The notes: generated by a model from the letters alone, not told the origin. Counted from the first letter of the stretch, positions 1 through 64,000 are shown. The stretch: DNA of 64,000 nucleotides from Abditibacterium sp. (GCA_965199495.1 CBDASK010000003.1:4416001-4480000), one strand, 5' to 3'. Numbers and translations: made by a program.

Positions 1-416
1 AGGGACTGGCTCAAGCCATCGTGGCGTGGTGCTGGAAAATATGGGGCAAGGGCGATTTGCAGCACGCCCTACTCGATCAGTCGCCGCCGTGGCTGCAAAG
101 CACGCTGGAGCATATCCGCGAAAATCCTACGATTTCGGTTCACGATTTAGCGAGCGTCGCGGGTTTTAGTCCGGCTCATTTTCGCCGTTTGTTCCACCTC
201 AATATGGGCCAGTCGCCGCGCGACTATCTGCAACACCAACGCCTCGAACTCGCCAGAAAGCTGCTCGAAACTACCGCCCTGCCCGTTTCTGCTATCGCAA
301 CCCAGACCGGATTCGCCAGCGTGTCGCACTTCACGCAAAAATGGAAAACCGCGCACGGCTCGCCGCCTCATCAATACAGAGTGTCGCGTCAGAAACATGA
401 AAACCGTAATTTCTAA
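1..416 (+). CDS. AraC-family transcriptional regulator, 5'-truncated by the window edge; close paralogue of 12973..13941
   Basis: C-terminal AraC double HTH (LASVAGFSPAHFRRLF...IATQTGFASVSHFTQKWK); DNA nearly identical to 13526-13941. Confidence 0.9.
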   Translation, partial: GLAQAIVAWCWKIWGKGDLQHALLDQSPPWLQSTLEHIRENPTISVHDLASVAGFSPAHFRRLFHLNMGQSPRDYLQHQRLELARKLLETTALPVSAIATQTGFASVSHFTQKWKTAHGSPPHQYRVSRQKHENRNF

Positions 417-466
417 AAAGATGAGCGAAAACCACTGTTTTTTGAGCTTTCTTCGTTAAATAGCGC

Positions 467-495
467 GTTTGAAACAGCAGGAATACGGGAATACT
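467..495 (+). promoter_or_regulatory. Conserved promoter motif GTTTGA-N17-AATACT
   Basis: Same motif and 17-nt spacing as 8 other sites in the window; GGG precedes the -10 box. Confidence 0.6.
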
Positions 496-663
496 TAATA
501 GCGTCATTTGAAAGCGAGGGGAGTTGTACAGTGGAAGATGAATTCCAAGTGTTGCGTAGTCCCAAGCGATTTAGTCATGAGATGAACCGACGGCAACAAG
601 TCTCTAAAAAAATGGCGAAATGTTTGAATTCCTCAACAACTGGGTAGACTATTTAAGAATGGA

Positions 664-675
664 GTTAACGTTAGC
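664..675. promoter_or_regulatory. Palindromic operator-like site (TAACGTTA core)
   Basis: gttaacgttagc upstream of a GH28-like gene; core recurs at 14971, 23775, 34556 and 34619. Confidence 0.45.
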
Positions 676-993
676 TCAGACGAATATTCCTTTGCCGTGC
701 GAGGCTGATTTACGGAAAATTCTGTGCTTGAGAAAGCAAAACTAAAGGGGTAAGCAAGGTGACTATACGCGTTATAATCAACGATTCTGCGGCTTAGGCC
801 AACAATCCGGCAGGCAGCCACGAAGATGAGAATATATTTCTCGTCCTCTGTTGGAGAGATATGTCATTCGGAAGAGATCCGACAAGCGAGAGACTTTCGC
901 TGCGCTTTCGGTGTATCTTTCCCTCTTTACTTCTTAGTTGTTCAGTCGGTAAGTCTTTTTCCGCACGATTGAAACCGAATCTATTGAAAAACC

Positions 994-2316
994 ATGAAAA
1001 ATTTTATGGCTCTTACGTGCGTCGGCCTTGCCGTTTTGTTCCACACGTCGTTGGCGCACAGCAAAACACTGAATGCGGTTAGCGACTACAAGGCCGACAG
1101 CACGGGGAAAACATATGCCACGGCGAACATTCAAAACGCCATTGATGCGTGCAATCCCGGCGATACGTTGCTGATACCTGACGGGACATACCTGATGAAT
1201 AGTGGTTTGGATTTAAAATCCGACATGACAGTCATCCTGTCAAAAAACGCTCTGGTTCAGGCGAATACTGTGAACGTTTGGTTGAAAAATGGAAGTCCGT
1301 TGTTTTCTGCAAACAACTTGAAGAATGTCACGATTACGGGCGGCGGAACAATTGACGGCGGCGGACTGGTTTACCCCAGAGGAAAATACTCCCTGCCCAG
1401 ACCCGGAAACGGCATTCGGTTTAACAATTGTTCCGACATGACGATTCGCAATGTGACGGTGCGAAACATTCCCGGCTTTTCCGTTGATTACGTTAATTCG
1501 ACCAATATCACGGCGGATTCCGTTACTATCCGAGGGCGGGGCTTCTTCAACCTGAAAGGATCGTCCGATGGTATGGATATAGAAGGCAGTTCGCACGTTA
1601 CGATCACGAACTGCAACATCGAAGTTGGCGATGATGCGCTTTGTATCAAGTCCAACGACATCGAGCATCCCTGCCATGACATTAGGGCGCGCCACTGCAC
1701 GTTGGCTTCCACTTGCAACGCTTTTAAAATAGGCACCAACACAAACGGCGAGGTTTATAACATTGTGGCTGACGGCGTAATCGTCAACAAACACTCGAAT
1801 CCGGGCACGGGTAATCCGGTGCCGACGGGCGATTGTATCGCCGCCATTGCTTTAGAAAGCAACGACCACAATCGCGTCCACGATGTGGTTTGCCGGAACT
1901 TTACCATCAACAGTTGCTATTGTCCGGTTTTCATTGAATTACAAAACCGGCAGTCGAGAGAGAAAGGCGATATCGGCCAGTTGGACACGATTTTAATCGA
2001 AAACGTCAACTGCCTGAAATCGGTGGCTCAACCGATCATCTTTAACTGGCAGACCGGCGAGCCGAACCAAATAAAGAACGTAACACTCAACAATGTCACC
2101 GTCCACAACTATGGAAAAGACATGGGTTCTAACCTCACTCCAATGGACGGTGGCTACCCAGACGCCAATCATAACGGAATCGCCAACGCCTACGGCATCT
2201 GGGCGCGCGGCGTGGAGGGATTGACGTTGAAAAATTGCAAGTTCACTGATGACGGCGGAAGCCAACGGGAAAAATTTGTCTTCCAAAACGTAAATGCGAG
2301 CGCGATTGGCAAATGA
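994..2316 (+). CDS. Secreted GH28-like / pectin-lyase-fold beta-helix glycoside hydrolase
   Basis: Signal peptide; IQNAIDAC, SSDGMD, GDDALCIKS and AFKIGT motifs; beta-helix repeats. Confidence 0.8.
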   Translation: MKNFMALTCVGLAVLFHTSLAHSKTLNAVSDYKADSTGKTYATANIQNAIDACNPGDTLLIPDGTYLMNSGLDLKSDMTVILSKNALVQANTVNVWLKNGSPLFSANNLKNVTITGGGTIDGGGLVYPRGKYSLPRPGNGIRFNNCSDMTIRNVTVRNIPGFSVDYVNSTNITADSVTIRGRGFFNLKGSSDGMDIEGSSHVTITNCNIEVGDDALCIKSNDIEHPCHDIRARHCTLASTCNAFKIGTNTNGEVYNIVADGVIVNKHSNPGTGNPVPTGDCIAAIALESNDHNRVHDVVCRNFTINSCYCPVFIELQNRQSREKGDIGQLDTILIENVNCLKSVAQPIIFNWQTGEPNQIKNVTLNNVTVHNYGKDMGSNLTPMDGGYPDANHNGIANAYGIWARGVEGLTLKNCKFTDDGGSQREKFVFQNVNASAIGK

Positions 2317-2380
2317 ATGAGGCGCAATGTTACGAAGCCTCACCCCAGCCACGCCGCCAGAGTGCGGCCAAAATTGAATC

Positions 2381-3487
2381 ATGAAAAACATCAAACATAG
2401 CTTTCTTCTCGGTCTCCTACTAACGCTTCCTTCCCCCATGCTTTTTGCGCAACAGAACGCCGACGCCACCAAAACAGCCACGCCGTGCATGAATGTTCTG
2501 GGCCGCTTCACCGCACCCGATGTGCCCGCGATGGGGCCAGCCGAAGCCGAAGCGCCGATTGGCGGTTGGACGAATGGCATTACGCCGGATAATCTGCCCG
2601 GCAAAGGGTTAGGGCAACACTCGATGCTTTATGTGGGCGAGAACTACAACAAAATGTTTTTGGTTCACGACGGCAAAGTGATTTGGACGTATTCGACCGG
2701 CAAGGGCTACGAATACGACGATGTGTGGATGCTTTCCAACGGCAACATCTTGTTCACGCGGATGCAATACATTGCGGAGATTACGCCAGATAAAAAAGTC
2801 GTCTGGCGCTACGACTGCAATAACACGCCCGGCGCCACTCACACCGAAATTCATACCTGCCAGCCGCTGGGTTTGGACAGAGTAATGTTCGTCGAAAACG
2901 GCGTGCCGCCGCGCTTAAAAATCATCAACATCAAAACCGGCGCCGTCGAAGTTGACCACGAAATTCCGTTCGGCCCCGCCGGTCAACCCATCGATCCCAA
3001 TGGCATTCACGGACAGTTTCGCCGCGCGCGTGTCACGGCGCAGGGCACGTATCTGCTGTCTTATCTGACGCAAAATCAGGTCGTGGAATACGACAAAGAT
3101 TGGAAAGAGATTTGGAAATATCCTATCAAATCGCCCTGGGCGGCGCTACGCCTGAACAACGGCAACACGCTGATTACCGACGAAGGCGAACATTTGACGC
3201 GCGAAGTCAATCCCAAAGGCGAAACGGTGTGGGAATTCAATACCGACGAATTGCCCGCGCAATACAAACTCGCTTCGGCACCGCAGAGTTGCACGCGGCT
3301 GGCCAACGGCAACACAATTTTCACATCACGCGGCGGCAACGGCGAAGGCCCGCAATTCATCGAAATCACGCCAGATAAGAAAGTCGTCTGGGTGCTGCAA
3401 GATTGGAAAACGCTCGGTGGCTCCTCCGCCGTGCAGATTTTGGATGACCCCGGCATTCCCGAAATTCCCGGACAATCGGAACACTGA
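2381..3487 (+). CDS. Secreted beta-propeller protein (PQQ-like/arylsulfotransferase-like repeats), function unknown
   Basis: Signal peptide; repeated L.NGN.L and EITPDKKVVW blade motifs. Confidence 0.7.
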   Translation: MKNIKHSFLLGLLLTLPSPMLFAQQNADATKTATPCMNVLGRFTAPDVPAMGPAEAEAPIGGWTNGITPDNLPGKGLGQHSMLYVGENYNKMFLVHDGKVIWTYSTGKGYEYDDVWMLSNGNILFTRMQYIAEITPDKKVVWRYDCNNTPGATHTEIHTCQPLGLDRVMFVENGVPPRLKIINIKTGAVEVDHEIPFGPAGQPIDPNGIHGQFRRARVTAQGTYLLSYLTQNQVVEYDKDWKEIWKYPIKSPWAALRLNNGNTLITDEGEHLTREVNPKGETVWEFNTDELPAQYKLASAPQSCTRLANGNTIFTSRGGNGEGPQFIEITPDKKVVWVLQDWKTLGGSSAVQILDDPGIPEIPGQSEH

Positions 3488-3511
3488 ACCAAGCAGGACA
3501 AAAAACCGGTC

Positions 3512-3550
3512 GGAAACTGCGCGACGCGTTTTCACGCGTCGCGCAGTTTC
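3512..3550. terminator. GC-rich hairpin between the two propeller genes
   Basis: gaaactgcgcgacgcgt...acgcgtcgcgcagtttc inverted repeat. Confidence 0.5.
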
Positions 3551-3575
3551 GCGGCTCAAAGTGAATAGAACATCA

Positions 3576-5648
3576 ATGATATTTTCGACACGTTACGGTC
3601 GGCGCAACAGCCGTCCTTTCCCCACCTTGGCGCACTACGGCCTCGCCGTGGCTGTAGGTTTGGCGGCGCATCCGGCCATAGCCCAGACTGCCAATGTTTT
3701 AAAGTCGCATAACGATTTGGCGAACACCGGGCAGAACCTGCAAGAAACGACGCTCACTCCGGCGCTGCTGCGTTCGGGGCGTTTCGATTTGTTGTTTCGG
3801 ATTCCCGTCGATGCGAACGTTGGGCCGAACGTGGAACACAACCTGAGCGGTGTGCAGATTTACGCGCAGCCTTTGTATATGGCGGGCGTGTCGTTGCCCG
3901 ATGGCACACGGCATAATATTCTGTTTGTCGCCACCGAACACGATACGGTTTACGCTTTCGATGCCGATACCGGCGCGCAACTGTGGAAGCGCACCGATTT
4001 CTCCGATGGCGTCAAGCGCCGGGCGTTTCCGGGCAACGGCGACTTGCAGCCGGAAATCGGCATCACCGGCACGCCTGTCATTGACCCGGCGACGGGCACG
4101 CTTTACCTCGTTGCTCTGTCGCGCACTGGCGATGCGTCGAAACCCAGCGACTTTCATCAGAACCTCATCGCACTCGATTGCGCGACGGGCGCCAACAAAT
4201 TCGCTCCTAATTTCCCCCTTGAAATCACCGCGACTTCGATGGGCACCGAAGGGCGCCCCGAAACCGGGCCGATTCCGTTTCGCCCCGATTTGGCCAACCA
4301 AAGGTGCGGGCTGGTTCTCAACAACGGCAAGGTTTATATCGCGTGGGCGTCGTTTCAGGACAAAGGGCCATATCACGGCTGGGTCATGGCCTACGATGCG
4401 CGCAGTGGAGCGCAAAAAGCCGCGCTCAACATTTCGCCGAGCGTGGCGAAATATGGCGCGGGCATCTGGCAAAGCGGCGGCGCGCCCTCGATTGATGACG
4501 CCGGAAACCTTTTTATCTCGACCGGAAACGGCGTCTTCGATGCTCCGACGGGAAATTGGGGCGAATGCTTTCTCAAAATCAATGGCAACACGCTCCAGGT
4601 CACGGATTATTTTTGTCCGTATAACCACGAAAAATTGGACGAGGGCGACGCCGATTTGGGCACGAGCGGACTGCTGCTGTTGCCGGATGGCGTCGGTAGC
4701 GCGACGCACCGGCGCCTGATGTTTTCGGGCGGCAAAGTCGGGTCGCTTTATCTGGCGGATCGGGATGATCTCGGCCACTTTGACGCGACCAAAAACAACG
4801 TCGTTCAGGAGATCGAACTGACGGATAGCAACGGACGCAACAGCAAACGCGGCCACGGCCTTTATAGCGTTCCGGCCTACTTCAACGGCTCGGTTTATTA
4901 TCTGCGAACCGGCGAATATCTCAAACGCGTGCCGATTATAAACGGGCTTTTGCAAGAAGCGCAAACCGTCGTCAACGCCGCGCAGAACTTCGGATTTCCG
5001 GGCGCAACGCCCAGCATTTCGGCCAATGGCACCCGTAACGGCCTCGTGTGGGCGACGGAATCCTATGACGCATCGGGTTCCAACATGGGAGACCACGCCA
5101 ATCCGGGCCATTTGCGCCTGCACGCCTACGACGCCACGACCTTGGAAGAACTCTTCAACAGCGGCGACACCGCGCCGACCATTGACGGCACCGTTTACCG
5201 CAACTTCATGAAGTTCAACCCGCCGACGGTCACCAACGGCCACGTCTACGTGGCGACGGGCGGCGCCATCATGGTTTACGGCGTGAAATCGCCGCTGGCG
5301 GGCGCGGATGTCACGGCGCAAGTCAAAATCAAGCGCGGCAAAATCAAGCGCGACAAAGCGACGGGCCTGATGACTCAAGTCGTTACCTTGACCAACCGGA
5401 GTAAAGTGGCTCTTCCCGGCCCCGTTTCGTTGATGTTGGACGATTTAAATACGGGAGTGAGGCTTGGTCTGCAAAACGGAAGCGGTAACGGCTCCGGCGG
5501 TTCCGGCGTGTTCTACCACAATTTTCCCGCGTTAGCCCCCAAACAAAGTGTCCAAACCGTGCTGAAATTCGCGCCGTCGGCTTCAAGCACAGCGAAACCT
5601 AAAGTTGATTACACCCCGCGTATTCTCGCTGGCGGCGAAGCGCGTTAA
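3576..5648 (+). CDS. Secreted PQQ-type beta-propeller protein with extra C-terminal beta domain
   Basis: QIYAQPLY, VYAFDADTGAQLW, EIGITGTPVIDPATGTLY, GIWQSGG and DADLG motifs; ATG at 3576 gives a signal peptide. Confidence 0.75.
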   Translation: MIFSTRYGRRNSRPFPTLAHYGLAVAVGLAAHPAIAQTANVLKSHNDLANTGQNLQETTLTPALLRSGRFDLLFRIPVDANVGPNVEHNLSGVQIYAQPLYMAGVSLPDGTRHNILFVATEHDTVYAFDADTGAQLWKRTDFSDGVKRRAFPGNGDLQPEIGITGTPVIDPATGTLYLVALSRTGDASKPSDFHQNLIALDCATGANKFAPNFPLEITATSMGTEGRPETGPIPFRPDLANQRCGLVLNNGKVYIAWASFQDKGPYHGWVMAYDARSGAQKAALNISPSVAKYGAGIWQSGGAPSIDDAGNLFISTGNGVFDAPTGNWGECFLKINGNTLQVTDYFCPYNHEKLDEGDADLGTSGLLLLPDGVGSATHRRLMFSGGKVGSLYLADRDDLGHFDATKNNVVQEIELTDSNGRNSKRGHGLYSVPAYFNGSVYYLRTGEYLKRVPIINGLLQEAQTVVNAAQNFGFPGATPSISANGTRNGLVWATESYDASGSNMGDHANPGHLRLHAYDATTLEELFNSGDTAPTIDGTVYRNFMKFNPPTVTNGHVYVATGGAIMVYGVKSPLAGADVTAQVKIKRGKIKRDKATGLMTQVVTLTNRSKVALPGPVSLMLDDLNTGVRLGLQNGSGNGSGGSGVFYHNFPALAPKQSVQTVLKFAPSASSTAKPKVDYTPRILAGGEAR

Positions 5649-5696
5649 AGTGCGATGTCAGCAAGGGCAGACAGGCCAAGAAATAAAAAGAGGAAT

Positions 5697-7247
5697 ATGA
5701 CCTTCAACCCCAATAATCTTCAATCGCTTCGTTTGCCGTTGAAGAAATCGGCAATGAACTCAACGGCGATTTGCGCTGTGCTTGTCGCCGGTTTCGGTTT
5801 TTCGTCTCCCTGTATGGCACAACCAATCAAAAGCCTCGTTCCCACAACCACGAATACGTCGCCCGATTATTTTTGCACATGGAATACTCAGGGTTATTCT
5901 ACGAGCTACGTCAAGGGAAAAGAGCAAGGCCAGATGAAGGACGCCATCCGGGAAAGCCAGATGTTTGGCCAAGGGCCTTATCAGAACTGGCTGGGCCAAT
6001 ATCCCAAAGTTCGAGGCGACCTCACTTTCTTGATGGACGAAGGTTGGGATTTGCCGGACGAGAAAATCATGATTCTGCCCGACAGGTTTCCGTCTTATGC
6101 CGCCGCGAGTCAGCCGGAAAGTTTTAAGAACCTCGCGGATGCCGTGAAGAACAAAGGCTGGCGCGGTCTGGGTTTGTGGATGCGGGCGGACAAACAGACC
6201 GATGAGTTTTGGTCGGAGCGTCTGCGCTGGATGAAAGCCAGTGGCGTGGATTACTGGAAAGTGGATTATGGCAATGACAGCCGCGACGAAGCGTGGCGCC
6301 ACCATTTGACCGATTTAGGTCGGGAAATAGACCCCGATTTGACCATCGAAACGGCGATGATTCCGCACGCGATCACCTGGGCAGACACCTACCGAACCTA
6401 TGACGTGGATGTGCCGCTCTCGATTCCGCAAACGCTCAGTCGCGTTGTTCCTCTGCTGGCGTTCAAAGCGCAGCCACCGACGACGGGCATCATTAACGTC
6501 GAGGACGAGATGAACATGGGTGCGGCTTTGGGCTGCGCCGTGGGCGTGATGCGCCACAGTTTTGCTGGCGATTTGCCCAACGGACGGCAGGATTTCGCGT
6601 TTCCGCCGGTGACGCGCGATGTCAAACGCTGCATGGATGAAGTCGTGCGCGCCGTTCGCTGGCATCGCATCGCGCCCGCGTTTGGCGTGGGCGCCAATAC
6701 CGTCGCTATTTCCACCGAGAATTTGACCGATAGTTTCCTCTTTCAAAAAGACGAATCGTGGCGCCACGCTGAAGGCAAAGTCGTATCGGAAACCGCTCCG
6801 GCGGCGATCACGCGCGGGTTGCCCTTGCCAACTGTGACGCTGGCGATTGGCGAAGTCAAACCCTTCGTCGTCGCTTCGCGCAACCCCAATGGCGCCGTGA
6901 GCGTGGCGACGTTGGGACGAACCCTTGGCTCAACCGCCGAGGCTCGCCAGTGGGTGACCGGCGCCGTGGCTGATGTCGCGCTGCCAGTCGGCGAGAATGC
7001 CGGGCCAATCGGCATCTTTGGCCGCTACCATTCTCTGACGCTCACTTTCGACAAACCCATCGCCGGACACCAGATACTGGCGCAGGATTTGGCCGGTGAA
7101 GAAGCCGAGGACATCACCAAGCTCGTTTGGATTGCGGGCAACCAAATCGTGATTCCCGGCAGCGTGATCGACCGCGTCGGTCTGAGTGCGGCCACGCCGG
7201 GCGATAACTCCGAGCCGGGTCTGGTGCTGGTTGTTCGCAACCATTGA
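5697..7247 (+). CDS. Secreted glycoside hydrolase-like TIM-barrel protein (clan D-like, family unclear)
   Basis: YFCTW, MDEGWD, GLGLW, DYWKVDYG and YRTYDV resemble GH27/36 motifs; start could be 5697 or 5754. Confidence 0.6.
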   Translation: MTFNPNNLQSLRLPLKKSAMNSTAICAVLVAGFGFSSPCMAQPIKSLVPTTTNTSPDYFCTWNTQGYSTSYVKGKEQGQMKDAIRESQMFGQGPYQNWLGQYPKVRGDLTFLMDEGWDLPDEKIMILPDRFPSYAAASQPESFKNLADAVKNKGWRGLGLWMRADKQTDEFWSERLRWMKASGVDYWKVDYGNDSRDEAWRHHLTDLGREIDPDLTIETAMIPHAITWADTYRTYDVDVPLSIPQTLSRVVPLLAFKAQPPTTGIINVEDEMNMGAALGCAVGVMRHSFAGDLPNGRQDFAFPPVTRDVKRCMDEVVRAVRWHRIAPAFGVGANTVAISTENLTDSFLFQKDESWRHAEGKVVSETAPAAITRGLPLPTVTLAIGEVKPFVVASRNPNGAVSVATLGRTLGSTAEARQWVTGAVADVALPVGENAGPIGIFGRYHSLTLTFDKPIAGHQILAQDLAGEEAEDITKLVWIAGNQIVIPGSVIDRVGLSAATPGDNSEPGLVLVVRNH

Positions 7248-7340
7248 AACGTTCCTGAGCCGCATCGCTCAGGAGAGCCAAGGCGCCATAACCGAAACAG
7301 TGACTGCGGATCAGCGTCTTAATGACTTCAGGTTAAAAAT

Positions 7341-8441
7341 ATGAAACTCAACTCTTCTTCTCATCTCCAAAAACTGGTCGCCGTGACAATTGCGTCCTCC
7401 ACCCTTTTCGCGGTCACTGACCGCGCTCATGCCTTCACCAGTGCCGATGCCGACACCGCTGTGGACGCCTATCTCAAGAATTTTGTGCGCTCGGAAGGCG
7501 AAAACTCCTTCATCAAGGGCAAACAGGACGGCGGCAATACGGGCTTCTGGCAGGAAATCGAACAAGTCGAGGGCATCGAGGACGCCAATGACCGCACCGG
7601 TGGCGCCTACAAAACTCAGGTGACCGCTCTGCTCAACGGATTCATCAAGGAACATGGCAGCAATTGGTCAAACAACGACTTCAACGATGACATCTCCTGG
7701 GCCGTCATCGCTTATGTGCGCGGCTATCGGGCGACGGGCGACAAAAAGTTCCTCAACATCGCGCAAAGCAACTTCGATATGATGTTCGCGCGCGCTTGGG
7801 ATCCGGCTAAGGGCGCGCTTTTTTGGAAGACTGACAACAAAAGCTACAACTCCTGCATCGAGTGTCCGGCGGGCATCGCCGCCTTTTTGCTCAGTCAGGA
7901 ACTCAAGGATTCGAGCTACGAAACCAGAGCGCGCAACCTCTACAACTGGAACAAAGCGAATTTGTTCGATGCCCAGACCGGCGCGGTGTTGGATTCGGTC
8001 AGCACAGCCGGCAAAATGAACACTTGGTCGAGCACCTATAATCAGGGGACATTCGTCGGTCTGGCCAACTTTCTGGGCGAAACAGCCACCGCGAAGCTGG
8101 CGGCGGACTACACCATGAACAAGATGGGCAAAGCCAACGCGAGCGGGTTTATGATCCTGCCGCAATACAACGCGGGCGGCGGCGACCTCGCGGGCTTTCA
8201 TTCCATCGGACTGCGCTGGATTTCCAAGTTCATGAAAGATAACAAGCTGGAAGCCACCTATTTGCCGTGGTTGCAGGCCAACGCCGATGCCGCATGGGAG
8301 ATGCGGCGCACTTCGGATAATCTGGGATGGAATCGCTGGCTCGAACCTACGCCCCAAAACGACGTGCTGCATTCGTGGGATGCCATCAGCACGATGGTGG
8401 CATTGCAAGTCGTGCCTACTGATAAAAAACCCCAACCTTGA
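7341..8441 (+). CDS. GH76 glycoside hydrolase (alpha-1,6-mannanase-like)
   Basis: FNDDISW catalytic Asp pair; STYNQGTFVG; signal peptide. Confidence 0.85.
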   Translation: MKLNSSSHLQKLVAVTIASSTLFAVTDRAHAFTSADADTAVDAYLKNFVRSEGENSFIKGKQDGGNTGFWQEIEQVEGIEDANDRTGGAYKTQVTALLNGFIKEHGSNWSNNDFNDDISWAVIAYVRGYRATGDKKFLNIAQSNFDMMFARAWDPAKGALFWKTDNKSYNSCIECPAGIAAFLLSQELKDSSYETRARNLYNWNKANLFDAQTGAVLDSVSTAGKMNTWSSTYNQGTFVGLANFLGETATAKLAADYTMNKMGKANASGFMILPQYNAGGGDLAGFHSIGLRWISKFMKDNKLEATYLPWLQANADAAWEMRRTSDNLGWNRWLEPTPQNDVLHSWDAISTMVALQVVPTDKKPQP

Positions 8442-8474
8442 AGCACGACTGACCTCCGTCAACGATAACAACCT

Positions 8475-10058
8475 ATGAAAGAATTCCATTCTTTATCGGC
8501 GCTTTTGTGCCTCGGTCTGCTCGCAGCCCATGCTTGCGAGGCCGCGCCAGCCGTTTCGGTAACAGTAGCCACGGCGCCCGCCCAGAACGGCGAAACCAAC
8601 GTGCGCGCTTTCGGCGCGCGCGGCGACGGTAAAAATTTGGATTCTCCGGCCATCAATCGCGCTATCGCCGCCGCGTCGGCGGCGGGCGGTGGCACGGTGC
8701 TGTTGCCAGCAGGAACTTATCTGTCGGTTTCGATTCATCTGCAAAGCAATATCCGCTTGCATCTCGAACCCGGCGCGATTCTGCTGGCGGCACCGCGCAC
8801 CGCGACACAGCGTTACGACGCCGCAGAAGAGAACGCTTCGACCGAGTTTCAAGATTTCGGTCACAGTCACTGGCAAAACAGCTTCATCTGGGGCATCGGA
8901 TTGGAAAATGTCACCATTGACGGGCCGGGCGAAATCTATGGCAAAGGCTTGATTCGGGACGACAATGGCGCCAAGAATGATGGCGAAGGCAACAAGGCCA
9001 TTGCTCTGAAAAATTGCCGTAACGTCAACCTCAGCGACTTCACGATGCGGCACGGTGGCTGGTTCGCTATTTTAGCGACGGGCGTAGATAATTTCACAAT
9101 TGACAACCTCAAGCTCGACACCAACCGCGACGGCATGGACATAGATTGCTGTCGCAACGTGCGCGTTTCCAATTGCAGCGTCAACTCGCCCGGCGATGAC
9201 GGCATTTGTCTGAAAAGTTCGTTCGCCTTGAACGAAGCGCGCGCGACCGAAAACGTGACGGTTTCCAATTGCTTCGTGAGCGGTTATAAAGAGGGCACGC
9301 TGCTCGACGGCACGCGCGTTTATGATTACAAGCAACCCGCGACGGGCACTGGCCCCAGCCCAAACGGGCGCATCAAGTTCGGCACGGAATCCAACGGCGG
9401 CTTCAAGAACATCACGATTTCCAATTGTATTTTCGAGAAGTGTCGCGGCTTAGCCCTCGAAACCGTGGATGGCGGATTGCTGGAAGACGTGACGATCAGC
9501 AACATCACCATGCGCGATGTCAACAACGCGCCGATTTTCCTGCGTCTGGGAAGCCGGATGCGCGGCCCCAAAGATACGCCCATCGGAAAATTGCGCCGCG
9601 TTAATATCTCGAATCTGGTGGTTTACAATGCCGACAACGCTCACTCGTCCATCATTAGCGGCATTCCCGGCAACCCGATTGAAGACGTGACGCTGAGCAA
9701 TATCCAAATTTGGGGCAAAGGCGGCGGCACGAAAGAACTGGCCGCCATCGAGCCGCCCGAAATGGAAACCGGTTACCCCGAACCCTACAAAATGGGGCAG
9801 TTTCCTTCTTACGGTTTTTATCTGCGTCACATCAAAGGGCTAACAATGGATAATATCCAGATTCATTCGCTCGCGGATGACGCGCGCCCGCCGTTCGTTC
9901 TCAACGATGTGAATGACGCCGATTTCTTCCGCATCAAAGCGCAACGCGCGGCGGGAATTCCGGTTTTCGCCGTGAAAAATTCTTCCAATTTTTCCGTTCG
10001 TATGGTAAATGGAACTCAGGACAAACAATCAACGGCTCTTTACAACGGGAATTTCTAA
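8475..10058 (+). CDS. GH28-family glycoside hydrolase, secreted
   Basis: NVRAFGARGDG, NRDGMDIDCC, DDGICLKS, GRIKFGTESNGGF. Confidence 0.9.
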   Translation: MKEFHSLSALLCLGLLAAHACEAAPAVSVTVATAPAQNGETNVRAFGARGDGKNLDSPAINRAIAAASAAGGGTVLLPAGTYLSVSIHLQSNIRLHLEPGAILLAAPRTATQRYDAAEENASTEFQDFGHSHWQNSFIWGIGLENVTIDGPGEIYGKGLIRDDNGAKNDGEGNKAIALKNCRNVNLSDFTMRHGGWFAILATGVDNFTIDNLKLDTNRDGMDIDCCRNVRVSNCSVNSPGDDGICLKSSFALNEARATENVTVSNCFVSGYKEGTLLDGTRVYDYKQPATGTGPSPNGRIKFGTESNGGFKNITISNCIFEKCRGLALETVDGGLLEDVTISNITMRDVNNAPIFLRLGSRMRGPKDTPIGKLRRVNISNLVVYNADNAHSSIISGIPGNPIEDVTLSNIQIWGKGGGTKELAAIEPPEMETGYPEPYKMGQFPSYGFYLRHIKGLTMDNIQIHSLADDARPPFVLNDVNDADFFRIKAQRAAGIPVFAVKNSSNFSVRMVNGTQDKQSTALYNGNF

Positions 10059-10325
10059 TTGAGTTCGATTAATCTTGAGTTTTCAAGGTTTTGGAATCTG
10101 GCAATTCTGTAAAAACGCGTTGACAGCCTACCCAAATAGAGCGAGTCTCAATGAAATGCCGTCTTTGCTGTGAATTTGAATTTGGGCGAAGTACGCCTTA
10201 TTCTGCGAGTAAAACCTTACGGGCGGACGCCTACTTTGTGTCAACTATCGGTCATCAAGCAAGCGAAGAAACTGTGCAAAAGTTACCTTCGCTTTCAAAT
10301 CTCCGTTGTCTGCGGTGGAGATGCT

Positions 10326-12455
10326 TTATTTGGTGTTGATGACCAGTTTTTTCCCTTTTACCAATTCATGATGAGGGATAAAGTAGCCGTTGATTTTCTG
10401 CTTGTCATAAGAGATTCCAGTGATTTGATCACCCGAATGATTTTTAACAATCGTGCAACTGACCTTGTCTCCCAACCTGAGTTCGACTTTGTTGAAAAGG
10501 GGGACAGAGACGATATAATCGTCGTTAGCTGGTGAAAATGGATAAATACCAATGGCATTGAAGACATACCATGAAGACATTTCACCGGCATCATCCATTC
10601 CGGCGTAAGCCAACTTGTCTTTACCCATGTCGTAGAAACGATCCATAATCTCGTTTAACAGGGCTTGAGATTTTTCCTGCTTGCCCACGAAATAATACAT
10701 GAACGGGGAGCTGTGATCGGGCTGATTTCCGTGGCAATATTGCCCAATAAAACCCGAAAGGTTGTCCGCTTCTGGCCCCGTATAAGGGATAGTAAAGAGT
10801 TGATCTAACTTTTTCTCGAAGTCATCCTTACTTTTGAAAAGCCCAATCAAGCCATTGACATCGTGAGGCGCGAAAAACGAGGATTGCCACGCATTGGCTT
10901 CCCGATACATATATTCGTAATAGGGATATTCGGGGTCGAAGTTCTTAACCCAATCGCCGTTCGCCAATCGTCCTCTCATGAATTCAGTTGATGGATCGAA
11001 CACATTTTTAAAGTTCTCCGTTCGCTTCATCAACATCTGGTAATTATCAGTGTCGTTCAGCGCCTTAGCCAGTAACGCTACTGCATAATCGTCATAAGCG
11101 TATTCCAAGGTCTTGGTAACTCCGGCATTCGCTTTTGTGGCAACAACGGGGTTTGCCAGGTCAGGCTCTGAGATATAGCCTTTCTCCATATATTCAGTGA
11201 TATGGGGGCGGGGGCCACCTTCAATGGTCGCATTCCTCAAAAGCAGGTTGTAAGCACTCTTAACATCGAACCCTCGGATTCCTCTTACATACGTCCCTGC
11301 AATGTAAGGAGCGGCATGATCCCCATGAAAGAAAGTGGGCATGAATCCCGTTTTTTCGCCTTTATCAATCAAAGACTTGATGACATCAACACTCACGGTT
11401 GGAGTCAGCATTCCCAACAAAACGAGCTTGTTTCGATAGTCATCCCACAAAGAGGGATCGGTATAATAACGGAAGCCTTTGTTGACAACTTTCCCGCTTT
11501 TATCGGTGAAATCGCCGTTGGCATCGCTTCGGAGCGCGGGCCAGAGAAAAGAGCGGTAAAAGCAGGAATAAAAGAGTCCGCGCTGGCGCTCAGTGCCACC
11601 CGTCACCTTGATTTTCGACAGCAAATTTTGCCATGTTTGGGTTGCCTCTTTTCGCACCTGAGAGAAGCTCTTTCCCAAGATTTCTCGCTTCAGGTTCTCT
11701 TCGGCATTAGCGACGCTGACGAACGAAAAGCCGATTTGTAATTCCAGAGGCTGAGGGGAATCAACGAAATTGACAACGGATATTTCTTTTTTGCTCGACT
11801 TCAATGATTCAATGTTTTTTATCTTATGATTTGAAGTCGCATAAAAATACATTGTGTCGCCGGTCTGCTGAAAACCCGTGAAAGTATTTTCCCCTTCCTG
11901 ATGGATTTCCCATTTCTTAACGCCCTCATTGGAAGTCGCCAGGTCTGCAACTAATTTTTGATCCGTCGGATTTTTGAACGTATATTTATGGAAAGCACAT
12001 CGCAACGTGGAAGTTAACTCGGCATTGATAGCGTATCTTTCCAGATAGACCTGATAATAACCGGGGTGCGCGGACTCGTTTTTATGGCTGAACGCGGAGC
12101 TAAAATCATCGGGCGCAATGTTCCCGGTCGCGGGCATCAACGGGATATTGCAGAGATTCCAGTGCCCTTTACTGGTATGGGCGAAGCCCTGAATAACGCG
12201 ATCTTCATATTGATAGCCGGAGCCACTATGAAACTTGGTGACTGGCGTGAGTTGCACCATCGCATTGGGAAGAGACGAGCCAGGGAAAACCTCTGCGCCC
12301 CAGGTTCGGTGAGTTGGCGTATAACCGATATCGGTTTTGTCCCACAAGGTCGCCGTTCCCAACAACGGATTCACATAATCTGTTGACTGTTTTTTAGCCT
12401 GTGCAGCCGTCGCTACGCACAAAAGCAAGCCAAGAGAAGCAAAAATCGGTTTCAT
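10326..12455 (-). CDS. GH92 alpha-mannosidase
   Basis: YVNPLLGT, ESAHPGYY, KTLEYAYDD, GQYCHGNQP, DDAGEMSSWYVF; ATG at 12455 gives a signal peptide. Confidence 0.9.
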   Translation of the reverse strand: MKPIFASLGLLLCVATAAQAKKQSTDYVNPLLGTATLWDKTDIGYTPTHRTWGAEVFPGSSLPNAMVQLTPVTKFHSGSGYQYEDRVIQGFAHTSKGHWNLCNIPLMPATGNIAPDDFSSAFSHKNESAHPGYYQVYLERYAINAELTSTLRCAFHKYTFKNPTDQKLVADLATSNEGVKKWEIHQEGENTFTGFQQTGDTMYFYATSNHKIKNIESLKSSKKEISVVNFVDSPQPLELQIGFSFVSVANAEENLKREILGKSFSQVRKEATQTWQNLLSKIKVTGGTERQRGLFYSCFYRSFLWPALRSDANGDFTDKSGKVVNKGFRYYTDPSLWDDYRNKLVLLGMLTPTVSVDVIKSLIDKGEKTGFMPTFFHGDHAAPYIAGTYVRGIRGFDVKSAYNLLLRNATIEGGPRPHITEYMEKGYISEPDLANPVVATKANAGVTKTLEYAYDDYAVALLAKALNDTDNYQMLMKRTENFKNVFDPSTEFMRGRLANGDWVKNFDPEYPYYEYMYREANAWQSSFFAPHDVNGLIGLFKSKDDFEKKLDQLFTIPYTGPEADNLSGFIGQYCHGNQPDHSSPFMYYFVGKQEKSQALLNEIMDRFYDMGKDKLAYAGMDDAGEMSSWYVFNAIGIYPFSPANDDYIVSVPLFNKVELRLGDKVSCTIVKNHSGDQITGISYDKQKINGYFIPHHELVKGKKLVINTK

Positions 12456-12972
12456 AATAGGGGTGTCGTCCGTAAAAATCAGGACAAATTCAAGGCAAAA
12501 AGCTGTGACCTTGGAGCAACAGGTGAACGAACTCTTGTCGAGCTTTATTCTCAATCGGTTGACTCTCCAAATATAATTATACTTATTTTTACACACGCTT
12601 CGCTGTTCGCAAACACTCCTTGGAGATTCCGCATTGGTTGTTTAAGTCTATCCCCAACACCGCGCGGTCTTTTGAGCGTGGTGACGCTTATTCTTACCAA
12701 TCGCCGCCAGCGCAGTAGGCGTGGCCGCAACAGTCTTTGGAGCGTGGTCAGGAGTTAATTTCCTGTAAAATAAAACCTTACTTGCGGCGCTGACAATCAC
12801 GGGGCCGAGCGACAGTCAGGGCAACGCGCTCCAAACCGTTTTGTCTGATAATCTTCAACTTCATAGCGCAGGGCGCCCCGCTTTATGGCGCGATTGATTA
12901 TCAATTGATCTCTAAGATTGGTAACGGCACCTCTCGCGTCATTTTGAAGTGATATTCGATTTGCGCCGCAAG

Positions 12973-13941
12973 ATGAGGAAAAATATGGGACGAATTATCG
13001 AAGGTAGCGCACCGGAATTACGCATGGCGTGGGGCAGTCACAATGTTTGGAAGGCCGGGCAGGAACACGAAGGGCCAGTTCATGCCCACACGATTTGGTT
13101 GCTGCTTTATGGCCACGCGCAGGTCAGCGACGGCTCACGAATATGGAAAGTGCGTTCCGACCATATTTTGTTGTGGCCCTATAATAAGCATCGCCACATT
13201 CGCGCGCTGAGCGATTCGGCGTGGCTCTCGATTGGAATCGCGCCTAACGCGCCGGGGCAAACTGATATTCTGCGGCTTTTGCCGTTGCCCGCCACCCATT
13301 TGTTGGAAGATGACGAAAATCGTCTGCTTCGCTCATGGTTCAGTCAGATCGTTGAACTGCGAGAAGCGCAGTCGCTGGCTTTGTTGATGGACTCGCCCCA
13401 TTATGGCAATCAAGACATCACGCAAATCCTCGGCGTGCGCCATGACATCGTCTCGCAGCGCCCGCACGAAATATGGATGGAACACGTCGTCGCCGAGCGC
13501 GCTTCTTTTTATGACATCGTCGAGCAGGGACTGGCTCAAGCCATCGTGGCGTGGTGCTGGAAAATATGGGGCAAGGGCGATTTGCAGCACGCCCTGCTCA
13601 GTCAGTTTCCGCCGTGGCTGCAAAGCACGCTGGAACGTATCGGCGAAAACCCCACGCTTTCAGTTCACGATTTAGCGCGCATCGCGGGCTTTAGCCCCGC
13701 CCATTTTCGCCGTTTGTTCCACCTCAATATGGGCCAGTCGCCGCGCGACTATCTGCAACACCAACGCCTCGAACTCGCCAGAAAGCTGCTCGAAACAACT
13801 TCGCTCCCGATTTCCGCCATCGCAACCCAGACCGGTTTTGCCAGCGTGCCGCACTTCACGCAAAAATGGAAAACGGCGCACGGCTCGCCGCCGCATCAAT
13901 ATCGTTTGTCGCATCACAGAGCAGAAACACGGAATTTCTAA
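12973..13941 (+). CDS. AraC-family transcriptional regulator
   Basis: N-terminal cupin-like domain plus AraC HTH; start uncertain (12949/12973/12985). Confidence 0.88.
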   Translation: MRKNMGRIIEGSAPELRMAWGSHNVWKAGQEHEGPVHAHTIWLLLYGHAQVSDGSRIWKVRSDHILLWPYNKHRHIRALSDSAWLSIGIAPNAPGQTDILRLLPLPATHLLEDDENRLLRSWFSQIVELREAQSLALLMDSPHYGNQDITQILGVRHDIVSQRPHEIWMEHVVAERASFYDIVEQGLAQAIVAWCWKIWGKGDLQHALLSQFPPWLQSTLERIGENPTLSVHDLARIAGFSPAHFRRLFHLNMGQSPRDYLQHQRLELARKLLETTSLPISAIATQTGFASVPHFTQKWKTAHGSPPHQYRLSHHRAETRNF

Positions 13942-13991
13942 AACGAAGAGCGAAAACCGTTATTTCATGAGCTTTACCCGTTAAATAGCGC

Positions 13992-14020
13992 GTTTGAAAT
14001 AACGGTATTGAGGGAATACT
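13992..14020 (+). promoter_or_regulatory. Conserved promoter GTTTGA-N17-AATACT upstream of pilin-like gene
   Basis: Motif shared with 8 other sites. Confidence 0.7.
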
Positions 14021-14051
14021 TAATAAAGCATTCTGGCTTAGAGGCATTTCC

Positions 14052-14870
14052 ATGCAATATACACAACAATCTCAAATTCTGCAACGTGATAGAAGAAATT
14101 TTTCAGCCTTCACACTTATCGAGCTTCTCGTTGTGATCGCGATCATCGCCATTCTCGCGGCGATTCTGTTTCCTGTTTTCGCGCGTGCCCGTGAAAACGC
14201 ACGGCGCAGTTCGTGCCAATCGAACTTGAAGCAAGTTGGGCTGGCATTTTTGCAATATAGCCAAGATTACGACGAATATTGTGTTCCGATTCGCAATGGC
14301 GGTGGCAGCACTTCTTTTCACTGGGCTTGGCATATCATCATGCAGCCTTATGTCAAGAGCCGTCAGATTTTCGTGTGCCCCAGCAATACTACGGATGCTC
14401 TTGGTCAACCAAGCCTGTTGTCTTACACTTATAACCTGCACGCGGGTGGCCCCAATGCTCCAAGAACTCTGGCTTCGATTGTCAACAGCGCGCAAATGCC
14501 TGTGGTGATCGATGCTTCTGGAACTTCCCTTCCTAATCGGGCGCACTTGGTAAACGTTCTGGATGCGAACAGACAACGCGGACGCAAAACCGACTGCGAC
14601 AACGAGGGACAATGCCCTGGCGGAGCTGGCGATTCCCTCGGCGCCACCATTAAAGCTTTGACGCACTTCGATGGCGCGAATTACCTTTTTGTGGACGGCC
14701 ACGTCAAGTTTTTTCGTGCCGTCGTTGGAACTACGACGGCACCACTGCCTTATGTTGGTGGTGTGCCTGCAACTTCCAGCCCCCAATTTCTCGCTTCACC
14801 GCCGAGACTCGGCATAGATTGGGATGGCGATGGCATTGTTGGTGACAGTTCGGATAACATTTGGAAGTAA
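14052..14870 (+). CDS. Prepilin-type N-terminal cleavage/methylation, DUF1559, H-X9-DG protein
   Basis: [43 protein letters not shown]...[22 protein letters not shown]. Confidence 0.92.
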
Positions 14871-15014
14871 TAGACCGAGCCAGCACCCCCGGCCTTTATT
14901 GGGTCGGTGCCCCTTGAGTTACGGCATGACTCTGCTGTGATTCGGGTGACAACCGTTATGATAGCCGCACTAACGTTAATCTTGATAACCTTTTAGGGAA
15001 TTTCCACCTCACTT

Positions 15015-16706
15015 ATGTCATCAGTCCAACCCTCCACGCAACCAAGTGACGCGATTAACGACTCCGCATCACCAAAAGGACGTTTGGCTTCGGTGGGCCG
15101 TTATCGCTGGGTTATCTGCGCGCTGTTATTTTTCGCCACCACGATCAACTATGTTGACCGTCAGGTGCTGGGCATTATCGCGCCGACTCTGCAAAACGGC
15201 CCCGCGCTGTTCACGCCCGCGATGATTGACGACGCGCCCGCGTTGGCGAGCGCGCTGCAAACACCAGCCACGCCGACTGCGCGTTTAATCCAGTCGCGGC
15301 TTTCGCCTGCGACAATTGCGGCCTTGGGCAACAGTCAGGGCGACGCGCTCAAGACCGCGTTATCCGACGATCTCAACCGCATCGCGGCAGGCGCGCCGCT
15401 TTATAGTGCGGCGAGTTTCGACCGCGCGCAGTTTTCGGCGCATTTGCAGGGACAGCTCGAAAAGTATCAGAAAAAACCGCCCAAAGGCGAAGAAGCCACG
15501 CGCATCAATCACTGGATTATCGAGGAATCGTTCCCCAAAGCTATCGTCACCAGTCTGCGCTGGAGCGACGTGGAATACGGCTATATCAATTCGGCGTTCT
15601 CCTTCGCTTATGCCATTGGAATGCTGCTCGTCGGCGGATTGTTGGATCGGTTCGGCGTGCGCATGGGCTATGCTGCGGCGCTTGTCGTGTGGAGTCTGGC
15701 GGCGATGGGACACGCGTTCGCGGGTTCGGCGTTTAGTTTTGGCGTGGCGCGTTTTGCTCTCGGTCTGGGCGAATCGGCCAACTTTCCCGCCGCGATTAAA
15801 ACCGTCGCCGAGTGGTTTCCCAAGAAAGAACGCGCGCTCACGACCGGCATTTTCAATTCCGGCTCCAATATCGGCGCCATCGTCGCGCCGGTCGCCGTTC
15901 CGGTTATCGCGCTGGCTTACGGCTGGCGCGAGGCGTTCGTTATCACCGGTTTGTTGGGATTGTTGTGGCTCTTTTTCTGGCTGCCGATTTACCGCGAACC
16001 CGAAGAGCATCCCAAAGTTTCGCCCGCAGAACTCGCTTACATTCGCAGCGATCCGGCTGACCCGCAGGAGAAGATTGGGTGGGGACAATTGTTGGGTTAT
16101 CGCCAGACGTGGGCGATTCTGGTGGGCCGCATGATGACCGAGATTCCGTGGTGGTTTTATCTGTTCTGGGGCGCGAAATTTCTCGATACGCAATTCGGCG
16201 TCAGCCTGAAACAGGTCGGCTTGCCGCTCATCGTGATTTACGTGATGGCCGATGTCGGCAGCATCGGCGGCGGCTGGCTGTCATCGGCACTGCTCAAGCG
16301 CGGTTGGAACGTCAACGCCGCGCGCAAAACCGCGCTTTTGGTGTGCGCGCTGTGCGTGTTGCCGGTGACGTTCGCGCCTAAAGTCGGCAGTCTGTGGGGC
16401 GCCGTGGCTCTGATCGCGCTGGCGGCGGCGGCGCATCAAGGTTGGTCGGCGAACTATTTCACGCTCGCTTCGGATATGTTCCCGCGCCGCGCGGTGGCTT
16501 CAATTGTCGGCATCAGCGGCTTTTTCGGCGCGATGTCGAATGTCGTCGGCCAAGCGGCGATTGGTAACGTGTTGGACAAAAACGGTGGCAACTACACGCC
16601 GATTTTCGCGCTGTGCGGCATCGCGTATCTGGCGGCAGTAGGCGTGGTGCATTTTATGGCGCCCAAACTCGAACCCGCGCAAGTGCGGGCAGTTCGCGAT
16701 TCGTAG
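15015..16706 (+). CDS. exuT: ExuT-like MFS hexuronate transporter with large loop insertion
   Basis: RYRWVICALLFFATTINYVDRQ, GESANFPAAIKTVAEWFPKKER, AAAAHQGWSAN..TL.SDMFP. Confidence 0.8.
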   Translation: MSSVQPSTQPSDAINDSASPKGRLASVGRYRWVICALLFFATTINYVDRQVLGIIAPTLQNGPALFTPAMIDDAPALASALQTPATPTARLIQSRLSPATIAALGNSQGDALKTALSDDLNRIAAGAPLYSAASFDRAQFSAHLQGQLEKYQKKPPKGEEATRINHWIIEESFPKAIVTSLRWSDVEYGYINSAFSFAYAIGMLLVGGLLDRFGVRMGYAAALVVWSLAAMGHAFAGSAFSFGVARFALGLGESANFPAAIKTVAEWFPKKERALTTGIFNSGSNIGAIVAPVAVPVIALAYGWREAFVITGLLGLLWLFFWLPIYREPEEHPKVSPAELAYIRSDPADPQEKIGWGQLLGYRQTWAILVGRMMTEIPWWFYLFWGAKFLDTQFGVSLKQVGLPLIVIYVMADVGSIGGGWLSSALLKRGWNVNAARKTALLVCALCVLPVTFAPKVGSLWGAVALIALAAAAHQGWSANYFTLASDMFPRRAVASIVGISGFFGAMSNVVGQAAIGNVLDKNGGNYTPIFALCGIAYLAAVGVVHFMAPKLEPAQVRAVRDS

Positions 16707-16796
16707 AGACACCGATTTATCGTGTCTAAAACGTAAATGAACTCGTAAATTTAGTGGGGTATGAACGTTTTAGACACGATAAATCGGTGTCTCTAC
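16703..16796. repeat. REP doublet (REPIN-like) with 32-bp inverted arms
   Basis: GTAGAGACACCGATTTATCGTGTCTAAAACGT at 16703-16734 and its reverse complement at 16765-16796. Confidence 0.85.
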
Positions 16797-16825
16797 AACA
16801 GCAAATTCCCATCTATAAAAAAACC

Positions 16826-19615
16826 ATGCGATTTTTATCAACCCTAATACTTTTATTGACCGTTATCGCCACTGCGCTGGCCGCTCCGACGCAACGGCAA
16901 TATCTGTCGGGCACCGACAAAGATCACACAGTCGCGTGGCAATTTTCGGTTTCGACGGGCCGTAATAGCGGTCAGTGGAGCACGATTCCCGTTCCGTCGA
17001 ACTGGGAAACCAAAGGTTTCGGCAATTACACTTCGGGCGACCGGCCCAAAAATCCCGAAACCGGGCTTTATAAAACCAATTTTACCGTGCCGAATTCGTG
17101 GCGCGGCCAGCACATTGACATCGTTTTCGAGGGCGCCATGACCGACACTTCGGTGAAAATCAACGGAGCCACGGCGGGGCCGACGCATCAGGGCGGGTTT
17201 TACCGGTTTCACTACGACATCACTCCGCTCATCAAATTCGGGCAATTGAATACGCTCGAAGCGACGGTGGATAAAGTTTCCGCCGATAACTCGGTCAATC
17301 GCGCCGAGCAGCAGGGCGACTATTGGAGTTTCGGCGGCATTTATCGCCCGGTTTATCTGGCGGCGCGGCCCGCCCAATCTATCGAACGCGTGGCGATTAA
17401 CGCGCAGGCCGATGGCACTTTTGCGGCGGATGTGACGCTCGATGGCGTCACGGACGCCGACGTTTTGGCGGCGCAAGTGCAAACCTTAGAGGGCAAACCG
17501 GTCGGCGTGGCTGTATCGGCGCGCGTTACGCCCGGCCAGACGAGCGCAACGCTTAACGCGAAGATTAATGCGCCTTTACAGTGGACTGCCGAAACGCCGA
17601 ATTTGTATCAAGCCGTGATTCAACTGGGGCGCGGCAAACGCGAAATTCATCGCATAACGCAGCGCTTCGGCTTTCGCACCATCGAAGTGCGCGAGGGCGA
17701 TGGCATTTACGTCAACGGGCGCAAGATTATGTTGAAAGGATCGGATCGGCATTCGTTCTGGCCCGAAAGCGGGCGCACGACCAGCGCGACGATTAACCGC
17801 GACGACATTCTGCTGATGAAGCAGATGAACATGAACGCGGTGCGGATGTCGCACTACCCGCCCGACGTTGATTTTCTCGATTCGTGCGACGAGTTGGGAC
17901 TTTACGTTTTGGATGAAATCGCGGGCTGGCAGAAAAAATATGACACGCCCATCGGTAAAAAAATCGTCAGAGAAACCGTGTTGCGCGACGTGAATCATCC
18001 GTCCATTTTGTTCTGGGACAACGGCAACGAAGGCGGCTGGAACACCGAGTTGGACGACGATTACGCGCTCTACGACCCGCAGAAACGCCATGTTCTGCAT
18101 CCGTGGATGCTGTTTCGCGGCATTGATACCGGACATTACAAAACGTATAACGGCACGCGCGATTTGCTCGATAAAAACAACATCGTGATGCCGACCGAGT
18201 TTTTGCACGGCCTTTACGACGGCGGCGCGGGCGCGGGTCTGGACGATTACTGGAACTTGATGCAGAGCCGTCCTCTGGCGGCGGGCGGTTTCATCTGGGC
18301 GTTTTTGGACGAGGGTTTGGTGCGCGACGACCAAAACGGCGCCATTGACGTTTTCGGCAATCGCTATCCCGACGGCATTCTGGGGCCTCACCGCGAGAAA
18401 GAAGGCAGCTTTTACACCATCAAAGACGTTTGGTCGCCGATTCAAATCGGCAGCCGCGATTATTACGAAAAGCAGTTTCCCGATGCTTTCAATGGCGAGG
18501 TTTCGCTCGATAATCATTATTCGTTTACCAACGCCAGCCAGTGCAGTTTCGCTTGGAAATTGGTGAATTTTCCGGCGCCCGATGGCAAGAGTTCGGCAAA
18601 TATCGTCGTGGCGCAGGGCCGCGCGCCCAGCCCACAAATCGCGCCGGGCGCGAGCGGCAAGTTGAGCCTGAATTTGCCCGCCAACTGGCGCAATTCCGAT
18701 GCGCTTCAATTGAGCGCGAGCGATCCGACTGGGCACGAACTCAACCGCTGGATGTGGCCGATCAAGCGCGCGTCAGATTTTGAGAGTCGCATCGTCGCCC
18801 GCTCCAATGCAGCCACGGCGCCCGTGGCTGCGACGCAGGACGCGGATAACTTCGTTTTGACGGCGGGCCAAACCGTCGTCAGCATTAGTAAAAGCACGGG
18901 ATTAATTGCGCAAGTGCAACGCGGCGGAACGGCTGTCGGGCTGGACAACGGGCCAACGCTTGCGGCTTCGTCGCCGACGCAAAACGAATTGAAAAGCGTG
19001 ACGAACCAAACCGACGGCAGTGCGCAAGTTGTCGAGGCGACGTTTAGCGGAAATATGAACTCGATTCGCTACGAGTTGCAGCCAAACGGTTGGCTTGGGG
19101 TGAGTTACAAATATAATCTCACAGGCGCGCAGGATTACATGGGCGTGAGTTTCGACTTGCCCGAAAAGCAGGTTCAGGGCATCAAATGGCTGGGTGTGGG
19201 GCCATACCGCGTGTGGAAAAACCGGATGCGGGGCGGCGAAATCGGCGTGTGGTCGAAGGCTTACAACGACACCGCGACCGGCGCCGACACCTGGAATTAT
19301 CCCGAATTTAAGGGCTATTACGCGCGCACTTACTGGGCGAAATTGCAAACCACAAACGGGCCAATTACGGTCGTGACGCCCGACGAAAACCTGTTTTTGC
19401 GGCTTTACACGCCGCGCAACGGCCCCGATCCCAAAGGCGCGGAAGCGAAATTTCCTGCGGGCGACATCTCGTTCTTGGACGGCATCGCGCCCATTGGCAA
19501 CAAGTTTCACAGCGCCGACGCGACCGGGCCACAGGGGGCGCCCAACGACGCCAAAGGCGATACCGCGCACACGCTTTTCTTCTATTTTGGCGAGCCAACT
19601 TCCGCGCCACGATAG
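16826..19615 (+). CDS. GH2 glycoside hydrolase (beta-galactosidase-like)
   Basis: FGGIYRPV, RFGFR, NMNAVRMSHYP, NHPSILFWDNGNE; ATG at 16826 gives a signal peptide. Confidence 0.9.
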   Translation: MRFLSTLILLLTVIATALAAPTQRQYLSGTDKDHTVAWQFSVSTGRNSGQWSTIPVPSNWETKGFGNYTSGDRPKNPETGLYKTNFTVPNSWRGQHIDIVFEGAMTDTSVKINGATAGPTHQGGFYRFHYDITPLIKFGQLNTLEATVDKVSADNSVNRAEQQGDYWSFGGIYRPVYLAARPAQSIERVAINAQADGTFAADVTLDGVTDADVLAAQVQTLEGKPVGVAVSARVTPGQTSATLNAKINAPLQWTAETPNLYQAVIQLGRGKREIHRITQRFGFRTIEVREGDGIYVNGRKIMLKGSDRHSFWPESGRTTSATINRDDILLMKQMNMNAVRMSHYPPDVDFLDSCDELGLYVLDEIAGWQKKYDTPIGKKIVRETVLRDVNHPSILFWDNGNEGGWNTELDDDYALYDPQKRHVLHPWMLFRGIDTGHYKTYNGTRDLLDKNNIVMPTEFLHGLYDGGAGAGLDDYWNLMQSRPLAAGGFIWAFLDEGLVRDDQNGAIDVFGNRYPDGILGPHREKEGSFYTIKDVWSPIQIGSRDYYEKQFPDAFNGEVSLDNHYSFTNASQCSFAWKLVNFPAPDGKSSANIVVAQGRAPSPQIAPGASGKLSLNLPANWRNSDALQLSASDPTGHELNRWMWPIKRASDFESRIVARSNAATAPVAATQDADNFVLTAGQTVVSISKSTGLIAQVQRGGTAVGLDNGPTLAASSPTQNELKSVTNQTDGSAQVVEATFSGNMNSIRYELQPNGWLGVSYKYNLTGAQDYMGVSFDLPEKQVQGIKWLGVGPYRVWKNRMRGGEIGVWSKAYNDTATGADTWNYPEFKGYYARTYWAKLQTTNGPITVVTPDENLFLRLYTPRNGPDPKGAEAKFPAGDISFLDGIAPIGNKFHSADATGPQGAPNDAKGDTAHTLFFYFGEPTSAPR

Positions 19616-19653
19616 CGCGCGGAAACTCGCACATCGCATTAGTTACAGTTACA

Positions 19654-19737
19654 TAACTCTCTTTGCTTGTCATTCTGAGCGTTCGTGCCTTCTGCCCAGA
19701 GGGCGCCCACGCTCAGAATGACAAGCAAAGAGAGTTA
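19654..19737. repeat. Inverted repeat with 29-bp arms, GTCATTCTGAGCG family
   Basis: taactctctttgcttgtcattctgagcgt / acgctcagaatgacaagcaaagagagtta. Confidence 0.85.
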
Positions 19738-19744
19738 CCTTTTT

Positions 19745-21337
19745 ATGAAACGTTCTTCCCGATTTCGATTCGCGCCCGCGCTGTTGGCGGGCGCCGTGGC
19801 TGTTATGGGCTGCGGCCTCTTAACCCCGATTTTCGCGCAAACGACGGCGCCGCCTGCGGCGACGGCGAATCTTGCCCTGAGCGGCGAATATAATGTGCGC
19901 GCGTTTGGCGCGCGCGGCGATGGCAAAGCGCTCGATACTGACGCGATTAACCGCGCGATGGCGACGGCTTCGGCGGCGGGCGGCGGCACAGTTCTGGTGC
20001 CCGCCGGAACTTATCCGTGTTTGTCGTTGCACCTCAAAAGCAATATCCGCCTGCATCTCGACGCGGGCGCCGTGCTTTTGGCCGCCGAGCGTACCGAAAC
20101 GCAGCGCTACGACGCGCCCGAACCCAATGCCTCGACCAAATTTCAGGACTTCGGGCACAGCCACTGGCAGGACGGCTTTTTGTGGGGCGAGAATCTGGAA
20201 AACCTCACCATAGATGGGCCGGGCGAAATTTATGGCAAAGGCTTGGTCAAGGGCGACTCGAAGTTAGAGGGCACCGGCAATAAAGCGATTGCTCTGAAAA
20301 ATTGCCGCAACGTCAACTTCAGCGACTTCACGATTCGGCACGGTGGTTGGTTCGGTATTCTGGCGACGGGCGTGGACAATTTCACGCTCGACAATTTGAA
20401 GATTGACACCAATCGCGACGGCATGGACATTGACTGTTGCCGCAACGTGCGCCTTTCCAATTGCAGCATCAACTCGCCCAACGATGACGGGCTGTGCCTG
20501 AAAAGTTCCTACGGATTGAACGAGGCGCGCGCGACCGAGAACGTGACTATTACGAACTGCTTCGTAAGCGGCTACGACGAAGGCACGGTTTTGGACGGCA
20601 CGCGGCAATATCATCCCGAACGGGCGCCGAGCGGTTCGCCGCAGGGTCGCATCAAGTTCGGTACGGAATCGAACGGTGGTTTCAAGAACATCACGATTTC
20701 CAACTGTATCTTCGATCATTGTCGCGGTCTGGCGCTCGAAACCGTGGACGGCGGATTATTGGAAGACGTGACGATCAGCAACATTACCATGCGCGACATC
20801 AGCAACGCGCCGATTTATCTGCGTCTGGGCCGCCGGATGCGCGGGCCAGACGGCGCGGCTGTCGGCGAGCTGCGGCGCGTCAATATCTCGAACATCGTGG
20901 CTTATAACGTCGATCCCAAATCGTGCGTCATCATCAGCGGCATTCCCGATCACCATATCGAAGACGTTACGCTTTCCAACATTCAGATTTGGTATCAAGG
21001 CGGCGGCACGGCAGAGCAAGCCAACCTCGTGCCCAAGGAAGACGAAAGAGGTTATCCCGAACCGGAATTTTTGGGCATCATGCCCGCTTACGGATTTTAT
21101 CTGCGCCACATCAAAGGCATTACGCTTGATAATATCCAGTTGCATACTTTGTCCGCCGATGCGCGCCCGCCGCTTGCGCTGAGCGACGTGGTGGGCGCCG
21201 AATTCTTCCGCGTCAAAGCCGATAAAGCCGAGCAAACGCCGGTTTTCGCCATCAAAGATTCGTCGGATTTGACGATTCGCATGGTCAAAGGTGCGCAGGA
21301 TAAAGAGCAAAAAGAGCTTTATCAGGACAACTTTTGA
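19745..21337 (+). CDS. GH28-family glycoside hydrolase; paralogue of 8475..10058
   Basis: Same motifs, with long identical peptide stretches shared with the 8475 protein. Confidence 0.9.
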   Translation: MKRSSRFRFAPALLAGAVAVMGCGLLTPIFAQTTAPPAATANLALSGEYNVRAFGARGDGKALDTDAINRAMATASAAGGGTVLVPAGTYPCLSLHLKSNIRLHLDAGAVLLAAERTETQRYDAPEPNASTKFQDFGHSHWQDGFLWGENLENLTIDGPGEIYGKGLVKGDSKLEGTGNKAIALKNCRNVNFSDFTIRHGGWFGILATGVDNFTLDNLKIDTNRDGMDIDCCRNVRLSNCSINSPNDDGLCLKSSYGLNEARATENVTITNCFVSGYDEGTVLDGTRQYHPERAPSGSPQGRIKFGTESNGGFKNITISNCIFDHCRGLALETVDGGLLEDVTISNITMRDISNAPIYLRLGRRMRGPDGAAVGELRRVNISNIVAYNVDPKSCVIISGIPDHHIEDVTLSNIQIWYQGGGTAEQANLVPKEDERGYPEPEFLGIMPAYGFYLRHIKGITLDNIQLHTLSADARPPLALSDVVGAEFFRVKADKAEQTPVFAIKDSSDLTIRMVKGAQDKEQKELYQDNF

Positions 21338-21388
21338 TTTCCGGCACTGCCAAAAATCTTGCGAGCGCGCCGATTGCTCCCGAACATT

Positions 21389-22420
21389 ATGACTTCCAAA
21401 AGGAACCTATCGCCCAATCTCAAAACTCCCAAACGGGTGACGATGCAAGACATCGCCGACCGGGCGGGCGTCGGGAAAATGCTGGTTTCCAACGCGCTCA
21501 ACGGCAGGGGCAAAGTGGCGCCCGCGACCAGAGAGAAAATTTTGGGCATCGCCAGCGAGTTGAATTATATTCCCAACTTCGCGGCGCGCGCTCTGGCCGC
21601 CGGGCGCACCGGCATCATCGCCATCATTAGCGGCCCCATCAACGAACCGTATTATGGCGCGATAGTTCATCTGCTGGAACATCATCTTAGCGCCGAAGAT
21701 TTCCACTTGATGCTGCTGGGCACGCCCCGCGAAGTCGAAGAACTGGTGACTGGCAACCTCGCGGTGGACGGCGCCATCGTGATTGATATGCTGGGTTTGG
21801 TCAGCGAATTTCACTCTCATCCGACGATTCCCTGCGTTTCGGTCAGCACAACGCAACAAACTTTTGTGGATAGCGTTTTCGTAGACCTGAGCGCCAGCAT
21901 CGAGGAGGCGTTGCATCGGATGCTCCAAAGTGGGCGCCAACGCATCGCTTTTTTCATCACCTCCGACAGCATGGCCTTGCCGCGCGAGGTGCGCGCGCGC
22001 ACGTATGACGAAACCATGAAGCGCGCCGGACGCGAGCCAGAAATCATCAACGTCGCCACCGATGACGTTGACGAGGTTTACCTTAACTTCAAAGCGCATA
22101 TCGAAGCGCATGGTTGCCCCGACGCGTTGCTGTGCCAAAACGACGAAACCGCGATGTGCGCTTACGGCGTTTTGCGCAAGTTGGGCTATGCCGTGCCCGC
22201 CGACGTGATGTTGGTGGGTTGCGACGGGCAACACACCATGAAATATTTCGATCCGCCACTTAGCACCATCGCGCAACCGATGGAAGAGATTTGCGAGTTG
22301 GCGTGGAAATTTCTGCGGCAACGCATCGCCACGCCCAACTTGCCGCATCAAGCGGCGACGGTGCAGGGTACGCTAATCGTCCGAGAATCGCTGCTCGACA
22401 GCGCGGACTCTGCCGCTTGA
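21389..22420 (+). CDS. LacI-family transcriptional regulator
   Basis: VTMQDIADRAGV, YIPNFAARAL, CQNDETA, PPLSTIAQP. Confidence 0.92.
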   Translation: MTSKRNLSPNLKTPKRVTMQDIADRAGVGKMLVSNALNGRGKVAPATREKILGIASELNYIPNFAARALAAGRTGIIAIISGPINEPYYGAIVHLLEHHLSAEDFHLMLLGTPREVEELVTGNLAVDGAIVIDMLGLVSEFHSHPTIPCVSVSTTQQTFVDSVFVDLSASIEEALHRMLQSGRQRIAFFITSDSMALPREVRARTYDETMKRAGREPEIINVATDDVDEVYLNFKAHIEAHGCPDALLCQNDETAMCAYGVLRKLGYAVPADVMLVGCDGQHTMKYFDPPLSTIAQPMEEICELAWKFLRQRIATPNLPHQAATVQGTLIVRESLLDSADSAA

Positions 22421-22478
22421 AATCGGCAGATTTTTGATGAGATCGAGATATTGATGATATAATTTTCGGTGGAGCCAA

Positions 22479-22488
22479 ATACCGGTAT
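22479..22488. promoter_or_regulatory. ATACCGGTAT palindromic operator
   Basis: Perfect 10-bp palindrome; 5 intergenic copies in the window. Confidence 0.6.
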
Positions 22489-22504
22489 CTTAGCTTTTTG
22501 GATT

Positions 22505-23569
22505 ATGAATGAGAGCAAAACCCTGATGCCCAAAGCGCGCGCCCGGCGGCGCAAAAGCGAGAGCGTGACGCTTCAAAATATCGCGGATCGCGTGGGCGTT
22601 CATGTGATGACGGTTTCGCACGCGCTCAAGGGCACCGGGCGCGTGGCTGATGCCACGCGCACGACAATTCTGGGCGTCGCCGCCGAGATGAACTACAAGC
22701 CCAATCGCGCCGCGCGCGCTCTGGTCACTGGCAGAACCGGCGCCGTCGCCGTGCTGACCGGCCCGGTTAGCGAGCATTTTTACGCGCACGCCCTGCACCT
22801 GTTGGAACACGAATTGGAAGCCGACCAAATCCAGATGGTTTTTACGCGCGCCCGCGACGGTCAGGGCGACTTTGAAACGATGCTGCAATCGGGCATGGTG
22901 GACGGCGTGATCGCCATTGACGCCTTTTCGGAACTGCGCGCGCTTTCCAAAATTTCGAGTTTCGCTCTGCCCTGCGTTTACGCGGGCGTTTTGCGCCCGG
23001 AACTCGCGCCCTCGCTGTCGGTGGACAGCATCGCCATTGACCTGAGCGGCGCCGCGCGCGAAGCCGCGCAATCGCTTCTTGATCTGGGTTGCGCGCGCAT
23101 CGCTTATCTGATTTCTAACGAAGGCATGAGCAATCCCGAAGATGTGCGCGCGCGCACCTACCTCGACACGCTGCAAAACGCGGGACGAACGCTGGAAATC
23201 ATCAACGTGAACATCGGCACCGATACTTCATGCCGCGAACTGACGCGCAGTCGTTTGCGAGATTACATCCAGCGTAGCGGCGCGCCCGACGGTTTACTGT
23301 GCCAAAACGACGAAATGGCCATCGCCGCTTACCGCGCGCTCCGCGACCTGAACCTGCGCGTGCCCGAAGACGTGCGCCTCATCGGTTGTGACGGACTGGA
23401 CGACATGGAGTATTTCGATCCGCCGATCTCGACGCTGGTGCAGCCGATAGAGGAAACCTGCGCGCTCGCGTGGAGATTTCTGCAACGCCGCCTTGCTAAT
23501 CCCGATTTGCCGCTGCAACACGCCGTTTTGCAAGCCCAACTGCGAAAACGCCCCTCGATGGCGCGCTAA
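22505..23569 (+). CDS. LacI-family transcriptional regulator
   Basis: VTLQNIADRVGVHVMTVS, YKPNRAARAL, CQNDEMA, PPISTLVQP. Confidence 0.92.
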   Translation: MNESKTLMPKARARRRKSESVTLQNIADRVGVHVMTVSHALKGTGRVADATRTTILGVAAEMNYKPNRAARALVTGRTGAVAVLTGPVSEHFYAHALHLLEHELEADQIQMVFTRARDGQGDFETMLQSGMVDGVIAIDAFSELRALSKISSFALPCVYAGVLRPELAPSLSVDSIAIDLSGAAREAAQSLLDLGCARIAYLISNEGMSNPEDVRARTYLDTLQNAGRTLEIINVNIGTDTSCRELTRSRLRDYIQRSGAPDGLLCQNDEMAIAAYRALRDLNLRVPEDVRLIGCDGLDDMEYFDPPISTLVQPIEETCALAWRFLQRRLANPDLPLQHAVLQAQLRKRPSMAR

Positions 23570-23741
23570 ATTCATGCGCCCTTTATAACGCGCGCGAACA
23601 GAGCAGCCACCGCCATAGACCACGGGCATAGACGCATTGACTTGGCGGTGTTTTCTGAGCAAAAGCGCGTTGTCATGTGCTTCATTTCGATTTCCGGCGC
23701 GGCGGCATACCCGCGCACCTAATAATTTTTTTCTATTTAAT

Positions 23742-23783
23742 GTTTGAAAACCAGTCGAGTTGGGTATACTAATCTAACGTTAG
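23742..23783 (+). promoter_or_regulatory. Promoter GTTTGA-N17-TATACT followed by CTAACGTTAG operator
   Basis: Conserved promoter at 23742-23770; palindrome at 23774-23783 over the expected +1. Confidence 0.72.
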
Positions 23784-23826
23784 CGCAAATGAGTGTAAAT
23801 AGGATTTTCGGCGCCAGCGTATCACC

Positions 23827-24642
23827 ATGAAAAATATCCACACACACAACCAAAAAGCAAATCAAGCCTTCACGCTTATCGAGTTGTTGGTCGTCATCGC
23901 GATTATTGCTATCTTAGCGGCCATCTTGTTTCCGGTTTTCGCTCGTGCCCGCGAAAACGCGCGCCGTTCGAGCTGCATGAGCAACTTGAAGCAGTTGGGT
24001 TTGGGCATGATGCAATACACGCAAGATTACGACGAGAAATATCCTTGCCCCGGCGAAACCAGCTACAATGGCGAAAATCGCAATAACGATGGTTCGGCCA
24101 AGCAAGCTTCGTGGCGCCAGAAGATTTATCCTTACGTCAAAAGCACGCAACTTTTTTCCTGTCCGTCCAATACCCATAATGCCGACATCGCTGATGTTGG
24201 TGCGCCGGGAGTTGCGGGTTCGCCCGTGCCTCAAATGCCGGTGTCTTATATGATCAATTATAACCTCTATGTATCGCCGGGTGGTTATCAAGGATTGAGC
24301 ATGGCTCAGATCGATCAAGCCTCAACGCGCATCGCTATTGCCGAGGGCGGCGCCGACGGTTGGAATTGGACGGCATTCTCTCCGGGTTGGGGCACAAACA
24401 TCGCTGGTCGCGCTTTCGCCGGACATTTGGGCACGTTCTGTCTGGTTTATGCCGACGGACACGCCAAGGCCAAGCGCCCCGCCACAACTGCGCTTCCCTT
24501 AAACGAGTGGGGGCGCGGCGTTCTCTACAGCAACGACGGAAGCTGTGACGCCTATATCGCTGCCAATGCAATAAACTGCGCGAACCCAACGCCCACCGTT
24601 ACGGCGTATATGCAGGCAGTGGAACAGAAATATCCCGCGTAA
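23827..24642 (+). CDS. Prepilin-type DUF1559 / H-X9-DG protein
   Basis: [14 protein letters not shown]...; [15 protein letters not shown]. Confidence 0.92.
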
Positions 24643-24656
24643 TCTCTCTCGGTTGC

Positions 24657-24700
24657 CGCGCAAAGTCGGCGCTCTGTTTCAGAGTCGCCGACTTTGCGCG
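24657..24700 (+). terminator. Hairpin directly after pilin-like gene
   Basis: cgcgcaaagtcggcg...cgccgactttgcgcg. Confidence 0.65.
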
Positions 24701-24750
24701 CTTCCATTGCTTTTCATCCTCCTCGCGATTCAATCTTTAGTTTTCATTTT

Positions 24751-26616
24751 ATGCCAATTCCATCCATTCGATCTTTTCCCCAAATTTCTCCCCTGTTCGC
24801 CGTGGCTGTTGCCACGGCGCTGACTATTTCTGCGGCGCGAGCGCAAGAAGTCGCCGTCGCCAGTCCCGACGGTCACATTCGCGCGTTGATTAATTCGACA
24901 GCCAACGGCATTAACTATCGCGTGACCAACGATCAACGCGCCGTGATTTTGCCGTCGCCCTTGGGCATCAGCGTGGACGGGCGTAATTTGGCGACCGGCG
25001 CGACTTTGCAGGCCGGAGCATCGCGCCAATTCCGCGAAAATTATCCCGTTCGGGGCGTTCATAACACCGCGCTCAATTTTTACAACGAAACGATTTTCGC
25101 GGCGCGTAGCGGAGCCAACCAAACGCCGTGGCAACTCGAAGTGCGCGCCTTCAATGATGGCGTGGCGATGCGCTATCGCGTGCCCGGAACGGGACAACAC
25201 CATGTTGACGGCGAAAGCACCGGCTGGCAGTTGCCATCCGGCAGCGTGACCTGGGCGCAAAGTAGCACCGATTCCTACGAACGTCCCTACCTCGAACAAA
25301 CGGTGGATACGCTCGCCCCGAACTCAAAGATTGCGGCGCCGCTCGTGGCCAAACTCCCCGGCGGCGCTGGTTACGCGTTTGTCAGCGAAGCCAATTTGGT
25401 CAATTACAGCGACATGGCGCTTCGCGTGGGCGAAAGAGGCGCGGTCAGCGCTCAGTTCGATAAAAACCCCAACGGCTGGGATACCACTGGCGAAATCGTC
25501 TCGCCGTGGCGAGTGACGATGCTGGTGCCCAATTTAACCGCGCTGGTCAATTCGGATCTCCTGCGCAACCTGTGTCCGCCGCCCGCGCCCGAACTGCGTA
25601 ATGCTGCGTGGATTCAACCGGGCCGCAGCACTTGGCACTGGATCGTGACGGGGCACCCGCAGTTTTCGCAACAGCACCGGTGGGTAGATTGGACGCAGCA
25701 ACTGGGCTTTGAATACTACTTGATTGACGACGGCTGGCGCGACTGGCGCGAGGGCGACAAAGGCCAATGGCCCTTGATGAAAGAGGTGGTGGATTATGCG
25801 CGCACCAAAAACGTGAAAATTTGGGCGTGGGTCAATTCGCACGAGGTTTTTAAGCCCGAAGACCGCCTCGCTTACTTCCAAAAAGCCAAAGACGCCGGTT
25901 TGGTGGGACTGAAAATTGACTTTCCCGAAAAGCCCGATGTCGAGTGGGTCAACTGGTATGACGACGTGTTGCGCGATGCAGCCACGGCGCATTTGATGAT
26001 TGATTTTCATGGCGCGGTCAAGCCGACGGGCCGCGACCGCACCTGGCCCAATGAATTGACGCGCGAAGCCGTTCTGGGGCGCGAAAGCGGCAAATTGCCC
26101 GCGCTTCACGATACGTCTTTGCCGTTCACGCGTATGGTGCAGGGCAACGCCGATTACACGCCCACCGATTTCAGACCTGGCCGACTCGGTGGCTCCAGTT
26201 GGGCGCGCGAATTGGCGCAGGCCGTCGTTTATACCTCGCCGTTTTTGTGCTACGGCGGCAGCCCGGAAAATTATCTGCAAAACCCGGCGGTTGACGTGCT
26301 GAAATCCATTCCATCAACTTGGGACGAAACCATCGTTTTGCCCGACAGCGAAATCGGTCGCACCGCCGCCTTCGCGCGGCGCAAAGGCAACGACTGGTTC
26401 ATCGGCGTTGTCAACGGCAACGACGCGCGTCCGCTCAAAGTCAACCTCGGTTTTCTGGGCGCGGGCCGCTATAACGCCGTGTTGCTGGGCGATGACACCA
26501 CGCGCAACGACGCATGGAAACGCGAAGAACATATCGCAACCAACAAAGACACCCTGACTCTCGACCTACGCCGCGAAGGTGGTTTCGTGGCGCGCTTCAC
26601 CAAAATCAATCCTTAA
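24751..26616 (+). CDS. GH97 glycoside hydrolase (retaining, alpha-galactosidase-like subgroup)
   Basis: EVRAFNDGVA.RY, SPWRV, WIQPGRSTW, GLKIDF, IDFHGA, RTWPN, PFTR..G.ADYTP. Confidence 0.88.
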   Translation: MPIPSIRSFPQISPLFAVAVATALTISAARAQEVAVASPDGHIRALINSTANGINYRVTNDQRAVILPSPLGISVDGRNLATGATLQAGASRQFRENYPVRGVHNTALNFYNETIFAARSGANQTPWQLEVRAFNDGVAMRYRVPGTGQHHVDGESTGWQLPSGSVTWAQSSTDSYERPYLEQTVDTLAPNSKIAAPLVAKLPGGAGYAFVSEANLVNYSDMALRVGERGAVSAQFDKNPNGWDTTGEIVSPWRVTMLVPNLTALVNSDLLRNLCPPPAPELRNAAWIQPGRSTWHWIVTGHPQFSQQHRWVDWTQQLGFEYYLIDDGWRDWREGDKGQWPLMKEVVDYARTKNVKIWAWVNSHEVFKPEDRLAYFQKAKDAGLVGLKIDFPEKPDVEWVNWYDDVLRDAATAHLMIDFHGAVKPTGRDRTWPNELTREAVLGRESGKLPALHDTSLPFTRMVQGNADYTPTDFRPGRLGGSSWARELAQAVVYTSPFLCYGGSPENYLQNPAVDVLKSIPSTWDETIVLPDSEIGRTAAFARRKGNDWFIGVVNGNDARPLKVNLGFLGAGRYNAVLLGDDTTRNDAWKREEHIATNKDTLTLDLRREGGFVARFTKINP

Positions 26617-26619
26617 CCA

Positions 26620-28614
26620 ATGAATAAATTTCGTTTTCTTACCCTCGCCTTGGCCATCGGCGGCGCCGCTCTGGTGGCGCCGCGTGTGGCGCAGGCCCAA
26701 AATCAAGTTCAGGCGAACCAAACGCAAAGCGCGACGCTACTCGATTCGCTGTTTTCCGATGACGGCATTTTGCAGCGCGACCGCGCCATCCCGATTTGGG
26801 GCCAGGCCGCGCCCGGCGAAACCGTGACGGTCAAACTCGACGACCAGACTTTGACCGCACGCGCTGATGCTTCGGGCCAGTGGATGGTGCGCGTCGGGCC
26901 GCTCCCCGCATCAGCCACGCCGCACACATTGTCGGTTTCAACTCCGACGCAAGTCGTGACGCGCCGCAACATCGTTTATGGCGATGTGTGGATTTGTTCG
27001 GGACAATCGAACATGGAATGGGGCGTCGGCAATTTGCCCAACGCCAAAGAGGAAATCGCTGCCGCCAATTATCCCAATATTCGGCTGTTCACCGTAGCGC
27101 ACAAAGTGGCGTTCACGCCGCAAACCGACCTGGGTTCTTCGCGCTGGCTGGTGTGCAATCCGCAAAACGTGGCGGCCAACGGCTGGAACGGGTTTTCGGC
27201 GGTGGGCTACTTTTTCGGGCGCAAACTGAATCAGGAATTGAACGTTCCGATTGGCCTGATTAACTCCTCGGTGAGCGGAACCGTGGCCGAAGCGTGGGTG
27301 AGCCAATCGGCGCTGGGCACGATTCCCGATTTTCGCCCGGAATTGGCGCGCGTTGCGCAAGCTGTGCGCGACCAAAACGTGCCTTTGGAGCAGAGAACCG
27401 AGGCGTGGCTGCGTCAAAGTTCGCCGAATTATCAGTCCGATTGGACCACAGCGGACGCCGCTGTTTCCAAGTGGAAAACGGCTCCGGTGCCGGGTAGCTG
27501 GGGCGGCTTAGGCATCGCTGAGCTGAATGACGACTCCAACGTCGTGCTGTTTCGCCGCGAAGTCGAAGTGCCCGCAGACTGGGCCGGTCACGATTTGCAA
27601 CTGCAACTCGGCCCCATCGACGACCGCGACACGACCTATTGGAACGGCGTCGCGGTGGGCAACACCAGCGGTTGGGACACGCCGCGCAACTATACGATTC
27701 CTGCGGCTCAGGTTAAAGCGGGGCGCAATATTCTCGCGGTGCGCGTGACCAATGACAGCGGCAGTGGCGGTTTCGGCGGCGCCCCTTCGGCGCTGCGTTT
27801 GACGCGCGACGCGAACACGTCTTTGCCTCTGGCGGGCGATTGGAAGTTTTTGTTGGTCACCACGCAGGCGCAATTGGCCACGGCGCCGATTAGCGCCGAC
27901 CAGGGAAATGCAAACGTGACGAGCGCGCTTTATAACGGCATGATCGCGCCGCTCGTGACCTTCGGTATCAAAGGAGCGATCTGGTATCAGGGCGAACAGA
28001 ACGCCTCACGCGCCGCGCAATACGAGCAACTTTTGCCCACGCTCATTCGCGATTGGCGCAGCAAGTTCGGCGAGCCGATGCCGTTTTACATCGCGCAACT
28101 GGCGGGTTATATGGCGCCCGACGACTCGCCTAAAAACGACGATTGGCCGCAACTGCGCGCCGCACAGATGAAAACCGCGCTCACGGTTCCAAATACCGGC
28201 ATCGCCATCACCACCGACATTGGCGACGAAAAAGATATTCACCCGAAAGACAAACAAGATGTCGGTTTGCGCTTGGCATTGGCGGCTTTGTCCGGGACTT
28301 ACGGCAAAAAAGTCGAAAGCTCTGGCCCGACGCTGCAAGCCGTCAAACCCGACGGCGCCAATTTGCGTTTGACGTTTTCGCATGCCGACGGCGGCCTGGC
28401 GCTGAAGGGCGATACCAGCCGCGTGTTCGCCGTGGCTGGTGCTGACCGCAACTGGTTCTGGGCCACGCCGCGCGTCGAAGGCAACACCATCGTTTTGAGT
28501 TCGCCAGTTGTCGCCCATCCCGTCGCGGCGCGCTTCGGTTGGTCGAATCTGCCACGCGCCGCGCTTTACAACGGCGCCCAATTGCCCGCCGCGCCGTTCT
28601 CGACACTTCCTTAA
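26620..28614 (+). CDS. Sialate O-acetylesterase-family (SASA) carbohydrate esterase with inserted sugar-binding domain
   Basis: GDVWICSGQSNM, GAIWYQGE, DIHPKDKQDVG. Confidence 0.88.
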   Translation: MNKFRFLTLALAIGGAALVAPRVAQAQNQVQANQTQSATLLDSLFSDDGILQRDRAIPIWGQAAPGETVTVKLDDQTLTARADASGQWMVRVGPLPASATPHTLSVSTPTQVVTRRNIVYGDVWICSGQSNMEWGVGNLPNAKEEIAAANYPNIRLFTVAHKVAFTPQTDLGSSRWLVCNPQNVAANGWNGFSAVGYFFGRKLNQELNVPIGLINSSVSGTVAEAWVSQSALGTIPDFRPELARVAQAVRDQNVPLEQRTEAWLRQSSPNYQSDWTTADAAVSKWKTAPVPGSWGGLGIAELNDDSNVVLFRREVEVPADWAGHDLQLQLGPIDDRDTTYWNGVAVGNTSGWDTPRNYTIPAAQVKAGRNILAVRVTNDSGSGGFGGAPSALRLTRDANTSLPLAGDWKFLLVTTQAQLATAPISADQGNANVTSALYNGMIAPLVTFGIKGAIWYQGEQNASRAAQYEQLLPTLIRDWRSKFGEPMPFYIAQLAGYMAPDDSPKNDDWPQLRAAQMKTALTVPNTGIAITTDIGDEKDIHPKDKQDVGLRLALAALSGTYGKKVESSGPTLQAVKPDGANLRLTFSHADGGLALKGDTSRVFAVAGADRNWFWATPRVEGNTIVLSSPVVAHPVAARFGWSNLPRAALYNGAQLPAAPFSTLP

Positions 28615-28634
28615 ATCGGAGGAATTTGAATGTT

Positions 28635-28674
28635 ACAAAACCCGCCTTTGCCACCAAACAAAGGCGGGTTTTGT
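28635..28674 (+). terminator. Rho-independent terminator
   Basis: aaaacccgcctttg...caaaggcgggtttt. Confidence 0.8.
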
Positions 28675-28781
28675 TTTCAAATACACGGTTCTAACCCTCA
28701 AGGGCAGGAAAATATCTGTTAGAAAAAGAACCTTATTGCTTATGAAGAGAGGTTAATCATACGTCAGTTTCGCATAAGTTA

Positions 28782-28847
28782 TAGAACTTACGCAGTTGAT
28801 TCTAATATTCCTCCGTAGTTTTCAAACTACGAAATGCGTAAGTCCTA
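28782..28847. repeat. Small MITE-like element with TAGRACTTACGCA terminal inverted repeats
   Basis: tagaacttacgca ... tgcgtaagtccta; internal hairpin cgtagttt-tc-aaactacg. Confidence 0.55.
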
Positions 28848-28852
28848 AAGTT

Positions 28853-28968
28853 AAAACAAATCCCGCGTTGCAAGTTGCAAGGCGGGATTTGTTTTCAATC
28901 AATTATCATTACTGTCCGTCGTTGCGAAACGGCCAGGAAGTCAAAGCGGCGTCATTATAAAGCGTGGC
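28853..28968 (-). pseudogene. Relic 3' end and terminator of a SASA esterase gene
   Basis: Encodes ATLYNDAALTSWPFRNDGQ* versus ATLYNAAGLPATPFRTDGQ* of the gene ending at 35974; terminator resembles 35921-35960. Confidence 0.75.
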
Positions 28969-29041
28969 ACCATCGTTCCCTAAAGTCAATAATCTTGGCG
29001 ATGACAAAAGATAACTTGTGATTTCCCAGAACGCTATCATA

Positions 29042-29770
29042 CGGGCGTTTTTTGCAAAGTCACCGGGCCGAGCAAGCCCGACTGAGCGATTGCGCCCACG
29101 ACGATTGATAGCGATCCGCTACGAGCGCCTCGTCTGGGGTGGAGATGCCTAAAGCGTATCTCAGTAGCAGTGCATCGTAGGAGCATGGCTTGCCATACCG
29201 CTATTAAGACATAAGTTCTTGGCGTCACCTCGCAAATTTAGCAATGGCCTCAGCCGTCACCGGGGTGAACAGGTTGACCAAATTACCGTCCGGGTCGCGG
29301 AAAAGAAGCGAGCGGTTGCCCCAGGGCATCGTCGTCGGTTCCTGCACCAGCCCGTCGCCGATCAGGTCAACGAGTTGCCGATAGTCCGCGTCAACGTCGT
29401 CCACCTGAAACTCGAGGATCGCGCTGCTGTTCGCGGCAGGCGAGGCGACATCGGTGCCACCGAATGGTTGCAAGGTTTCGACGCTGCCGATAGCCAGGGT
29501 CGCAACCCCGGTGCGGAACTCCGCGAATGTGGGCACAGGCCGGTCGGCGCTCGTCCCTGTCACGCGCTCGTAGAAGGCGACCATGCCATTGATGTCGTTG
29601 GTGATAATTCTGACTGATATGAAATTCATGAGGGTTTCTGTTGAGTGGGCTTTGCTTACGTTCCCACGCCTGCCATTACGGTGCGCCGTGATGCACACGA
29701 TGTGAGACAATATCCAAGTTTCCATTACGCGGGCGTTTTTTGCAAAGTCACCGGGCCGAGCAAGCCCGAC
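29042..29770. repeat. 41-bp perfect direct repeat (29042-29082 and 29730-29770) flanking VOC gene
   Basis: cgggcgttttttgcaaagtcaccgggccgagcaagcccgac present twice; equals the last codons of the GH106 gene. Confidence 0.9.
29225..29629 (-). CDS. VOC/glyoxalase-bleomycin resistance family protein
   Basis: FYERVTG, LEFQVDDVDA, EPTTMPWGNRSLLFRDPDGNLVNLF. Confidence 0.9.
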   Translation of the reverse strand: MNFISVRIITNDINGMVAFYERVTGTSADRPVPTFAEFRTGVATLAIGSVETLQPFGGTDVASPAANSSAILEFQVDDVDADYRQLVDLIGDGLVQEPTTMPWGNRSLLFRDPDGNLVNLFTPVTAEAIAKFAR

Positions 29771-32700
29771 GGTTGTATGTCTTTTTCGGACAAGACGTTT
29801 CCAACCGTCGTGGAAGTGAAACGTTTGTCGGCGGGCTTATCGTTGTCGCCGATGAGCCGGTTCAGCCACAGGTTGGCGACGGTGACTTCCAGTTGGTTGC
29901 CCGTTGGCTTGAGCAAGCCCGCAGGAATGTTCACGCTCCAGGGCGCGCACCACACGCTGCCCAAATCGCGTCCGTTGATGCGCACCGAAGCCAGATTTTT
30001 GACGCTACCCAGCGACAGACTGTAAGTGCCGGGCGCCGTCGGTGCAGCCACGTCGAACGACGTGCGGTAAACGGCTTTGCCAGAATAATATTTGATGCCT
30101 TCTGAGGCGTTCTGGCTCCAATCGGTGAGCGTCGGAAAAGTGATGTTGGCCGGGCCGCCCCACTTGGGATCGAACGAAACGTCCCACGGACGCGAAAATG
30201 TCAGCAGCGTTTGGGGCTGGGGAAAGTTCTGTTTTGCCGCCACTTTTGTGGCGGTCGGCTTGCGGAAAACCACGAAGCCGCTCTCCTGCCCCGTAAGGCG
30301 CAACGGAACTTTGGTCACGCCGCCAGCGACAGAGTATTCGGGCAGCGCGCGCGTTTCGCCGTTGATCGGATTCCACCATTGCGGCGCCAAACCGGTCACC
30401 CGAAAACTGGCGACGGTTTGAATCGGTTGATCGCTTTTGTTGGCGATGAAATACAATTCGCCATTGCTCAAATGCCGGTGAATGGCGCGCATCGGAACGG
30501 TCGCCGCGAAATCGGGCGCCACGCCCATGCCCGACAGCACCGCCGCCGTGGCTGCATAGGGTTGGTAAATCGGTGCGAGTGGCGTCGCCAAATTCCACGG
30601 CCCGGTTTTGGATTCGCCCAAATCCGCAGCCGCGCTTTGCGGCCCGTCGGCGGTTTGCGAGGCTTGCCACGACGCGCCGGTCGTGTAATTTTTGCGGGTG
30701 CCATCGGTGTAGAAAACGCGGATCGCGCCGATGATTCCGGCGGGGTTGGGCGTGTCGCCGGTGGGCGTATCGCTGTCGTTGACGGCTTCGACGCGCACTT
30801 GATTGGTTCCCGCGCGCAAGTAGCTTTTCGCATCGAAACTGTCGATGTTGTGAAAATTATTGCCAGCGCCGACGAGTTTGTCGTTGATGAACAACCGAAA
30901 CGAGTTGTCGCCCGTCATTAAAGCGACCGCATCTTGTATTTTGCGGTTCGCATCCACTTCGATTGTGGTGCGAAAGTAACGTGTTCCAACCGGCGCGCTC
31001 GACGCGGGATTGCCTTCGGCATACCAAATCCAACGGGCGTCTTCCAGCGAAGGGCCGCTGTTGGCACCCGACATGGACGAAAGCACGACGCGGCCCTTGC
31101 CGACTTTGCGCGAGCTTCCCGTTCCCCACAGTTGAGCTGCCAAAGCGCGCACCTGAGCATCGGCGGCGGGAAAGTTGGTCAGGCTCGGCGATGCCGAGGG
31201 CGGGCTGCCGATAATGGTCGCGCCCGCTTGCGCCAATTCGTTGAGTTTGCGCAGCAGTTGCGGCGTCATGGTTGGCCACTGCGGCAGCACCAACACGCGA
31301 TAACTTGCGCCGCCGGGAAAGGCGATTTGGCCGTTCTTGACCGTCGCGTTACGCATCAAGGTGCGCGGCGAGCAGCCATCGAAACCGTAGCCTTTGCGGT
31401 CGGGCAACTCGTCGGTGAGCGCGTCGGCGGGCGGCGTAAAAACGTCGGGCGCGCCTTCGGGCGTCAGGTAGAGAATGTCGGCGACCGGCGCGCCCTGGCG
31501 CAGCATCTCGCTGGAACGCGAAATGTATTGGTGAAAAGCGGGCACCATGTCCCACCAAGTCTCGTGGCTATCCCAATGCACGCCATAACGTTCCATCGTC
31601 ATGCCGGGAAACCTGTTGACATCGGGCTGATGCTGGTAGGTGTGAAACACGATTTTGTTCAGCCCCGCGCACAGCGCCCAGTCGAGTTGGGCCTTCATCA
31701 CACCGGGATATAAGCGCCAGTAATCGCCCGAAGCGGTGAACGATTCGGCGCCGATGATATTTTTGCCGTTGGTATGACCGACCGAAACCGCTTCGTAAAC
31801 GCTGAAGTTGGCATCGTAGCCGTAGCCGCGCGCCCAAAACTCGCCCATCGGCAAATCGGCTGTCGAACCCAGATCGAGGTCGCCCGCCGGATTCATATCG
31901 TAAGGCTCGACCGAAAACTTCAGGCCGCGCCCGTGCGCGTAGGCTTTGAGGGGCAGCGCGTGGTTTTCGATGACTAACTCGGAAGCCGTTTGGCGCAAAT
32001 CCCACAAAAAACGCTCGGAACGCTCGGCGCTACCCACGACGTAACCCGACATCGCTGGCAGATAAGGCGTGGGATCGTAGCCACGGCGCGCGATGAACTG
32101 CTGTTTAAATTCGGGCGACCAGTTTTGGCTGCCCATTTCCCAACTGTCGAAGTGCAGAAAAGTCAGCCCGCCGTTTTGATTGTGCAATTCAGGCCCGACC
32201 TTTTTGAAAATCGTGCCGACATAATCTTCGAGTTGCGCGGCAACGGCGGGCTTGCTGAATTTATCGCTTTCAAAACCCAGACCCGCTTCGGGCGCCGGGC
32301 GCGTGGTCTGCCCAGTCAGCGTGCGGCCAAAGCGCAGAACCGTCCAATTGCCGGCGGGAACATCCCAGGTCAAACGGCCATCGGCGGCCATTTTGGAAGT
32401 CAGAACCACAACTTTGGTCGCATCAATTGTTTCGCCCGGAGGCACCGCAGCCGCATCGGTGGAAGGCTCGATGCGCGGCGGCGTGTTGGCCACCGAGGTA
32501 TAAGGCGCGCGATAGTAAAGCGCCTTGTGATCGGTATCGCTCAAGCGCGCTTTGCCTGCGGGCGTGGGAAACGCGATAACGGTCTCGTCGCGGTAGAAAT
32601 CATTCCATTGCTCGCGCAGTTTTGGCGAGAGCGAGCCTTGGCCGAAATAGGGTTCGCGCGGTTTGGGACGCGGCAAAACCGCGTCGAAGCGCGTCGGGCC

Positions 32701-33216
32701 GACAATCGCGGTTTCGCTGGAAACCAAGTGCTGCATCGACATTTCAGGTTTGACCCAGGGACCGCCGCTGCCCGCCCAGCCGGGGCCAGTGCCCAGCGCG
32801 ATCTCGATGCCCTGTTGTTTGGCCTGCGAGATGGCATAAGCGAAAAGCTCCTGCCATTCGGGACTCATAAACGCGACCGGCCCCTGCGGGACGCCGATGT
32901 TGACCGTGAGGAAAATCGCGCCGCCGATGCCCGCTTTCTTCATCGCCTCCAAATCGGTGCGAATGCCCTCGCGCGTGATGTTGCCGTCCATGAAATACCA
33001 GTAGACCCAGGGGCGCGTGTTCGCGGGCGGCGTGACAAAGTTCGTCTGTAACGGAGAGGCAGGAAGCGTAGAAATCGCGGGCGCCGCAGCAACGAGGGGA
33101 TTTACCGGAGCGTTTTGAGCGCACGCGGACAGGTTCATCGCCGCTAAAAGCGCGGGCAATGCCAATGCACCGTGGGTGCTTTTAGCCGGAATTAATCGGG
33201 AAGAAGAGAATTTCAT
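29725..33216 (-). CDS. GH106 alpha-L-rhamnosidase-like protein
   Basis: RPWVYWYFMDGNIT.EGI..DLEAM, GPGWAGSGGPWV, DSWE, GAESFT, SGLLGPVTL; ATG at 33216 gives a signal peptide. Confidence 0.88.
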   Translation of the reverse strand: MKFSSSRLIPAKSTHGALALPALLAAMNLSACAQNAPVNPLVAAAPAISTLPASPLQTNFVTPPANTRPWVYWYFMDGNITREGIRTDLEAMKKAGIGGAIFLTVNIGVPQGPVAFMSPEWQELFAYAISQAKQQGIEIALGTGPGWAGSGGPWVKPEMSMQHLVSSETAIVGPTRFDAVLPRPKPREPYFGQGSLSPKLREQWNDFYRDETVIAFPTPAGKARLSDTDHKALYYRAPYTSVANTPPRIEPSTDAAAVPPGETIDATKVVVLTSKMAADGRLTWDVPAGNWTVLRFGRTLTGQTTRPAPEAGLGFESDKFSKPAVAAQLEDYVGTIFKKVGPELHNQNGGLTFLHFDSWEMGSQNWSPEFKQQFIARRGYDPTPYLPAMSGYVVGSAERSERFLWDLRQTASELVIENHALPLKAYAHGRGLKFSVEPYDMNPAGDLDLGSTADLPMGEFWARGYGYDANFSVYEAVSVGHTNGKNIIGAESFTASGDYWRLYPGVMKAQLDWALCAGLNKIVFHTYQHQPDVNRFPGMTMERYGVHWDSHETWWDMVPAFHQYISRSSEMLRQGAPVADILYLTPEGAPDVFTPPADALTDELPDRKGYGFDGCSPRTLMRNATVKNGQIAFPGGASYRVLVLPQWPTMTPQLLRKLNELAQAGATIIGSPPSASPSLTNFPAADAQVRALAAQLWGTGSSRKVGKGRVVLSSMSGANSGPSLEDARWIWYAEGNPASSAPVGTRYFRTTIEVDANRKIQDAVALMTGDNSFRLFINDKLVGAGNNFHNIDSFDAKSYLRAGTNQVRVEAVNDSDTPTGDTPNPAGIIGAIRVFYTDGTRKNYTTGASWQASQTADGPQSAAADLGESKTGPWNLATPLAPIYQPYAATAAVLSGMGVAPDFAATVPMRAIHRHLSNGELYFIANKSDQPIQTVASFRVTGLAPQWWNPINGETRALPEYSVAGGVTKVPLRLTGQESGFVVFRKPTATKVAAKQNFPQPQTLLTFSRPWDVSFDPKWGGPANITFPTLTDWSQNASEGIKYYSGKAVYRTSFDVAAPTAPGTYSLSLGSVKNLASVRINGRDLGSVWCAPWSVNIPAGLLKPTGNQLEVTVANLWLNRLIGDNDKPADKRFTSTTVGNVLSEKDIQPSGLLGPVTLQKTPA

Positions 33217-33400
33217 GAAACAATAAATTTGATGATGACAATGTGCGACTTCGAGGTTGAGCAAAGCGGTCAACGGATCGCCGATGTGTCCAACGCCAAT
33301 CGCGCGGTGATGCGCCGGGACGTGGCTGCTACAATCGTCGAGGAATTGGCACACGCCAACCCAACGTATTTTCACAGAACACGCATGGAACTTTATATTT

Positions 33401-33583
33401 TTAGGAGTTACGCAGTTGCCCGCACTTGTCATGGGTGCGCGGTGAGGCACGAACGAAGTCGAAGAATCCACCGGTTGCGACGGAGTTTCACGTTTGTCGA
33501 GAGCTACACGTCATGAATTCTTCGACTTCGTTCGTGCCTCACCGCGCACCCATGACAAGTGCGGGCAACTGCGTAACTCCTAA
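33401..33583. repeat. Perfect inverted repeat with 67-bp arms (33401-33467 / 33517-33583)
   Basis: Arms read directly from the sequence; TAGGAGTTACGCA termini plus GTCAT...GAAGAAT inner unit. Confidence 0.92.
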
Positions 33584-33649
33584 TTTTGTCGCAATTCTCA
33601 GAATATCGAAGTTGACTTTTTGATCTCTATCTTGTCTGTGACGCGCGAA

Positions 33650-33676
33650 GAAACTGCGCGCAATGCGCGCAGTTTC
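33650..33676 (-). terminator. Hairpin downstream of pilin-like gene 33790..34527
   Basis: gaaactgcgcgca-a-tgcgcgcagtttc. Confidence 0.55.
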
Positions 33677-33789
33677 AAGTTTCTGGCGACCTTCATGGAA
33701 AGCGCGATGTGGTTTTGCGTTTGTAATCCAAAGCGCACCATCAAGTAAATTGAATATCTGCGGATTGGAAACAAAGCGGATTTTAATCC

Positions 33790-34527
33790 TTACGGTGACG
33801 GATTGTAGGTGCCGCTATTTCCCGATTGAGAACCTGGGGTAGAAACATTGTAAACCCCGGCGCTTAGATTGCGAGTCGCACCTCTTATTGCTTTGACGTG
33901 GCCGTCGGCGAAGAGGAAGTTTTGAGTGTCGAGGTGGCGTTGCGCCGCTCCTTGGCGAAACACCGCGAGTCCGGGTGTGGTGGGACAGGCAGTCGCTCCA
34001 CCCGGACACCCCGTTTCCCAACTGTCCGCGTAATCGGCGGTGCCATCAGCCGCCATCACGGTCAACGACGACTGGGTGAGTTGAGCAATGGCCAAACCCC
34101 GATTTTTGTCGACGGGAGCCGGATCGTAGCCAAACATTACGTTGTAACTGTAATCACAGTAGCCGGGCGTGGAAGAGGTCGCACTTTGGGGTGGAGAAGG
34201 GTCGCTGGGGCATTGGAGAATTTGATTGCTTTTGATATAAGGCTGTATCGCGATGAAAGCTCCACCATAACCGTTTCCTCCTGAGGCGTCGGGGTTACCG
34301 TTGTTACGGAGCAAAGGAAATTTCTCGTCGTAATCCTGGGTGTATTGGAGGAAACCGAGGCCGAGTTGCTTGAGATTGCTCTGGCACGACGAGCGACGGG
34401 CGTTTTCCCTTGCACGCGCGAAAACGGGGAACAGAATCGCCGCGAGAATGGCGATAATGGCGATCACGACGAGAAGCTCGATCAAAGTGAAGGCTTGACG
34501 TGCGGGGCGGATGTGAGTAAATTTCAT
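33790..34527 (-). CDS. Prepilin-type DUF1559 / H-X9-DG protein
   Basis: A|FTLIELL...; [15 protein letters not shown]. Confidence 0.92.
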
Positions 34528-34553
34528 GAAGTTCCTGTAAAGTAAGATGTTGC

Positions 34554-34627
34554 CATAACGTTATGAGTTTTCAGCGCACCAATGGAAAGTTCGGAGGCGC
34601 TTTGCATTGTCTGCATCATAACGTTAT
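34554..34627. promoter_or_regulatory. Two ATAACGTTAT palindromic operators (34554-34565, 34618-34627)
   Basis: CATAACGTTATG and ATAACGTTAT upstream of the pilin-like gene. Confidence 0.6.
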
Positions 34628-34752
34628 ATTCTCTGAGTAGGCCCAAATAACAGAGCGCCTCTGATTTCGCGTTAAATCCGTTCGCTGAAATCACAGCTAT
34701 TCTCTGCCCATATAAGATTACACTTTTTGCGACTTTAATAATTGAATTATTG

Positions 34753-35721
34753 ATGCCACTTTTTGAAGATTTCACCGCATCTGAAGCGCCAATCCATCGG
34801 CAGTTTTATGTGCCGCCCGGCTCAAGTGGCGTCGTTGTGTCGCGCATCGCGCGTTTAGAGAGTTTACATTCGCGTTTGCCGGTGGCTTTGCGGCGCGAGT
34901 TTTTCGAGCGTGGCGAAACCACGGGCGATCACCGGCACCTCGATTTCGTGGCACTTTATGCGGTGCGCGGTGGCAGCGGCCTACACATCGTCAACGGCGT
35001 GGCTTCGTCGCTGGCCAAAGGCGATATTTATCTTTTGGCGCCCGGCTCGCTGCACTCTTACCTTCGCTACGAAAATTTAGAAATCGACGCCCTCTATTTC
35101 ACGCCTGGGTTGTTACGCGACGAAGAATTGGAAGCTCTGCGCGTGTTACCGGGGTTTTGGTCGCTGTTTGCCGAAGGTGCGGCCCCGCAAAGTCAGGGCG
35201 ATGATGCGCGTTTGCATCTGCGCCCGGAGGAGGGCAAAACCATCGAAAGCCAGATTGCGGTTCTCCGCAATTTATGGAACGGAACGGACGCGGCGTCACC
35301 GTTGCTGTTGAGAGGAACAATTTTCGCTTTGTTGGTTCATTTGGCTTGGCGCTGGCAAAGGCAGCCATCTACCACAGCCACGCCCACCGAGGGCGCGCTC
35401 GCTCCTGACATCAGCGACGCGGTGCTTTGGTGCGAAGCTCATTTTTCGGAGCCTCTGAGCGTGCCTCAACTGGCGGCGCGCCTGTTTCTGTCGCCGAATC
35501 ACTTCTCGCAACGCTTCAAGCGCGAAGTCGGGATGACGCCTGCCGCGTTCATCCGGCGTTTGCGTCTGGAGAAAGCGCGCGCGCTGTTGCGCGAAACCGA
35601 TTGGTCGCTCGCGCACATCGCCCAAAACACGGGCTTTGCCGATGCCGCTCATCTCGCTCGCGGCTTCCGCGCTTGCTATGGCCTGACACCTCGCACATTC
35701 CGGCGCGGCAAAACCGGTTGA
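34753..35721 (+). CDS. AraC-family regulator (RhaR/RhaS-like), divergent from the pilin-rhamnosidase unit
   Basis: Cupin HRH.F..G.G.H motif plus AraC HTH. Confidence 0.88.
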   Translation: MPLFEDFTASEAPIHRQFYVPPGSSGVVVSRIARLESLHSRLPVALRREFFERGETTGDHRHLDFVALYAVRGGSGLHIVNGVASSLAKGDIYLLAPGSLHSYLRYENLEIDALYFTPGLLRDEELEALRVLPGFWSLFAEGAAPQSQGDDARLHLRPEEGKTIESQIAVLRNLWNGTDAASPLLLRGTIFALLVHLAWRWQRQPSTTATPTEGALAPDISDAVLWCEAHFSEPLSVPQLAARLFLSPNHFSQRFKREVGMTPAAFIRRLRLEKARALLRETDWSLAHIAQNTGFADAAHLARGFRACYGLTPRTFRRGKTG

Positions 35722-35744
35722 ATTTCGCAACTCAGCTTAGAGAA

Positions 35745-35862
35745 TTTTTTGCCAAAATACGCCCGAAGTTTTCTTCGGCGCTACCGGACGGTAGGCCGTA
35801 ATTGTTGGCCAAATCGAAATGGTTCACGCCCAAATCGAAGGCGGTGCGGCATAAATCGCGTG
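35745..35862 (-). pseudogene. Fragment of aldo/keto reductase (degenerate copy of part of 41797..42795)
   Basis: LCRTAFDLGVNHFDLANNYGLPSGSAEENFGRILA matches the intact gene. Confidence 0.8.
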
Positions 35863-35920
35863 TGGAAAAACCGGATGCGAGGTAGCGAACTCGGCGTGTG
35901 GACAAATGACATAACTCCAA

Positions 35921-35960
35921 TAAAACCCCGCGTTGCAAATCGCAACGCGGGGTTTATTTT
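35921..35960 (-). terminator. Rho-independent terminator
   Basis: aaaccccgcgttgc-aaatc-gcaacgcggggttt. Confidence 0.75.
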
Positions 35961-35973
35961 CGGCCAATTTTCG

Positions 35974-37926
35974 CTACTGCCCGTCGGTGCGAAACGGCGT
36001 GGCAGGCAAGCCGGCGGCGTTGTAAAGCGTGGCGCGCGGAAAATCCGACCAGCCAAAGCGCGCGTAAAGCGGCGCTTTCACATCGGGCGAAGTCAGCGTG
36101 ACCGTATTACCAGCCACGACGGGTGTGGCCCAATGGAACTTCATGTCGGCGCCCGCGATGGCGAAAACGCGGCTGGCGTCGCCCTTCAAGTTCAAGCCCT
36201 GCGCGTGATCGAAAGTTAATTGCATCGCGTCGCCCACGGATTTGGCAGCTTTGAGCGTTGGGCCGCTACTTTCGATATTGCGCCCGTAAGTGTGTTCCAG
36301 CACGTTATTGGCGAGGCGCGCGCCCGCTTCCTGCTTGTTGGGGAAATGCACATTGTTTTGTTCGCCCAGATCAATCAGCACGGTTAAATAGGTATTGGGA
36401 AACTTGCGCGCGGTCTGCAACTGCGCCTCGCGCAAATTGGGCCACGCGTTGTTGGAGGGCTGATCTTCGGTCGCATGAAAATTCGCCAGTTGCATGATGT
36501 AAAACGGCGTGTCGGCGCCGAAATGCGCGCGCCAATCTTGAACTAACGTCGGCAAAATCTGGCGATACTGCGTCGCCTCATTCATGTTGTCGGCGTTGCT
36601 TTCGCCCTGATACCACAAAATGCCTTTAATCGCGCCCGGCAAAAGCGGCGCGATTTTGCCATTAAAAAGCACGACCGGTTTGTTGGGGTCTTCCTGCGAT
36701 CTGGGCATCGCGGGCAGAGTTTTCATTTCCGGCCCGACGTGAAATTTCCACGCGCCTTCGAGCGAGACTTTTGTGCCATCGCTCTGCATCGAGATCGCTG
36801 GCCCGGCCATGCCGCCGCCGCCGTTGATGTCGAGTACGCGCACCGCGATGACATTGCGCCCGGCTTTGACCTGCGCGCCCGGCACGACGTAATGGCGTTC
36901 TTTGGTCCAACCCTGATCGGCACCAACGGGGGCGCCGTTCCAGTAAGTCGTGTCGTTATCGTCAATCGCGCCCAGATCGAGCTGCAACGGGCGCCCGGCG
37001 AACGCGGCGGGCACGTTGATTTCGCGCCGAAACCACATCACGCCATCGAAATCGGGAAAGCCTTTGGCTTCCCAGTTGCCCGGCAAATCCATCGTTTTCC
37101 ACGCCGAATCGTCGAAATCCGGCGCCTGCTGATGCGCCATTGTTCCCGGATCGTTGGTTTGCCACCACGCCGACATTTCGTTGGCGTAACGAGTTTGCGC
37201 GTCATCGCCCGGTCTCATCGCGTCCACCGCAGCTTTAAAATCGGGAATTTGCCCCAGCGCCGGGCCACTCACCCACGACTCGCCGGGCGTGCCGCTCCAC
37301 GACGAATCAATCAGGCCAATCGGGACTTTGAGTTCCTTATAAAGTTTGCGCCCGAAGAAATATCCGACGCCCGAAAACGTGCCGACCGTTTGCGGCGAGC
37401 AGACTTTCCAGTTGGCGCCAAAACTCTGAATCGGCGCGCTTTTGATGGCGTTATCCACTTGAAGCAAACGAATTTCGGGATAATTGGCGGCAGCGATTTC
37501 TTGTTCGGGATTGAGCGCGCCGTGAAGATCGTAAGCCATATTCGATTGGCCCGAACACAGCCAGACATCGCCAAACAACAGGTTTTTGCGCGCGGCCACT
37601 TCACCATCGGCGCCCGTAATGTTCAGCGAATGCGGCCCGCCCGCCGCGTGCGACGGCAACGAAACAGTCCAGCGCCCGTCCGCAGCGGCGGTTGCGGTTT
37701 GCGCGGCTTCGTTGTCGAGGCGCACCGTGACTTTGGTTTGCGGCTGCGTCCAGCCCCAGACCGGAATCGCGCGGTCGCGCTGCAAAACCGCGTTATCGGA
37801 AAAAAGTGGATGCACAAACGGCAGGTTTTGCTTGACCTCTTGAGCGTGGCTGCATCCGGCGGCCAACGATAGAGCAAGAGTCGCGGCGATAATTGAGAAT
37901 TGGCGAGTTTTCATGGTTTTCTTCAT
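35974..37926 (-). CDS. Sialate O-acetylesterase-family (SASA) esterase; paralogue of 26620..28614
   Basis: GDVWLCSGQSNM, GILWYQGESN, VHFPNKQ; start 37926 or 37914. Confidence 0.88.
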   Translation of the reverse strand: MKKTMKTRQFSIIAATLALSLAAGCSHAQEVKQNLPFVHPLFSDNAVLQRDRAIPVWGWTQPQTKVTVRLDNEAAQTATAAADGRWTVSLPSHAAGGPHSLNITGADGEVAARKNLLFGDVWLCSGQSNMAYDLHGALNPEQEIAAANYPEIRLLQVDNAIKSAPIQSFGANWKVCSPQTVGTFSGVGYFFGRKLYKELKVPIGLIDSSWSGTPGESWVSGPALGQIPDFKAAVDAMRPGDDAQTRYANEMSAWWQTNDPGTMAHQQAPDFDDSAWKTMDLPGNWEAKGFPDFDGVMWFRREINVPAAFAGRPLQLDLGAIDDNDTTYWNGAPVGADQGWTKERHYVVPGAQVKAGRNVIAVRVLDINGGGGMAGPAISMQSDGTKVSLEGAWKFHVGPEMKTLPAMPRSQEDPNKPVVLFNGKIAPLLPGAIKGILWYQGESNADNMNEATQYRQILPTLVQDWRAHFGADTPFYIMQLANFHATEDQPSNNAWPNLREAQLQTARKFPNTYLTVLIDLGEQNNVHFPNKQEAGARLANNVLEHTYGRNIESSGPTLKAAKSVGDAMQLTFDHAQGLNLKGDASRVFAIAGADMKFHWATPVVAGNTVTLTSPDVKAPLYARFGWSDFPRATLYNAAGLPATPFRTDGQ

Positions 37927-37936
37927 CAGGAGTATT

Positions 37937-38233
37937 CCGTAGAGACGCCGATTTATCGCGTCTAAAACGCTTGGTGCGCAATTATTTTCAGCGAATTGAG
38001 CATAGCTTACTCGCATGTTTGTCATTCTGAGCGCAGTGAGGAACGAACGCAGTCGAAGAATCCATGACTCTGAACCAGATCAAAGCGAAGTGAACGTGCA
38101 ACCGATGGATTCTTCGACTGCGTTCGTTCCTCACTGCGCTCAGAATGACAAACATGCGAGTAAGCTATGCTCAATTCGCTGAAAATAATTGCGCACCAAG
38201 CGTTTTAGACGCGATAAATCGGCGTCTCTACGG
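37937..38233. repeat. Perfect inverted repeat with 129-bp arms (37937-38065 / 38105-38233), composite REP element
   Basis: Arms read directly; outer GTAGAGACGCCGATTTATCGCGTCT, inner GTCATTCTGAGCGCAG...GAAGAATCC. Confidence 0.93.
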
Positions 38234-38245
38234 GGTGAAAATCAA

Positions 38246-41200
38246 CTATTTGCCCAGCGCGCGCAACGCGAATGCACCCGACAGCGAACCGCCCTTCTTC
38301 GCGTTAATCGAATGATCGTCCGTCCAACTTCCGCTTAGGCCGCGCGGCCCGGCGACTTCGCTGCTGGCGAGCAGCAGATTGCTGCCCTGCCCGACATTGG
38401 CGCGGCCCACCAACGAATCATTTTGCGCCAACAACGCCACGCCCGCGCCACTTGAATCGGTTAAAGTCAGCCAGTGCAAATCGCGTTTCGATGCGCGAAA
38501 TTGCACGTCTTTGGCGGTGGCTGTGCCCGTTGGCTCGCCCAAATGTCCGGCGGGATAATCCAGAAAATACGATTCGCGCGACCATTTCATCGTGCCGAAA
38601 TTGGCGGGCACCGCGAGTTTCAAGCCCGATTCCCACAAACGCGTATCGGGCGCCGTCCAATCGAGCGTCCAACTCACGCGCATTTCGGCGTTGGGCGCGA
38701 CATCGTAATTACAATGCAGCGTGCCCAGCGCCGCGCCATCGTCGCCATTTTGCAAATCGCTGACGACGCTCACGCGCAACGCGCCGTTGATGCCGGGCGC
38801 CGTCGTGATGCGCGCGTTTTTGGTGACGGGCGCGGTTTTGGTCTGGAAATAACCTCTTTCATTGCCGCCTTTCAAGCCGCCCAGATTCATGACGGGGCCG
38901 CCCATAAGCAGCGTATTTTTGCCGACGCGCCACGAACGAATCGTGCCGGTGGCTTTGTCGAAAACGATTTCCTGCGCGCTGTTGCCCACGCGCAAAACAT
39001 CGGCGCCATCCACCGAAAAGACCGCATTACCCGCAGGCTTCGCGGCGGGCGGAGCAGCCACGACGACGCCCTGCACCGGCAAATTAGCCGCGACGACGCC
39101 ACTGCCATCGGCGCGCACGAAGTCCAGACGCAATTCCGTCATGCCTTTGGGCGCCGGGAAATTCGCCGTCACGCTCTGCATCGGCGCGCAATTGATTTTC
39201 ATCGCGCCGCTCTTCAGCTTTTTGTCGCCGTTCATCGCCGTCCAACGGCAAGTCAATTCGTTCAAATCGGTGAACGAATAATGATTGGTGATTGGCACCG
39301 CGCCGTTCGCGCCAACGCTGCGCGCTTTGACAGCGATTGGGCTATACGCCATTTTCACGATCCACAATTCGGGTTTGGGCACGCGATACCCGGTCACGAC
39401 GCCTTTGTTGTTTTCCTGACGCAAATGATCGAGGCCGTAATAGAAATCTTTGGTGTGATCGTCGTATTTGTCGGCGACGCCCTGGCCCTGCCATTCCCAG
39501 ATAAACGAACCCATCATTTGCGGCGCGGGATACAACAAATCCCACGTTTTGATCAAGGTTTCCGACCACAAATCCGAAACGCCCGGATCGTATTCCTGCG
39601 CCTCTTTTTCGTAAAATGTGTGCGGATGTTCGGTGTAGTTGACGGGCCAGCGATGTTGCCCGATGTCTCGGTTTTTCACGGAATCGGGGCCGGGATAATG
39701 ATCATCGCGCCACTGTTGGCCGGGCGCCGATTCGGGCGTCTGGCCCGACACAAACGCGGGCCGCGTCGGGTCGAATTTGCGCACCAAATCGAGCGTCATC
39801 TGCGAGGCGATGCCCATCGGGTTTTCGTTGCCCAGACTCCACGCCAAAACGCTGGGCCGATTCTTGTCGCGCGCCAACGTTTCGGTCGCGCGTTGCATCA
39901 AAAACGGCGCATAATTCGGGTCTTTGACCTGATCGTTAATCCAGCAATAGGGCACTTCGTCGAGGATATACATCCCTTTTTCGTCGCACAATTCCAGAAA
40001 ACGCGCGGCGTGATTATAATGAGAAGTGCGCACGGCGTTGATATTGGCCGCCTTCATCATCTTCAAATCTTGCTGCCAGTTGTCTTCGGTCAAAGCGAAA
40101 CCTTTGTCCGACCAAAAATCGTGGCGACAAATGCCAGTCAATTTAATCGGCTGACCGTTCCACAGCACGACATTATTTTTGACCTCAATTTGCTTAAATC
40201 CGAAACGTTGCTCGACGTTCTCGACGGTTTTACCGCCGCTCGAAAGCTGCAACACAACATAATACAAATTCGGCTTTTCCGCCGACCACAATTTCGGCGC
40301 CGTGACGGGCGCGCTCAACGAAATATCCGCCGTTCCATCGGCGCCAATTGTCGCGTTGCCGCTCATTTTCACTCCCGTCGCTTTGCCATCGGCGCCGACC
40401 AAATTCCCGCTCACGCTCACATTTTCGCCCGCATTGCCCATCACTTGCACCTGCGCGTTGAGCGTGGCATCGCGATAATTGGTCGAAAGCGGCGTCGTCA
40501 CCGTCAAATCGCTGACGTGGGTTTGCGGCACACAAATCAGCGAAGTGTCACGATAAATGCCGCCCATCGTTTGATAATCTCCGGTATCGGCGTCAAACGA
40601 AGGCGTCTTTTTCGAGACGCGCACCGCCAATGAATTGCTCTGTCCGGCTTTGACGAAATCGGTCACGTCCACCTGAAACGCGGTGTAACCGCTCTCGTGA
40701 TAACCGGCTTTCTGGCCGTTGACCCAGATTTCGGCGCCGTCCAAAGCGCCGTCGAAATGCCAGTAAACGCGCTGGCCCGCCCAATTCGCGGGCACGTTAA
40801 TATTGCGCCGATAAAGCCCAACGGTGTTATCCACGCTGTCGTAAGTCGGAATCGAATAGCCGAGCATTTCCCAGTTCGACGGCACCGCAATCGTGTCCCA
40901 TTTCGCATCGTTGAACGCGGGCGCGGCAAACGCATCGCGGATCGCGGGCGGCGTGGCTACGGGCGCGGGCGGCTTCCAAATCGTGGTTTGGCCGTTTTCC
41001 GTGATACCGATTTTCATCTCGCGGATACATGCCCATTGCGCGTTGCTGACGCCCGTCACCGTCACGCGCACGAAACGCACGTCGGCGGGCATAATTTTAA
41101 CGGCGCCATCGGTTTGGCCGGGCGCGGCGGTTTCGTCGGCCAAAGTCGTCCACGCGCCTTTGTTATCTTTGCGGCCCTCGACGCGAAATTGATAGCGATT

Positions 41201-41635
41201 CGCCGTGCTTTCCCACGTAATCGCGAGGCTCGACACGCGGCGCACACTACCCAAATCGGCTTCGAGCCATTGCGGAACGTCGGGGCCACTGGCGCACCAA
41301 CGCGTGGCTTCGTCGCCATCGAACGCGTTGATGGGCGGGTTTTCGCCCTGCTGAGTGGAAGCCTGAATGGGAAAAGCGGATTCGGGTTGAAATTCTTTGG
41401 CGGCGTTGATGCTGCCGTGCGTGAGTTGGAATTTCCAATCGCCTGTCACCGGCAAATTCCACGGGTTACGCGCGCGCAATTGGTCGGGCGCGAGGGGCGC
41501 CGCGCTGGGCAACGGCAATGGCACCATGAAGGGAGATACGGCGCCGACATCCTGGGCACGAGCGATCTGTGAAACCGACAAAAGGCAGGATGTCACCAAA
41601 AGTGAACTGGTGATTTTGAAAAAGGATTTTTGCAT
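38246..41635 (-). CDS. GH2 glycoside hydrolase with inserted F5/8 type C (CBM32-like) domain
   Basis: AFDGDEATRW..QWLEADLG; GGIYRD, NINAVRTSHY, NRPSVLAWSLGNE. Confidence 0.88.
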   Translation of the reverse strand: MQKSFFKITSSLLVTSCLLSVSQIARAQDVGAVSPFMVPLPLPSAAPLAPDQLRARNPWNLPVTGDWKFQLTHGSINAAKEFQPESAFPIQASTQQGENPPINAFDGDEATRWCASGPDVPQWLEADLGSVRRVSSLAITWESTANRYQFRVEGRKDNKGAWTTLADETAAPGQTDGAVKIMPADVRFVRVTVTGVSNAQWACIREMKIGITENGQTTIWKPPAPVATPPAIRDAFAAPAFNDAKWDTIAVPSNWEMLGYSIPTYDSVDNTVGLYRRNINVPANWAGQRVYWHFDGALDGAEIWVNGQKAGYHESGYTAFQVDVTDFVKAGQSNSLAVRVSKKTPSFDADTGDYQTMGGIYRDTSLICVPQTHVSDLTVTTPLSTNYRDATLNAQVQVMGNAGENVSVSGNLVGADGKATGVKMSGNATIGADGTADISLSAPVTAPKLWSAEKPNLYYVVLQLSSGGKTVENVEQRFGFKQIEVKNNVVLWNGQPIKLTGICRHDFWSDKGFALTEDNWQQDLKMMKAANINAVRTSHYNHAARFLELCDEKGMYILDEVPYCWINDQVKDPNYAPFLMQRATETLARDKNRPSVLAWSLGNENPMGIASQMTLDLVRKFDPTRPAFVSGQTPESAPGQQWRDDHYPGPDSVKNRDIGQHRWPVNYTEHPHTFYEKEAQEYDPGVSDLWSETLIKTWDLLYPAPQMMGSFIWEWQGQGVADKYDDHTKDFYYGLDHLRQENNKGVVTGYRVPKPELWIVKMAYSPIAVKARSVGANGAVPITNHYSFTDLNELTCRWTAMNGDKKLKSGAMKINCAPMQSVTANFPAPKGMTELRLDFVRADGSGVVAANLPVQGVVVAAPPAAKPAGNAVFSVDGADVLRVGNSAQEIVFDKATGTIRSWRVGKNTLLMGGPVMNLGGLKGGNERGYFQTKTAPVTKNARITTAPGINGALRVSVVSDLQNGDDGAALGTLHCNYDVAPNAEMRVSWTLDWTAPDTRLWESGLKLAVPANFGTMKWSRESYFLDYPAGHLGEPTGTATAKDVQFRASKRDLHWLTLTDSSGAGVALLAQNDSLVGRANVGQGSNLLLASSEVAGPRGLSGSWTDDHSINAKKGGSLSGAFALRALGK

Positions 41636-41647
41636 GAAAATTGAACG

Positions 41648-41702
41648 TTGCCCCTGCGCCGGGGCAATACTTGATTATACCCAAATCAACGTGTTTTCAA
41701 AC
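41648..41702 (-). promoter_or_regulatory. Promoter GTTTGA-N17-TATAAT plus TGCCCC-N6-GGGGCA palindrome
   Basis: Promoter at 41674-41702; palindrome at 41648-41667. Confidence 0.72.
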
Positions 41703-41796
41703 GTTGATTTGAGAAATCTTACTTTTAGGCGCGATAGGAACACGACATTTAAAGTCGAGACGTTACTCTGGATACACCAGAGCAAAATTTTCAGCG

Positions 41797-42795
41797 TCAC
41801 GCGGGCGCAATTTCGTCAATTTGCTTCAACTCTTCCGGCGAAAATTCGAGGTTTTTCAAACAACCAACGCAATCTTCGATCTGCGAAGTTTTGCTGGCGC
41901 CGATCAAAACCGAAGTCATCGCGTTGTGGCGCAAAACCCACGCGAGCGCCATTTGAGCCAACGTCTGTCCACGACTCTGCGCGATGTCATTGAGTCTGCG
42001 CACTTTAGCGAGTTTGTCTTCGGTCAGGCTATCGGTATTCAAAAAAGTTTTTGGCTTGGCGGCGCGCGAATCGGCGGGCACTTCGCCGCCCAAATAACGG
42101 CCCGTCAACATCCCCTGCGCCAAAGGCGAAAACGCGATGCAGCCGATGTTTTCGCTTTCCAACGCGGGCAAAACTTCTTTTTCGAGTCCGCGATTAAAAA
42201 TGCTATAACTCGGCTGATGAATCAGCAACGGCACGCCCATTTCGCGCAAAATTTGCGCGGCGCGTTTGGTCTCATCGGCGCCATAATTGGACACGCCGAC
42301 ATAGAGCGCCTTGCCGGTGGCTACTGTGTGGGCGAGCGCGGCCATCGTCTCTTCGAGCGGCGTTTCGCGGTCGGGCCGGTGATGATAAAAGATGTCCACG
42401 TAATCCACATTCATCCGTTTCAGGCTTTGATCGAGGCTCGCAATCAGATATTTGCGCGAACCGTGATCGCCATAGGGGCCGGGCCACATTGTGTAACCGG
42501 CTTTGGTCGAGATGATGATTTCATCGCGGTAAGGCGCCAAATCCCCCGCCAGCACGCGCCCGAAATTTTCTTCGGCGCTGCCGGGCGGCGGGCCATAGTT
42601 GTTGGCCAAATCGAAGTGAGTCACGCCCAAATCGAAGGCGGTGCGGCAGAGCGCACGGATGTTTTCCATCGCGTCAACGCCGCCGAAGTTGTGCCACAAA
42701 CCGAGCGAAACGGCGGGCAATTTGAGACCGCTTTTTCCAGTGCGGTTGAATTTCATCGAGTCATAGCGCGTGGGAGCGGCGAGATAGGGATTCAT
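41797..42795 (-). CDS. gpr: Aldo/keto reductase, L-glyceraldehyde 3-phosphate reductase-like
   Basis: GKSGLKLPAVSLGLWHNFG, HFDLANNYGPPPGSAE, STKAGY.MWPGPYG, GSRKYLIASLDQSLKRM. Confidence 0.88.
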   Translation of the reverse strand: MNPYLAAPTRYDSMKFNRTGKSGLKLPAVSLGLWHNFGGVDAMENIRALCRTAFDLGVTHFDLANNYGPPPGSAEENFGRVLAGDLAPYRDEIIISTKAGYTMWPGPYGDHGSRKYLIASLDQSLKRMNVDYVDIFYHHRPDRETPLEETMAALAHTVATGKALYVGVSNYGADETKRAAQILREMGVPLLIHQPSYSIFNRGLEKEVLPALESENIGCIAFSPLAQGMLTGRYLGGEVPADSRAAKPKTFLNTDSLTEDKLAKVRRLNDIAQSRGQTLAQMALAWVLRHNAMTSVLIGASKTSQIEDCVGCLKNLEFSPEELKQIDEIAPA

Positions 42796-42850
42796 GGAAG
42801 TTTGAAATGGGTTCGGCGGCATTCGCTTTTCGCGAAATACCGCCGAAAAT

Positions 42851-44263
42851 CTACTTTTTAGCCGCGTCCAAACGCGGCACGCCTTCTTTGTCGGCCAGCG
42901 CCAGAATGCGCGGTTTGACGATGCTGACCAGCAATTTGTAACCGTCGGCGTTGAGATGCAAACCGTCGCCTTGCAGCAACTTGGGCGCGGGGCCGCCATC
43001 GAGCGTCAGCAGTTGCGAGTGCGTGTCGAGAAAACTGAGTTTCAAAGTGGGCGAATCGTTTTCGTGAACCCATTTGTTGATCAAATAATTGGTTTCCAAC
43101 ACATTGCTTTCGTTGTTCCAGCGCTGCACCGTCGGGCTAATCGAAAGAAAAACAAAGCGCACATTAGGCAATTTCGCGTGGACTTTGGCGACGAACTCCT
43201 GATAATCTTTCAAGACTTGCTGCGGGCTGCGGTTGCCATAAGCCAAGTCGTTGGTGCCCGCGAACATCACGATCATCTTGGGCGCGTAGGGAAAGGTGAT
43301 GTAATCGGTGTAATAGGTGCTCTCGAAGATTTGCGAGCCGCCGAAACCGCGATTGATGACGGGAATTTCGGGGAAATCCTGCTGTAACGAAGTCCAGATT
43401 CGCACGCTCGAACTGCCCATAAACAAGACCGCGTTTTTGGGCGGCAACTGCTTTTTGTCGGCTTCCCAAAACGCGTTGATTTCCTGCGCGCCGCCGCCAT
43501 CTGCGGCTTTGGTCGGTAGCGGATAAGCGGGCGTTGGCGCGCTTGGATCGGAAAGCGCGCTCAGGCTTTCGCCGTTGAACGCGACGGCCAAAACCGGCGC
43601 CTGAAACTTCGAGGTTTCTTTGGGCGCGAAAATGTGCGTTACATCGTCGGTTTTGCTGGTGCCCGCCTCGCGGCGCGTGATGATAAACGTCACCAAACCG
43701 TCGCTATCGCCCTGCAAAAAGTGGAGCATCGCGGGCGAAGAAAACGCGACTTTCTGCCCATTGGTGCCCGTGCCCGTAATGGTGAATTGGCCCAGAGATT
43801 TGACTTTTTTGGTGGTCAAACCGACGGGCGATTTCGGATCGCTGACGGGCGCATCGTTCCACGTCACGGTGTTTTCGCCCCAAGTTTCTTCGGGCAAGCC
43901 GTCATTCAAACCGAAAACGTCGAACGTCCAAATTTTGTCGGGCGGCGAGTTGCCTTCGGCGGGCAACATTTGCAGCGTCACGCTCGCATCGGTCGCGCTT
44001 TTGATGGGCGTCGCCAACTTCGATAGATCGAAGCGCAAATACAACTTGCGCGCGTCCTGAATGTCGGCATCGCCCGCGTTGCGAACGCGCAACAGATTAT
44101 TGCCGTGATTGCCCGTCGCGAACGCGCCACCGCGAATGCTCATATCGGCGCCGCGCCCTTCGTAAGTGCCGATAGTCGTCGGCGTGGCTTGTGCCACCGC
44201 CAGTGCCGCGCATAGTGCGAAGGCGCCAAACAGCGTTGTTTTGAATGGATGTGTTGTGTTCAT
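42851..44263 (-). CDS. Secreted protein: N-terminal DNRLRE/CBM96-like domain plus SGNH/GDSL hydrolase
   Basis: YLRFDLS, W.E..VTWNDAP; FMGSSS, NRGFGGS, GTND, DGLH. Confidence 0.75.
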   Translation of the reverse strand: MNTTHPFKTTLFGAFALCAALAVAQATPTTIGTYEGRGADMSIRGGAFATGNHGNNLLRVRNAGDADIQDARKLYLRFDLSKLATPIKSATDASVTLQMLPAEGNSPPDKIWTFDVFGLNDGLPEETWGENTVTWNDAPVSDPKSPVGLTTKKVKSLGQFTITGTGTNGQKVAFSSPAMLHFLQGDSDGLVTFIITRREAGTSKTDDVTHIFAPKETSKFQAPVLAVAFNGESLSALSDPSAPTPAYPLPTKAADGGGAQEINAFWEADKKQLPPKNAVLFMGSSSVRIWTSLQQDFPEIPVINRGFGGSQIFESTYYTDYITFPYAPKMIVMFAGTNDLAYGNRSPQQVLKDYQEFVAKVHAKLPNVRFVFLSISPTVQRWNNESNVLETNYLINKWVHENDSPTLKLSFLDTHSQLLTLDGGPAPKLLQGDGLHLNADGYKLLVSIVKPRILALADKEGVPRLDAAKK

Positions 44264-44464
44264 AAGTTGAAAAAACTCAACTTGAGACGCTTACAAAAGC
44301 AAATAGATTCGGCAAACGTCGGTTTTGGATTCACAACGAGGAGTTCCGCAACGCCCTTGAACCGCGCGCGAGCAATTCGGCCCATTCCGTGGTTGAGGTG
44401 TTCGAGGGTTTGATTCACACAACCGTAACGCGTTTTCTGCTTGCAAAAACATCTTCCACAACAA

Positions 44465-44496
44465 ACCAACGACACCCCTTCAGGAGTGCCGTTGGT
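44465..44496 (-). terminator. Hairpin downstream of pilin-like gene
   Basis: accaacgacacccct-tc-aggagtgccgttggt, T-rich tail on the minus strand. Confidence 0.55.
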
Positions 44497-44516
44497 AGAG
44501 TCACTGACTTTCAAAT

Positions 44517-45305
44517 TTAGTGGCGTTCGATCACTTGCTGCCAAGCGTTCGCGCGAGTCGTCAGGTAGGCATTCGCTGGATTGTTGTCAATCATCCACAT
44601 ATTGACGGGCGTGACAGTTTGGGGAATCTTCATCGCTTTGACGTGCCCGTCGGCGAACAGGAAGTTGCTGTTGCCCAGGTGACCCCTAAAGTAAAGCCCG
44701 TCAGCATTGGGCTTATCCGCATTTCCATCGCCCCAGTTGATCCAAGTATCAAGCCACTCATATTCGCCCACAAAAACGGTTTGTGCCGGATTGTTGACAG
44801 CGGCTAAACGCGCGCCTCCATAGGCTCCATCGTTGTTAAGCACGTTTGAGATCGGAGATCCCGGAATGTTTCCATATCCATCAGAGCCGTTGATGGCATA
44901 AGAACAGGTGAATACAGGCGAACCTGCGGGCAAGACAGCCATTCGGCTGGCGCCACTATCGTCTGAGGGGCGAGCGTTGTAAATATTGGAAGGGCAAGAA
45001 AATAACTGCGCGCTCTTCGTATAAGGGAAGGTAACGCGACGCCAAGAGTAGGCATTGTTAAGGTTAGTATCGCTATTGCCATTCCACCGAGAGGCAGGAT
45101 ACCTCTCGTCGTAATCCTGTGCGTATTGCATAACGCCCAGACCGATCTGCTTGAGGTTGCTCTGGCAACTCGCGCGGCGCGCGTTTTCGCGGGCACGCGC
45201 AAAAACAGGGAACAGAATCGCCGCCAGAATGGCGATGATGGCGATCACAACGAGCAACTCGATAAGGGTGAACGCGGAATTTTTCTTAATGGATTTGTAG
45301 TTCAT
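44517..45305 (-). CDS. Prepilin-type DUF1559 / H-X9-DG protein
   Basis: [18 protein letters not shown]...; [15 protein letters not shown]. Confidence 0.92.
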
Positions 45306-45377
45306 GATGGATGCTTGCCCCAAGCACGGGTTGAGAAAATTTTGAAGCATGAGCAGATTTGATTTTGCTTCAATTCG

Positions 45378-45431
45378 ATGCCCCGACGCCGGGGCATATT
45401 CTATTATACCCAAATTCAAATGTTTTCAAAC
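45378..45431 (-). promoter_or_regulatory. Promoter GTTTGA-N17-TATAAT plus TGCCCC-N6-GGGGCA palindrome
   Basis: Promoter at 45403-45431; palindrome at 45378-45397. Confidence 0.72.
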
Positions 45432-45525
45432 ATCAAATGTAAAATATTTTTTTCGTTGATTTTGTTAGGGGTTACGCAATGGGTGAATTGCTCACTACTT
45501 TTCTCCCATTTGCAAAAGGGCTTCG

Positions 45526-46569
45526 ATGCCTCAAACTAACAAAAGAATGAATGAAATCGAAGTGCAATCTAAACCAGTGACTTTAGAACAGGTCGCTCAG
45601 AAAGCGGGTGTGGCCAGTCGCACGGTTTCGGATGCGCTCAAAGGTCAGGGGCGCGTGGCTGCTGCGACGCGCGAGAACGTGCGACGCATTGCGCGCGAAA
45701 TGAACTATGTGCCCAACGCGGCGGCGCGCGCCTTAGCCACCGGGCGCACCGGCACCATCGCCGTTTTGAGCGGGCCGCTCAACGAATCGTATTACTCGAA
45801 CATGGTGCAGCAGTTGGGCGCTCACCTGACCGCCAATGGCTACGAAATGTTGCTGCTACCAACGCAGCGCTCGGTGCGCGATTTGGTGTCGGCCACGCAG
45901 ACCTCTGCCGTGGACGGCCTGATTTTCGTTGGCGTCAGCCATCTGTTGGAAGAGTTCGTGCATCTCAGCGAGCGACATCTGCGACCGTGCGTTTTAATTG
46001 ACATCGCCAATCCCAATTACGTGGATCATATCACGTTGGATTTGCGCCCGGCCACCGAAGCAGTTTTGCGATTGATGTTAAATGCCGGACGCAAACGTAT
46101 CGTTTACATCCTTAATAACCGCGACGAAAACTCTCATATTGAAGTTCGCATGGCAACTTATCTGAACGCAATGGAGAAAAATGGGAGAGTTCCAGAAATC
46201 ATTAATGTGGATACTCATGTGAACTCTACGCAACAGATTTCGGCCATTAAACACTATTTTTTATCCAATGGTTGTCCCGATGCTTTATTCTGTCAAAACG
46301 ACGAAACCGCGATTTATACTTATCGGGCGCTCATGGAATTAGATCAACGCATTCCCGACGATGTTTTGCTTGTGGGTTGCGACGGTTTGCCCACGATGGA
46401 ATTTTTCGAGCCGCCGCTCAGCACGATTGCGCTCCCCACCGAAGCGGTCTGTGCCACAGCCGTCGAATTTTTGCAGCGACGACTCGAAGATGAGAGCCTC
46501 GCCGTGCAGGGCGCCGTGTTGCCGGGCCAATTAGTCGTGCGAAAATCGTTGGGCGCAAACGCGAGTTAA
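45526..46569 (+). CDS. LacI-family transcriptional regulator
   Basis: VTLEQVAQKAGVASRTVS, YVPNAAARAL, CQNDETA, PPLSTI. Confidence 0.92.
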   Translation: MPQTNKRMNEIEVQSKPVTLEQVAQKAGVASRTVSDALKGQGRVAAATRENVRRIAREMNYVPNAAARALATGRTGTIAVLSGPLNESYYSNMVQQLGAHLTANGYEMLLLPTQRSVRDLVSATQTSAVDGLIFVGVSHLLEEFVHLSERHLRPCVLIDIANPNYVDHITLDLRPATEAVLRLMLNAGRKRIVYILNNRDENSHIEVRMATYLNAMEKNGRVPEIINVDTHVNSTQQISAIKHYFLSNGCPDALFCQNDETAIYTYRALMELDQRIPDDVLLVGCDGLPTMEFFEPPLSTIALPTEAVCATAVEFLQRRLEDESLAVQGAVLPGQLVVRKSLGANAS

Positions 46570-46596
46570 ACGCGACGATTTGCCGGTTATAGAACA

Positions 46597-46634
46597 AAAA
46601 ATCCCGCCGCTCCAGAAAGGAACGGCGGGATTTT
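46597..46634. terminator. Bidirectional terminator between convergent genes
   Basis: aaaatcccgccg...cggcgggatttt. Confidence 0.8.
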
Positions 46635-46640
46635 CGTCAA

Positions 46641-49268
46641 TTAAACCGCTTTGACTTCGATGCCCGAAAAGGCCGCGCGCGTTTTGCCCGCGTCGCTGCC
46701 CCATTGCCGCACGCCAATCGAGCCAAGCGCAAACGTCGCATCGTTGGCTTCGAGAATGGGCGCCGCGCCGTCGCCGACCCAAACGCGAATTTGAGCGCCT
46801 CTGGCTTCGACGCGCATCGGAACCATTTTGTCGGCCTCGAAATCCATTTTCGCGCTGGCGAGTTGTTGCCAGTTGTTATTGGCGCGCCCCAGTTGAATCT
46901 CGTTATTTTCCGCGCTAATGCCGACGTAATATCCATGATAAGCATCAGCGCCAATCGCCGGTTCGCTCACGCGAAAGAGCAGACCAGCGTTGCCTTTGTC
47001 GCCGACCGAAACGTTGGCGCGATAGATGAAATCGGCGAACTGAGTTTCGGGCGCCACGCACTTCACGCCCGGCGCGCCGCCGGTATTGGGCGCCGCGTGC
47101 AAAACCGCATCGCGCACATACCAGCCACCGCCATGCGCCACAAACGCATCGTGATGACCGTCTTTAAAATCGTCACGAAATGTCGTCACGCGCGGGCGCG
47201 GCGTCCCCAAAACCGGAAAGTTAGTCACGCGCAGCATCTGCGAACCAAACGGCACGAGCGTCACGGTTTCGGTTGGCTCAGTCGAAATTACTGGGCTGAT
47301 CGGCGGGTCGAGCGCCACGACTTCATTGGGCGCCAGCGTCCATTGCGGCAAGCGCCGCGCGCGCGCCGTCATTTTCACCGGCACCGATTTCGGATCGAAC
47401 GGATTGCCGTTCATCTTCTGGCCCACAAAATTGAAATTGGCGGGCGCGGCATCCAACGCGTAATTCCACGGCGATTGCGGCAAAACGCGATACGATTCAA
47501 AACCTTCCAACTTGCCTTTGTCCATGACTTCCCAGTTTTCGTCAATTTTGAGCGAGTAAATCAGGGCGCCGCGCCGAATCGAAACCGAATCGTTGACGCC
47601 CGGCAACACGCGGGTTTGCATCGGGAAACGCACGCTGACGACATCGCCATTTTTCCATTCGCGGTTCAAAACCGCGAATGTGGCCGCCTTGGGCGCCGGT
47701 TGAGCTTTGCCGTTGACTTTAATTTCGGCGTTGGCGCACCAACCCGGCATGCGCAACTTGAGCGGAAACGTCGCGTTCTGGGGCGTCTGCAAAGTCAGCG
47801 TGACGGTTTCCCCAAACGGATAATTGGTCGTTTGCGTCCATGTGACCTTCGTATTACGCGCGCCCACAGGCGCCGTGGCTGTTGTGGGCGCGTAGGCAAC
47901 GACGGCCAAACCGCCGTCGCCCGTCGCGGCCCACGAGTTTTGCGCGAACTTGGGCCAGCCCATGTGGAAGTTGTAGCAGCAGCACGGATAACCCGAAATC
48001 GGCGAGGGCGTGCGGCCATTGTCGTAATCCTGCGTGAAACCGGCGCCGCCTTTGGGCGCAGTCACGTTGTTGGGCAGCGTATAATAAACGTGCTGGTGAA
48101 TCGAAGTCGAAAGCGCGGCGGGCAAAGCGTTAAAGGCCATCGTTTCCAAGTCGTCGCCCATGCGCGCGTCGCCGGTCACGCGAATCGCGGTTTCGTCCGA
48201 CAACATCCGCTCGACAATCGAGCAAGTCTCGACGCCTTGGGTCGAAGAGCGCCCGGACAATTGCTCCGTCCCCGAATTGATGCCCATCGCCAAACCGTGA
48301 TCGCGGTCTAAATTTTCGATGCCCAGCCAGAAAGCAGCCACGTCGTCCGGGTTCTTGGAACGCTGCGAATAAACGACGGGCATTTTCAGCGCCTGGGGCA
48401 CGTTGACGTTGTGCTTGGGCTGATAATCCTCGCCGAATTCCAGAAAGCGATTGTGGATATAAATATCCGTCCACGGATAGGCTTGCTTGGCCAACTTATC
48501 GGCCAATTCCAGCAAAAACGCGTCGCCAGTGCGATTGTAATTCCAGAAAACCGTGTCAATCTGGTCGCCCGCGCGCGACTTGCCCCAATCTTTGATCGGA
48601 CGCGCGTCAATATGATCGTTCATGTGCCGGTGATATTTAGTCAAAAACGGCACGACGCGCGCATCATTGGTCGCCTCTCCATAATCGCGCACGATGTAAG
48701 TCGCCACCATGCGCGGCCACCAATCGTCGTTGGTTTTTGGCCCGAAAAATCCGTCTTCGCGCTGGCTTTCCAAAATCGCGTCCACCCATTTTTGGGCGCG
48801 CGCTTTCAAGTCGGCGTCGTCGAGCGTGTAAGCCAGGGGCAGCAAACCTTTGACGTAATACGGGCCTTTTTCCCAATCTTCGCCGCCTTCTTGGCCCAGC
48901 CACGCCGACTTCTCGACGGCGGGCAACAGTTCGTGCGCGTGACCAGTCAGGCCGTCGCGTTGCAATTGCAGTTGCGTCAAAAGCCAGCCGCTCGCTTGGA
49001 TGCTGCCCAAGGGGAGGGCGCTCATCGGCGCGTTTTGCAGGGGCGCGCGGTTGGGCACGATGCCCGCCCGGCGCGCCGCCAAAGCTCCGGCGACTTCGGG
49101 TTTGGCCGCGACATCGGCGCCCGGCGCGGCATCAAGGCGCGACAAATTGCAACCGCTCAAGAGCGCGCCCGCCATGCCGAGCGCGCTCATGCCGACGAAC
49201 TGGCGGCGCGACAATGCGTTGCCGGTGCCCTCAACGGGCACGAGGGAGAAAACATTAGTTTTTTTCAT
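46641..49268 (-). CDS. GH127/GH146 beta-L-arabinofuranosidase-like protein, Tat signal, C-terminal DUF1080-like domain
   Basis: SRRQFVG Tat motif; HNVN, GVETC, AFNALP, PCCCYN, TNYPF; ATG at 49268. Confidence 0.82.
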   Translation of the reverse strand: MKKTNVFSLVPVEGTGNALSRRQFVGMSALGMAGALLSGCNLSRLDAAPGADVAAKPEVAGALAARRAGIVPNRAPLQNAPMSALPLGSIQASGWLLTQLQLQRDGLTGHAHELLPAVEKSAWLGQEGGEDWEKGPYYVKGLLPLAYTLDDADLKARAQKWVDAILESQREDGFFGPKTNDDWWPRMVATYIVRDYGEATNDARVVPFLTKYHRHMNDHIDARPIKDWGKSRAGDQIDTVFWNYNRTGDAFLLELADKLAKQAYPWTDIYIHNRFLEFGEDYQPKHNVNVPQALKMPVVYSQRSKNPDDVAAFWLGIENLDRDHGLAMGINSGTEQLSGRSSTQGVETCSIVERMLSDETAIRVTGDARMGDDLETMAFNALPAALSTSIHQHVYYTLPNNVTAPKGGAGFTQDYDNGRTPSPISGYPCCCYNFHMGWPKFAQNSWAATGDGGLAVVAYAPTTATAPVGARNTKVTWTQTTNYPFGETVTLTLQTPQNATFPLKLRMPGWCANAEIKVNGKAQPAPKAATFAVLNREWKNGDVVSVRFPMQTRVLPGVNDSVSIRRGALIYSLKIDENWEVMDKGKLEGFESYRVLPQSPWNYALDAAPANFNFVGQKMNGNPFDPKSVPVKMTARARRLPQWTLAPNEVVALDPPISPVISTEPTETVTLVPFGSQMLRVTNFPVLGTPRPRVTTFRDDFKDGHHDAFVAHGGGWYVRDAVLHAAPNTGGAPGVKCVAPETQFADFIYRANVSVGDKGNAGLLFRVSEPAIGADAYHGYYVGISAENNEIQLGRANNNWQQLASAKMDFEADKMVPMRVEARGAQIRVWVGDGAAPILEANDATFALGSIGVRQWGSDAGKTRAAFSGIEVKAV

Positions 49269-49385
49269 GATGTTTGAAGAGATAGAACAGATAGAATTGA
49301 GTCTTGTAAAATTTTGAGGGAGAAACCGTTGTTTAGTGACGCGCCATTTACTTGCGTGGCTGAGGTTAATTGTGCATTTACCGTC

Positions 49386-49424
49386 AAAAAAGCACGCTAT
49401 GCCGACGAATCGGCATAGCGCGCT
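49386..49424 (-). terminator. Terminator between pilin-like gene and GH127
   Basis: Minus strand agcgcgctatgccga-ttcg-tcggcatagcgtgcttttt. Confidence 0.75.
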
Positions 49425-49534
49425 CGAATCCTTGCCCTTGCTCTTTAACAGGGACAAGGGCGATTTAGTTCCGTCACCTTCACCGATGCGCCTGACCACA
49501 GGAACGATGCGAAATTGTTCGTGCGGCCCGCGAT

Positions 49535-50296
49535 TTATTTATATCGGTCAAGTTCGGTTTGCAAGTTCGTCTTCGCGTTGTTCACGGCAGCGCCGGTGAG
49601 CGGCCCATTATCGCGCGTCCACATATTGATAGTGCCCGCACCGCCGCCGGTCGAATCAATCGTCGCAAAGGGCTTGAGAGCCTTGACGTGGCCGTCCACG
49701 AACAGATAGTTGGCGGTCGCGAGATGGCCGTTGAAGAACGCGCCATTCAAAGAGGAATTCCCGATTTCGGCGCCCCAACCGCCGCTGCGAGTCTCGGCGA
49801 CCGCAATGGTTTGCGACGTGGAATTGAAGCCAGCGATGGCGAAACCATCCGTCTGGTAGCCGTTGAACGCGCCGACTGGCGGATCGGCGGCAACGTCGCT
49901 GTTGCCACCGTTCGAAGCCGTCGAGTTACAACCGTAACTCGTGGGGAAAGAGGCGCCGTAACCGGTTTGCTTGTTGGAATCGGACGGGCAAACGAAAAGT
50001 TGCGTGCTCTTGATGTAGGGCTGCACCACGTCATACCAAATCGTGCATTGGCCGGGGCCGCCGCCGGTGCAACCGTAACCTTTGACCGGCATTTTTTCGT
50101 CGTAATCCTGCGTGTATTGCAGGATGCCCAAACCGATCTGCTTGAGGTTGGACTGGCAAGAAGAGCGCCGCGCGTTTTCGCGCGCCCGTGCGAACACGGG
50201 AAACAGAATCGCCGCCAAAATGGCGATGATAGCAATGACGACGAGCAATTCGATCAACGTAAATGCGGAACGTGAATTTGAAAAATTTTGTTTCAT
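49535..50296 (-). CDS. Prepilin-type DUF1559 / H-X9-DG protein
   Basis: A|FTLIELL...; [15 protein letters not shown]. Confidence 0.92.
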
Positions 50297-50316
50297 GGTT
50301 GTTTCCTACGCTTATA

Positions 50317-50345
50317 AGTATACCCAGCGAAAATCGCGCTTAAAC
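50317..50345 (-). promoter_or_regulatory. Promoter GTTTAA-N17-TATACT
   Basis: Conserved motif with GGG before the -10 box. Confidence 0.65.
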
Positions 50346-50414
50346 CCAAATTCATGTTCGATATGTTAGAATTTATGTCGTATAAGCCAAATTTCGGAGA
50401 AAAATGAATTAACG

Positions 50415-51266
50415 ATGGAAGATCAACAGAAACTATTTGAAGTTTTGAATTACTTCTTAGAGGAGTGCGATTCGCCCGTTGGGCGGTTGTTATGCGGCGG
50501 GACGGCATGTCACGCGGGCATTCCCGCGCGCGCGATGCGGGTGCTTAACGCGTATGCCATCATCGTGCTGGTCGAGGGGAGGGGGCGATTTTTGGACGCT
50601 AATAATTACAGCGCGCCGGTCGAAGCGGGCGATTGTCTGTTGCTCTTTCCCGACGTGGCTCACTCCTACGGGCCGTTGCCCAGTGGCTATTGGTCTGAAT
50701 GGTTTTTGCATTTCGACGGCCCGGCCTTCGATTTGTGGCGCCAGAAAGGTTTGCTCGATCCGCACGCGCCGGTTATCAAAGGTGGCGCTCACGTCATGCT
50801 GGCCGCTTTGCAAGAAATCGCGGCGCGTCACAGTTCGACTCCGGCGCAGCATTTGGCGCGCGTGTGCGATGTTTTGGGCGTTTTGGGGCGGATGCACGGC
50901 GTCGCCTCGGTTCCCACCGAACGCTCGTGGCTCGAATACGCGCGCCACATTTTGGAAGGCGACATCAACGAGAAAAAGCCGATGGAAGCCGTCGCGCACA
51001 AACTGGGCATGAGTTGTTCAGCTTTTCGCGCCCGCTTTTTCGAGGAAAGCGGCGAAACGCCGGGCCGTTTTCGCGCGCATTGTCGCGTGCGCGCCGCGCA
51101 GAGGCTGTTGGAGCGGCCCGAACTTTCGGTAAAAACCATCGCGGCGTCTCTGGGTTGGAGCGACGAATTCGCCTTTGCCAAAAACTTTAAGGCGCTGTGC
51201 GGACAAACGCCGCGCGAGTTTCGCCGCACCCACAAAGCGTCTCAGGAAAACGGCTCAGTGCAGTAA
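50415..51266 (+). CDS. AraC-family transcriptional regulator
   Basis: AraC-binding domain (LLFPDVAHSYG...W.E.FLHFDG) plus HTH. Confidence 0.9.
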   Translation: MEDQQKLFEVLNYFLEECDSPVGRLLCGGTACHAGIPARAMRVLNAYAIIVLVEGRGRFLDANNYSAPVEAGDCLLLFPDVAHSYGPLPSGYWSEWFLHFDGPAFDLWRQKGLLDPHAPVIKGGAHVMLAALQEIAARHSSTPAQHLARVCDVLGVLGRMHGVASVPTERSWLEYARHILEGDINEKKPMEAVAHKLGMSCSAFRARFFEESGETPGRFRAHCRVRAAQRLLERPELSVKTIAASLGWSDEFAFAKNFKALCGQTPREFRRTHKASQENGSVQ

Positions 51267-51349
51267 GAATCGCCAGATGCTCGCGAAAAATGCAAAAAGT
51301 GCGAGCGAATGGATTCGCTCGCACCTCTCGCACAGAATCGAAAATCGAA

Positions 51350-52471
51350 CTAATAAATCGCGTCTTCGGTTGTGGCGTCGAACAAGTGCGTCTTGTCCAG
51401 ATCAATCGCGACGCGGAGCGGCTGGCCTTCGGTGGCGCGCGTGTCCGACGATAATCCGGCGACGAGTTGTTGCTCGCCCATCGTGAGATAGGCCACGGTC
51501 ATTTCGCCCATCGGCTCGATGACGTCCACTTTGGCTTCGATGGTATTTTTTTCGTTCGCGTCAATGACTTTGGTAATGCTGGCATCGAAAACGTCGCCGG
51601 GGCGCACGCCAAAAATCACTTCTTTGCCAACCCAATCCTTCAATTTGCCATTATATTTGGGCGGCGTGGCGATTTGAAAAGCGCCGGTATCCACGATGAA
51701 TCCGTCGCCATCGGTTTTGAGTTGCGCTTTCAAAAAGTTCATCGAAGGCGTGCCGATGAAACCGGCGACGAACATATTGACCGGATGGCGATATAATTCC
51801 ATCGGCGTCGCGCACTGCTGAATCAAACCGTCCTTCATCACGGCGATGCGCTGGCCCATCGTCATCGCCTCGACCTGATCGTGCGTGACGTAAACCGTCG
51901 TCACGTTGAGGCGACGGTGCAATTTGATGAGTTCGGCGCGCGTCTGCACGCGCAGTTTGGCGTCGAGGTTGGACAAAGGTTCGTCCATCAAAAAGACCTG
52001 TGGCTCGCGCACAATGGCGCGGCCCAGAGCCACGCGCTGGCGCTGGCCGCCCGACAGTTGGCTCGGTTTGCGCTTGAGCAGTTCGGCCAGACCCAACTGA
52101 TCGGACACTTCTTGAATGCGCCCGTCAATTTGCGATTTTTCGGTTTTGCGCAACTTCAGGCCAAAAGCCATATTGTCGTAAACCGTCATGTGCGGATAGA
52201 GCGCGTAGTTTTGGAAAACCATCGCGATGTCGCGGTCTTTGGGCGCCAGATCGTTGACGACCTTTTCGCCGATGGAAATCGTGCCGCCGTTGATCTCTTC
52301 GAGACCGGCGATCATGCGCAGCGTCGTGGTTTTGCCGCAACCCGAAGGCCCGACCAAAACCATAAATTCGTGATCGTGAATCGTCAGGTCAATGCCCTTG
52401 ACAACGACCGTTTCGCCGCCCGTATCGTTGCGGTAAGTCTTAACGAGCTTTTGTAGTTGAACTTGCGCCAT
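51350..52471 (-). CDS. msmX: Carbohydrate ABC transporter ATPase (MsmX/UgpC/MalK type)
   Basis: GPSGCGKTT, DIAMVFQNYALYPHM, LSGGQRQR, DEPLSNLDAKLR, TOBE C-terminus. Confidence 0.9.
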   Translation of the reverse strand: MAQVQLQKLVKTYRNDTGGETVVVKGIDLTIHDHEFMVLVGPSGCGKTTTLRMIAGLEEINGGTISIGEKVVNDLAPKDRDIAMVFQNYALYPHMTVYDNMAFGLKLRKTEKSQIDGRIQEVSDQLGLAELLKRKPSQLSGGQRQRVALGRAIVREPQVFLMDEPLSNLDAKLRVQTRAELIKLHRRLNVTTVYVTHDQVEAMTMGQRIAVMKDGLIQQCATPMELYRHPVNMFVAGFIGTPSMNFLKAQLKTDGDGFIVDTGAFQIATPPKYNGKLKDWVGKEVIFGVRPGDVFDASITKVIDANEKNTIEAKVDVIEPMGEMTVAYLTMGEQQLVAGLSSDTRATEGQPLRVAIDLDKTHLFDATTEDAIY

Positions 52472-52614
52472 AAGAATTATTATTTGGAAACTTTGGGATT
52501 CCCCAGTGTGACACAAAATACTAATATCGCCAAAGAACTTTATTTTTGCGAAACTGGTCAAAGATTTATTTCTTCAACAAAACGATGTCTTCTCGATTTG
52601 TTTTTCCCACCATA

Positions 52615-55569
52615 ATGCCCCGAAAAATCAAATTTTCAACACTTTCCACCACTTTTGCTTTGCTCGGCAGTGCAGCCACGGCGGCGCCCAGTGCCCACGC
52701 CGCGCCACTAAACCCCGTTGTTATCGGCGGTGCGCGCTTTTCGGTGTTGACGCCCAATTGCATCCGTATGGAATACGATGCGGACGGCAAATTCATAGAT
52801 TTACCGTCGCTGTTCGCCGCCAACAGGGACGCGCGTTTCGATAATTTCAAATTGGAAAAAGAGGGCGCCAATACAGTCATTGATACCGGTGCGATTCGCC
52901 TGAAATACGCGCCCGATGGTCAAACGTTTTCGGCCAAAAATTTGTCGGCGACGATCAAAGATGGCACGAACTGGACGCCGGGCGCCAAAAACGTGGGCAA
53001 TCTGGGCGGCACGCTGCGCACGCTTGATGGCGTGAAAGGGCCGGTGCCGGTTCTGCCGGGCGTTTTGTCGCGCGACGGTTGGGCTTTAATTGACAACTCG
53101 CGCGACCCGCTTCTCACCAAAGATTGGGTCGAGGCGCGGCCTCAAGACGCAGGCAGCGATTGGTATTTGTTCGGCTACGGCCACGATTATCGGGCGGCCT
53201 TGAAGTCGCTGACGAGCGTGAGTGGCGAAGTGCCGTTGCCGCGCAAGAATTTGCTGGGCACCTGGTATTCGCGTTACTGGCCGATTTCGTCGGCGGAATA
53301 TCGCGAGTTCGCCAAAGAATACGAGCAGCACGATTTCCCGCTCGACAACATGGTTTTGGACATGGACTGGCACCGTCAAGGCTGGACGGGCTGGAGCTGG
53401 AACCGCGATTTGATTCCCGATCCGGAAAATCTGATTTCCGATTTGCACAAACAGGGCTTGCAGGTCACGCTCAACCTGCACCCCGCCGACGGCGTGGCTG
53501 CATCGGAAGACCAGTATCCTGCCTTTATGAAAACGTTGGGCGCACCCAACGATGGCAAAACAATTCCGTTTGATGCCGCCGACCAAAAACAAATGAACGC
53601 GCTGGAAACGCAGGTTTTAGATCCCTTGACCAAAGCGGGCGTGGATTTTTGGTGGGTGGACTGGCAGCAATATCCCAACACGCGCGGCATTCCCGAACTG
53701 ACGAATTTGTGGTGGATTAACGAACTTATGTCGCGCTACACGCAGGAAGGCGGACGGCGTGGCGTTTCGTTTTCGCGTTGGGCCGGTTGGGGCGATCAGC
53801 GCCATCCGATTCACTTTTCGGGCGATGCTTCGTCGGACTGGAGTTCGCTGGCGTTTCAGGTGCCGTTTACCGCAACTTCGGGCAACGTCGGTTGTTTTTT
53901 CTGGACGCACGATATCGGCGGACATAACGGCGGGCGCAACGAAGAATCTTATGCGCGTTGGTGTCAGTTCGGCGCGCTTTCGGCGTCATTGCGTTCGCAC
54001 TCGTCGCGCGACGCCGACACCGACCGGCGCCCGTGGAAATATCCCAAATGGGACGAAGATTCGATGCGCGACAGCTTCCACCTGCGCTCGGAACTGTTTC
54101 CCTATATTTATTCCAGCGCCGCGCAAAGCACGCGCGAATCGGTGCCGATGCTGCGCCCGATGTATTTCGATTACCCCGAAACCGAAGCCGCCTATCACAA
54201 TGGGCAAGAATATCTGTTCGGCGACGATTTGCTGGTCGCGCCCATCGCCTCGCCGGGCGTCGGGCCGAATCGCGTGGCGCATCAGGCGGTCTGGTTTCCC
54301 AACGGCAGCAATTGGTTTAACACGTTCACCGGCGAAAAATATCAGGGAGGAACGGACGCGTTATGCGCGGCGGACATCAACGAATTTCCGCTTTTTGCGC
54401 GCGGCGGCGTGCCGGTCGCGATGCAGCCGTATAGCGACCGTATGACGAGCGTCAAAATTTCGACGCTGCGTTTGCGCGCTTTTCCGGGCGCGAACGGGCA
54501 AAGCGGGCGCTCGGAGTTATACGAAGACGACGGCCAGACCAACGCTTACAAAACCGGTGCGTCCGCCCAAACGCCGTTGCGTTATACGCGTAACGGCAAC
54601 CGCATCGAAATCGCGGTCGGCGCGACGCAGGGCAAATTCGCCGGACAACTGCTGACGCGCGCCTATCAAATTGAATTGCCCGCGACGCAGCGCGCGACGG
54701 GCGCTACGCTCGACGGCAAAAGTTTGGCGGTGCGCTACGATGCAGCCACGGCGACCAACACGATTGCGGTTCCGGCGCGTTCGATTGGCGGCAACTTTTC
54801 GGTTTTCGTCATCGCCGCCGATGCCGACGCCACAGTTCTGCGCAACGTCGCGCAGGCGCGCCGCATGAAAGGCGTGACGGGCCGCGATTTCGCGCCGCAA
54901 AATCCGCACGACTTACTCCAAAACGCGCTGGCTGGCCAACTTTCGGGCGCGCAACGCGACGAGGCGTTGGCGGTTGTCGGCGTGGGAATTATCGCGAAAA
55001 ACCAATCGCCAATTTTCGCGCGCGGCGATGTGCGCGACGTGGTTTATGTGCCGTCGGGCGTGTTGGACGAAGCGCCCCACATCGAAACGGTTTCGCGTTC
55101 GAGCGCGACTTTTGAAGTCGGCGGCCAAAAGCTGATGTTGCCCGATCTGTTGGGCGGCGACATCGCGCCCAATGCGACCGTGACGGTTTCGGGCGTCGAA
55201 AACGGTTATGGATTTAAGGGCGCGACCGATAAAATTCCGGGCGGCTATCCCGACAATCGCGACAACGAATGGTCGAGCGGCCAAAAAGTGGGCGCCACGA
55301 TTCGCCTGACGTGGAAAACGCCGCAGAAGATTGATCGCGTCCAACTTTTCGACCGGCCCAACGAAAACGATAACGCGTTGAAATCGCAATTGACGTTCAG
55401 CGACGGCACAACAGTTGAAGTCGGCGCCCTACCCAACAACGGAAAAACGCCCGCCGAAGCGCGTTTTGCCGCCAAAACGGTGACGTGGGTCGAATGGAAA
55501 GCCCTCGAAGTCAGCGACAACACCGAAAACATCGGATTGGGCGAATTCGCCGTTTTTGGCGTGGGCTAA
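52615..55569 (+). CDS. GH31 glycoside hydrolase with C-terminal accessory (F5/8-like) domain
   Basis: WYSRYW, LDMDWH, DFWWVDWQQ, FSGD, HDIGGH, LYEDDG; start 52585 or 52615. Confidence 0.88.
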   Translation: MPRKIKFSTLSTTFALLGSAATAAPSAHAAPLNPVVIGGARFSVLTPNCIRMEYDADGKFIDLPSLFAANRDARFDNFKLEKEGANTVIDTGAIRLKYAPDGQTFSAKNLSATIKDGTNWTPGAKNVGNLGGTLRTLDGVKGPVPVLPGVLSRDGWALIDNSRDPLLTKDWVEARPQDAGSDWYLFGYGHDYRAALKSLTSVSGEVPLPRKNLLGTWYSRYWPISSAEYREFAKEYEQHDFPLDNMVLDMDWHRQGWTGWSWNRDLIPDPENLISDLHKQGLQVTLNLHPADGVAASEDQYPAFMKTLGAPNDGKTIPFDAADQKQMNALETQVLDPLTKAGVDFWWVDWQQYPNTRGIPELTNLWWINELMSRYTQEGGRRGVSFSRWAGWGDQRHPIHFSGDASSDWSSLAFQVPFTATSGNVGCFFWTHDIGGHNGGRNEESYARWCQFGALSASLRSHSSRDADTDRRPWKYPKWDEDSMRDSFHLRSELFPYIYSSAAQSTRESVPMLRPMYFDYPETEAAYHNGQEYLFGDDLLVAPIASPGVGPNRVAHQAVWFPNGSNWFNTFTGEKYQGGTDALCAADINEFPLFARGGVPVAMQPYSDRMTSVKISTLRLRAFPGANGQSGRSELYEDDGQTNAYKTGASAQTPLRYTRNGNRIEIAVGATQGKFAGQLLTRAYQIELPATQRATGATLDGKSLAVRYDAATATNTIAVPARSIGGNFSVFVIAADADATVLRNVAQARRMKGVTGRDFAPQNPHDLLQNALAGQLSGAQRDEALAVVGVGIIAKNQSPIFARGDVRDVVYVPSGVLDEAPHIETVSRSSATFEVGGQKLMLPDLLGGDIAPNATVTVSGVENGYGFKGATDKIPGGYPDNRDNEWSSGQKVGATIRLTWKTPQKIDRVQLFDRPNENDNALKSQLTFSDGTTVEVGALPNNGKTPAEARFAAKTVTWVEWKALEVSDNTENIGLGEFAVFGVG

Positions 55570-55576
55570 CCGACTG

Positions 55577-55599
55577 GTAGGGGCTTGCCGCGCAAGCCC
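55577..55599 (+). repeat. Single GTAG-type REP-like hairpin
   Basis: GTAG-GGGCTTGC-cgc-GCAAGCCC. Confidence 0.45.
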
Positions 55600-55646
55600 A
55601 ACATGAGAGCGGATTCCCGTTTTAGGCCGGCGAGTGACTGCATCAT

Positions 55647-55820
55647 GTTCATTTGCTGGAACAGCATTTCAACGCCGACGGGTTTCACCTGACGCTCATG
55701 CGCACACCGGACGAAGTCCAGAATTTGGTCAACGCCTCCAATAATATGTTTGCTACTGTAGCCCTTCGCTTTGGGAAGGGCTACAGCACTCTCGTCGTTA
55801 GAAAATCACTGGGCAAACGC
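55647..55820 (+). pseudogene. Heavily deleted LacI regulator relic
   Basis: VHLLEQHFNADGFHLTLMRTPDEVQNLV matches VHLLEHHLSAEDFHLMLLGTPREVEELV (21389 LacI); LVVRKSLG matches the C-terminus of the 45526 LacI. Confidence 0.7.
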
Positions 55821-55914
55821 GCTCATGTTGAACTGATTCGTTGTTAGGGTCTGCTCTTTTTTGTTATCAGAAATTCCGCTCTTTTGACATCCAAACAATT
55901 GTTTCCAAAAGGAT

Positions 55915-55962
55915 GTTTGAAAGAAGCGCGATTTGGGTATAATAACTTAGAGATACCGGTAT
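55915..55962 (+). promoter_or_regulatory. Promoter GTTTGA-N17-TATAAT plus ATACCGGTAT operator
   Basis: Promoter at 55915-55943; operator at 55953-55962. Confidence 0.75.
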
Positions 55963-56010
55963 TGCTTCCGTAGCACATTTTTATTTTGCCGCATCTTTCA
56001 AGAAACTAAC

Positions 56011-56820
56011 ATGATCTCTTCCCTGAAATCCCCACTTTCCGCACCTAAAAATGCGAAATCCGCGTTCACGCTTATCGAGTTGCTCGTCGTGATCGCCATC
56101 ATCGCCATCCTCGCGGCGATTCTGTTCCCCGTTTTTGCCCGCGCCCGTGAAAACGCTCGTCGTTCGTCCTGTTCCAGCAATCTCAAACAGATCGGTTTGG
56201 GCGTTATGCAATATACACAGGATTACGACGAAAGGATGCCGTCAGGTCGAATCACAGATCAATCAAACTGGGAAGTTGTAATTCAACCCTACGTCAAGAG
56301 CTATCAGCTTTTCGTCTGTCCTTCAAATACTCGTAACACTGTTACAATGTCCAACGGCGGAGATTCTAATCCCGGTGGCCCTTCCAGAACCTTCGTTTCC
56401 TATGCAGCCCCCATTGAGATCTCGCCTAACGGCGCCGCATTTGGGAACATAGGTGCGGCTGGCCCCAGCTTGGCTGATTTTCAGAGCGTTTCACAAACTA
56501 TCATGGTTTGTGAAACCAACACAAGCGACACCGATTTCCGCTTGACTGGCGCTTCATGGGTGGGTCCAACGTCGCAGAACACTGGCAATAACCCAGCCAT
56601 ATTCTCTGGCCATCTCGGAACGACGAATCTGCTCTTTGCTGATGGTCACGTTAAATCAATGAAGCCTATGCAAACGATTCCCAGCGACCCCACTAACAAC
56701 TTTCAAGGTTCTGGTTCTTATAATATGTGGAGCAGACTTAGCGATAACTCGTATGGAGGCAACAAATGGGGGGATCGCGTAACAAATATGCTGAGCAATT
56801 CCACCCAAAAATATCAGTAG
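56011..56820 (+). CDS. Prepilin-type DUF1559 / H-X9-DG protein
   Basis: A|FTLIELL...; [15 protein letters not shown]. Confidence 0.92.
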
Positions 56821-56831
56821 GAGTAGCAAAT

Positions 56832-56865
56832 AAAAACGCCGCGAGCCAAAAGCTCGCGGCGTTTT
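56832..56865. terminator. Bidirectional terminator
   Basis: aaaacgccgcgagc-caaaa-gctcgcggcgtttt. Confidence 0.8.
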
Positions 56866-56882
56866 CGTTTGTCGGCCCTACT

Positions 56883-58547
56883 CTACTTTGCGCCGAATAC
56901 TTCGACTTCCGAAGTAAACGCGAACTGAACGTGATACCCGGATTCATTGGGATAATGATCGGGATATGTCAATCTCACGTAACGCGTGGGCGTCGCGTTG
57001 AACGAATAGAGATGGCGCTCTTCCGCATTTTGATTGAACACGTAACTGCCGACTTTGGTGAAGTTCTGGCCGTCGCGGCTCAGCGCGACTTCGACGGTTT
57101 TAGTCGAGCCGAATTTGGGCACGCCCAGCCAGACATATTTCACCGGCGTAACCGCGCCCAGATCAATCGTCGCGTTTTTGGGGAATTCGTCTTTTTCGCC
57201 CGACGCGAAAGTGTGCGGTTGTTCGCCGCTCCATGAGCCGTCGGTCAGTCCGCCCGTGCCGTAATCGTAGACGTTGGGGTCGGAAGCCGTGTAAGGTTTG
57301 CCCAGCGCCAGATTCGGCCCGGCGTCGGCGGGCAAACCGGTCGCACTCACTTCGATGGTCACGCCTTCGACGGGCGCGCTCAGACTGTCTATGGCTTGTT
57401 GATAATTATCGTCGGCGCGCTTCAGAGCAGCCACGGCGCCATCAATGGCTGGCCCCTGAACCGGCCCCAACTGCAAATTGCGCCACCAATTGAAGTTGTT
57501 GCCCTCTTTCCAATTGGTCACGTCCCACAATTTGTGCGCCTGTTCGGAATAGGTGCCGGGCACCAGAACGCCCGCGTTTAACTCTTTGTCGCTCCACATT
57601 CCCAAACTTTTACCATTGATTTTCACGTCATAAGTGCCCGGCTTCAAATCGCGCACGCGCAGGTTTTGTCCGGCGACCTTCAAGAATCCGACCGCGCGCG
57701 CGCCTTGCGCGCCGATTTCGCTCATCCATAAGGGCACACGCACTGGTTGTTGCGGCTTAATCTGGCTTTTATCGGCGCCCGTCAATTGCGCGGCGCTCAC
57801 ATCGGCCAAAGGCGGCATCGGCTCGGCGCCCATGCCAACGAGCATCGCGCCGCTCATCACGATGCCGCCGTTTTCGTCGGGATGAACGGCGTCGGGAATC
57901 ATCGAAGAACCGGGGTTCTGGGCTTTGACAGCGGCCCACGCGTCCAAAATCGGATGGAGAATATCAATGTAAGTCGCGCCATACTTACGCGCGATTGCTT
58001 TGTCGGCCTCGCCAAACGCTTCGAGCGTTTTGTTGTATTGCACGTCAATCAACTGGTTCTTCGCGACCCAACCCGGCTGGCGATCATAATCCACTGGCGA
58101 CGGCGAAAACACGATGACGCGAATTTTCTGGTCGGTCAACGCCTTGACGATTCCGTCCATTTTGGCCGTATAATTGGCGAGCATCGCGTCGTCGAGCTTG
58201 CTGTAACGCCCATCGTTCATGCCAAAACAAACCGTGACAACATCGGGTTTGAGCGGCATCACATCGCGGTTCAAGCGGCTTAATCCGTTGTCGGCTTTGT
58301 CGCCCGACCAACCCGCGTTGAAAAAGCGGATGTGGCGTTCGGGATAGCGCGCATAAACGTAATCCTGAAAAGGCCGCGTGTAGTTGTGAAATTCGGTGAT
58401 GCTGTCGCCATAAAAAACCACGCGGTCATTGGTTTTCAGGGGGAAATCGGCGCGCGCGATTTGCGGACAAAGCAGCAACGTGCCCGCGCCGGTGGCTGCT
58501 ATCAGCGTCAGAGGCAATTTCCAACGATTTTGGGGGGAAGTTTTCAT
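56883..58547 (-). CDS. SGNH/GDSL carbohydrate esterase with C-terminal F5/8 type C domain
   Basis: FYGDSIT, NAGWSG, GMND, DAVHP; NLALGKP..LTDG. Confidence 0.82.
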   Translation of the reverse strand: MKTSPQNRWKLPLTLIAATGAGTLLLCPQIARADFPLKTNDRVVFYGDSITEFHNYTRPFQDYVYARYPERHIRFFNAGWSGDKADNGLSRLNRDVMPLKPDVVTVCFGMNDGRYSKLDDAMLANYTAKMDGIVKALTDQKIRVIVFSPSPVDYDRQPGWVAKNQLIDVQYNKTLEAFGEADKAIARKYGATYIDILHPILDAWAAVKAQNPGSSMIPDAVHPDENGGIVMSGAMLVGMGAEPMPPLADVSAAQLTGADKSQIKPQQPVRVPLWMSEIGAQGARAVGFLKVAGQNLRVRDLKPGTYDVKINGKSLGMWSDKELNAGVLVPGTYSEQAHKLWDVTNWKEGNNFNWWRNLQLGPVQGPAIDGAVAALKRADDNYQQAIDSLSAPVEGVTIEVSATGLPADAGPNLALGKPYTASDPNVYDYGTGGLTDGSWSGEQPHTFASGEKDEFPKNATIDLGAVTPVKYVWLGVPKFGSTKTVEVALSRDGQNFTKVGSYVFNQNAEERHLYSFNATPTRYVRLTYPDHYPNESGYHVQFAFTSEVEVFGAK

Positions 58548-58670
58548 GATGGGAAATTTTTGAAGTGGCTCAAAGAGCAAAATAGGCGAAATTTATCTTG
58601 CCAAGCCGTTTGGGGAGCGCCCCTTTTGTTCCGGCAAGATGAATTTCTTCGCTTCTCATATAGACCTTGA

Positions 58671-58843
58671 ATACCGGTATTTTGTGGCGGAGAAGCGAAT
58701 GATCTGCTTGATTTGCCAGTCAGACGGCACGGGCTACTCTTTAGCAATAGAGCGTTAAATCAAAGGCAAGATTCTGTGAAAAAGCAAATAGTAGTCTATA
58801 TCAGCCCACAAACCACAGTGCCCACGTTTACTGATACCGGTAT
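58671..58843. promoter_or_regulatory. Two ATACCGGTAT operators (58671-58680, 58834-58843) in a divergent promoter region
   Basis: Perfect palindromes. Confidence 0.6.
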
Positions 58844-58869
58844 TTCTTTACATTGCCTCCAAATTTACT

Positions 58870-58898
58870 GTTTAAGAATCACCGAGTTTGGGTATAAT
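58870..58898 (+). promoter_or_regulatory. Promoter GTTTAA-N17-TATAAT
   Basis: Conserved motif. Confidence 0.7.
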
Positions 58899-58973
58899 AA
58901 TTATCAGAGATAACGGCCTTAGCACTTTTGGAAGTAGCCACCGCCTCTCTTTCATTTTCAAAAACCCCCAATC

Positions 58974-59768
58974 ATGTCCCCCCTCCGTTCTCCAATCACC
59001 GCTCACAAAAGCGCAAAATCTGCGTTTACGTTGATCGAGTTGCTCGTCGTGATCGCGATCATCGCCATCTTGGCGGCAATTCTGTTCCCCGTGTTCGCCC
59101 GTGCGCGCGAAAACGCCCGCAAAATCTCGTGCATCAGCAATCTCAAGCAAATCGGCTTGGGCGTCATGCAATACACTCAGGATTATGACGAGCGCTACCC
59201 ACTGCGCTATTATGGGGGGGCACCCAATGATAATATAAAATTTGCCAACTCATGGCGTCGTCAAATTTTCCCCTACGTCAAAAGCACCCAGCTGTTCCAG
59301 TGCCCCTCCAACACCAGCAATAACTTACTCGCAGACGATAGCATTCCTGCTACTATGTCAGGTGCGAATTTACCTGCGGGTTCGCCACAGTTCTATCGTT
59401 CTTACGCGATTAATGGTGCCAACAGCTTTGGCGGAACCCCACCCTCGGAATACGACCATGCGGCATCGATGTCCCAGCTTGTGAGTAGTTCGGAAGTCAT
59501 CTTGGTTACCGAGATGACCCAAGCGATTGGTTTCACTGGAGATATTCCCGGTTCTATTGATAACTGGGGTAACCCTGATTATGTGTTCAAAGGTCACTTG
59601 AATTTTGTCAACTTCCTGTTCTGCGATGGTCACGCCAAATCGATGAAGGTCATGGCAACGGCAACTCCCAAGAATCTGTGGAGCGGTGAAGATGATGGCC
59701 CAATTCCCAATCCTTCTAATGGTTGGACTCGTATAGTCAACTGGCAAACATTGGTGGACAAGTCGTAA
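58974..59768 (+). CDS. Prepilin-type DUF1559 / H-X9-DG protein
   Basis: A|FTLIELL...; [15 protein letters not shown]. Confidence 0.92.
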
Positions 59769-59787
59769 AAAGCCAGTCAACCGAATT

Positions 59788-59825
59788 AAAAACGCGTGCA
59801 TCTTTCCGATGCGCGCGTTTTTTTT
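59788..59825 (+). terminator. Rho-independent terminator
   Basis: aaaaacgcgtgcatc-tttcc-gatgcgcgcgtttttttt. Confidence 0.8.
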
Positions 59826-59841
59826 GAATGACAAATCGGAT

Positions 59842-59885
59842 GTTTCAAACGCGCGAGTTTTGGGTATAATCTAAAATACCGGTAT
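59842..59885 (+). promoter_or_regulatory. xylF promoter GTTTCA-N17-TATAAT plus ATACCGGTAT operator
   Basis: Promoter at 59842-59870; operator at 59876-59885. Confidence 0.75.
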
Positions 59886-59974
59886 CTTTTTTATATAAAT
59901 TCTCTGGCGCCGCCGCTTTGGCGTTACGCGTCGCTGCATTTTCAGCGAAACTGGGAACAGTAAATTTCTCAACT

Positions 59975-61042
59975 ATGAACATTCGCAATCTTCTGATGGT
60001 CGCCTCGCTCGTTTTGAGCGTTTTGATCGGTTTGGTTGTCGCGCGCAGTGGCAAAACTGGCAACGCAGCTTCGGGCAATGGGCCGCTCCTCATCGGTTTT
60101 TCGATGGACACGCTCAAAGAAGCGCGTTGGCAGAACGACCGCGACGCTTTCGTCAAGCGCGCCGAAGAACTGGGCGCCAAAGTGGACGTGCAATCGGCCA
60201 ACAGCGATGACACCCAGCAGATGCGCGATGTCGAATCGCTGTTGACGGCGGGCGCCAAAGTTCTGGTGATCGCCGCGCACGACGGAACCGCGATGGCCAA
60301 AGCCGTCGGGCTGGCCGACAAAGCGGGCGTGCCCGTTATCGCTTATGATCGTCTGATCAACAAAAGCGACGTTGACCTTTATATGTCGTTCGATAACGAA
60401 CACGTCGGCGAATTGCAGGCCAAATATGTGGTGGATCATCTGCCCAGCGGTAAAGGCCGCATCGTGTGCATTTACGGTTCGCCCGCCGATAACAATGCCA
60501 AATTGTTCAAGGCCGGACAGGACAAAGTTCTGGCGCCTTACATTAAAAGCGGCGCGATTAAAATTGTGCGCGCCGACTGGGCCGAGGATTGGAAGCCCGA
60601 AAACGCCAAACGCATCACCGACGCGGCGATTACCAGCGGCAAGTTCGACGCGGTTTTGGCGTCCAACGACGGCACGGCGGGCGGCGCGATTCAGTCATTG
60701 TCCGAATCGGGTCTAGCGGGCAAAGTCATGGTGACCGGCCAAGATTCCGAACTCGCGGCTTGCCAGCGCATCGCGCGCGGCACACAGGCGATGACGATTT
60801 ATAAGCCGATCAAAAGTCTGGCCGCGCGCGCCGCCGAAAGCGCCGTTGACATGGCCAAAGGCCGCGCCATCGTCGCCAAAGATGTCACGCCCAACGGCCA
60901 GATTGACGTGCCCTCGATTTTGGAAGATGTTCAGGTCGTCACCAAAGCGAACATGGTGCAAACCGTCGTCAAAGCCGGTTTTCATACTTACGACGAAATT
61001 TATAGCGACGTGCCCGAAAACCAGCGCCCGCCGCGCCGGTAA
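59975..61042 (+). CDS. xylF: D-xylose ABC transporter substrate-binding protein
   Basis: IGFSMDTLKEARWQNDRD, VIAYDRLI, SFDNE.VG, SNDGTAGG, MTIYKPI. Confidence 0.85.
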   Translation: MNIRNLLMVASLVLSVLIGLVVARSGKTGNAASGNGPLLIGFSMDTLKEARWQNDRDAFVKRAEELGAKVDVQSANSDDTQQMRDVESLLTAGAKVLVIAAHDGTAMAKAVGLADKAGVPVIAYDRLINKSDVDLYMSFDNEHVGELQAKYVVDHLPSGKGRIVCIYGSPADNNAKLFKAGQDKVLAPYIKSGAIKIVRADWAEDWKPENAKRITDAAITSGKFDAVLASNDGTAGGAIQSLSESGLAGKVMVTGQDSELAACQRIARGTQAMTIYKPIKSLAARAAESAVDMAKGRAIVAKDVTPNGQIDVPSILEDVQVVTKANMVQTVVKAGFHTYDEIYSDVPENQRPPRR

Positions 61043-61064
61043 TCGTAGCAGATTGCGAGTGAGT

Positions 61065-61259
61065 GATATGTTATTCTCTTGCGTTTTTCCCTCACCCTAA
61101 CCCTCTCCCGAAGGGAGAAGGAACTACTCGCCGGAAAGTAAAACTTGCACGAACTCACTTATAAAGTAAGTTCCAGAAACTACAAATTTCCGGAAAGTAG
61201 TTCCTTCTCCCTCCGGGAGAGGGTTAGGGTGAGGGAAAAACGCAAGAGAATGACATATC
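61065..61259. repeat. Long imperfect inverted repeat of BoxC-like CCCTCACCCTAACCCTCTCCC units
   Basis: ccctcaccctaaccctctcccg...cgggagagggttagggtgaggg; arms of roughly 70 bp. Confidence 0.85.
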
Positions 61260-61287
61260 GCTCTCCGTCCCAATCTAAATCGCAGCC

Positions 61288-62880
61288 ATGACTTCTTTCA
61301 CCAACAACGCCGCCAACAGCAGCCACGCCGCCGTCGAGAATACGGCCGCGCATCCGGTGATTTTGGAAGCGCACCACATCGTCAAGCGTTTTCCGGGCGT
61401 TATCGCCTTGAAAGATGTGACCTTCGATTTGCGCGCGGGTGAAATTCACGCGCTGTGCGGCGAAAATGGCGCGGGCAAATCTACGCTCATCAAAACGCTG
61501 TCGGGCATTCATCCGTTTGGCTCCTACGAGGGCGAACTATTGCTCGATGGCCAGCCGCTCGAAATGCGCTCGACCGGCGACGCCGAGGCCAATCGCATTT
61601 CGGTGATTTATCAGGAATTAGCCTTAGTGCCCGAAATGACGGTCGCCGAAAACATCTTTCTGGGCAACGAACCGCGCCGTGGCTCCTTTATCAACTGGAT
61701 CGCGATGTCGCAGGAATCGCGCAAATTGCTCGACCGTTTTGGAATCAATATTGATCCCGATACGCGCGTCAGCGATTTGGGCGTCGGCCATCAGCAGTTG
61801 GTCGAAATCGTCAAGGCGCTACGCAAAGAATCGCGTCTGCTGATTTTGGACGAACCGACGGCGGCTTTGAGCGAAAGCGAAGTCGAGATTTTGCTCGATA
61901 TTCTGCACGACCTGCGCGAGCGCGGCGTGACCTGCGTTTATATTTCGCACAAGTTGGACGAAGTTTTCGCCATCGCCGACCGCATCACGATTTTGCGCGA
62001 CGGTGAAAGCGTGGTGACGTTAGATACCGATGAAACCAACCGCGCCGCCGTGATTCAGAATATGGTCGGGCGCGAAATCAAAGATTTGTTTCCGCGTCAC
62101 GCACATCATTTCGGCGACGCGCTGCTCGAAGTGCGCGATTTGAGCGTAGCGCCGCCCGAAGGCTCGACGATGCGGTTGCGCGACATTTCGTTCGATGTGC
62201 GCGCGGGCGAAGTTTTGGGCATCGGCGGCTTGATGGGCGCCGGTCGCAGCGAACTTTTGATGCACATTTTCGGCGCGTGGGGCCAGCGCCTGAGCGGAAC
62301 AGTGACGCTCGCGGGAAAATCATTGGATAAAACTTCGCCCTCACGCTCGATTGAATCGGGGTTGGTGATGGTGACCGAAGACCGCAAACGCTACGGGCTG
62401 GTTTTGGACGAAACCATCGGTTTCAATTTGTCGCTTTCGTCATTGGATGAGATGTCGCCGTTTTACTTGTTGGATCAAAATCACGAGTGGACGCACAACA
62501 CGCATTTTTTCAATTCACTGCGCATCAAGGCGCCGAGTCTGGAAAGCATCGTGGGCAAACTGTCGGGCGGCAACCAGCAAAAAGTCGTCTTGGGCAAGGC
62601 GCTGATGACCAAACCCAAAGTCGTCTTTTTGGACGAGCCGACGCGCGGCATTGATGTCGGCGCCAAGTTGGAAGTTTACAATTTGATCAACAAATTAACG
62701 GAAAGTAAACAGGCGGTCGTTTTGGTTTCGAGCGAACTTCCCGAATTGATGGGCATGAGCGACCGCATCGTGATGCTGTGCGAAGGACGCATCGGCGGCA
62801 TCTTCACGCGCAAAGAAGCCACGCAGGAACGCTTGCTGGCGGCGGCGATGGGTGGAGCCGTCGAGCATCCGTTGACGTGA
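61288..62880 (+). CDS. xylG: D-xylose ABC transporter ATP-binding protein
   Basis: GENGAGKST, two ABC domains, LSGGNQQKV, DEPTRGIDVGAK. Confidence 0.88.
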   Translation: MTSFTNNAANSSHAAVENTAAHPVILEAHHIVKRFPGVIALKDVTFDLRAGEIHALCGENGAGKSTLIKTLSGIHPFGSYEGELLLDGQPLEMRSTGDAEANRISVIYQELALVPEMTVAENIFLGNEPRRGSFINWIAMSQESRKLLDRFGINIDPDTRVSDLGVGHQQLVEIVKALRKESRLLILDEPTAALSESEVEILLDILHDLRERGVTCVYISHKLDEVFAIADRITILRDGESVVTLDTDETNRAAVIQNMVGREIKDLFPRHAHHFGDALLEVRDLSVAPPEGSTMRLRDISFDVRAGEVLGIGGLMGAGRSELLMHIFGAWGQRLSGTVTLAGKSLDKTSPSRSIESGLVMVTEDRKRYGLVLDETIGFNLSLSSLDEMSPFYLLDQNHEWTHNTHFFNSLRIKAPSLESIVGKLSGGNQQKVVLGKALMTKPKVVFLDEPTRGIDVGAKLEVYNLINKLTESKQAVVLVSSELPELMGMSDRIVMLCEGRIGGIFTRKEATQERLLAAAMGGAVEHPLT

Positions 62881-62919
62881 ATCGAGATTCCAACCAAAAC
62901 GCACATCAACCCCAAAATA

Positions 62920-64000
62920 ATGGCTACATCTACTCTTCCTCAAGTTGAAAAAAAACGCGATCTGGCGCCCGAAGTGAGCGACGAGAACAAAGAAACTCCG
63001 GTCGCTTTGCGCGACTTTTCGATGGTGATCGCGATGATCCTCATCTGCGGCTTTTTCGCGTTTTCGTCTCCGGCGTTTTTGAGCGCGCGCAACCTGTCCA
63101 ACCTCACCGTCGAACTTTCGATTACGGCGATTCTGTCGTTGGGAATGCTGCTCATCATTTTGCCGGGCTATATAGATCTTTCCATTGGCAGCGGCGTGGG
63201 GCTTCTGGGCGGCATCTCCGCCGTTTTGTTGTTCCAACACGACTGGCCCGCACCGCTCGCCATGTTGGTTTCGATCTTCGCTGGCATCGCCATCTGGTTC
63301 GGCATGGGCGCGCTCATCGTGACCCAACGCATTCCAGCGTTTATCATCACGCTCGCGGGCTTGCTGGTTTTCAAGGGCTTGCACTGGAAAGTCATCCAGA
63401 ACGCGACGATTCCGGTCACACGCGGCGGCGTGGACAACTTGTATTCGTCGCTGACGACGTGGTATTTGCCGCCGATTTGGAGCGCTCTGCTGGGCGTGGC
63501 TGTGTTCGCCATTATGGTCGTGGGCTCGCTCAAAGCGCGCCAGCGCCGCGAGCATTACAACTTGACCGTTGATTCCAATGAAGTCACGTTTTCGCGTTTG
63601 CTGGTGACGGGCCAACTGATCGCGCTGTTTGTTTTGGTCTGCAACAATTATCAGGGCATTCCGCTTTCGGCGCTCATTTTGGCGGCGGCGAGCGTGGCGA
63701 CCTGGGTTTTGACCCAGCACACACGCTTTGGCCGCTATCTCTATGCCATCGGCGGCAACGAGGAAGCCGCGCACGTTTCGGGCATTCCCGTCGCCAAAGT
63801 CGTGATTTGCACCTTCGCGATTATGGGTTTCATTACCGCGCTGGGCGGCTTCATGCAAACCGCTTATGCGGGCGCTTCGACGACGACGACGGGCGCCCTG
63901 CTGGAACTCGATGCCATCGCCGCGTGCGTTATTGGCGGCACCAGTCTCAAGGGCGGGCGCGGCAATGTCGTGGGCGTTTTGTTCGGCTCGCTGATTATGG
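62920..64000 (+). CDS. xylH: D-xylose ABC transporter permease, 3'-truncated by the window edge
   Basis: Translation from ATG 62920 gives FLSARNLSNL, IDLSIGS, IPAFIITLAG, TRFGRYLYAIGGNEEAA, ELDAIAACVIGGTSL. Confidence 0.88.
   Translation, partial: MATSTLPQVEKKRDLAPEVSDENKETPVALRDFSMVIAMILICGFFAFSSPAFLSARNLSNLTVELSITAILSLGMLLIILPGYIDLSIGSGVGLLGGISAVLLFQHDWPAPLAMLVSIFAGIAIWFGMGALIVTQRIPAFIITLAGLLVFKGLHWKVIQNATIPVTRGGVDNLYSSLTTWYLPPIWSALLGVAVFAIMVVGSLKARQRREHYNLTVDSNEVTFSRLLVTGQLIALFVLVCNNYQGIPLSALILAAASVATWVLTQHTRFGRYLYAIGGNEEAAHVSGIPVAKVVICTFAIMGFITALGGFMQTAYAGASTTTTGALLELDAIAACVIGGTSLKGGRGNVVGVLFGSLIM

Follow-up and report, generated by a model that had tools for sequence, protein, structure and literature searches.

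Under a cobalamin riboswitch the place ahead of btuF is normally occupied by btuB, and the archaeal bindosome (Bas of Sulfolobus solfataricus) is built from sugar-binding proteins in a cell without an outer membrane. Bacteroidota PULs are substrate-specific clusters of a regulator, exported glycosidases, an inner-membrane transporter and one private envelope gene. In Neisseria ComP and Streptococcus sanguinis PilC, present in one or few copies per genome, a variable pilin lends a shared filament ligand specificity for DNA uptake or host adhesion; PilC carries a grafted lectin module (PMC9934059). Extracts on PVC bacteria describe, without naming the fibre subunits, planctomycete fibres that bind dextran, which reaches the periplasm (PMC5394234), and the type IV-like MUL2 pilus of Akkermansia, a single conserved locus (PMC13174399). 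The DUF1559 (PF07596, 'SBP_bac_10')/H-X9-DG (TIGR04294) family of Planctomycetota and relatives counts at least 41 paralogues per Planctomycetales genome (PMC8567305); in the accessible text of three papers no function or sugar link is given for it, and some call it a PVC-exclusive solute-binding family (PMC2754498, PMC4807772, PMC10632474).

The window analysed here, 64,000 nucleotides of an Abditibacteriaceae-like genome with 47 DUF1559 prepilin genes, places such genes in sugar-degradation loci, and our results confirm the observation of regulator-linked pilins in CAZyme loci. The domains and motifs are those of the planctomycete family; unlike the published members, these proteins belong to an expansion in Abditibacteriota/Armatimonadota, have a predicted pilin fold and appear wired to sugar and B12 regulation. 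Clustered CAZymes with a regulator and an inner-membrane transporter are found as in PULs, with co-regulation suggested by shared cis-elements, but the loci have no SusC-like TBDT or SusD, their regulators are of the LacI/AraC type, several pilins appear to be transcribed on their own, and all would draw on a common motor whose genes lie elsewhere. The class III signal, substrate-specific proteins and a presumed single machine recall the bindosome, whereas the predicted pilin-fold head, the diderm cell and the inclusion of B12 differ from it. There is a likeness to the pilus-linked glycan capture of MUL2 and the planctomycete fibres, although dozens of separately regulated pilins replace one locus, and, unlike in PilC, no grafted module was seen in the DUF1559 pilins. 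The features are as follows.

12949..13941, plus strand: AraC-family regulator (PF12833/PF00165)
13992..14020, plus strand: shared promoter motif with one mismatch, over an operator-like near-palindrome (13999-14008); putative function
14052..14870, plus strand: DUF1559/H-X9-DG prepilin 1
14971..14978, unstranded: palindrome A core before exuT, operator-like; putative function
15015..16706, plus strand: ExuT-like MFS sugar-acid transporter (PF07690; TIGR00893 best, under cut-off)
16754..19615, plus strand: GH2, N-terminus signal-peptide-like
19685..21337, plus strand: GH28-like beta-helix enzyme
21359..22420, plus strand: LacI regulator
22479..22488, unstranded: palindrome B before the second LacI
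22469..23569, plus strand: second LacI regulator
23742..23782, plus strand: shared promoter motif (23742-23770), then palindrome A core (23775-23782)
23827..24642, plus strand: DUF1559/H-X9-DG prepilin 2, strong hairpin behind
24694..26616, plus strand: GH97
26620..28614, plus strand: SASA-domain carbohydrate esterase
29725..33471, minus strand: GH106 alpha-L-rhamnosidase (ORF taken from the earliest start codon; the real start is probably ~33216)
33790..34527, minus strand: DUF1559/H-X9-DG prepilin 3, GH106-linked clade
34555..34627, unstranded: two perfect palindrome A sites (34555-34564, 34618-34627)
34750..35721, plus strand: AraC-family regulator, divergent to prepilin 3
35974..38025, minus strand: SASA-domain esterase
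38246..41635, minus strand: GH2 with F5/8 module; own shared-promoter copy (41674-41702)
41797..42999, minus strand: aldo/keto reductase
42851..44263, minus strand: CBM96 with SGNH esterase
44517..45305, minus strand: DUF1559/H-X9-DG prepilin 4; promoter 45403-45431
45526..46569, plus strand: LacI regulator, divergent to prepilin 4
46641..49499, minus strand: GH127
49535..50296, minus strand: DUF1559/H-X9-DG prepilin 5; promoter 50317-50345
50415..51266, plus strand: AraC-family regulator, divergent to prepilin 5
51350..52561, minus strand: MalK/UgpC-type sugar ABC ATPase
52546..55569, plus strand: GH31
55647..55748, plus strand: LacI remnant, ~34 codons (tblastn E 2e-11)
55915..55962, plus strand: shared promoter motif (55915-55943) and palindrome B (55953-55962)
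56011..56820, plus strand: DUF1559/H-X9-DG prepilin 6, terminator-like hairpin behind
56883..58580, minus strand: SGNH esterase with F5/8 module
58671..58898, unstranded: palindrome B (58671-58680, 58834-58843) and shared promoter (58870-58898)
58974..59768, plus strand: DUF1559/H-X9-DG prepilin 7, terminator-like hairpin behind
59842..59885, plus strand: shared promoter and palindrome B of xylF
59918..64000, plus strand: XylF/XylG/XylH-like monosaccharide ABC importer, continuing past the window end (best NCBIfam matches under cut-off)

All seven prepilin genes of the initial annotation were recovered at the coordinates it gave, and every neighbour it named had a Pfam or NCBIfam match (three AraC, three LacI, the ExuT-like MFS protein, two GH2, GH28, GH97, two SASA, GH106, two SGNH, AKR, GH127 and xylF/G/H); the LacI relic before pilin 56011 is real but only ~34 codons long. 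The window is part of a CAZyme-dense island of ~145 kb. Judged by eye, the N-termini of the CAZymes beside pilins are signal-peptide-like.

All seven prepilins combine N_methyl and PF07596 domains with scores above the Pfam cut-off, and a pattern search finds H-x9-DGH in the C-terminal part of each, the TIGR04294 profile itself matching four of the seven at E≤0.001. They bear a class III signal (basic leader, G/A-F cleavage, Glu5, hydrophobic helix) with predicted cleavage after Ala. Behind it an invariant assembly helix carries variable heads: mature residues 1-32 are identical across all seven, while overall identity to the first prepilin is 40-46%. Because the codons of this stretch differ synonymously by 28-62% from pair to pair, the identity suggests packing constraints. 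In the structure models a 51-residue alpha1 helix bears an alpha/beta head of pilin topology, and that of prepilin 4 shows loops inserted into a type IV pilin core. Type IV pilins or pseudopilins make up all of the top 23 structural matches of a DUF1559 model (pLDDT 81), with ComP third; the best has Z 5.9, rmsd 3.5 and 118 aligned residues, the Z-scores of the pilin models (5.9 and 5.3) being modest, below 8. No binding-protein fold occurs among the top 50 matches listed, and against TIGR01710 (T2SS major pseudopilin GspG) the prepilins fall short, with 28-38 bits for a cut-off of 88.85. The variable heads are predicted to have the type IV pilin fold.

Each pilin had been described as the first gene after a promoter. 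By the shared motif this applies to six of seven, five with an exact copy and 14052 with a single mismatch; 34527 has two palindromic operator-like sites instead of the motif. Genome-wide the motif has 24 strict sites, 15 of them in front of a pilin, four in front of a regulator that itself precedes a pilin and five in front of sugar genes, and all 17 sites outside the window fit this pattern. Palindrome B occurs 10 times (0.56 expected), before pilins, xylF, a LacI, GH92, GH76, SASA and SGNH genes, with one site at an unrelated gene. Palindrome A occurs five times (1.8 expected), where pilins, GH106 or a sugar ABC gene follow. These two LacI-type palindromes, common to pilins, CAZymes and sugar ABC genes, are putative operators, and together with the promoter they support the proposal that the pilins are wired into sugar regulons. 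Strong 3' hairpins with a T run follow pilins 56011 and 58974, xylF is preceded by a promoter and an operator of its own, exuT by an operator-like site of its own, and the gene behind 56011 is convergent. These pilins look co-regulated with the catabolic genes and do not appear to head a joint transcript. The idea of a PUL headed by a pilin does not hold literally for the several pilins that look monocistronic.

In the rest of the genome a pilin lies next to 5 of 15 LacI/AraC genes, compared with 64 of 3784 genes overall (P 3e-6), and CAZyme, sulfatase or sugar-regulator neighbours occur at 12 of 32 pilin groups vs 2 of 31 random anchors (Fisher p 0.005), so the postulated enrichment extends beyond the window. 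The claim of glycan-specific pilins does not cover the whole family, since at 20 of the 32 groups no sugar-related gene lies within a distance of two genes and a subfamily follows cobalamin riboswitches. Four of these 20 (1454085, 1643343, 2327131, 3348624) have the shared promoter, as has pilin 1837571, whose neighbours are sugar-catabolic-like. Many DUF1559 paralogues sit amid housekeeping genes. As a whole, the earlier interpretation is partly supported.

Two genomes of the same genus show the pairing as well: of the LacI-type genes listed for them (14 of 19 and 13 of 23 matches), 11 of 14 and 5 of 13 have a DUF1559 gene no more than 1.5 kb away, where at most 4-6% are expected. Counts of DUF1559 and LacI-type genes correlate across 13 same-genus genomes (rho 0.94; 0.97 per Mb with candidate counts); TBDT counts (0-4) do not track LacI-type counts (rho 0.19). 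Since related genomes lack independence, the P values overstate the significance. In eight genomes outside the genus, 4-53 DUF1559 genes accompany only 0-5 LacI-type regulators. All five relatives of the mannan-locus pilin stand behind a LacI that, among G000 proteins, best matches the cognate one, while none of the five keeps the GH26 of that locus, so the conserved unit, judged from gene neighbourhoods, is regulator plus pilin, and the surrounding CAZymes come and go. Cassettes of this kind without an adjacent CAZyme are L166, L167 and L168. In a quick tree the two GH106-linked pilins group as sisters (SH-aLRT 100), and as GH106 is clearly adjacent at only 3 of 14 fetched rhamnose-clade loci, with one further weak Pfam match, substrate tracking is loose. 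No close relative of the GH53-locus pilin was found in 26 genomes.

Of 39 cobalamin riboswitch hits in 27 family genomes, 21 have a TBDT as the next gene, 11 a DUF1559 pilin and 7 another gene. In both of two genus genomes without a TBDT match the sole riboswitch precedes the pilin; a BtuB under riboswitch control is retained in most family genomes, in some of them together with the pilin. At L280 and L281 the next gene after the B12 pilin encodes a BtuF-like periplasmic binding protein. The riboswitch, the first-gene position and, in these two loci, the downstream gene are those of BtuB-TonB plus BtuFCD, except that a prepilin replaces the outer-membrane barrel. The riboswitch-linked pilins form a distinct subfamily with subfamily-specific residues, and in a blind test their profile picked 10 new genes, six with a riboswitch and two with a BtuF-like gene next. 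None of 18 other G000 pilin loci has the riboswitch. Only a minority of loci in Planctomycetota (3/32) pair a riboswitch with a pilin, and in Verrucomicrobiota the pilin is not the first gene at any of 16 loci. Since these pilins stand behind cobalamin riboswitches, sometimes ahead of a btuF-like gene, their arrangement appears to favour uptake over adhesion.

As the initial annotation had it, the 40 window ORFs scanned include no TBDT or SusD, and no tandem susC-susD pair occurs in the window. Elsewhere the genome (95% complete) has three TBDT barrels, none beside CAZymes, and no SusD. The shared machine postulated elsewhere is present as a full type IVa set, a pilB-pilT-pilC-pilD operon and a pilMNOPQ-like cluster, with PilD and PilMNOP assigned from sequence and gene order rather than by family search. 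The helix signature of DUF1559 recurs in two core-operon pilins, and no short major pilin turned up. Further PilB/PilC and secretins lie elsewhere. Because the pilin genes are not linked to machine genes, the machine that serves them is inferred.

It is plausible, at a probability of about 0.5, that DUF1559/H-X9-DG proteins are interchangeable nutrient-specific subunits of one shared type IV filament machine, doing the capture job of SusC/D and BtuB. For this we infer induction, processing, polymerisation, ligand binding and ligand import by retraction. A sugar would release LacI or activate an AraC/XylR regulator, and the regulon's own prepilin would be produced alongside glycosidases for export and MFS/ABC importers of the inner membrane. 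PilD would cleave the prepilin, and the invariant helix would let PilB/PilC build a fibre from it. The variable head would bind the cognate glycan, PilT-driven retraction via a secretin would carry the oligosaccharide to the periplasm, and after cutting there the monomers would be imported. The sister subfamily would do the same for cobalamin under the B12 riboswitch.

All sugar-regulon evidence also fits sugar-induced adhesins, where the pilin sticks the pilus to the polymer being eaten or steers twitching and the products enter otherwise. Glycan-binding minor pilins for adhesion are described (PMC9934059), and the Akkermansiaceae MUL2 pilus is interpreted as attachment (PMC13174399). Adhesion does not account for the cobalamin-riboswitch subfamily, which stands before a btuF-like gene and occurs where no BtuB was found, nor for outer-membrane entry with three TBDTs and no SusD, and we regard it as unlikely. 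Rather doubtful, too, are bindosome-like collectors in the inner membrane or a short pseudopilus, binding solute past the outer membrane and handing it to ABC/MFS importers. The pilins do adjoin xylFGH, exuT and btuF-like genes, and extracts report planctomycete members that fractionate with membranes (PMC8567305), class III signals in the archaeal precedent (PMC4471445) and iron uptake aided by a pilin without piliation (PMC13170364). However, ordinary binding proteins (XylF, BtuF-like) are already encoded at the same loci, the head is modelled as a pilin fold, with no binding-protein fold among the top 50 matches listed, and the apparent packing constraint on the 32-residue helix speaks against collectors.

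Pseudopilins might instead select co-regulated enzymes or surface proteins for type II export through a secretin, in line with the weak GspG matches, EpsG/PulG among the fold matches, the signal-peptide-like CAZymes (by eye), the extra secretins and the second PilB/PilC. This is improbable: L166, L167 and L168 persist without an adjacent CAZyme, and at L280/L281 the pilin precedes a periplasmic binding protein, which is no obvious cargo for secretion. It is very improbable that an expanded family merely landed in a CAZyme island behind convenient promoters. The ~145 kb island and the housekeeping paralogues would agree with this, but regulator pairing recurs far from the island and in other genomes, the pilins have their own operators and promoter, one clade is faithful to one LacI, and the B12 subfamily has its specific residues and the blind riboswitch test.

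Returning to nutrient-specific filament subunits, in a bacterium equipped to degrade many plant sugars the private pilins of sugar regulators and of a B12 switch, together with few TBDTs, point to an undescribed fibre-based nutrient capture. We propose tentatively that Abditibacteriota, Armatimonadota and parts of PVC import large solutes across the outer membrane independently of TonB, via one retractile type IV filament supplied by each regulon with ligand-specific DUF1559 pilins. The ligands would be glycans and cobalamin, and probably iron or other metal cofactors. If this is true, the pilin repertoire of a genome would be its receptor repertoire.

The association of DUF1559 pilins with nutrient regulons in this genome is real and well supported as a genomic system, and it probably represents a novel form of nutrient capture by type IV filaments. 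Profile and motif searches recovered all seven DUF1559 prepilin genes that the initial annotation had described in the window, and family searches agreed with every neighbour gene it had named; the LacI relic it described retains about 34 codons. Every one of the seven pilins (14052, 23827, 34527, 45305, 50296, 56011 and 58974, named by start) carries the Pfam N_methyl and DUF1559 domains, H-x9-DGH and a class III-type N-terminus, with a short basic leader, cleavage after Ala and Phe1/Glu5. Mature residues 1–32 are identical in 7/7 although 28–62% of these codons are synonymously different, which indicates that selection and not recent copying holds the helix fixed. The heads are divergent, and overall identity is 40–46%. 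Judged by eye, the N-termini of the 12 window CAZymes inspected are signal-peptide-like. Around the window extends a CAZyme island of about 145 kb (contig C3 of the source genome G000, 4352000-4495000), in which the stretch 4375686-4400000 contains GH78, two GH92, GH2 and GH67 genes and no pilin among these. Three further features of the window were noted:

2381-8441 (+), four exported-looking proteins flanked by a pair of GH28-like genes; beta-propeller matches of two are weak and the other two lack any Pfam match; candidate new CAZymes
1-416 and 12949-13941, AraC genes about 13 kb apart that start with the same residues and are followed by similar promoters (467-495 and 13992-14020), with a pilin after one copy only; a recent local duplication
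51350-52561 (-), orphan MalK/UgpC-type ATPase with neither permease nor binding protein adjoining

The genome (4.8 Mb, 95% complete) encodes LpxC, secretins and TonB-dependent receptors (TBDTs), hence the cell envelope is diderm. Abditibacteriota and Armatimonadota are its nearest named relatives, so that we regard it as Abditibacteriaceae-like. Its 47 DUF1559 genes form 39 groups, of which the window holds 7 and the rest of the genome 32. An enrichment of CAZyme, LacI and AraC genes near pilins, proposed from the window, is found genome-wide. Two genes either side of each outside group were compared with Pfam, using our own codon model for gene calling and a tally by eye, and glycoside hydrolases, lyases, sulfatases, CBMs and LacI/AraC/GntR-type sugar regulators were counted. 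Such neighbours occur at 12/32 pilin groups versus 2/31 control anchors (p 0.005; 31 of 32 random anchors, each more than 5 genes away from any pilin). The remaining 20/32 groups lie among housekeeping, metal or unknown genes. The link is tighter when counted from the regulators than from the pilins: 5 of the 15 LacI/AraC genes outside the window adjoin a pilin (P 3e-6) and 7/15 have one within two genes (P 2e-7). Far from the island the order regulator, pilin, enzyme recurs with GH115, GH13, GH26 and sulfatases.

Other DUF1559 loci of the genome were also noted. At L023 (G000:C3:2965445-2968400) the shared promoter described below is followed by five divergent DUF1559 genes in tandem, each short at about 190 aa, and then by GH2. 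Two pilins amid redoxin, DJ-1/YHS and CusF genes (L029, G000:C3:4605590-4609831) suggest a copper or metal context; a DUF2946-like identity for the small gene before them was dropped, there being no Pfam match. In six proteins the DUF1559 head or the second helix half stands behind another N-terminus and the class III signal is absent:

G000:C3:244767, head or second helix half behind another N-terminus
G000:C3:384773, head or second helix half behind another N-terminus
G000:C3:404099, head or second helix half behind another N-terminus
G000:C3:404725, head or second helix half behind another N-terminus
G000:C3:1275809, head or second helix half behind another N-terminus
G000:C3:1085997, head or second helix half behind another N-terminus

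Regarding regulation, a two-part promoter motif derived from the window pilins has 24 strict sites in the genome. Fifteen precede a pilin (one at 734 nt), four precede a regulator that itself precedes a pilin, and the other five lie before SASA, LacI, GH92, GH2 and xylF. As the motif comes from the window pilins, the non-circular part of the test is the sites outside the window, and 17/17 of these are at a pilin, a pilin-preceding regulator or sugar genes. When one mismatch is tolerated, a further 12 sites appear, of which 5 lie at pilin or CAZyme genes and 7 elsewhere. The promoter is possibly the mark of a sigma factor or activator for carbon foraging, and 14 matches to sigma-70 region 2 occur in the genome. 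The strict sites in the window are:

23742, shared promoter
41674, shared promoter
45403, shared promoter
50317, shared promoter
55915, shared promoter
58870, shared promoter
59842, shared promoter

Two CG-centred palindromes, A and B, are common to pilins and catabolic genes, and we take them to be of the LacI-operator type. They often stand directly behind the −10 part of the promoter, where repressor sites lie. Palindrome B (10 seen, 0.56 expected) is found before three pilins, xylF, a LacI gene, GH92, GH76, SASA, SGNH and one unrelated gene. Palindrome A (5 seen, 1.8 expected) precedes two pilins, one GH106 and one sugar ABC gene, positions that suggest a putative rhamnoside regulon. A hybrid palindrome before pilin 14052 was rejected as an enriched operator: with 27–28 seen and about 23 expected genome-wide, this site is weak. 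A third, GC-rich palindrome at window 45380-45402 (-) and 41650-41673 (-) and at G000:C3:4403470 lies directly behind the −10 of pilin 45305, of the GH2 gene at 41635 and of pilin 4402625, and is possibly the operator of LacI 45526.

The pilins had initially been regarded as heads of PUL-like modules. Regulatory elements common to pilins and sugar genes support a place of the pilins in sugar regulons, but terminator-like hairpins follow pilins 56011 and 58974, xylF is preceded by a predicted promoter and operator of its own, and a separate operator-like site belongs to exuT. On this predicted layout, pilins, xylF and exuT are probably better termed regulon members than operon heads. The hairpins after pilins are not significantly stronger than those of other genes genome-wide (p 0.14), and a general claim of mRNA stabilisation is therefore withheld. 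With susC/D absent the loci are not PULs by the Bacteroidota definition, although the layout works like one.

The DUF1559 family is present in 20/20 relatives sampled, with 4 to at least 73 matches, next to 0–4 TBDTs. In two same-genus genomes 11/14 and 5/13 LacI-type genes are within 1.5 kb of a pilin among the matches listed (14 of 19 and 13 of 23). Across 13 genus genomes, which are kin and not independent and whose largest pilin counts are at least 73, pilin number follows that of LacI-type genes (rho 0.94); for TBDTs there is no such trend (rho 0.19). Eight genomes beyond the genus have 4–53 pilins but only 0–5 LacI-type genes, so sugar control is not the sole use of the family. A local screen biased toward the families of the source genome placed a regulator or CAZyme near the pilin at 25/58 Abditibacteriota/Armatimonadota loci (four of the 58 by judgement), 3/12 planctomycete, 2/6 verrucomicrobial and 0/3 other loci.

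Fidelity of pilin clades to locus content is partial. In a quick tree, 5/44 inner branches reach 95. The mannan-locus pilin has 5/5 close relatives directly behind a LacI gene whose best match is the same LacI of the source genome; the epimerase is kept in 3/5, GH26 occurs within 8 kb in 0/5 and an adjacent CAZyme is absent in 2/5. Among 14 loci retrieved for the GH106-linked clade, GH106 is adjacent or one gene off at three and a weak GH106-like neighbour occurs at one; several others have different CAZymes, and some a regulator alone or nothing. No close relative of the GH53-locus pilin was found in 26 genomes.

A search for non-sugar regulation led to cobalamin. The second cobalamin riboswitch of the genome is followed immediately by two DUF1559 genes (C3:1499460 and 1498584). 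Across 27 family genomes there are 39 riboswitch hits. A BtuB-like TBDT comes first after 21 of them, a DUF1559 pilin after 11 (in 10 genomes and 4 genera; one of these hits is under the gathering score) and another gene after 7. In the two genus genomes without a TBDT match (92% and 87% complete) the sole riboswitch precedes a pilin. The combination of riboswitch and pilin is also present at 3/32 planctomycete and 1/2 Armatimonadota loci, and a pilin is a later gene at 2/16 verrucomicrobial loci; other first genes there include TBDTs, BtuF, CbiM, CbiK and DUF4465, many being unmatched. A WWG-type motif is found in 14/16 B12 pilins versus 0/143 other pilins, and ARH residues are likewise specific to the subfamily. 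A B12-pilin profile, applied to protein sequence alone, selected 10 further genes from 9 genomes in 5 other families; a riboswitch lies just upstream of 6/10, with a BtuF-like gene next in two of those six, and two further genes come after PepSY-TM or CobW-like genes. In a BLAST/HMM ranking of the subfamily, the score of one non-B12 pilin comes near that of the planctomycete members (81.8 vs 85 bits). The shared promoter precedes 0/12 B12 pilins, and 0/18 other pilin loci scanned in the source genome have a cobalamin riboswitch.

Several observations adjoin this subject. The second pilin of the riboswitch pair (L227, G000:C3:1498584-1500658) has a degenerate N-terminal helix, and btuC/D/F-like genes lie about 8–11 kb away at 1487102-1490661. 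In Abditibacteriaceae, cobalamin riboswitches also precede long, unclassified proteins (mostly about 800–870 aa; L218, L219, L221, L222, L229), possible surface B12 binders. PepSY-TM usually partners iron-uptake TBDTs; such a gene follows three DUF1559 genes at L022 (G000:C3:2782109-2785832) and adjoins a pilin at L291.

Wiring and gene content are observed here, and the fold is predicted. AlphaFold2 was applied to pilin 45305 and one B12-linked pilin, and both models (pLDDT 81 each) combine a 51-residue helix with a small sheet that has long inserted loops. Type IV pilins or pseudopilins make up all of the top 23 and top 20 structural matches, respectively; the best Z scores, 5.9 and 5.3, are modest and both are to Thermus PilA4, and no lectin or binding-protein fold is among the matches listed. 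Foldseek against the PDB gave no match at E<=0.001, and a PDB sequence search matched the N-terminal helix only. A type IV pilus machine, postulated to be shared by the pilins and encoded elsewhere in the genome, was located. It comprises a pilB-pilT-pilC-pilD operon, which also holds four large prepilins and two proteins of 1300 residues, and a pilMNOPQ-like cluster; the genome further has another PilB and PilC, three more secretins and Tad-type genes. Two core-operon pilins carry the DUF1559 helix signature (E 5e-11, 3e-9), and a motif search of the genome found no short major pilin; DUF1559 proteins may thus be bulk subunits of the filament. At L149 (G000:C3:931419-936789) three secretin genes stand in tandem without adjoining pilus or T2SS genes and are candidates for the exit or entry channel. 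The lack of TBDT and SusD genes beside CAZymes, first noticed in the window, extends to the genome: none of its three TBDTs adjoins CAZymes, one follows a cobalamin riboswitch, and SusD is absent.

We put at about 50% the probability that DUF1559 pilins are nutrient-specific capture subunits of a shared retractile type IV filament feeding ligand via a secretin to the periplasm. Induction, assembly, ligand binding and import by the pilins are what we infer. Each regulon would supply its own subunit to the common filament, retraction would pull the ligand through the secretin, and exported glycosidases with MFS/ABC importers would complete uptake after periplasmic entry.

The pilins could instead be sugar-induced adhesins, which is possible but doubtful, or adaptors for secretion, which is improbable. 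B12 uptake, B12 synthesis or B12-independent enzymes are the usual targets of cobalamin riboswitches, so that a pilin in the place of BtuB fits poorly with the role of an adhesin or a CAZyme export adaptor. Rather unlikely are periplasmic or pseudopilus collectors of the bindosome type. Co-location with sugar genes and nothing else is very improbable.

Nutrient capture by type IV filaments or pilins has precedents in the archaeal bindosome (PMC4471445), Akkermansiaceae MUL2 (PMC13174399), dextran-binding planctomycete fibres (PMC5394234), a minor pilin with a lectin role (PMC9934059) and a pilin that assists iron uptake (PMC13170364). DUF1559 is a known but uncharacterised family (PMC8567305, PMC2754498, PMC4807772, PMC5352709, PMC10632474), glycan passage over the outer membrane without Sus systems in these polysaccharide degraders is an open question (PMC5394234, PMC11131199), and functional characterisation of planctomycete CAZyme clusters is still lacking (PMC11131199). 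Full-text searches, with most subscription papers outside their coverage, found no paper that connects DUF1559 genes with sugar regulons or with cobalamin riboswitches.

DUF1559 is among the largest uncharacterised families of Planctomycetota and related phyla. Named candidate gene-inducer-ligand sets in this genome make the idea of pili as fishing rods directly testable: the rhamnoside/GH106 pilin with operator A, the xylF-linked pilins with operator B, the mannan-locus pilin and the B12 pilin. The putative import step is the most valuable claim of the system. If confirmed, it would add another general route by which nutrients are actively taken up across the outer membrane, the second of its kind, and the substrate range of uncultured lineages could be predicted from their pilin subfamilies.
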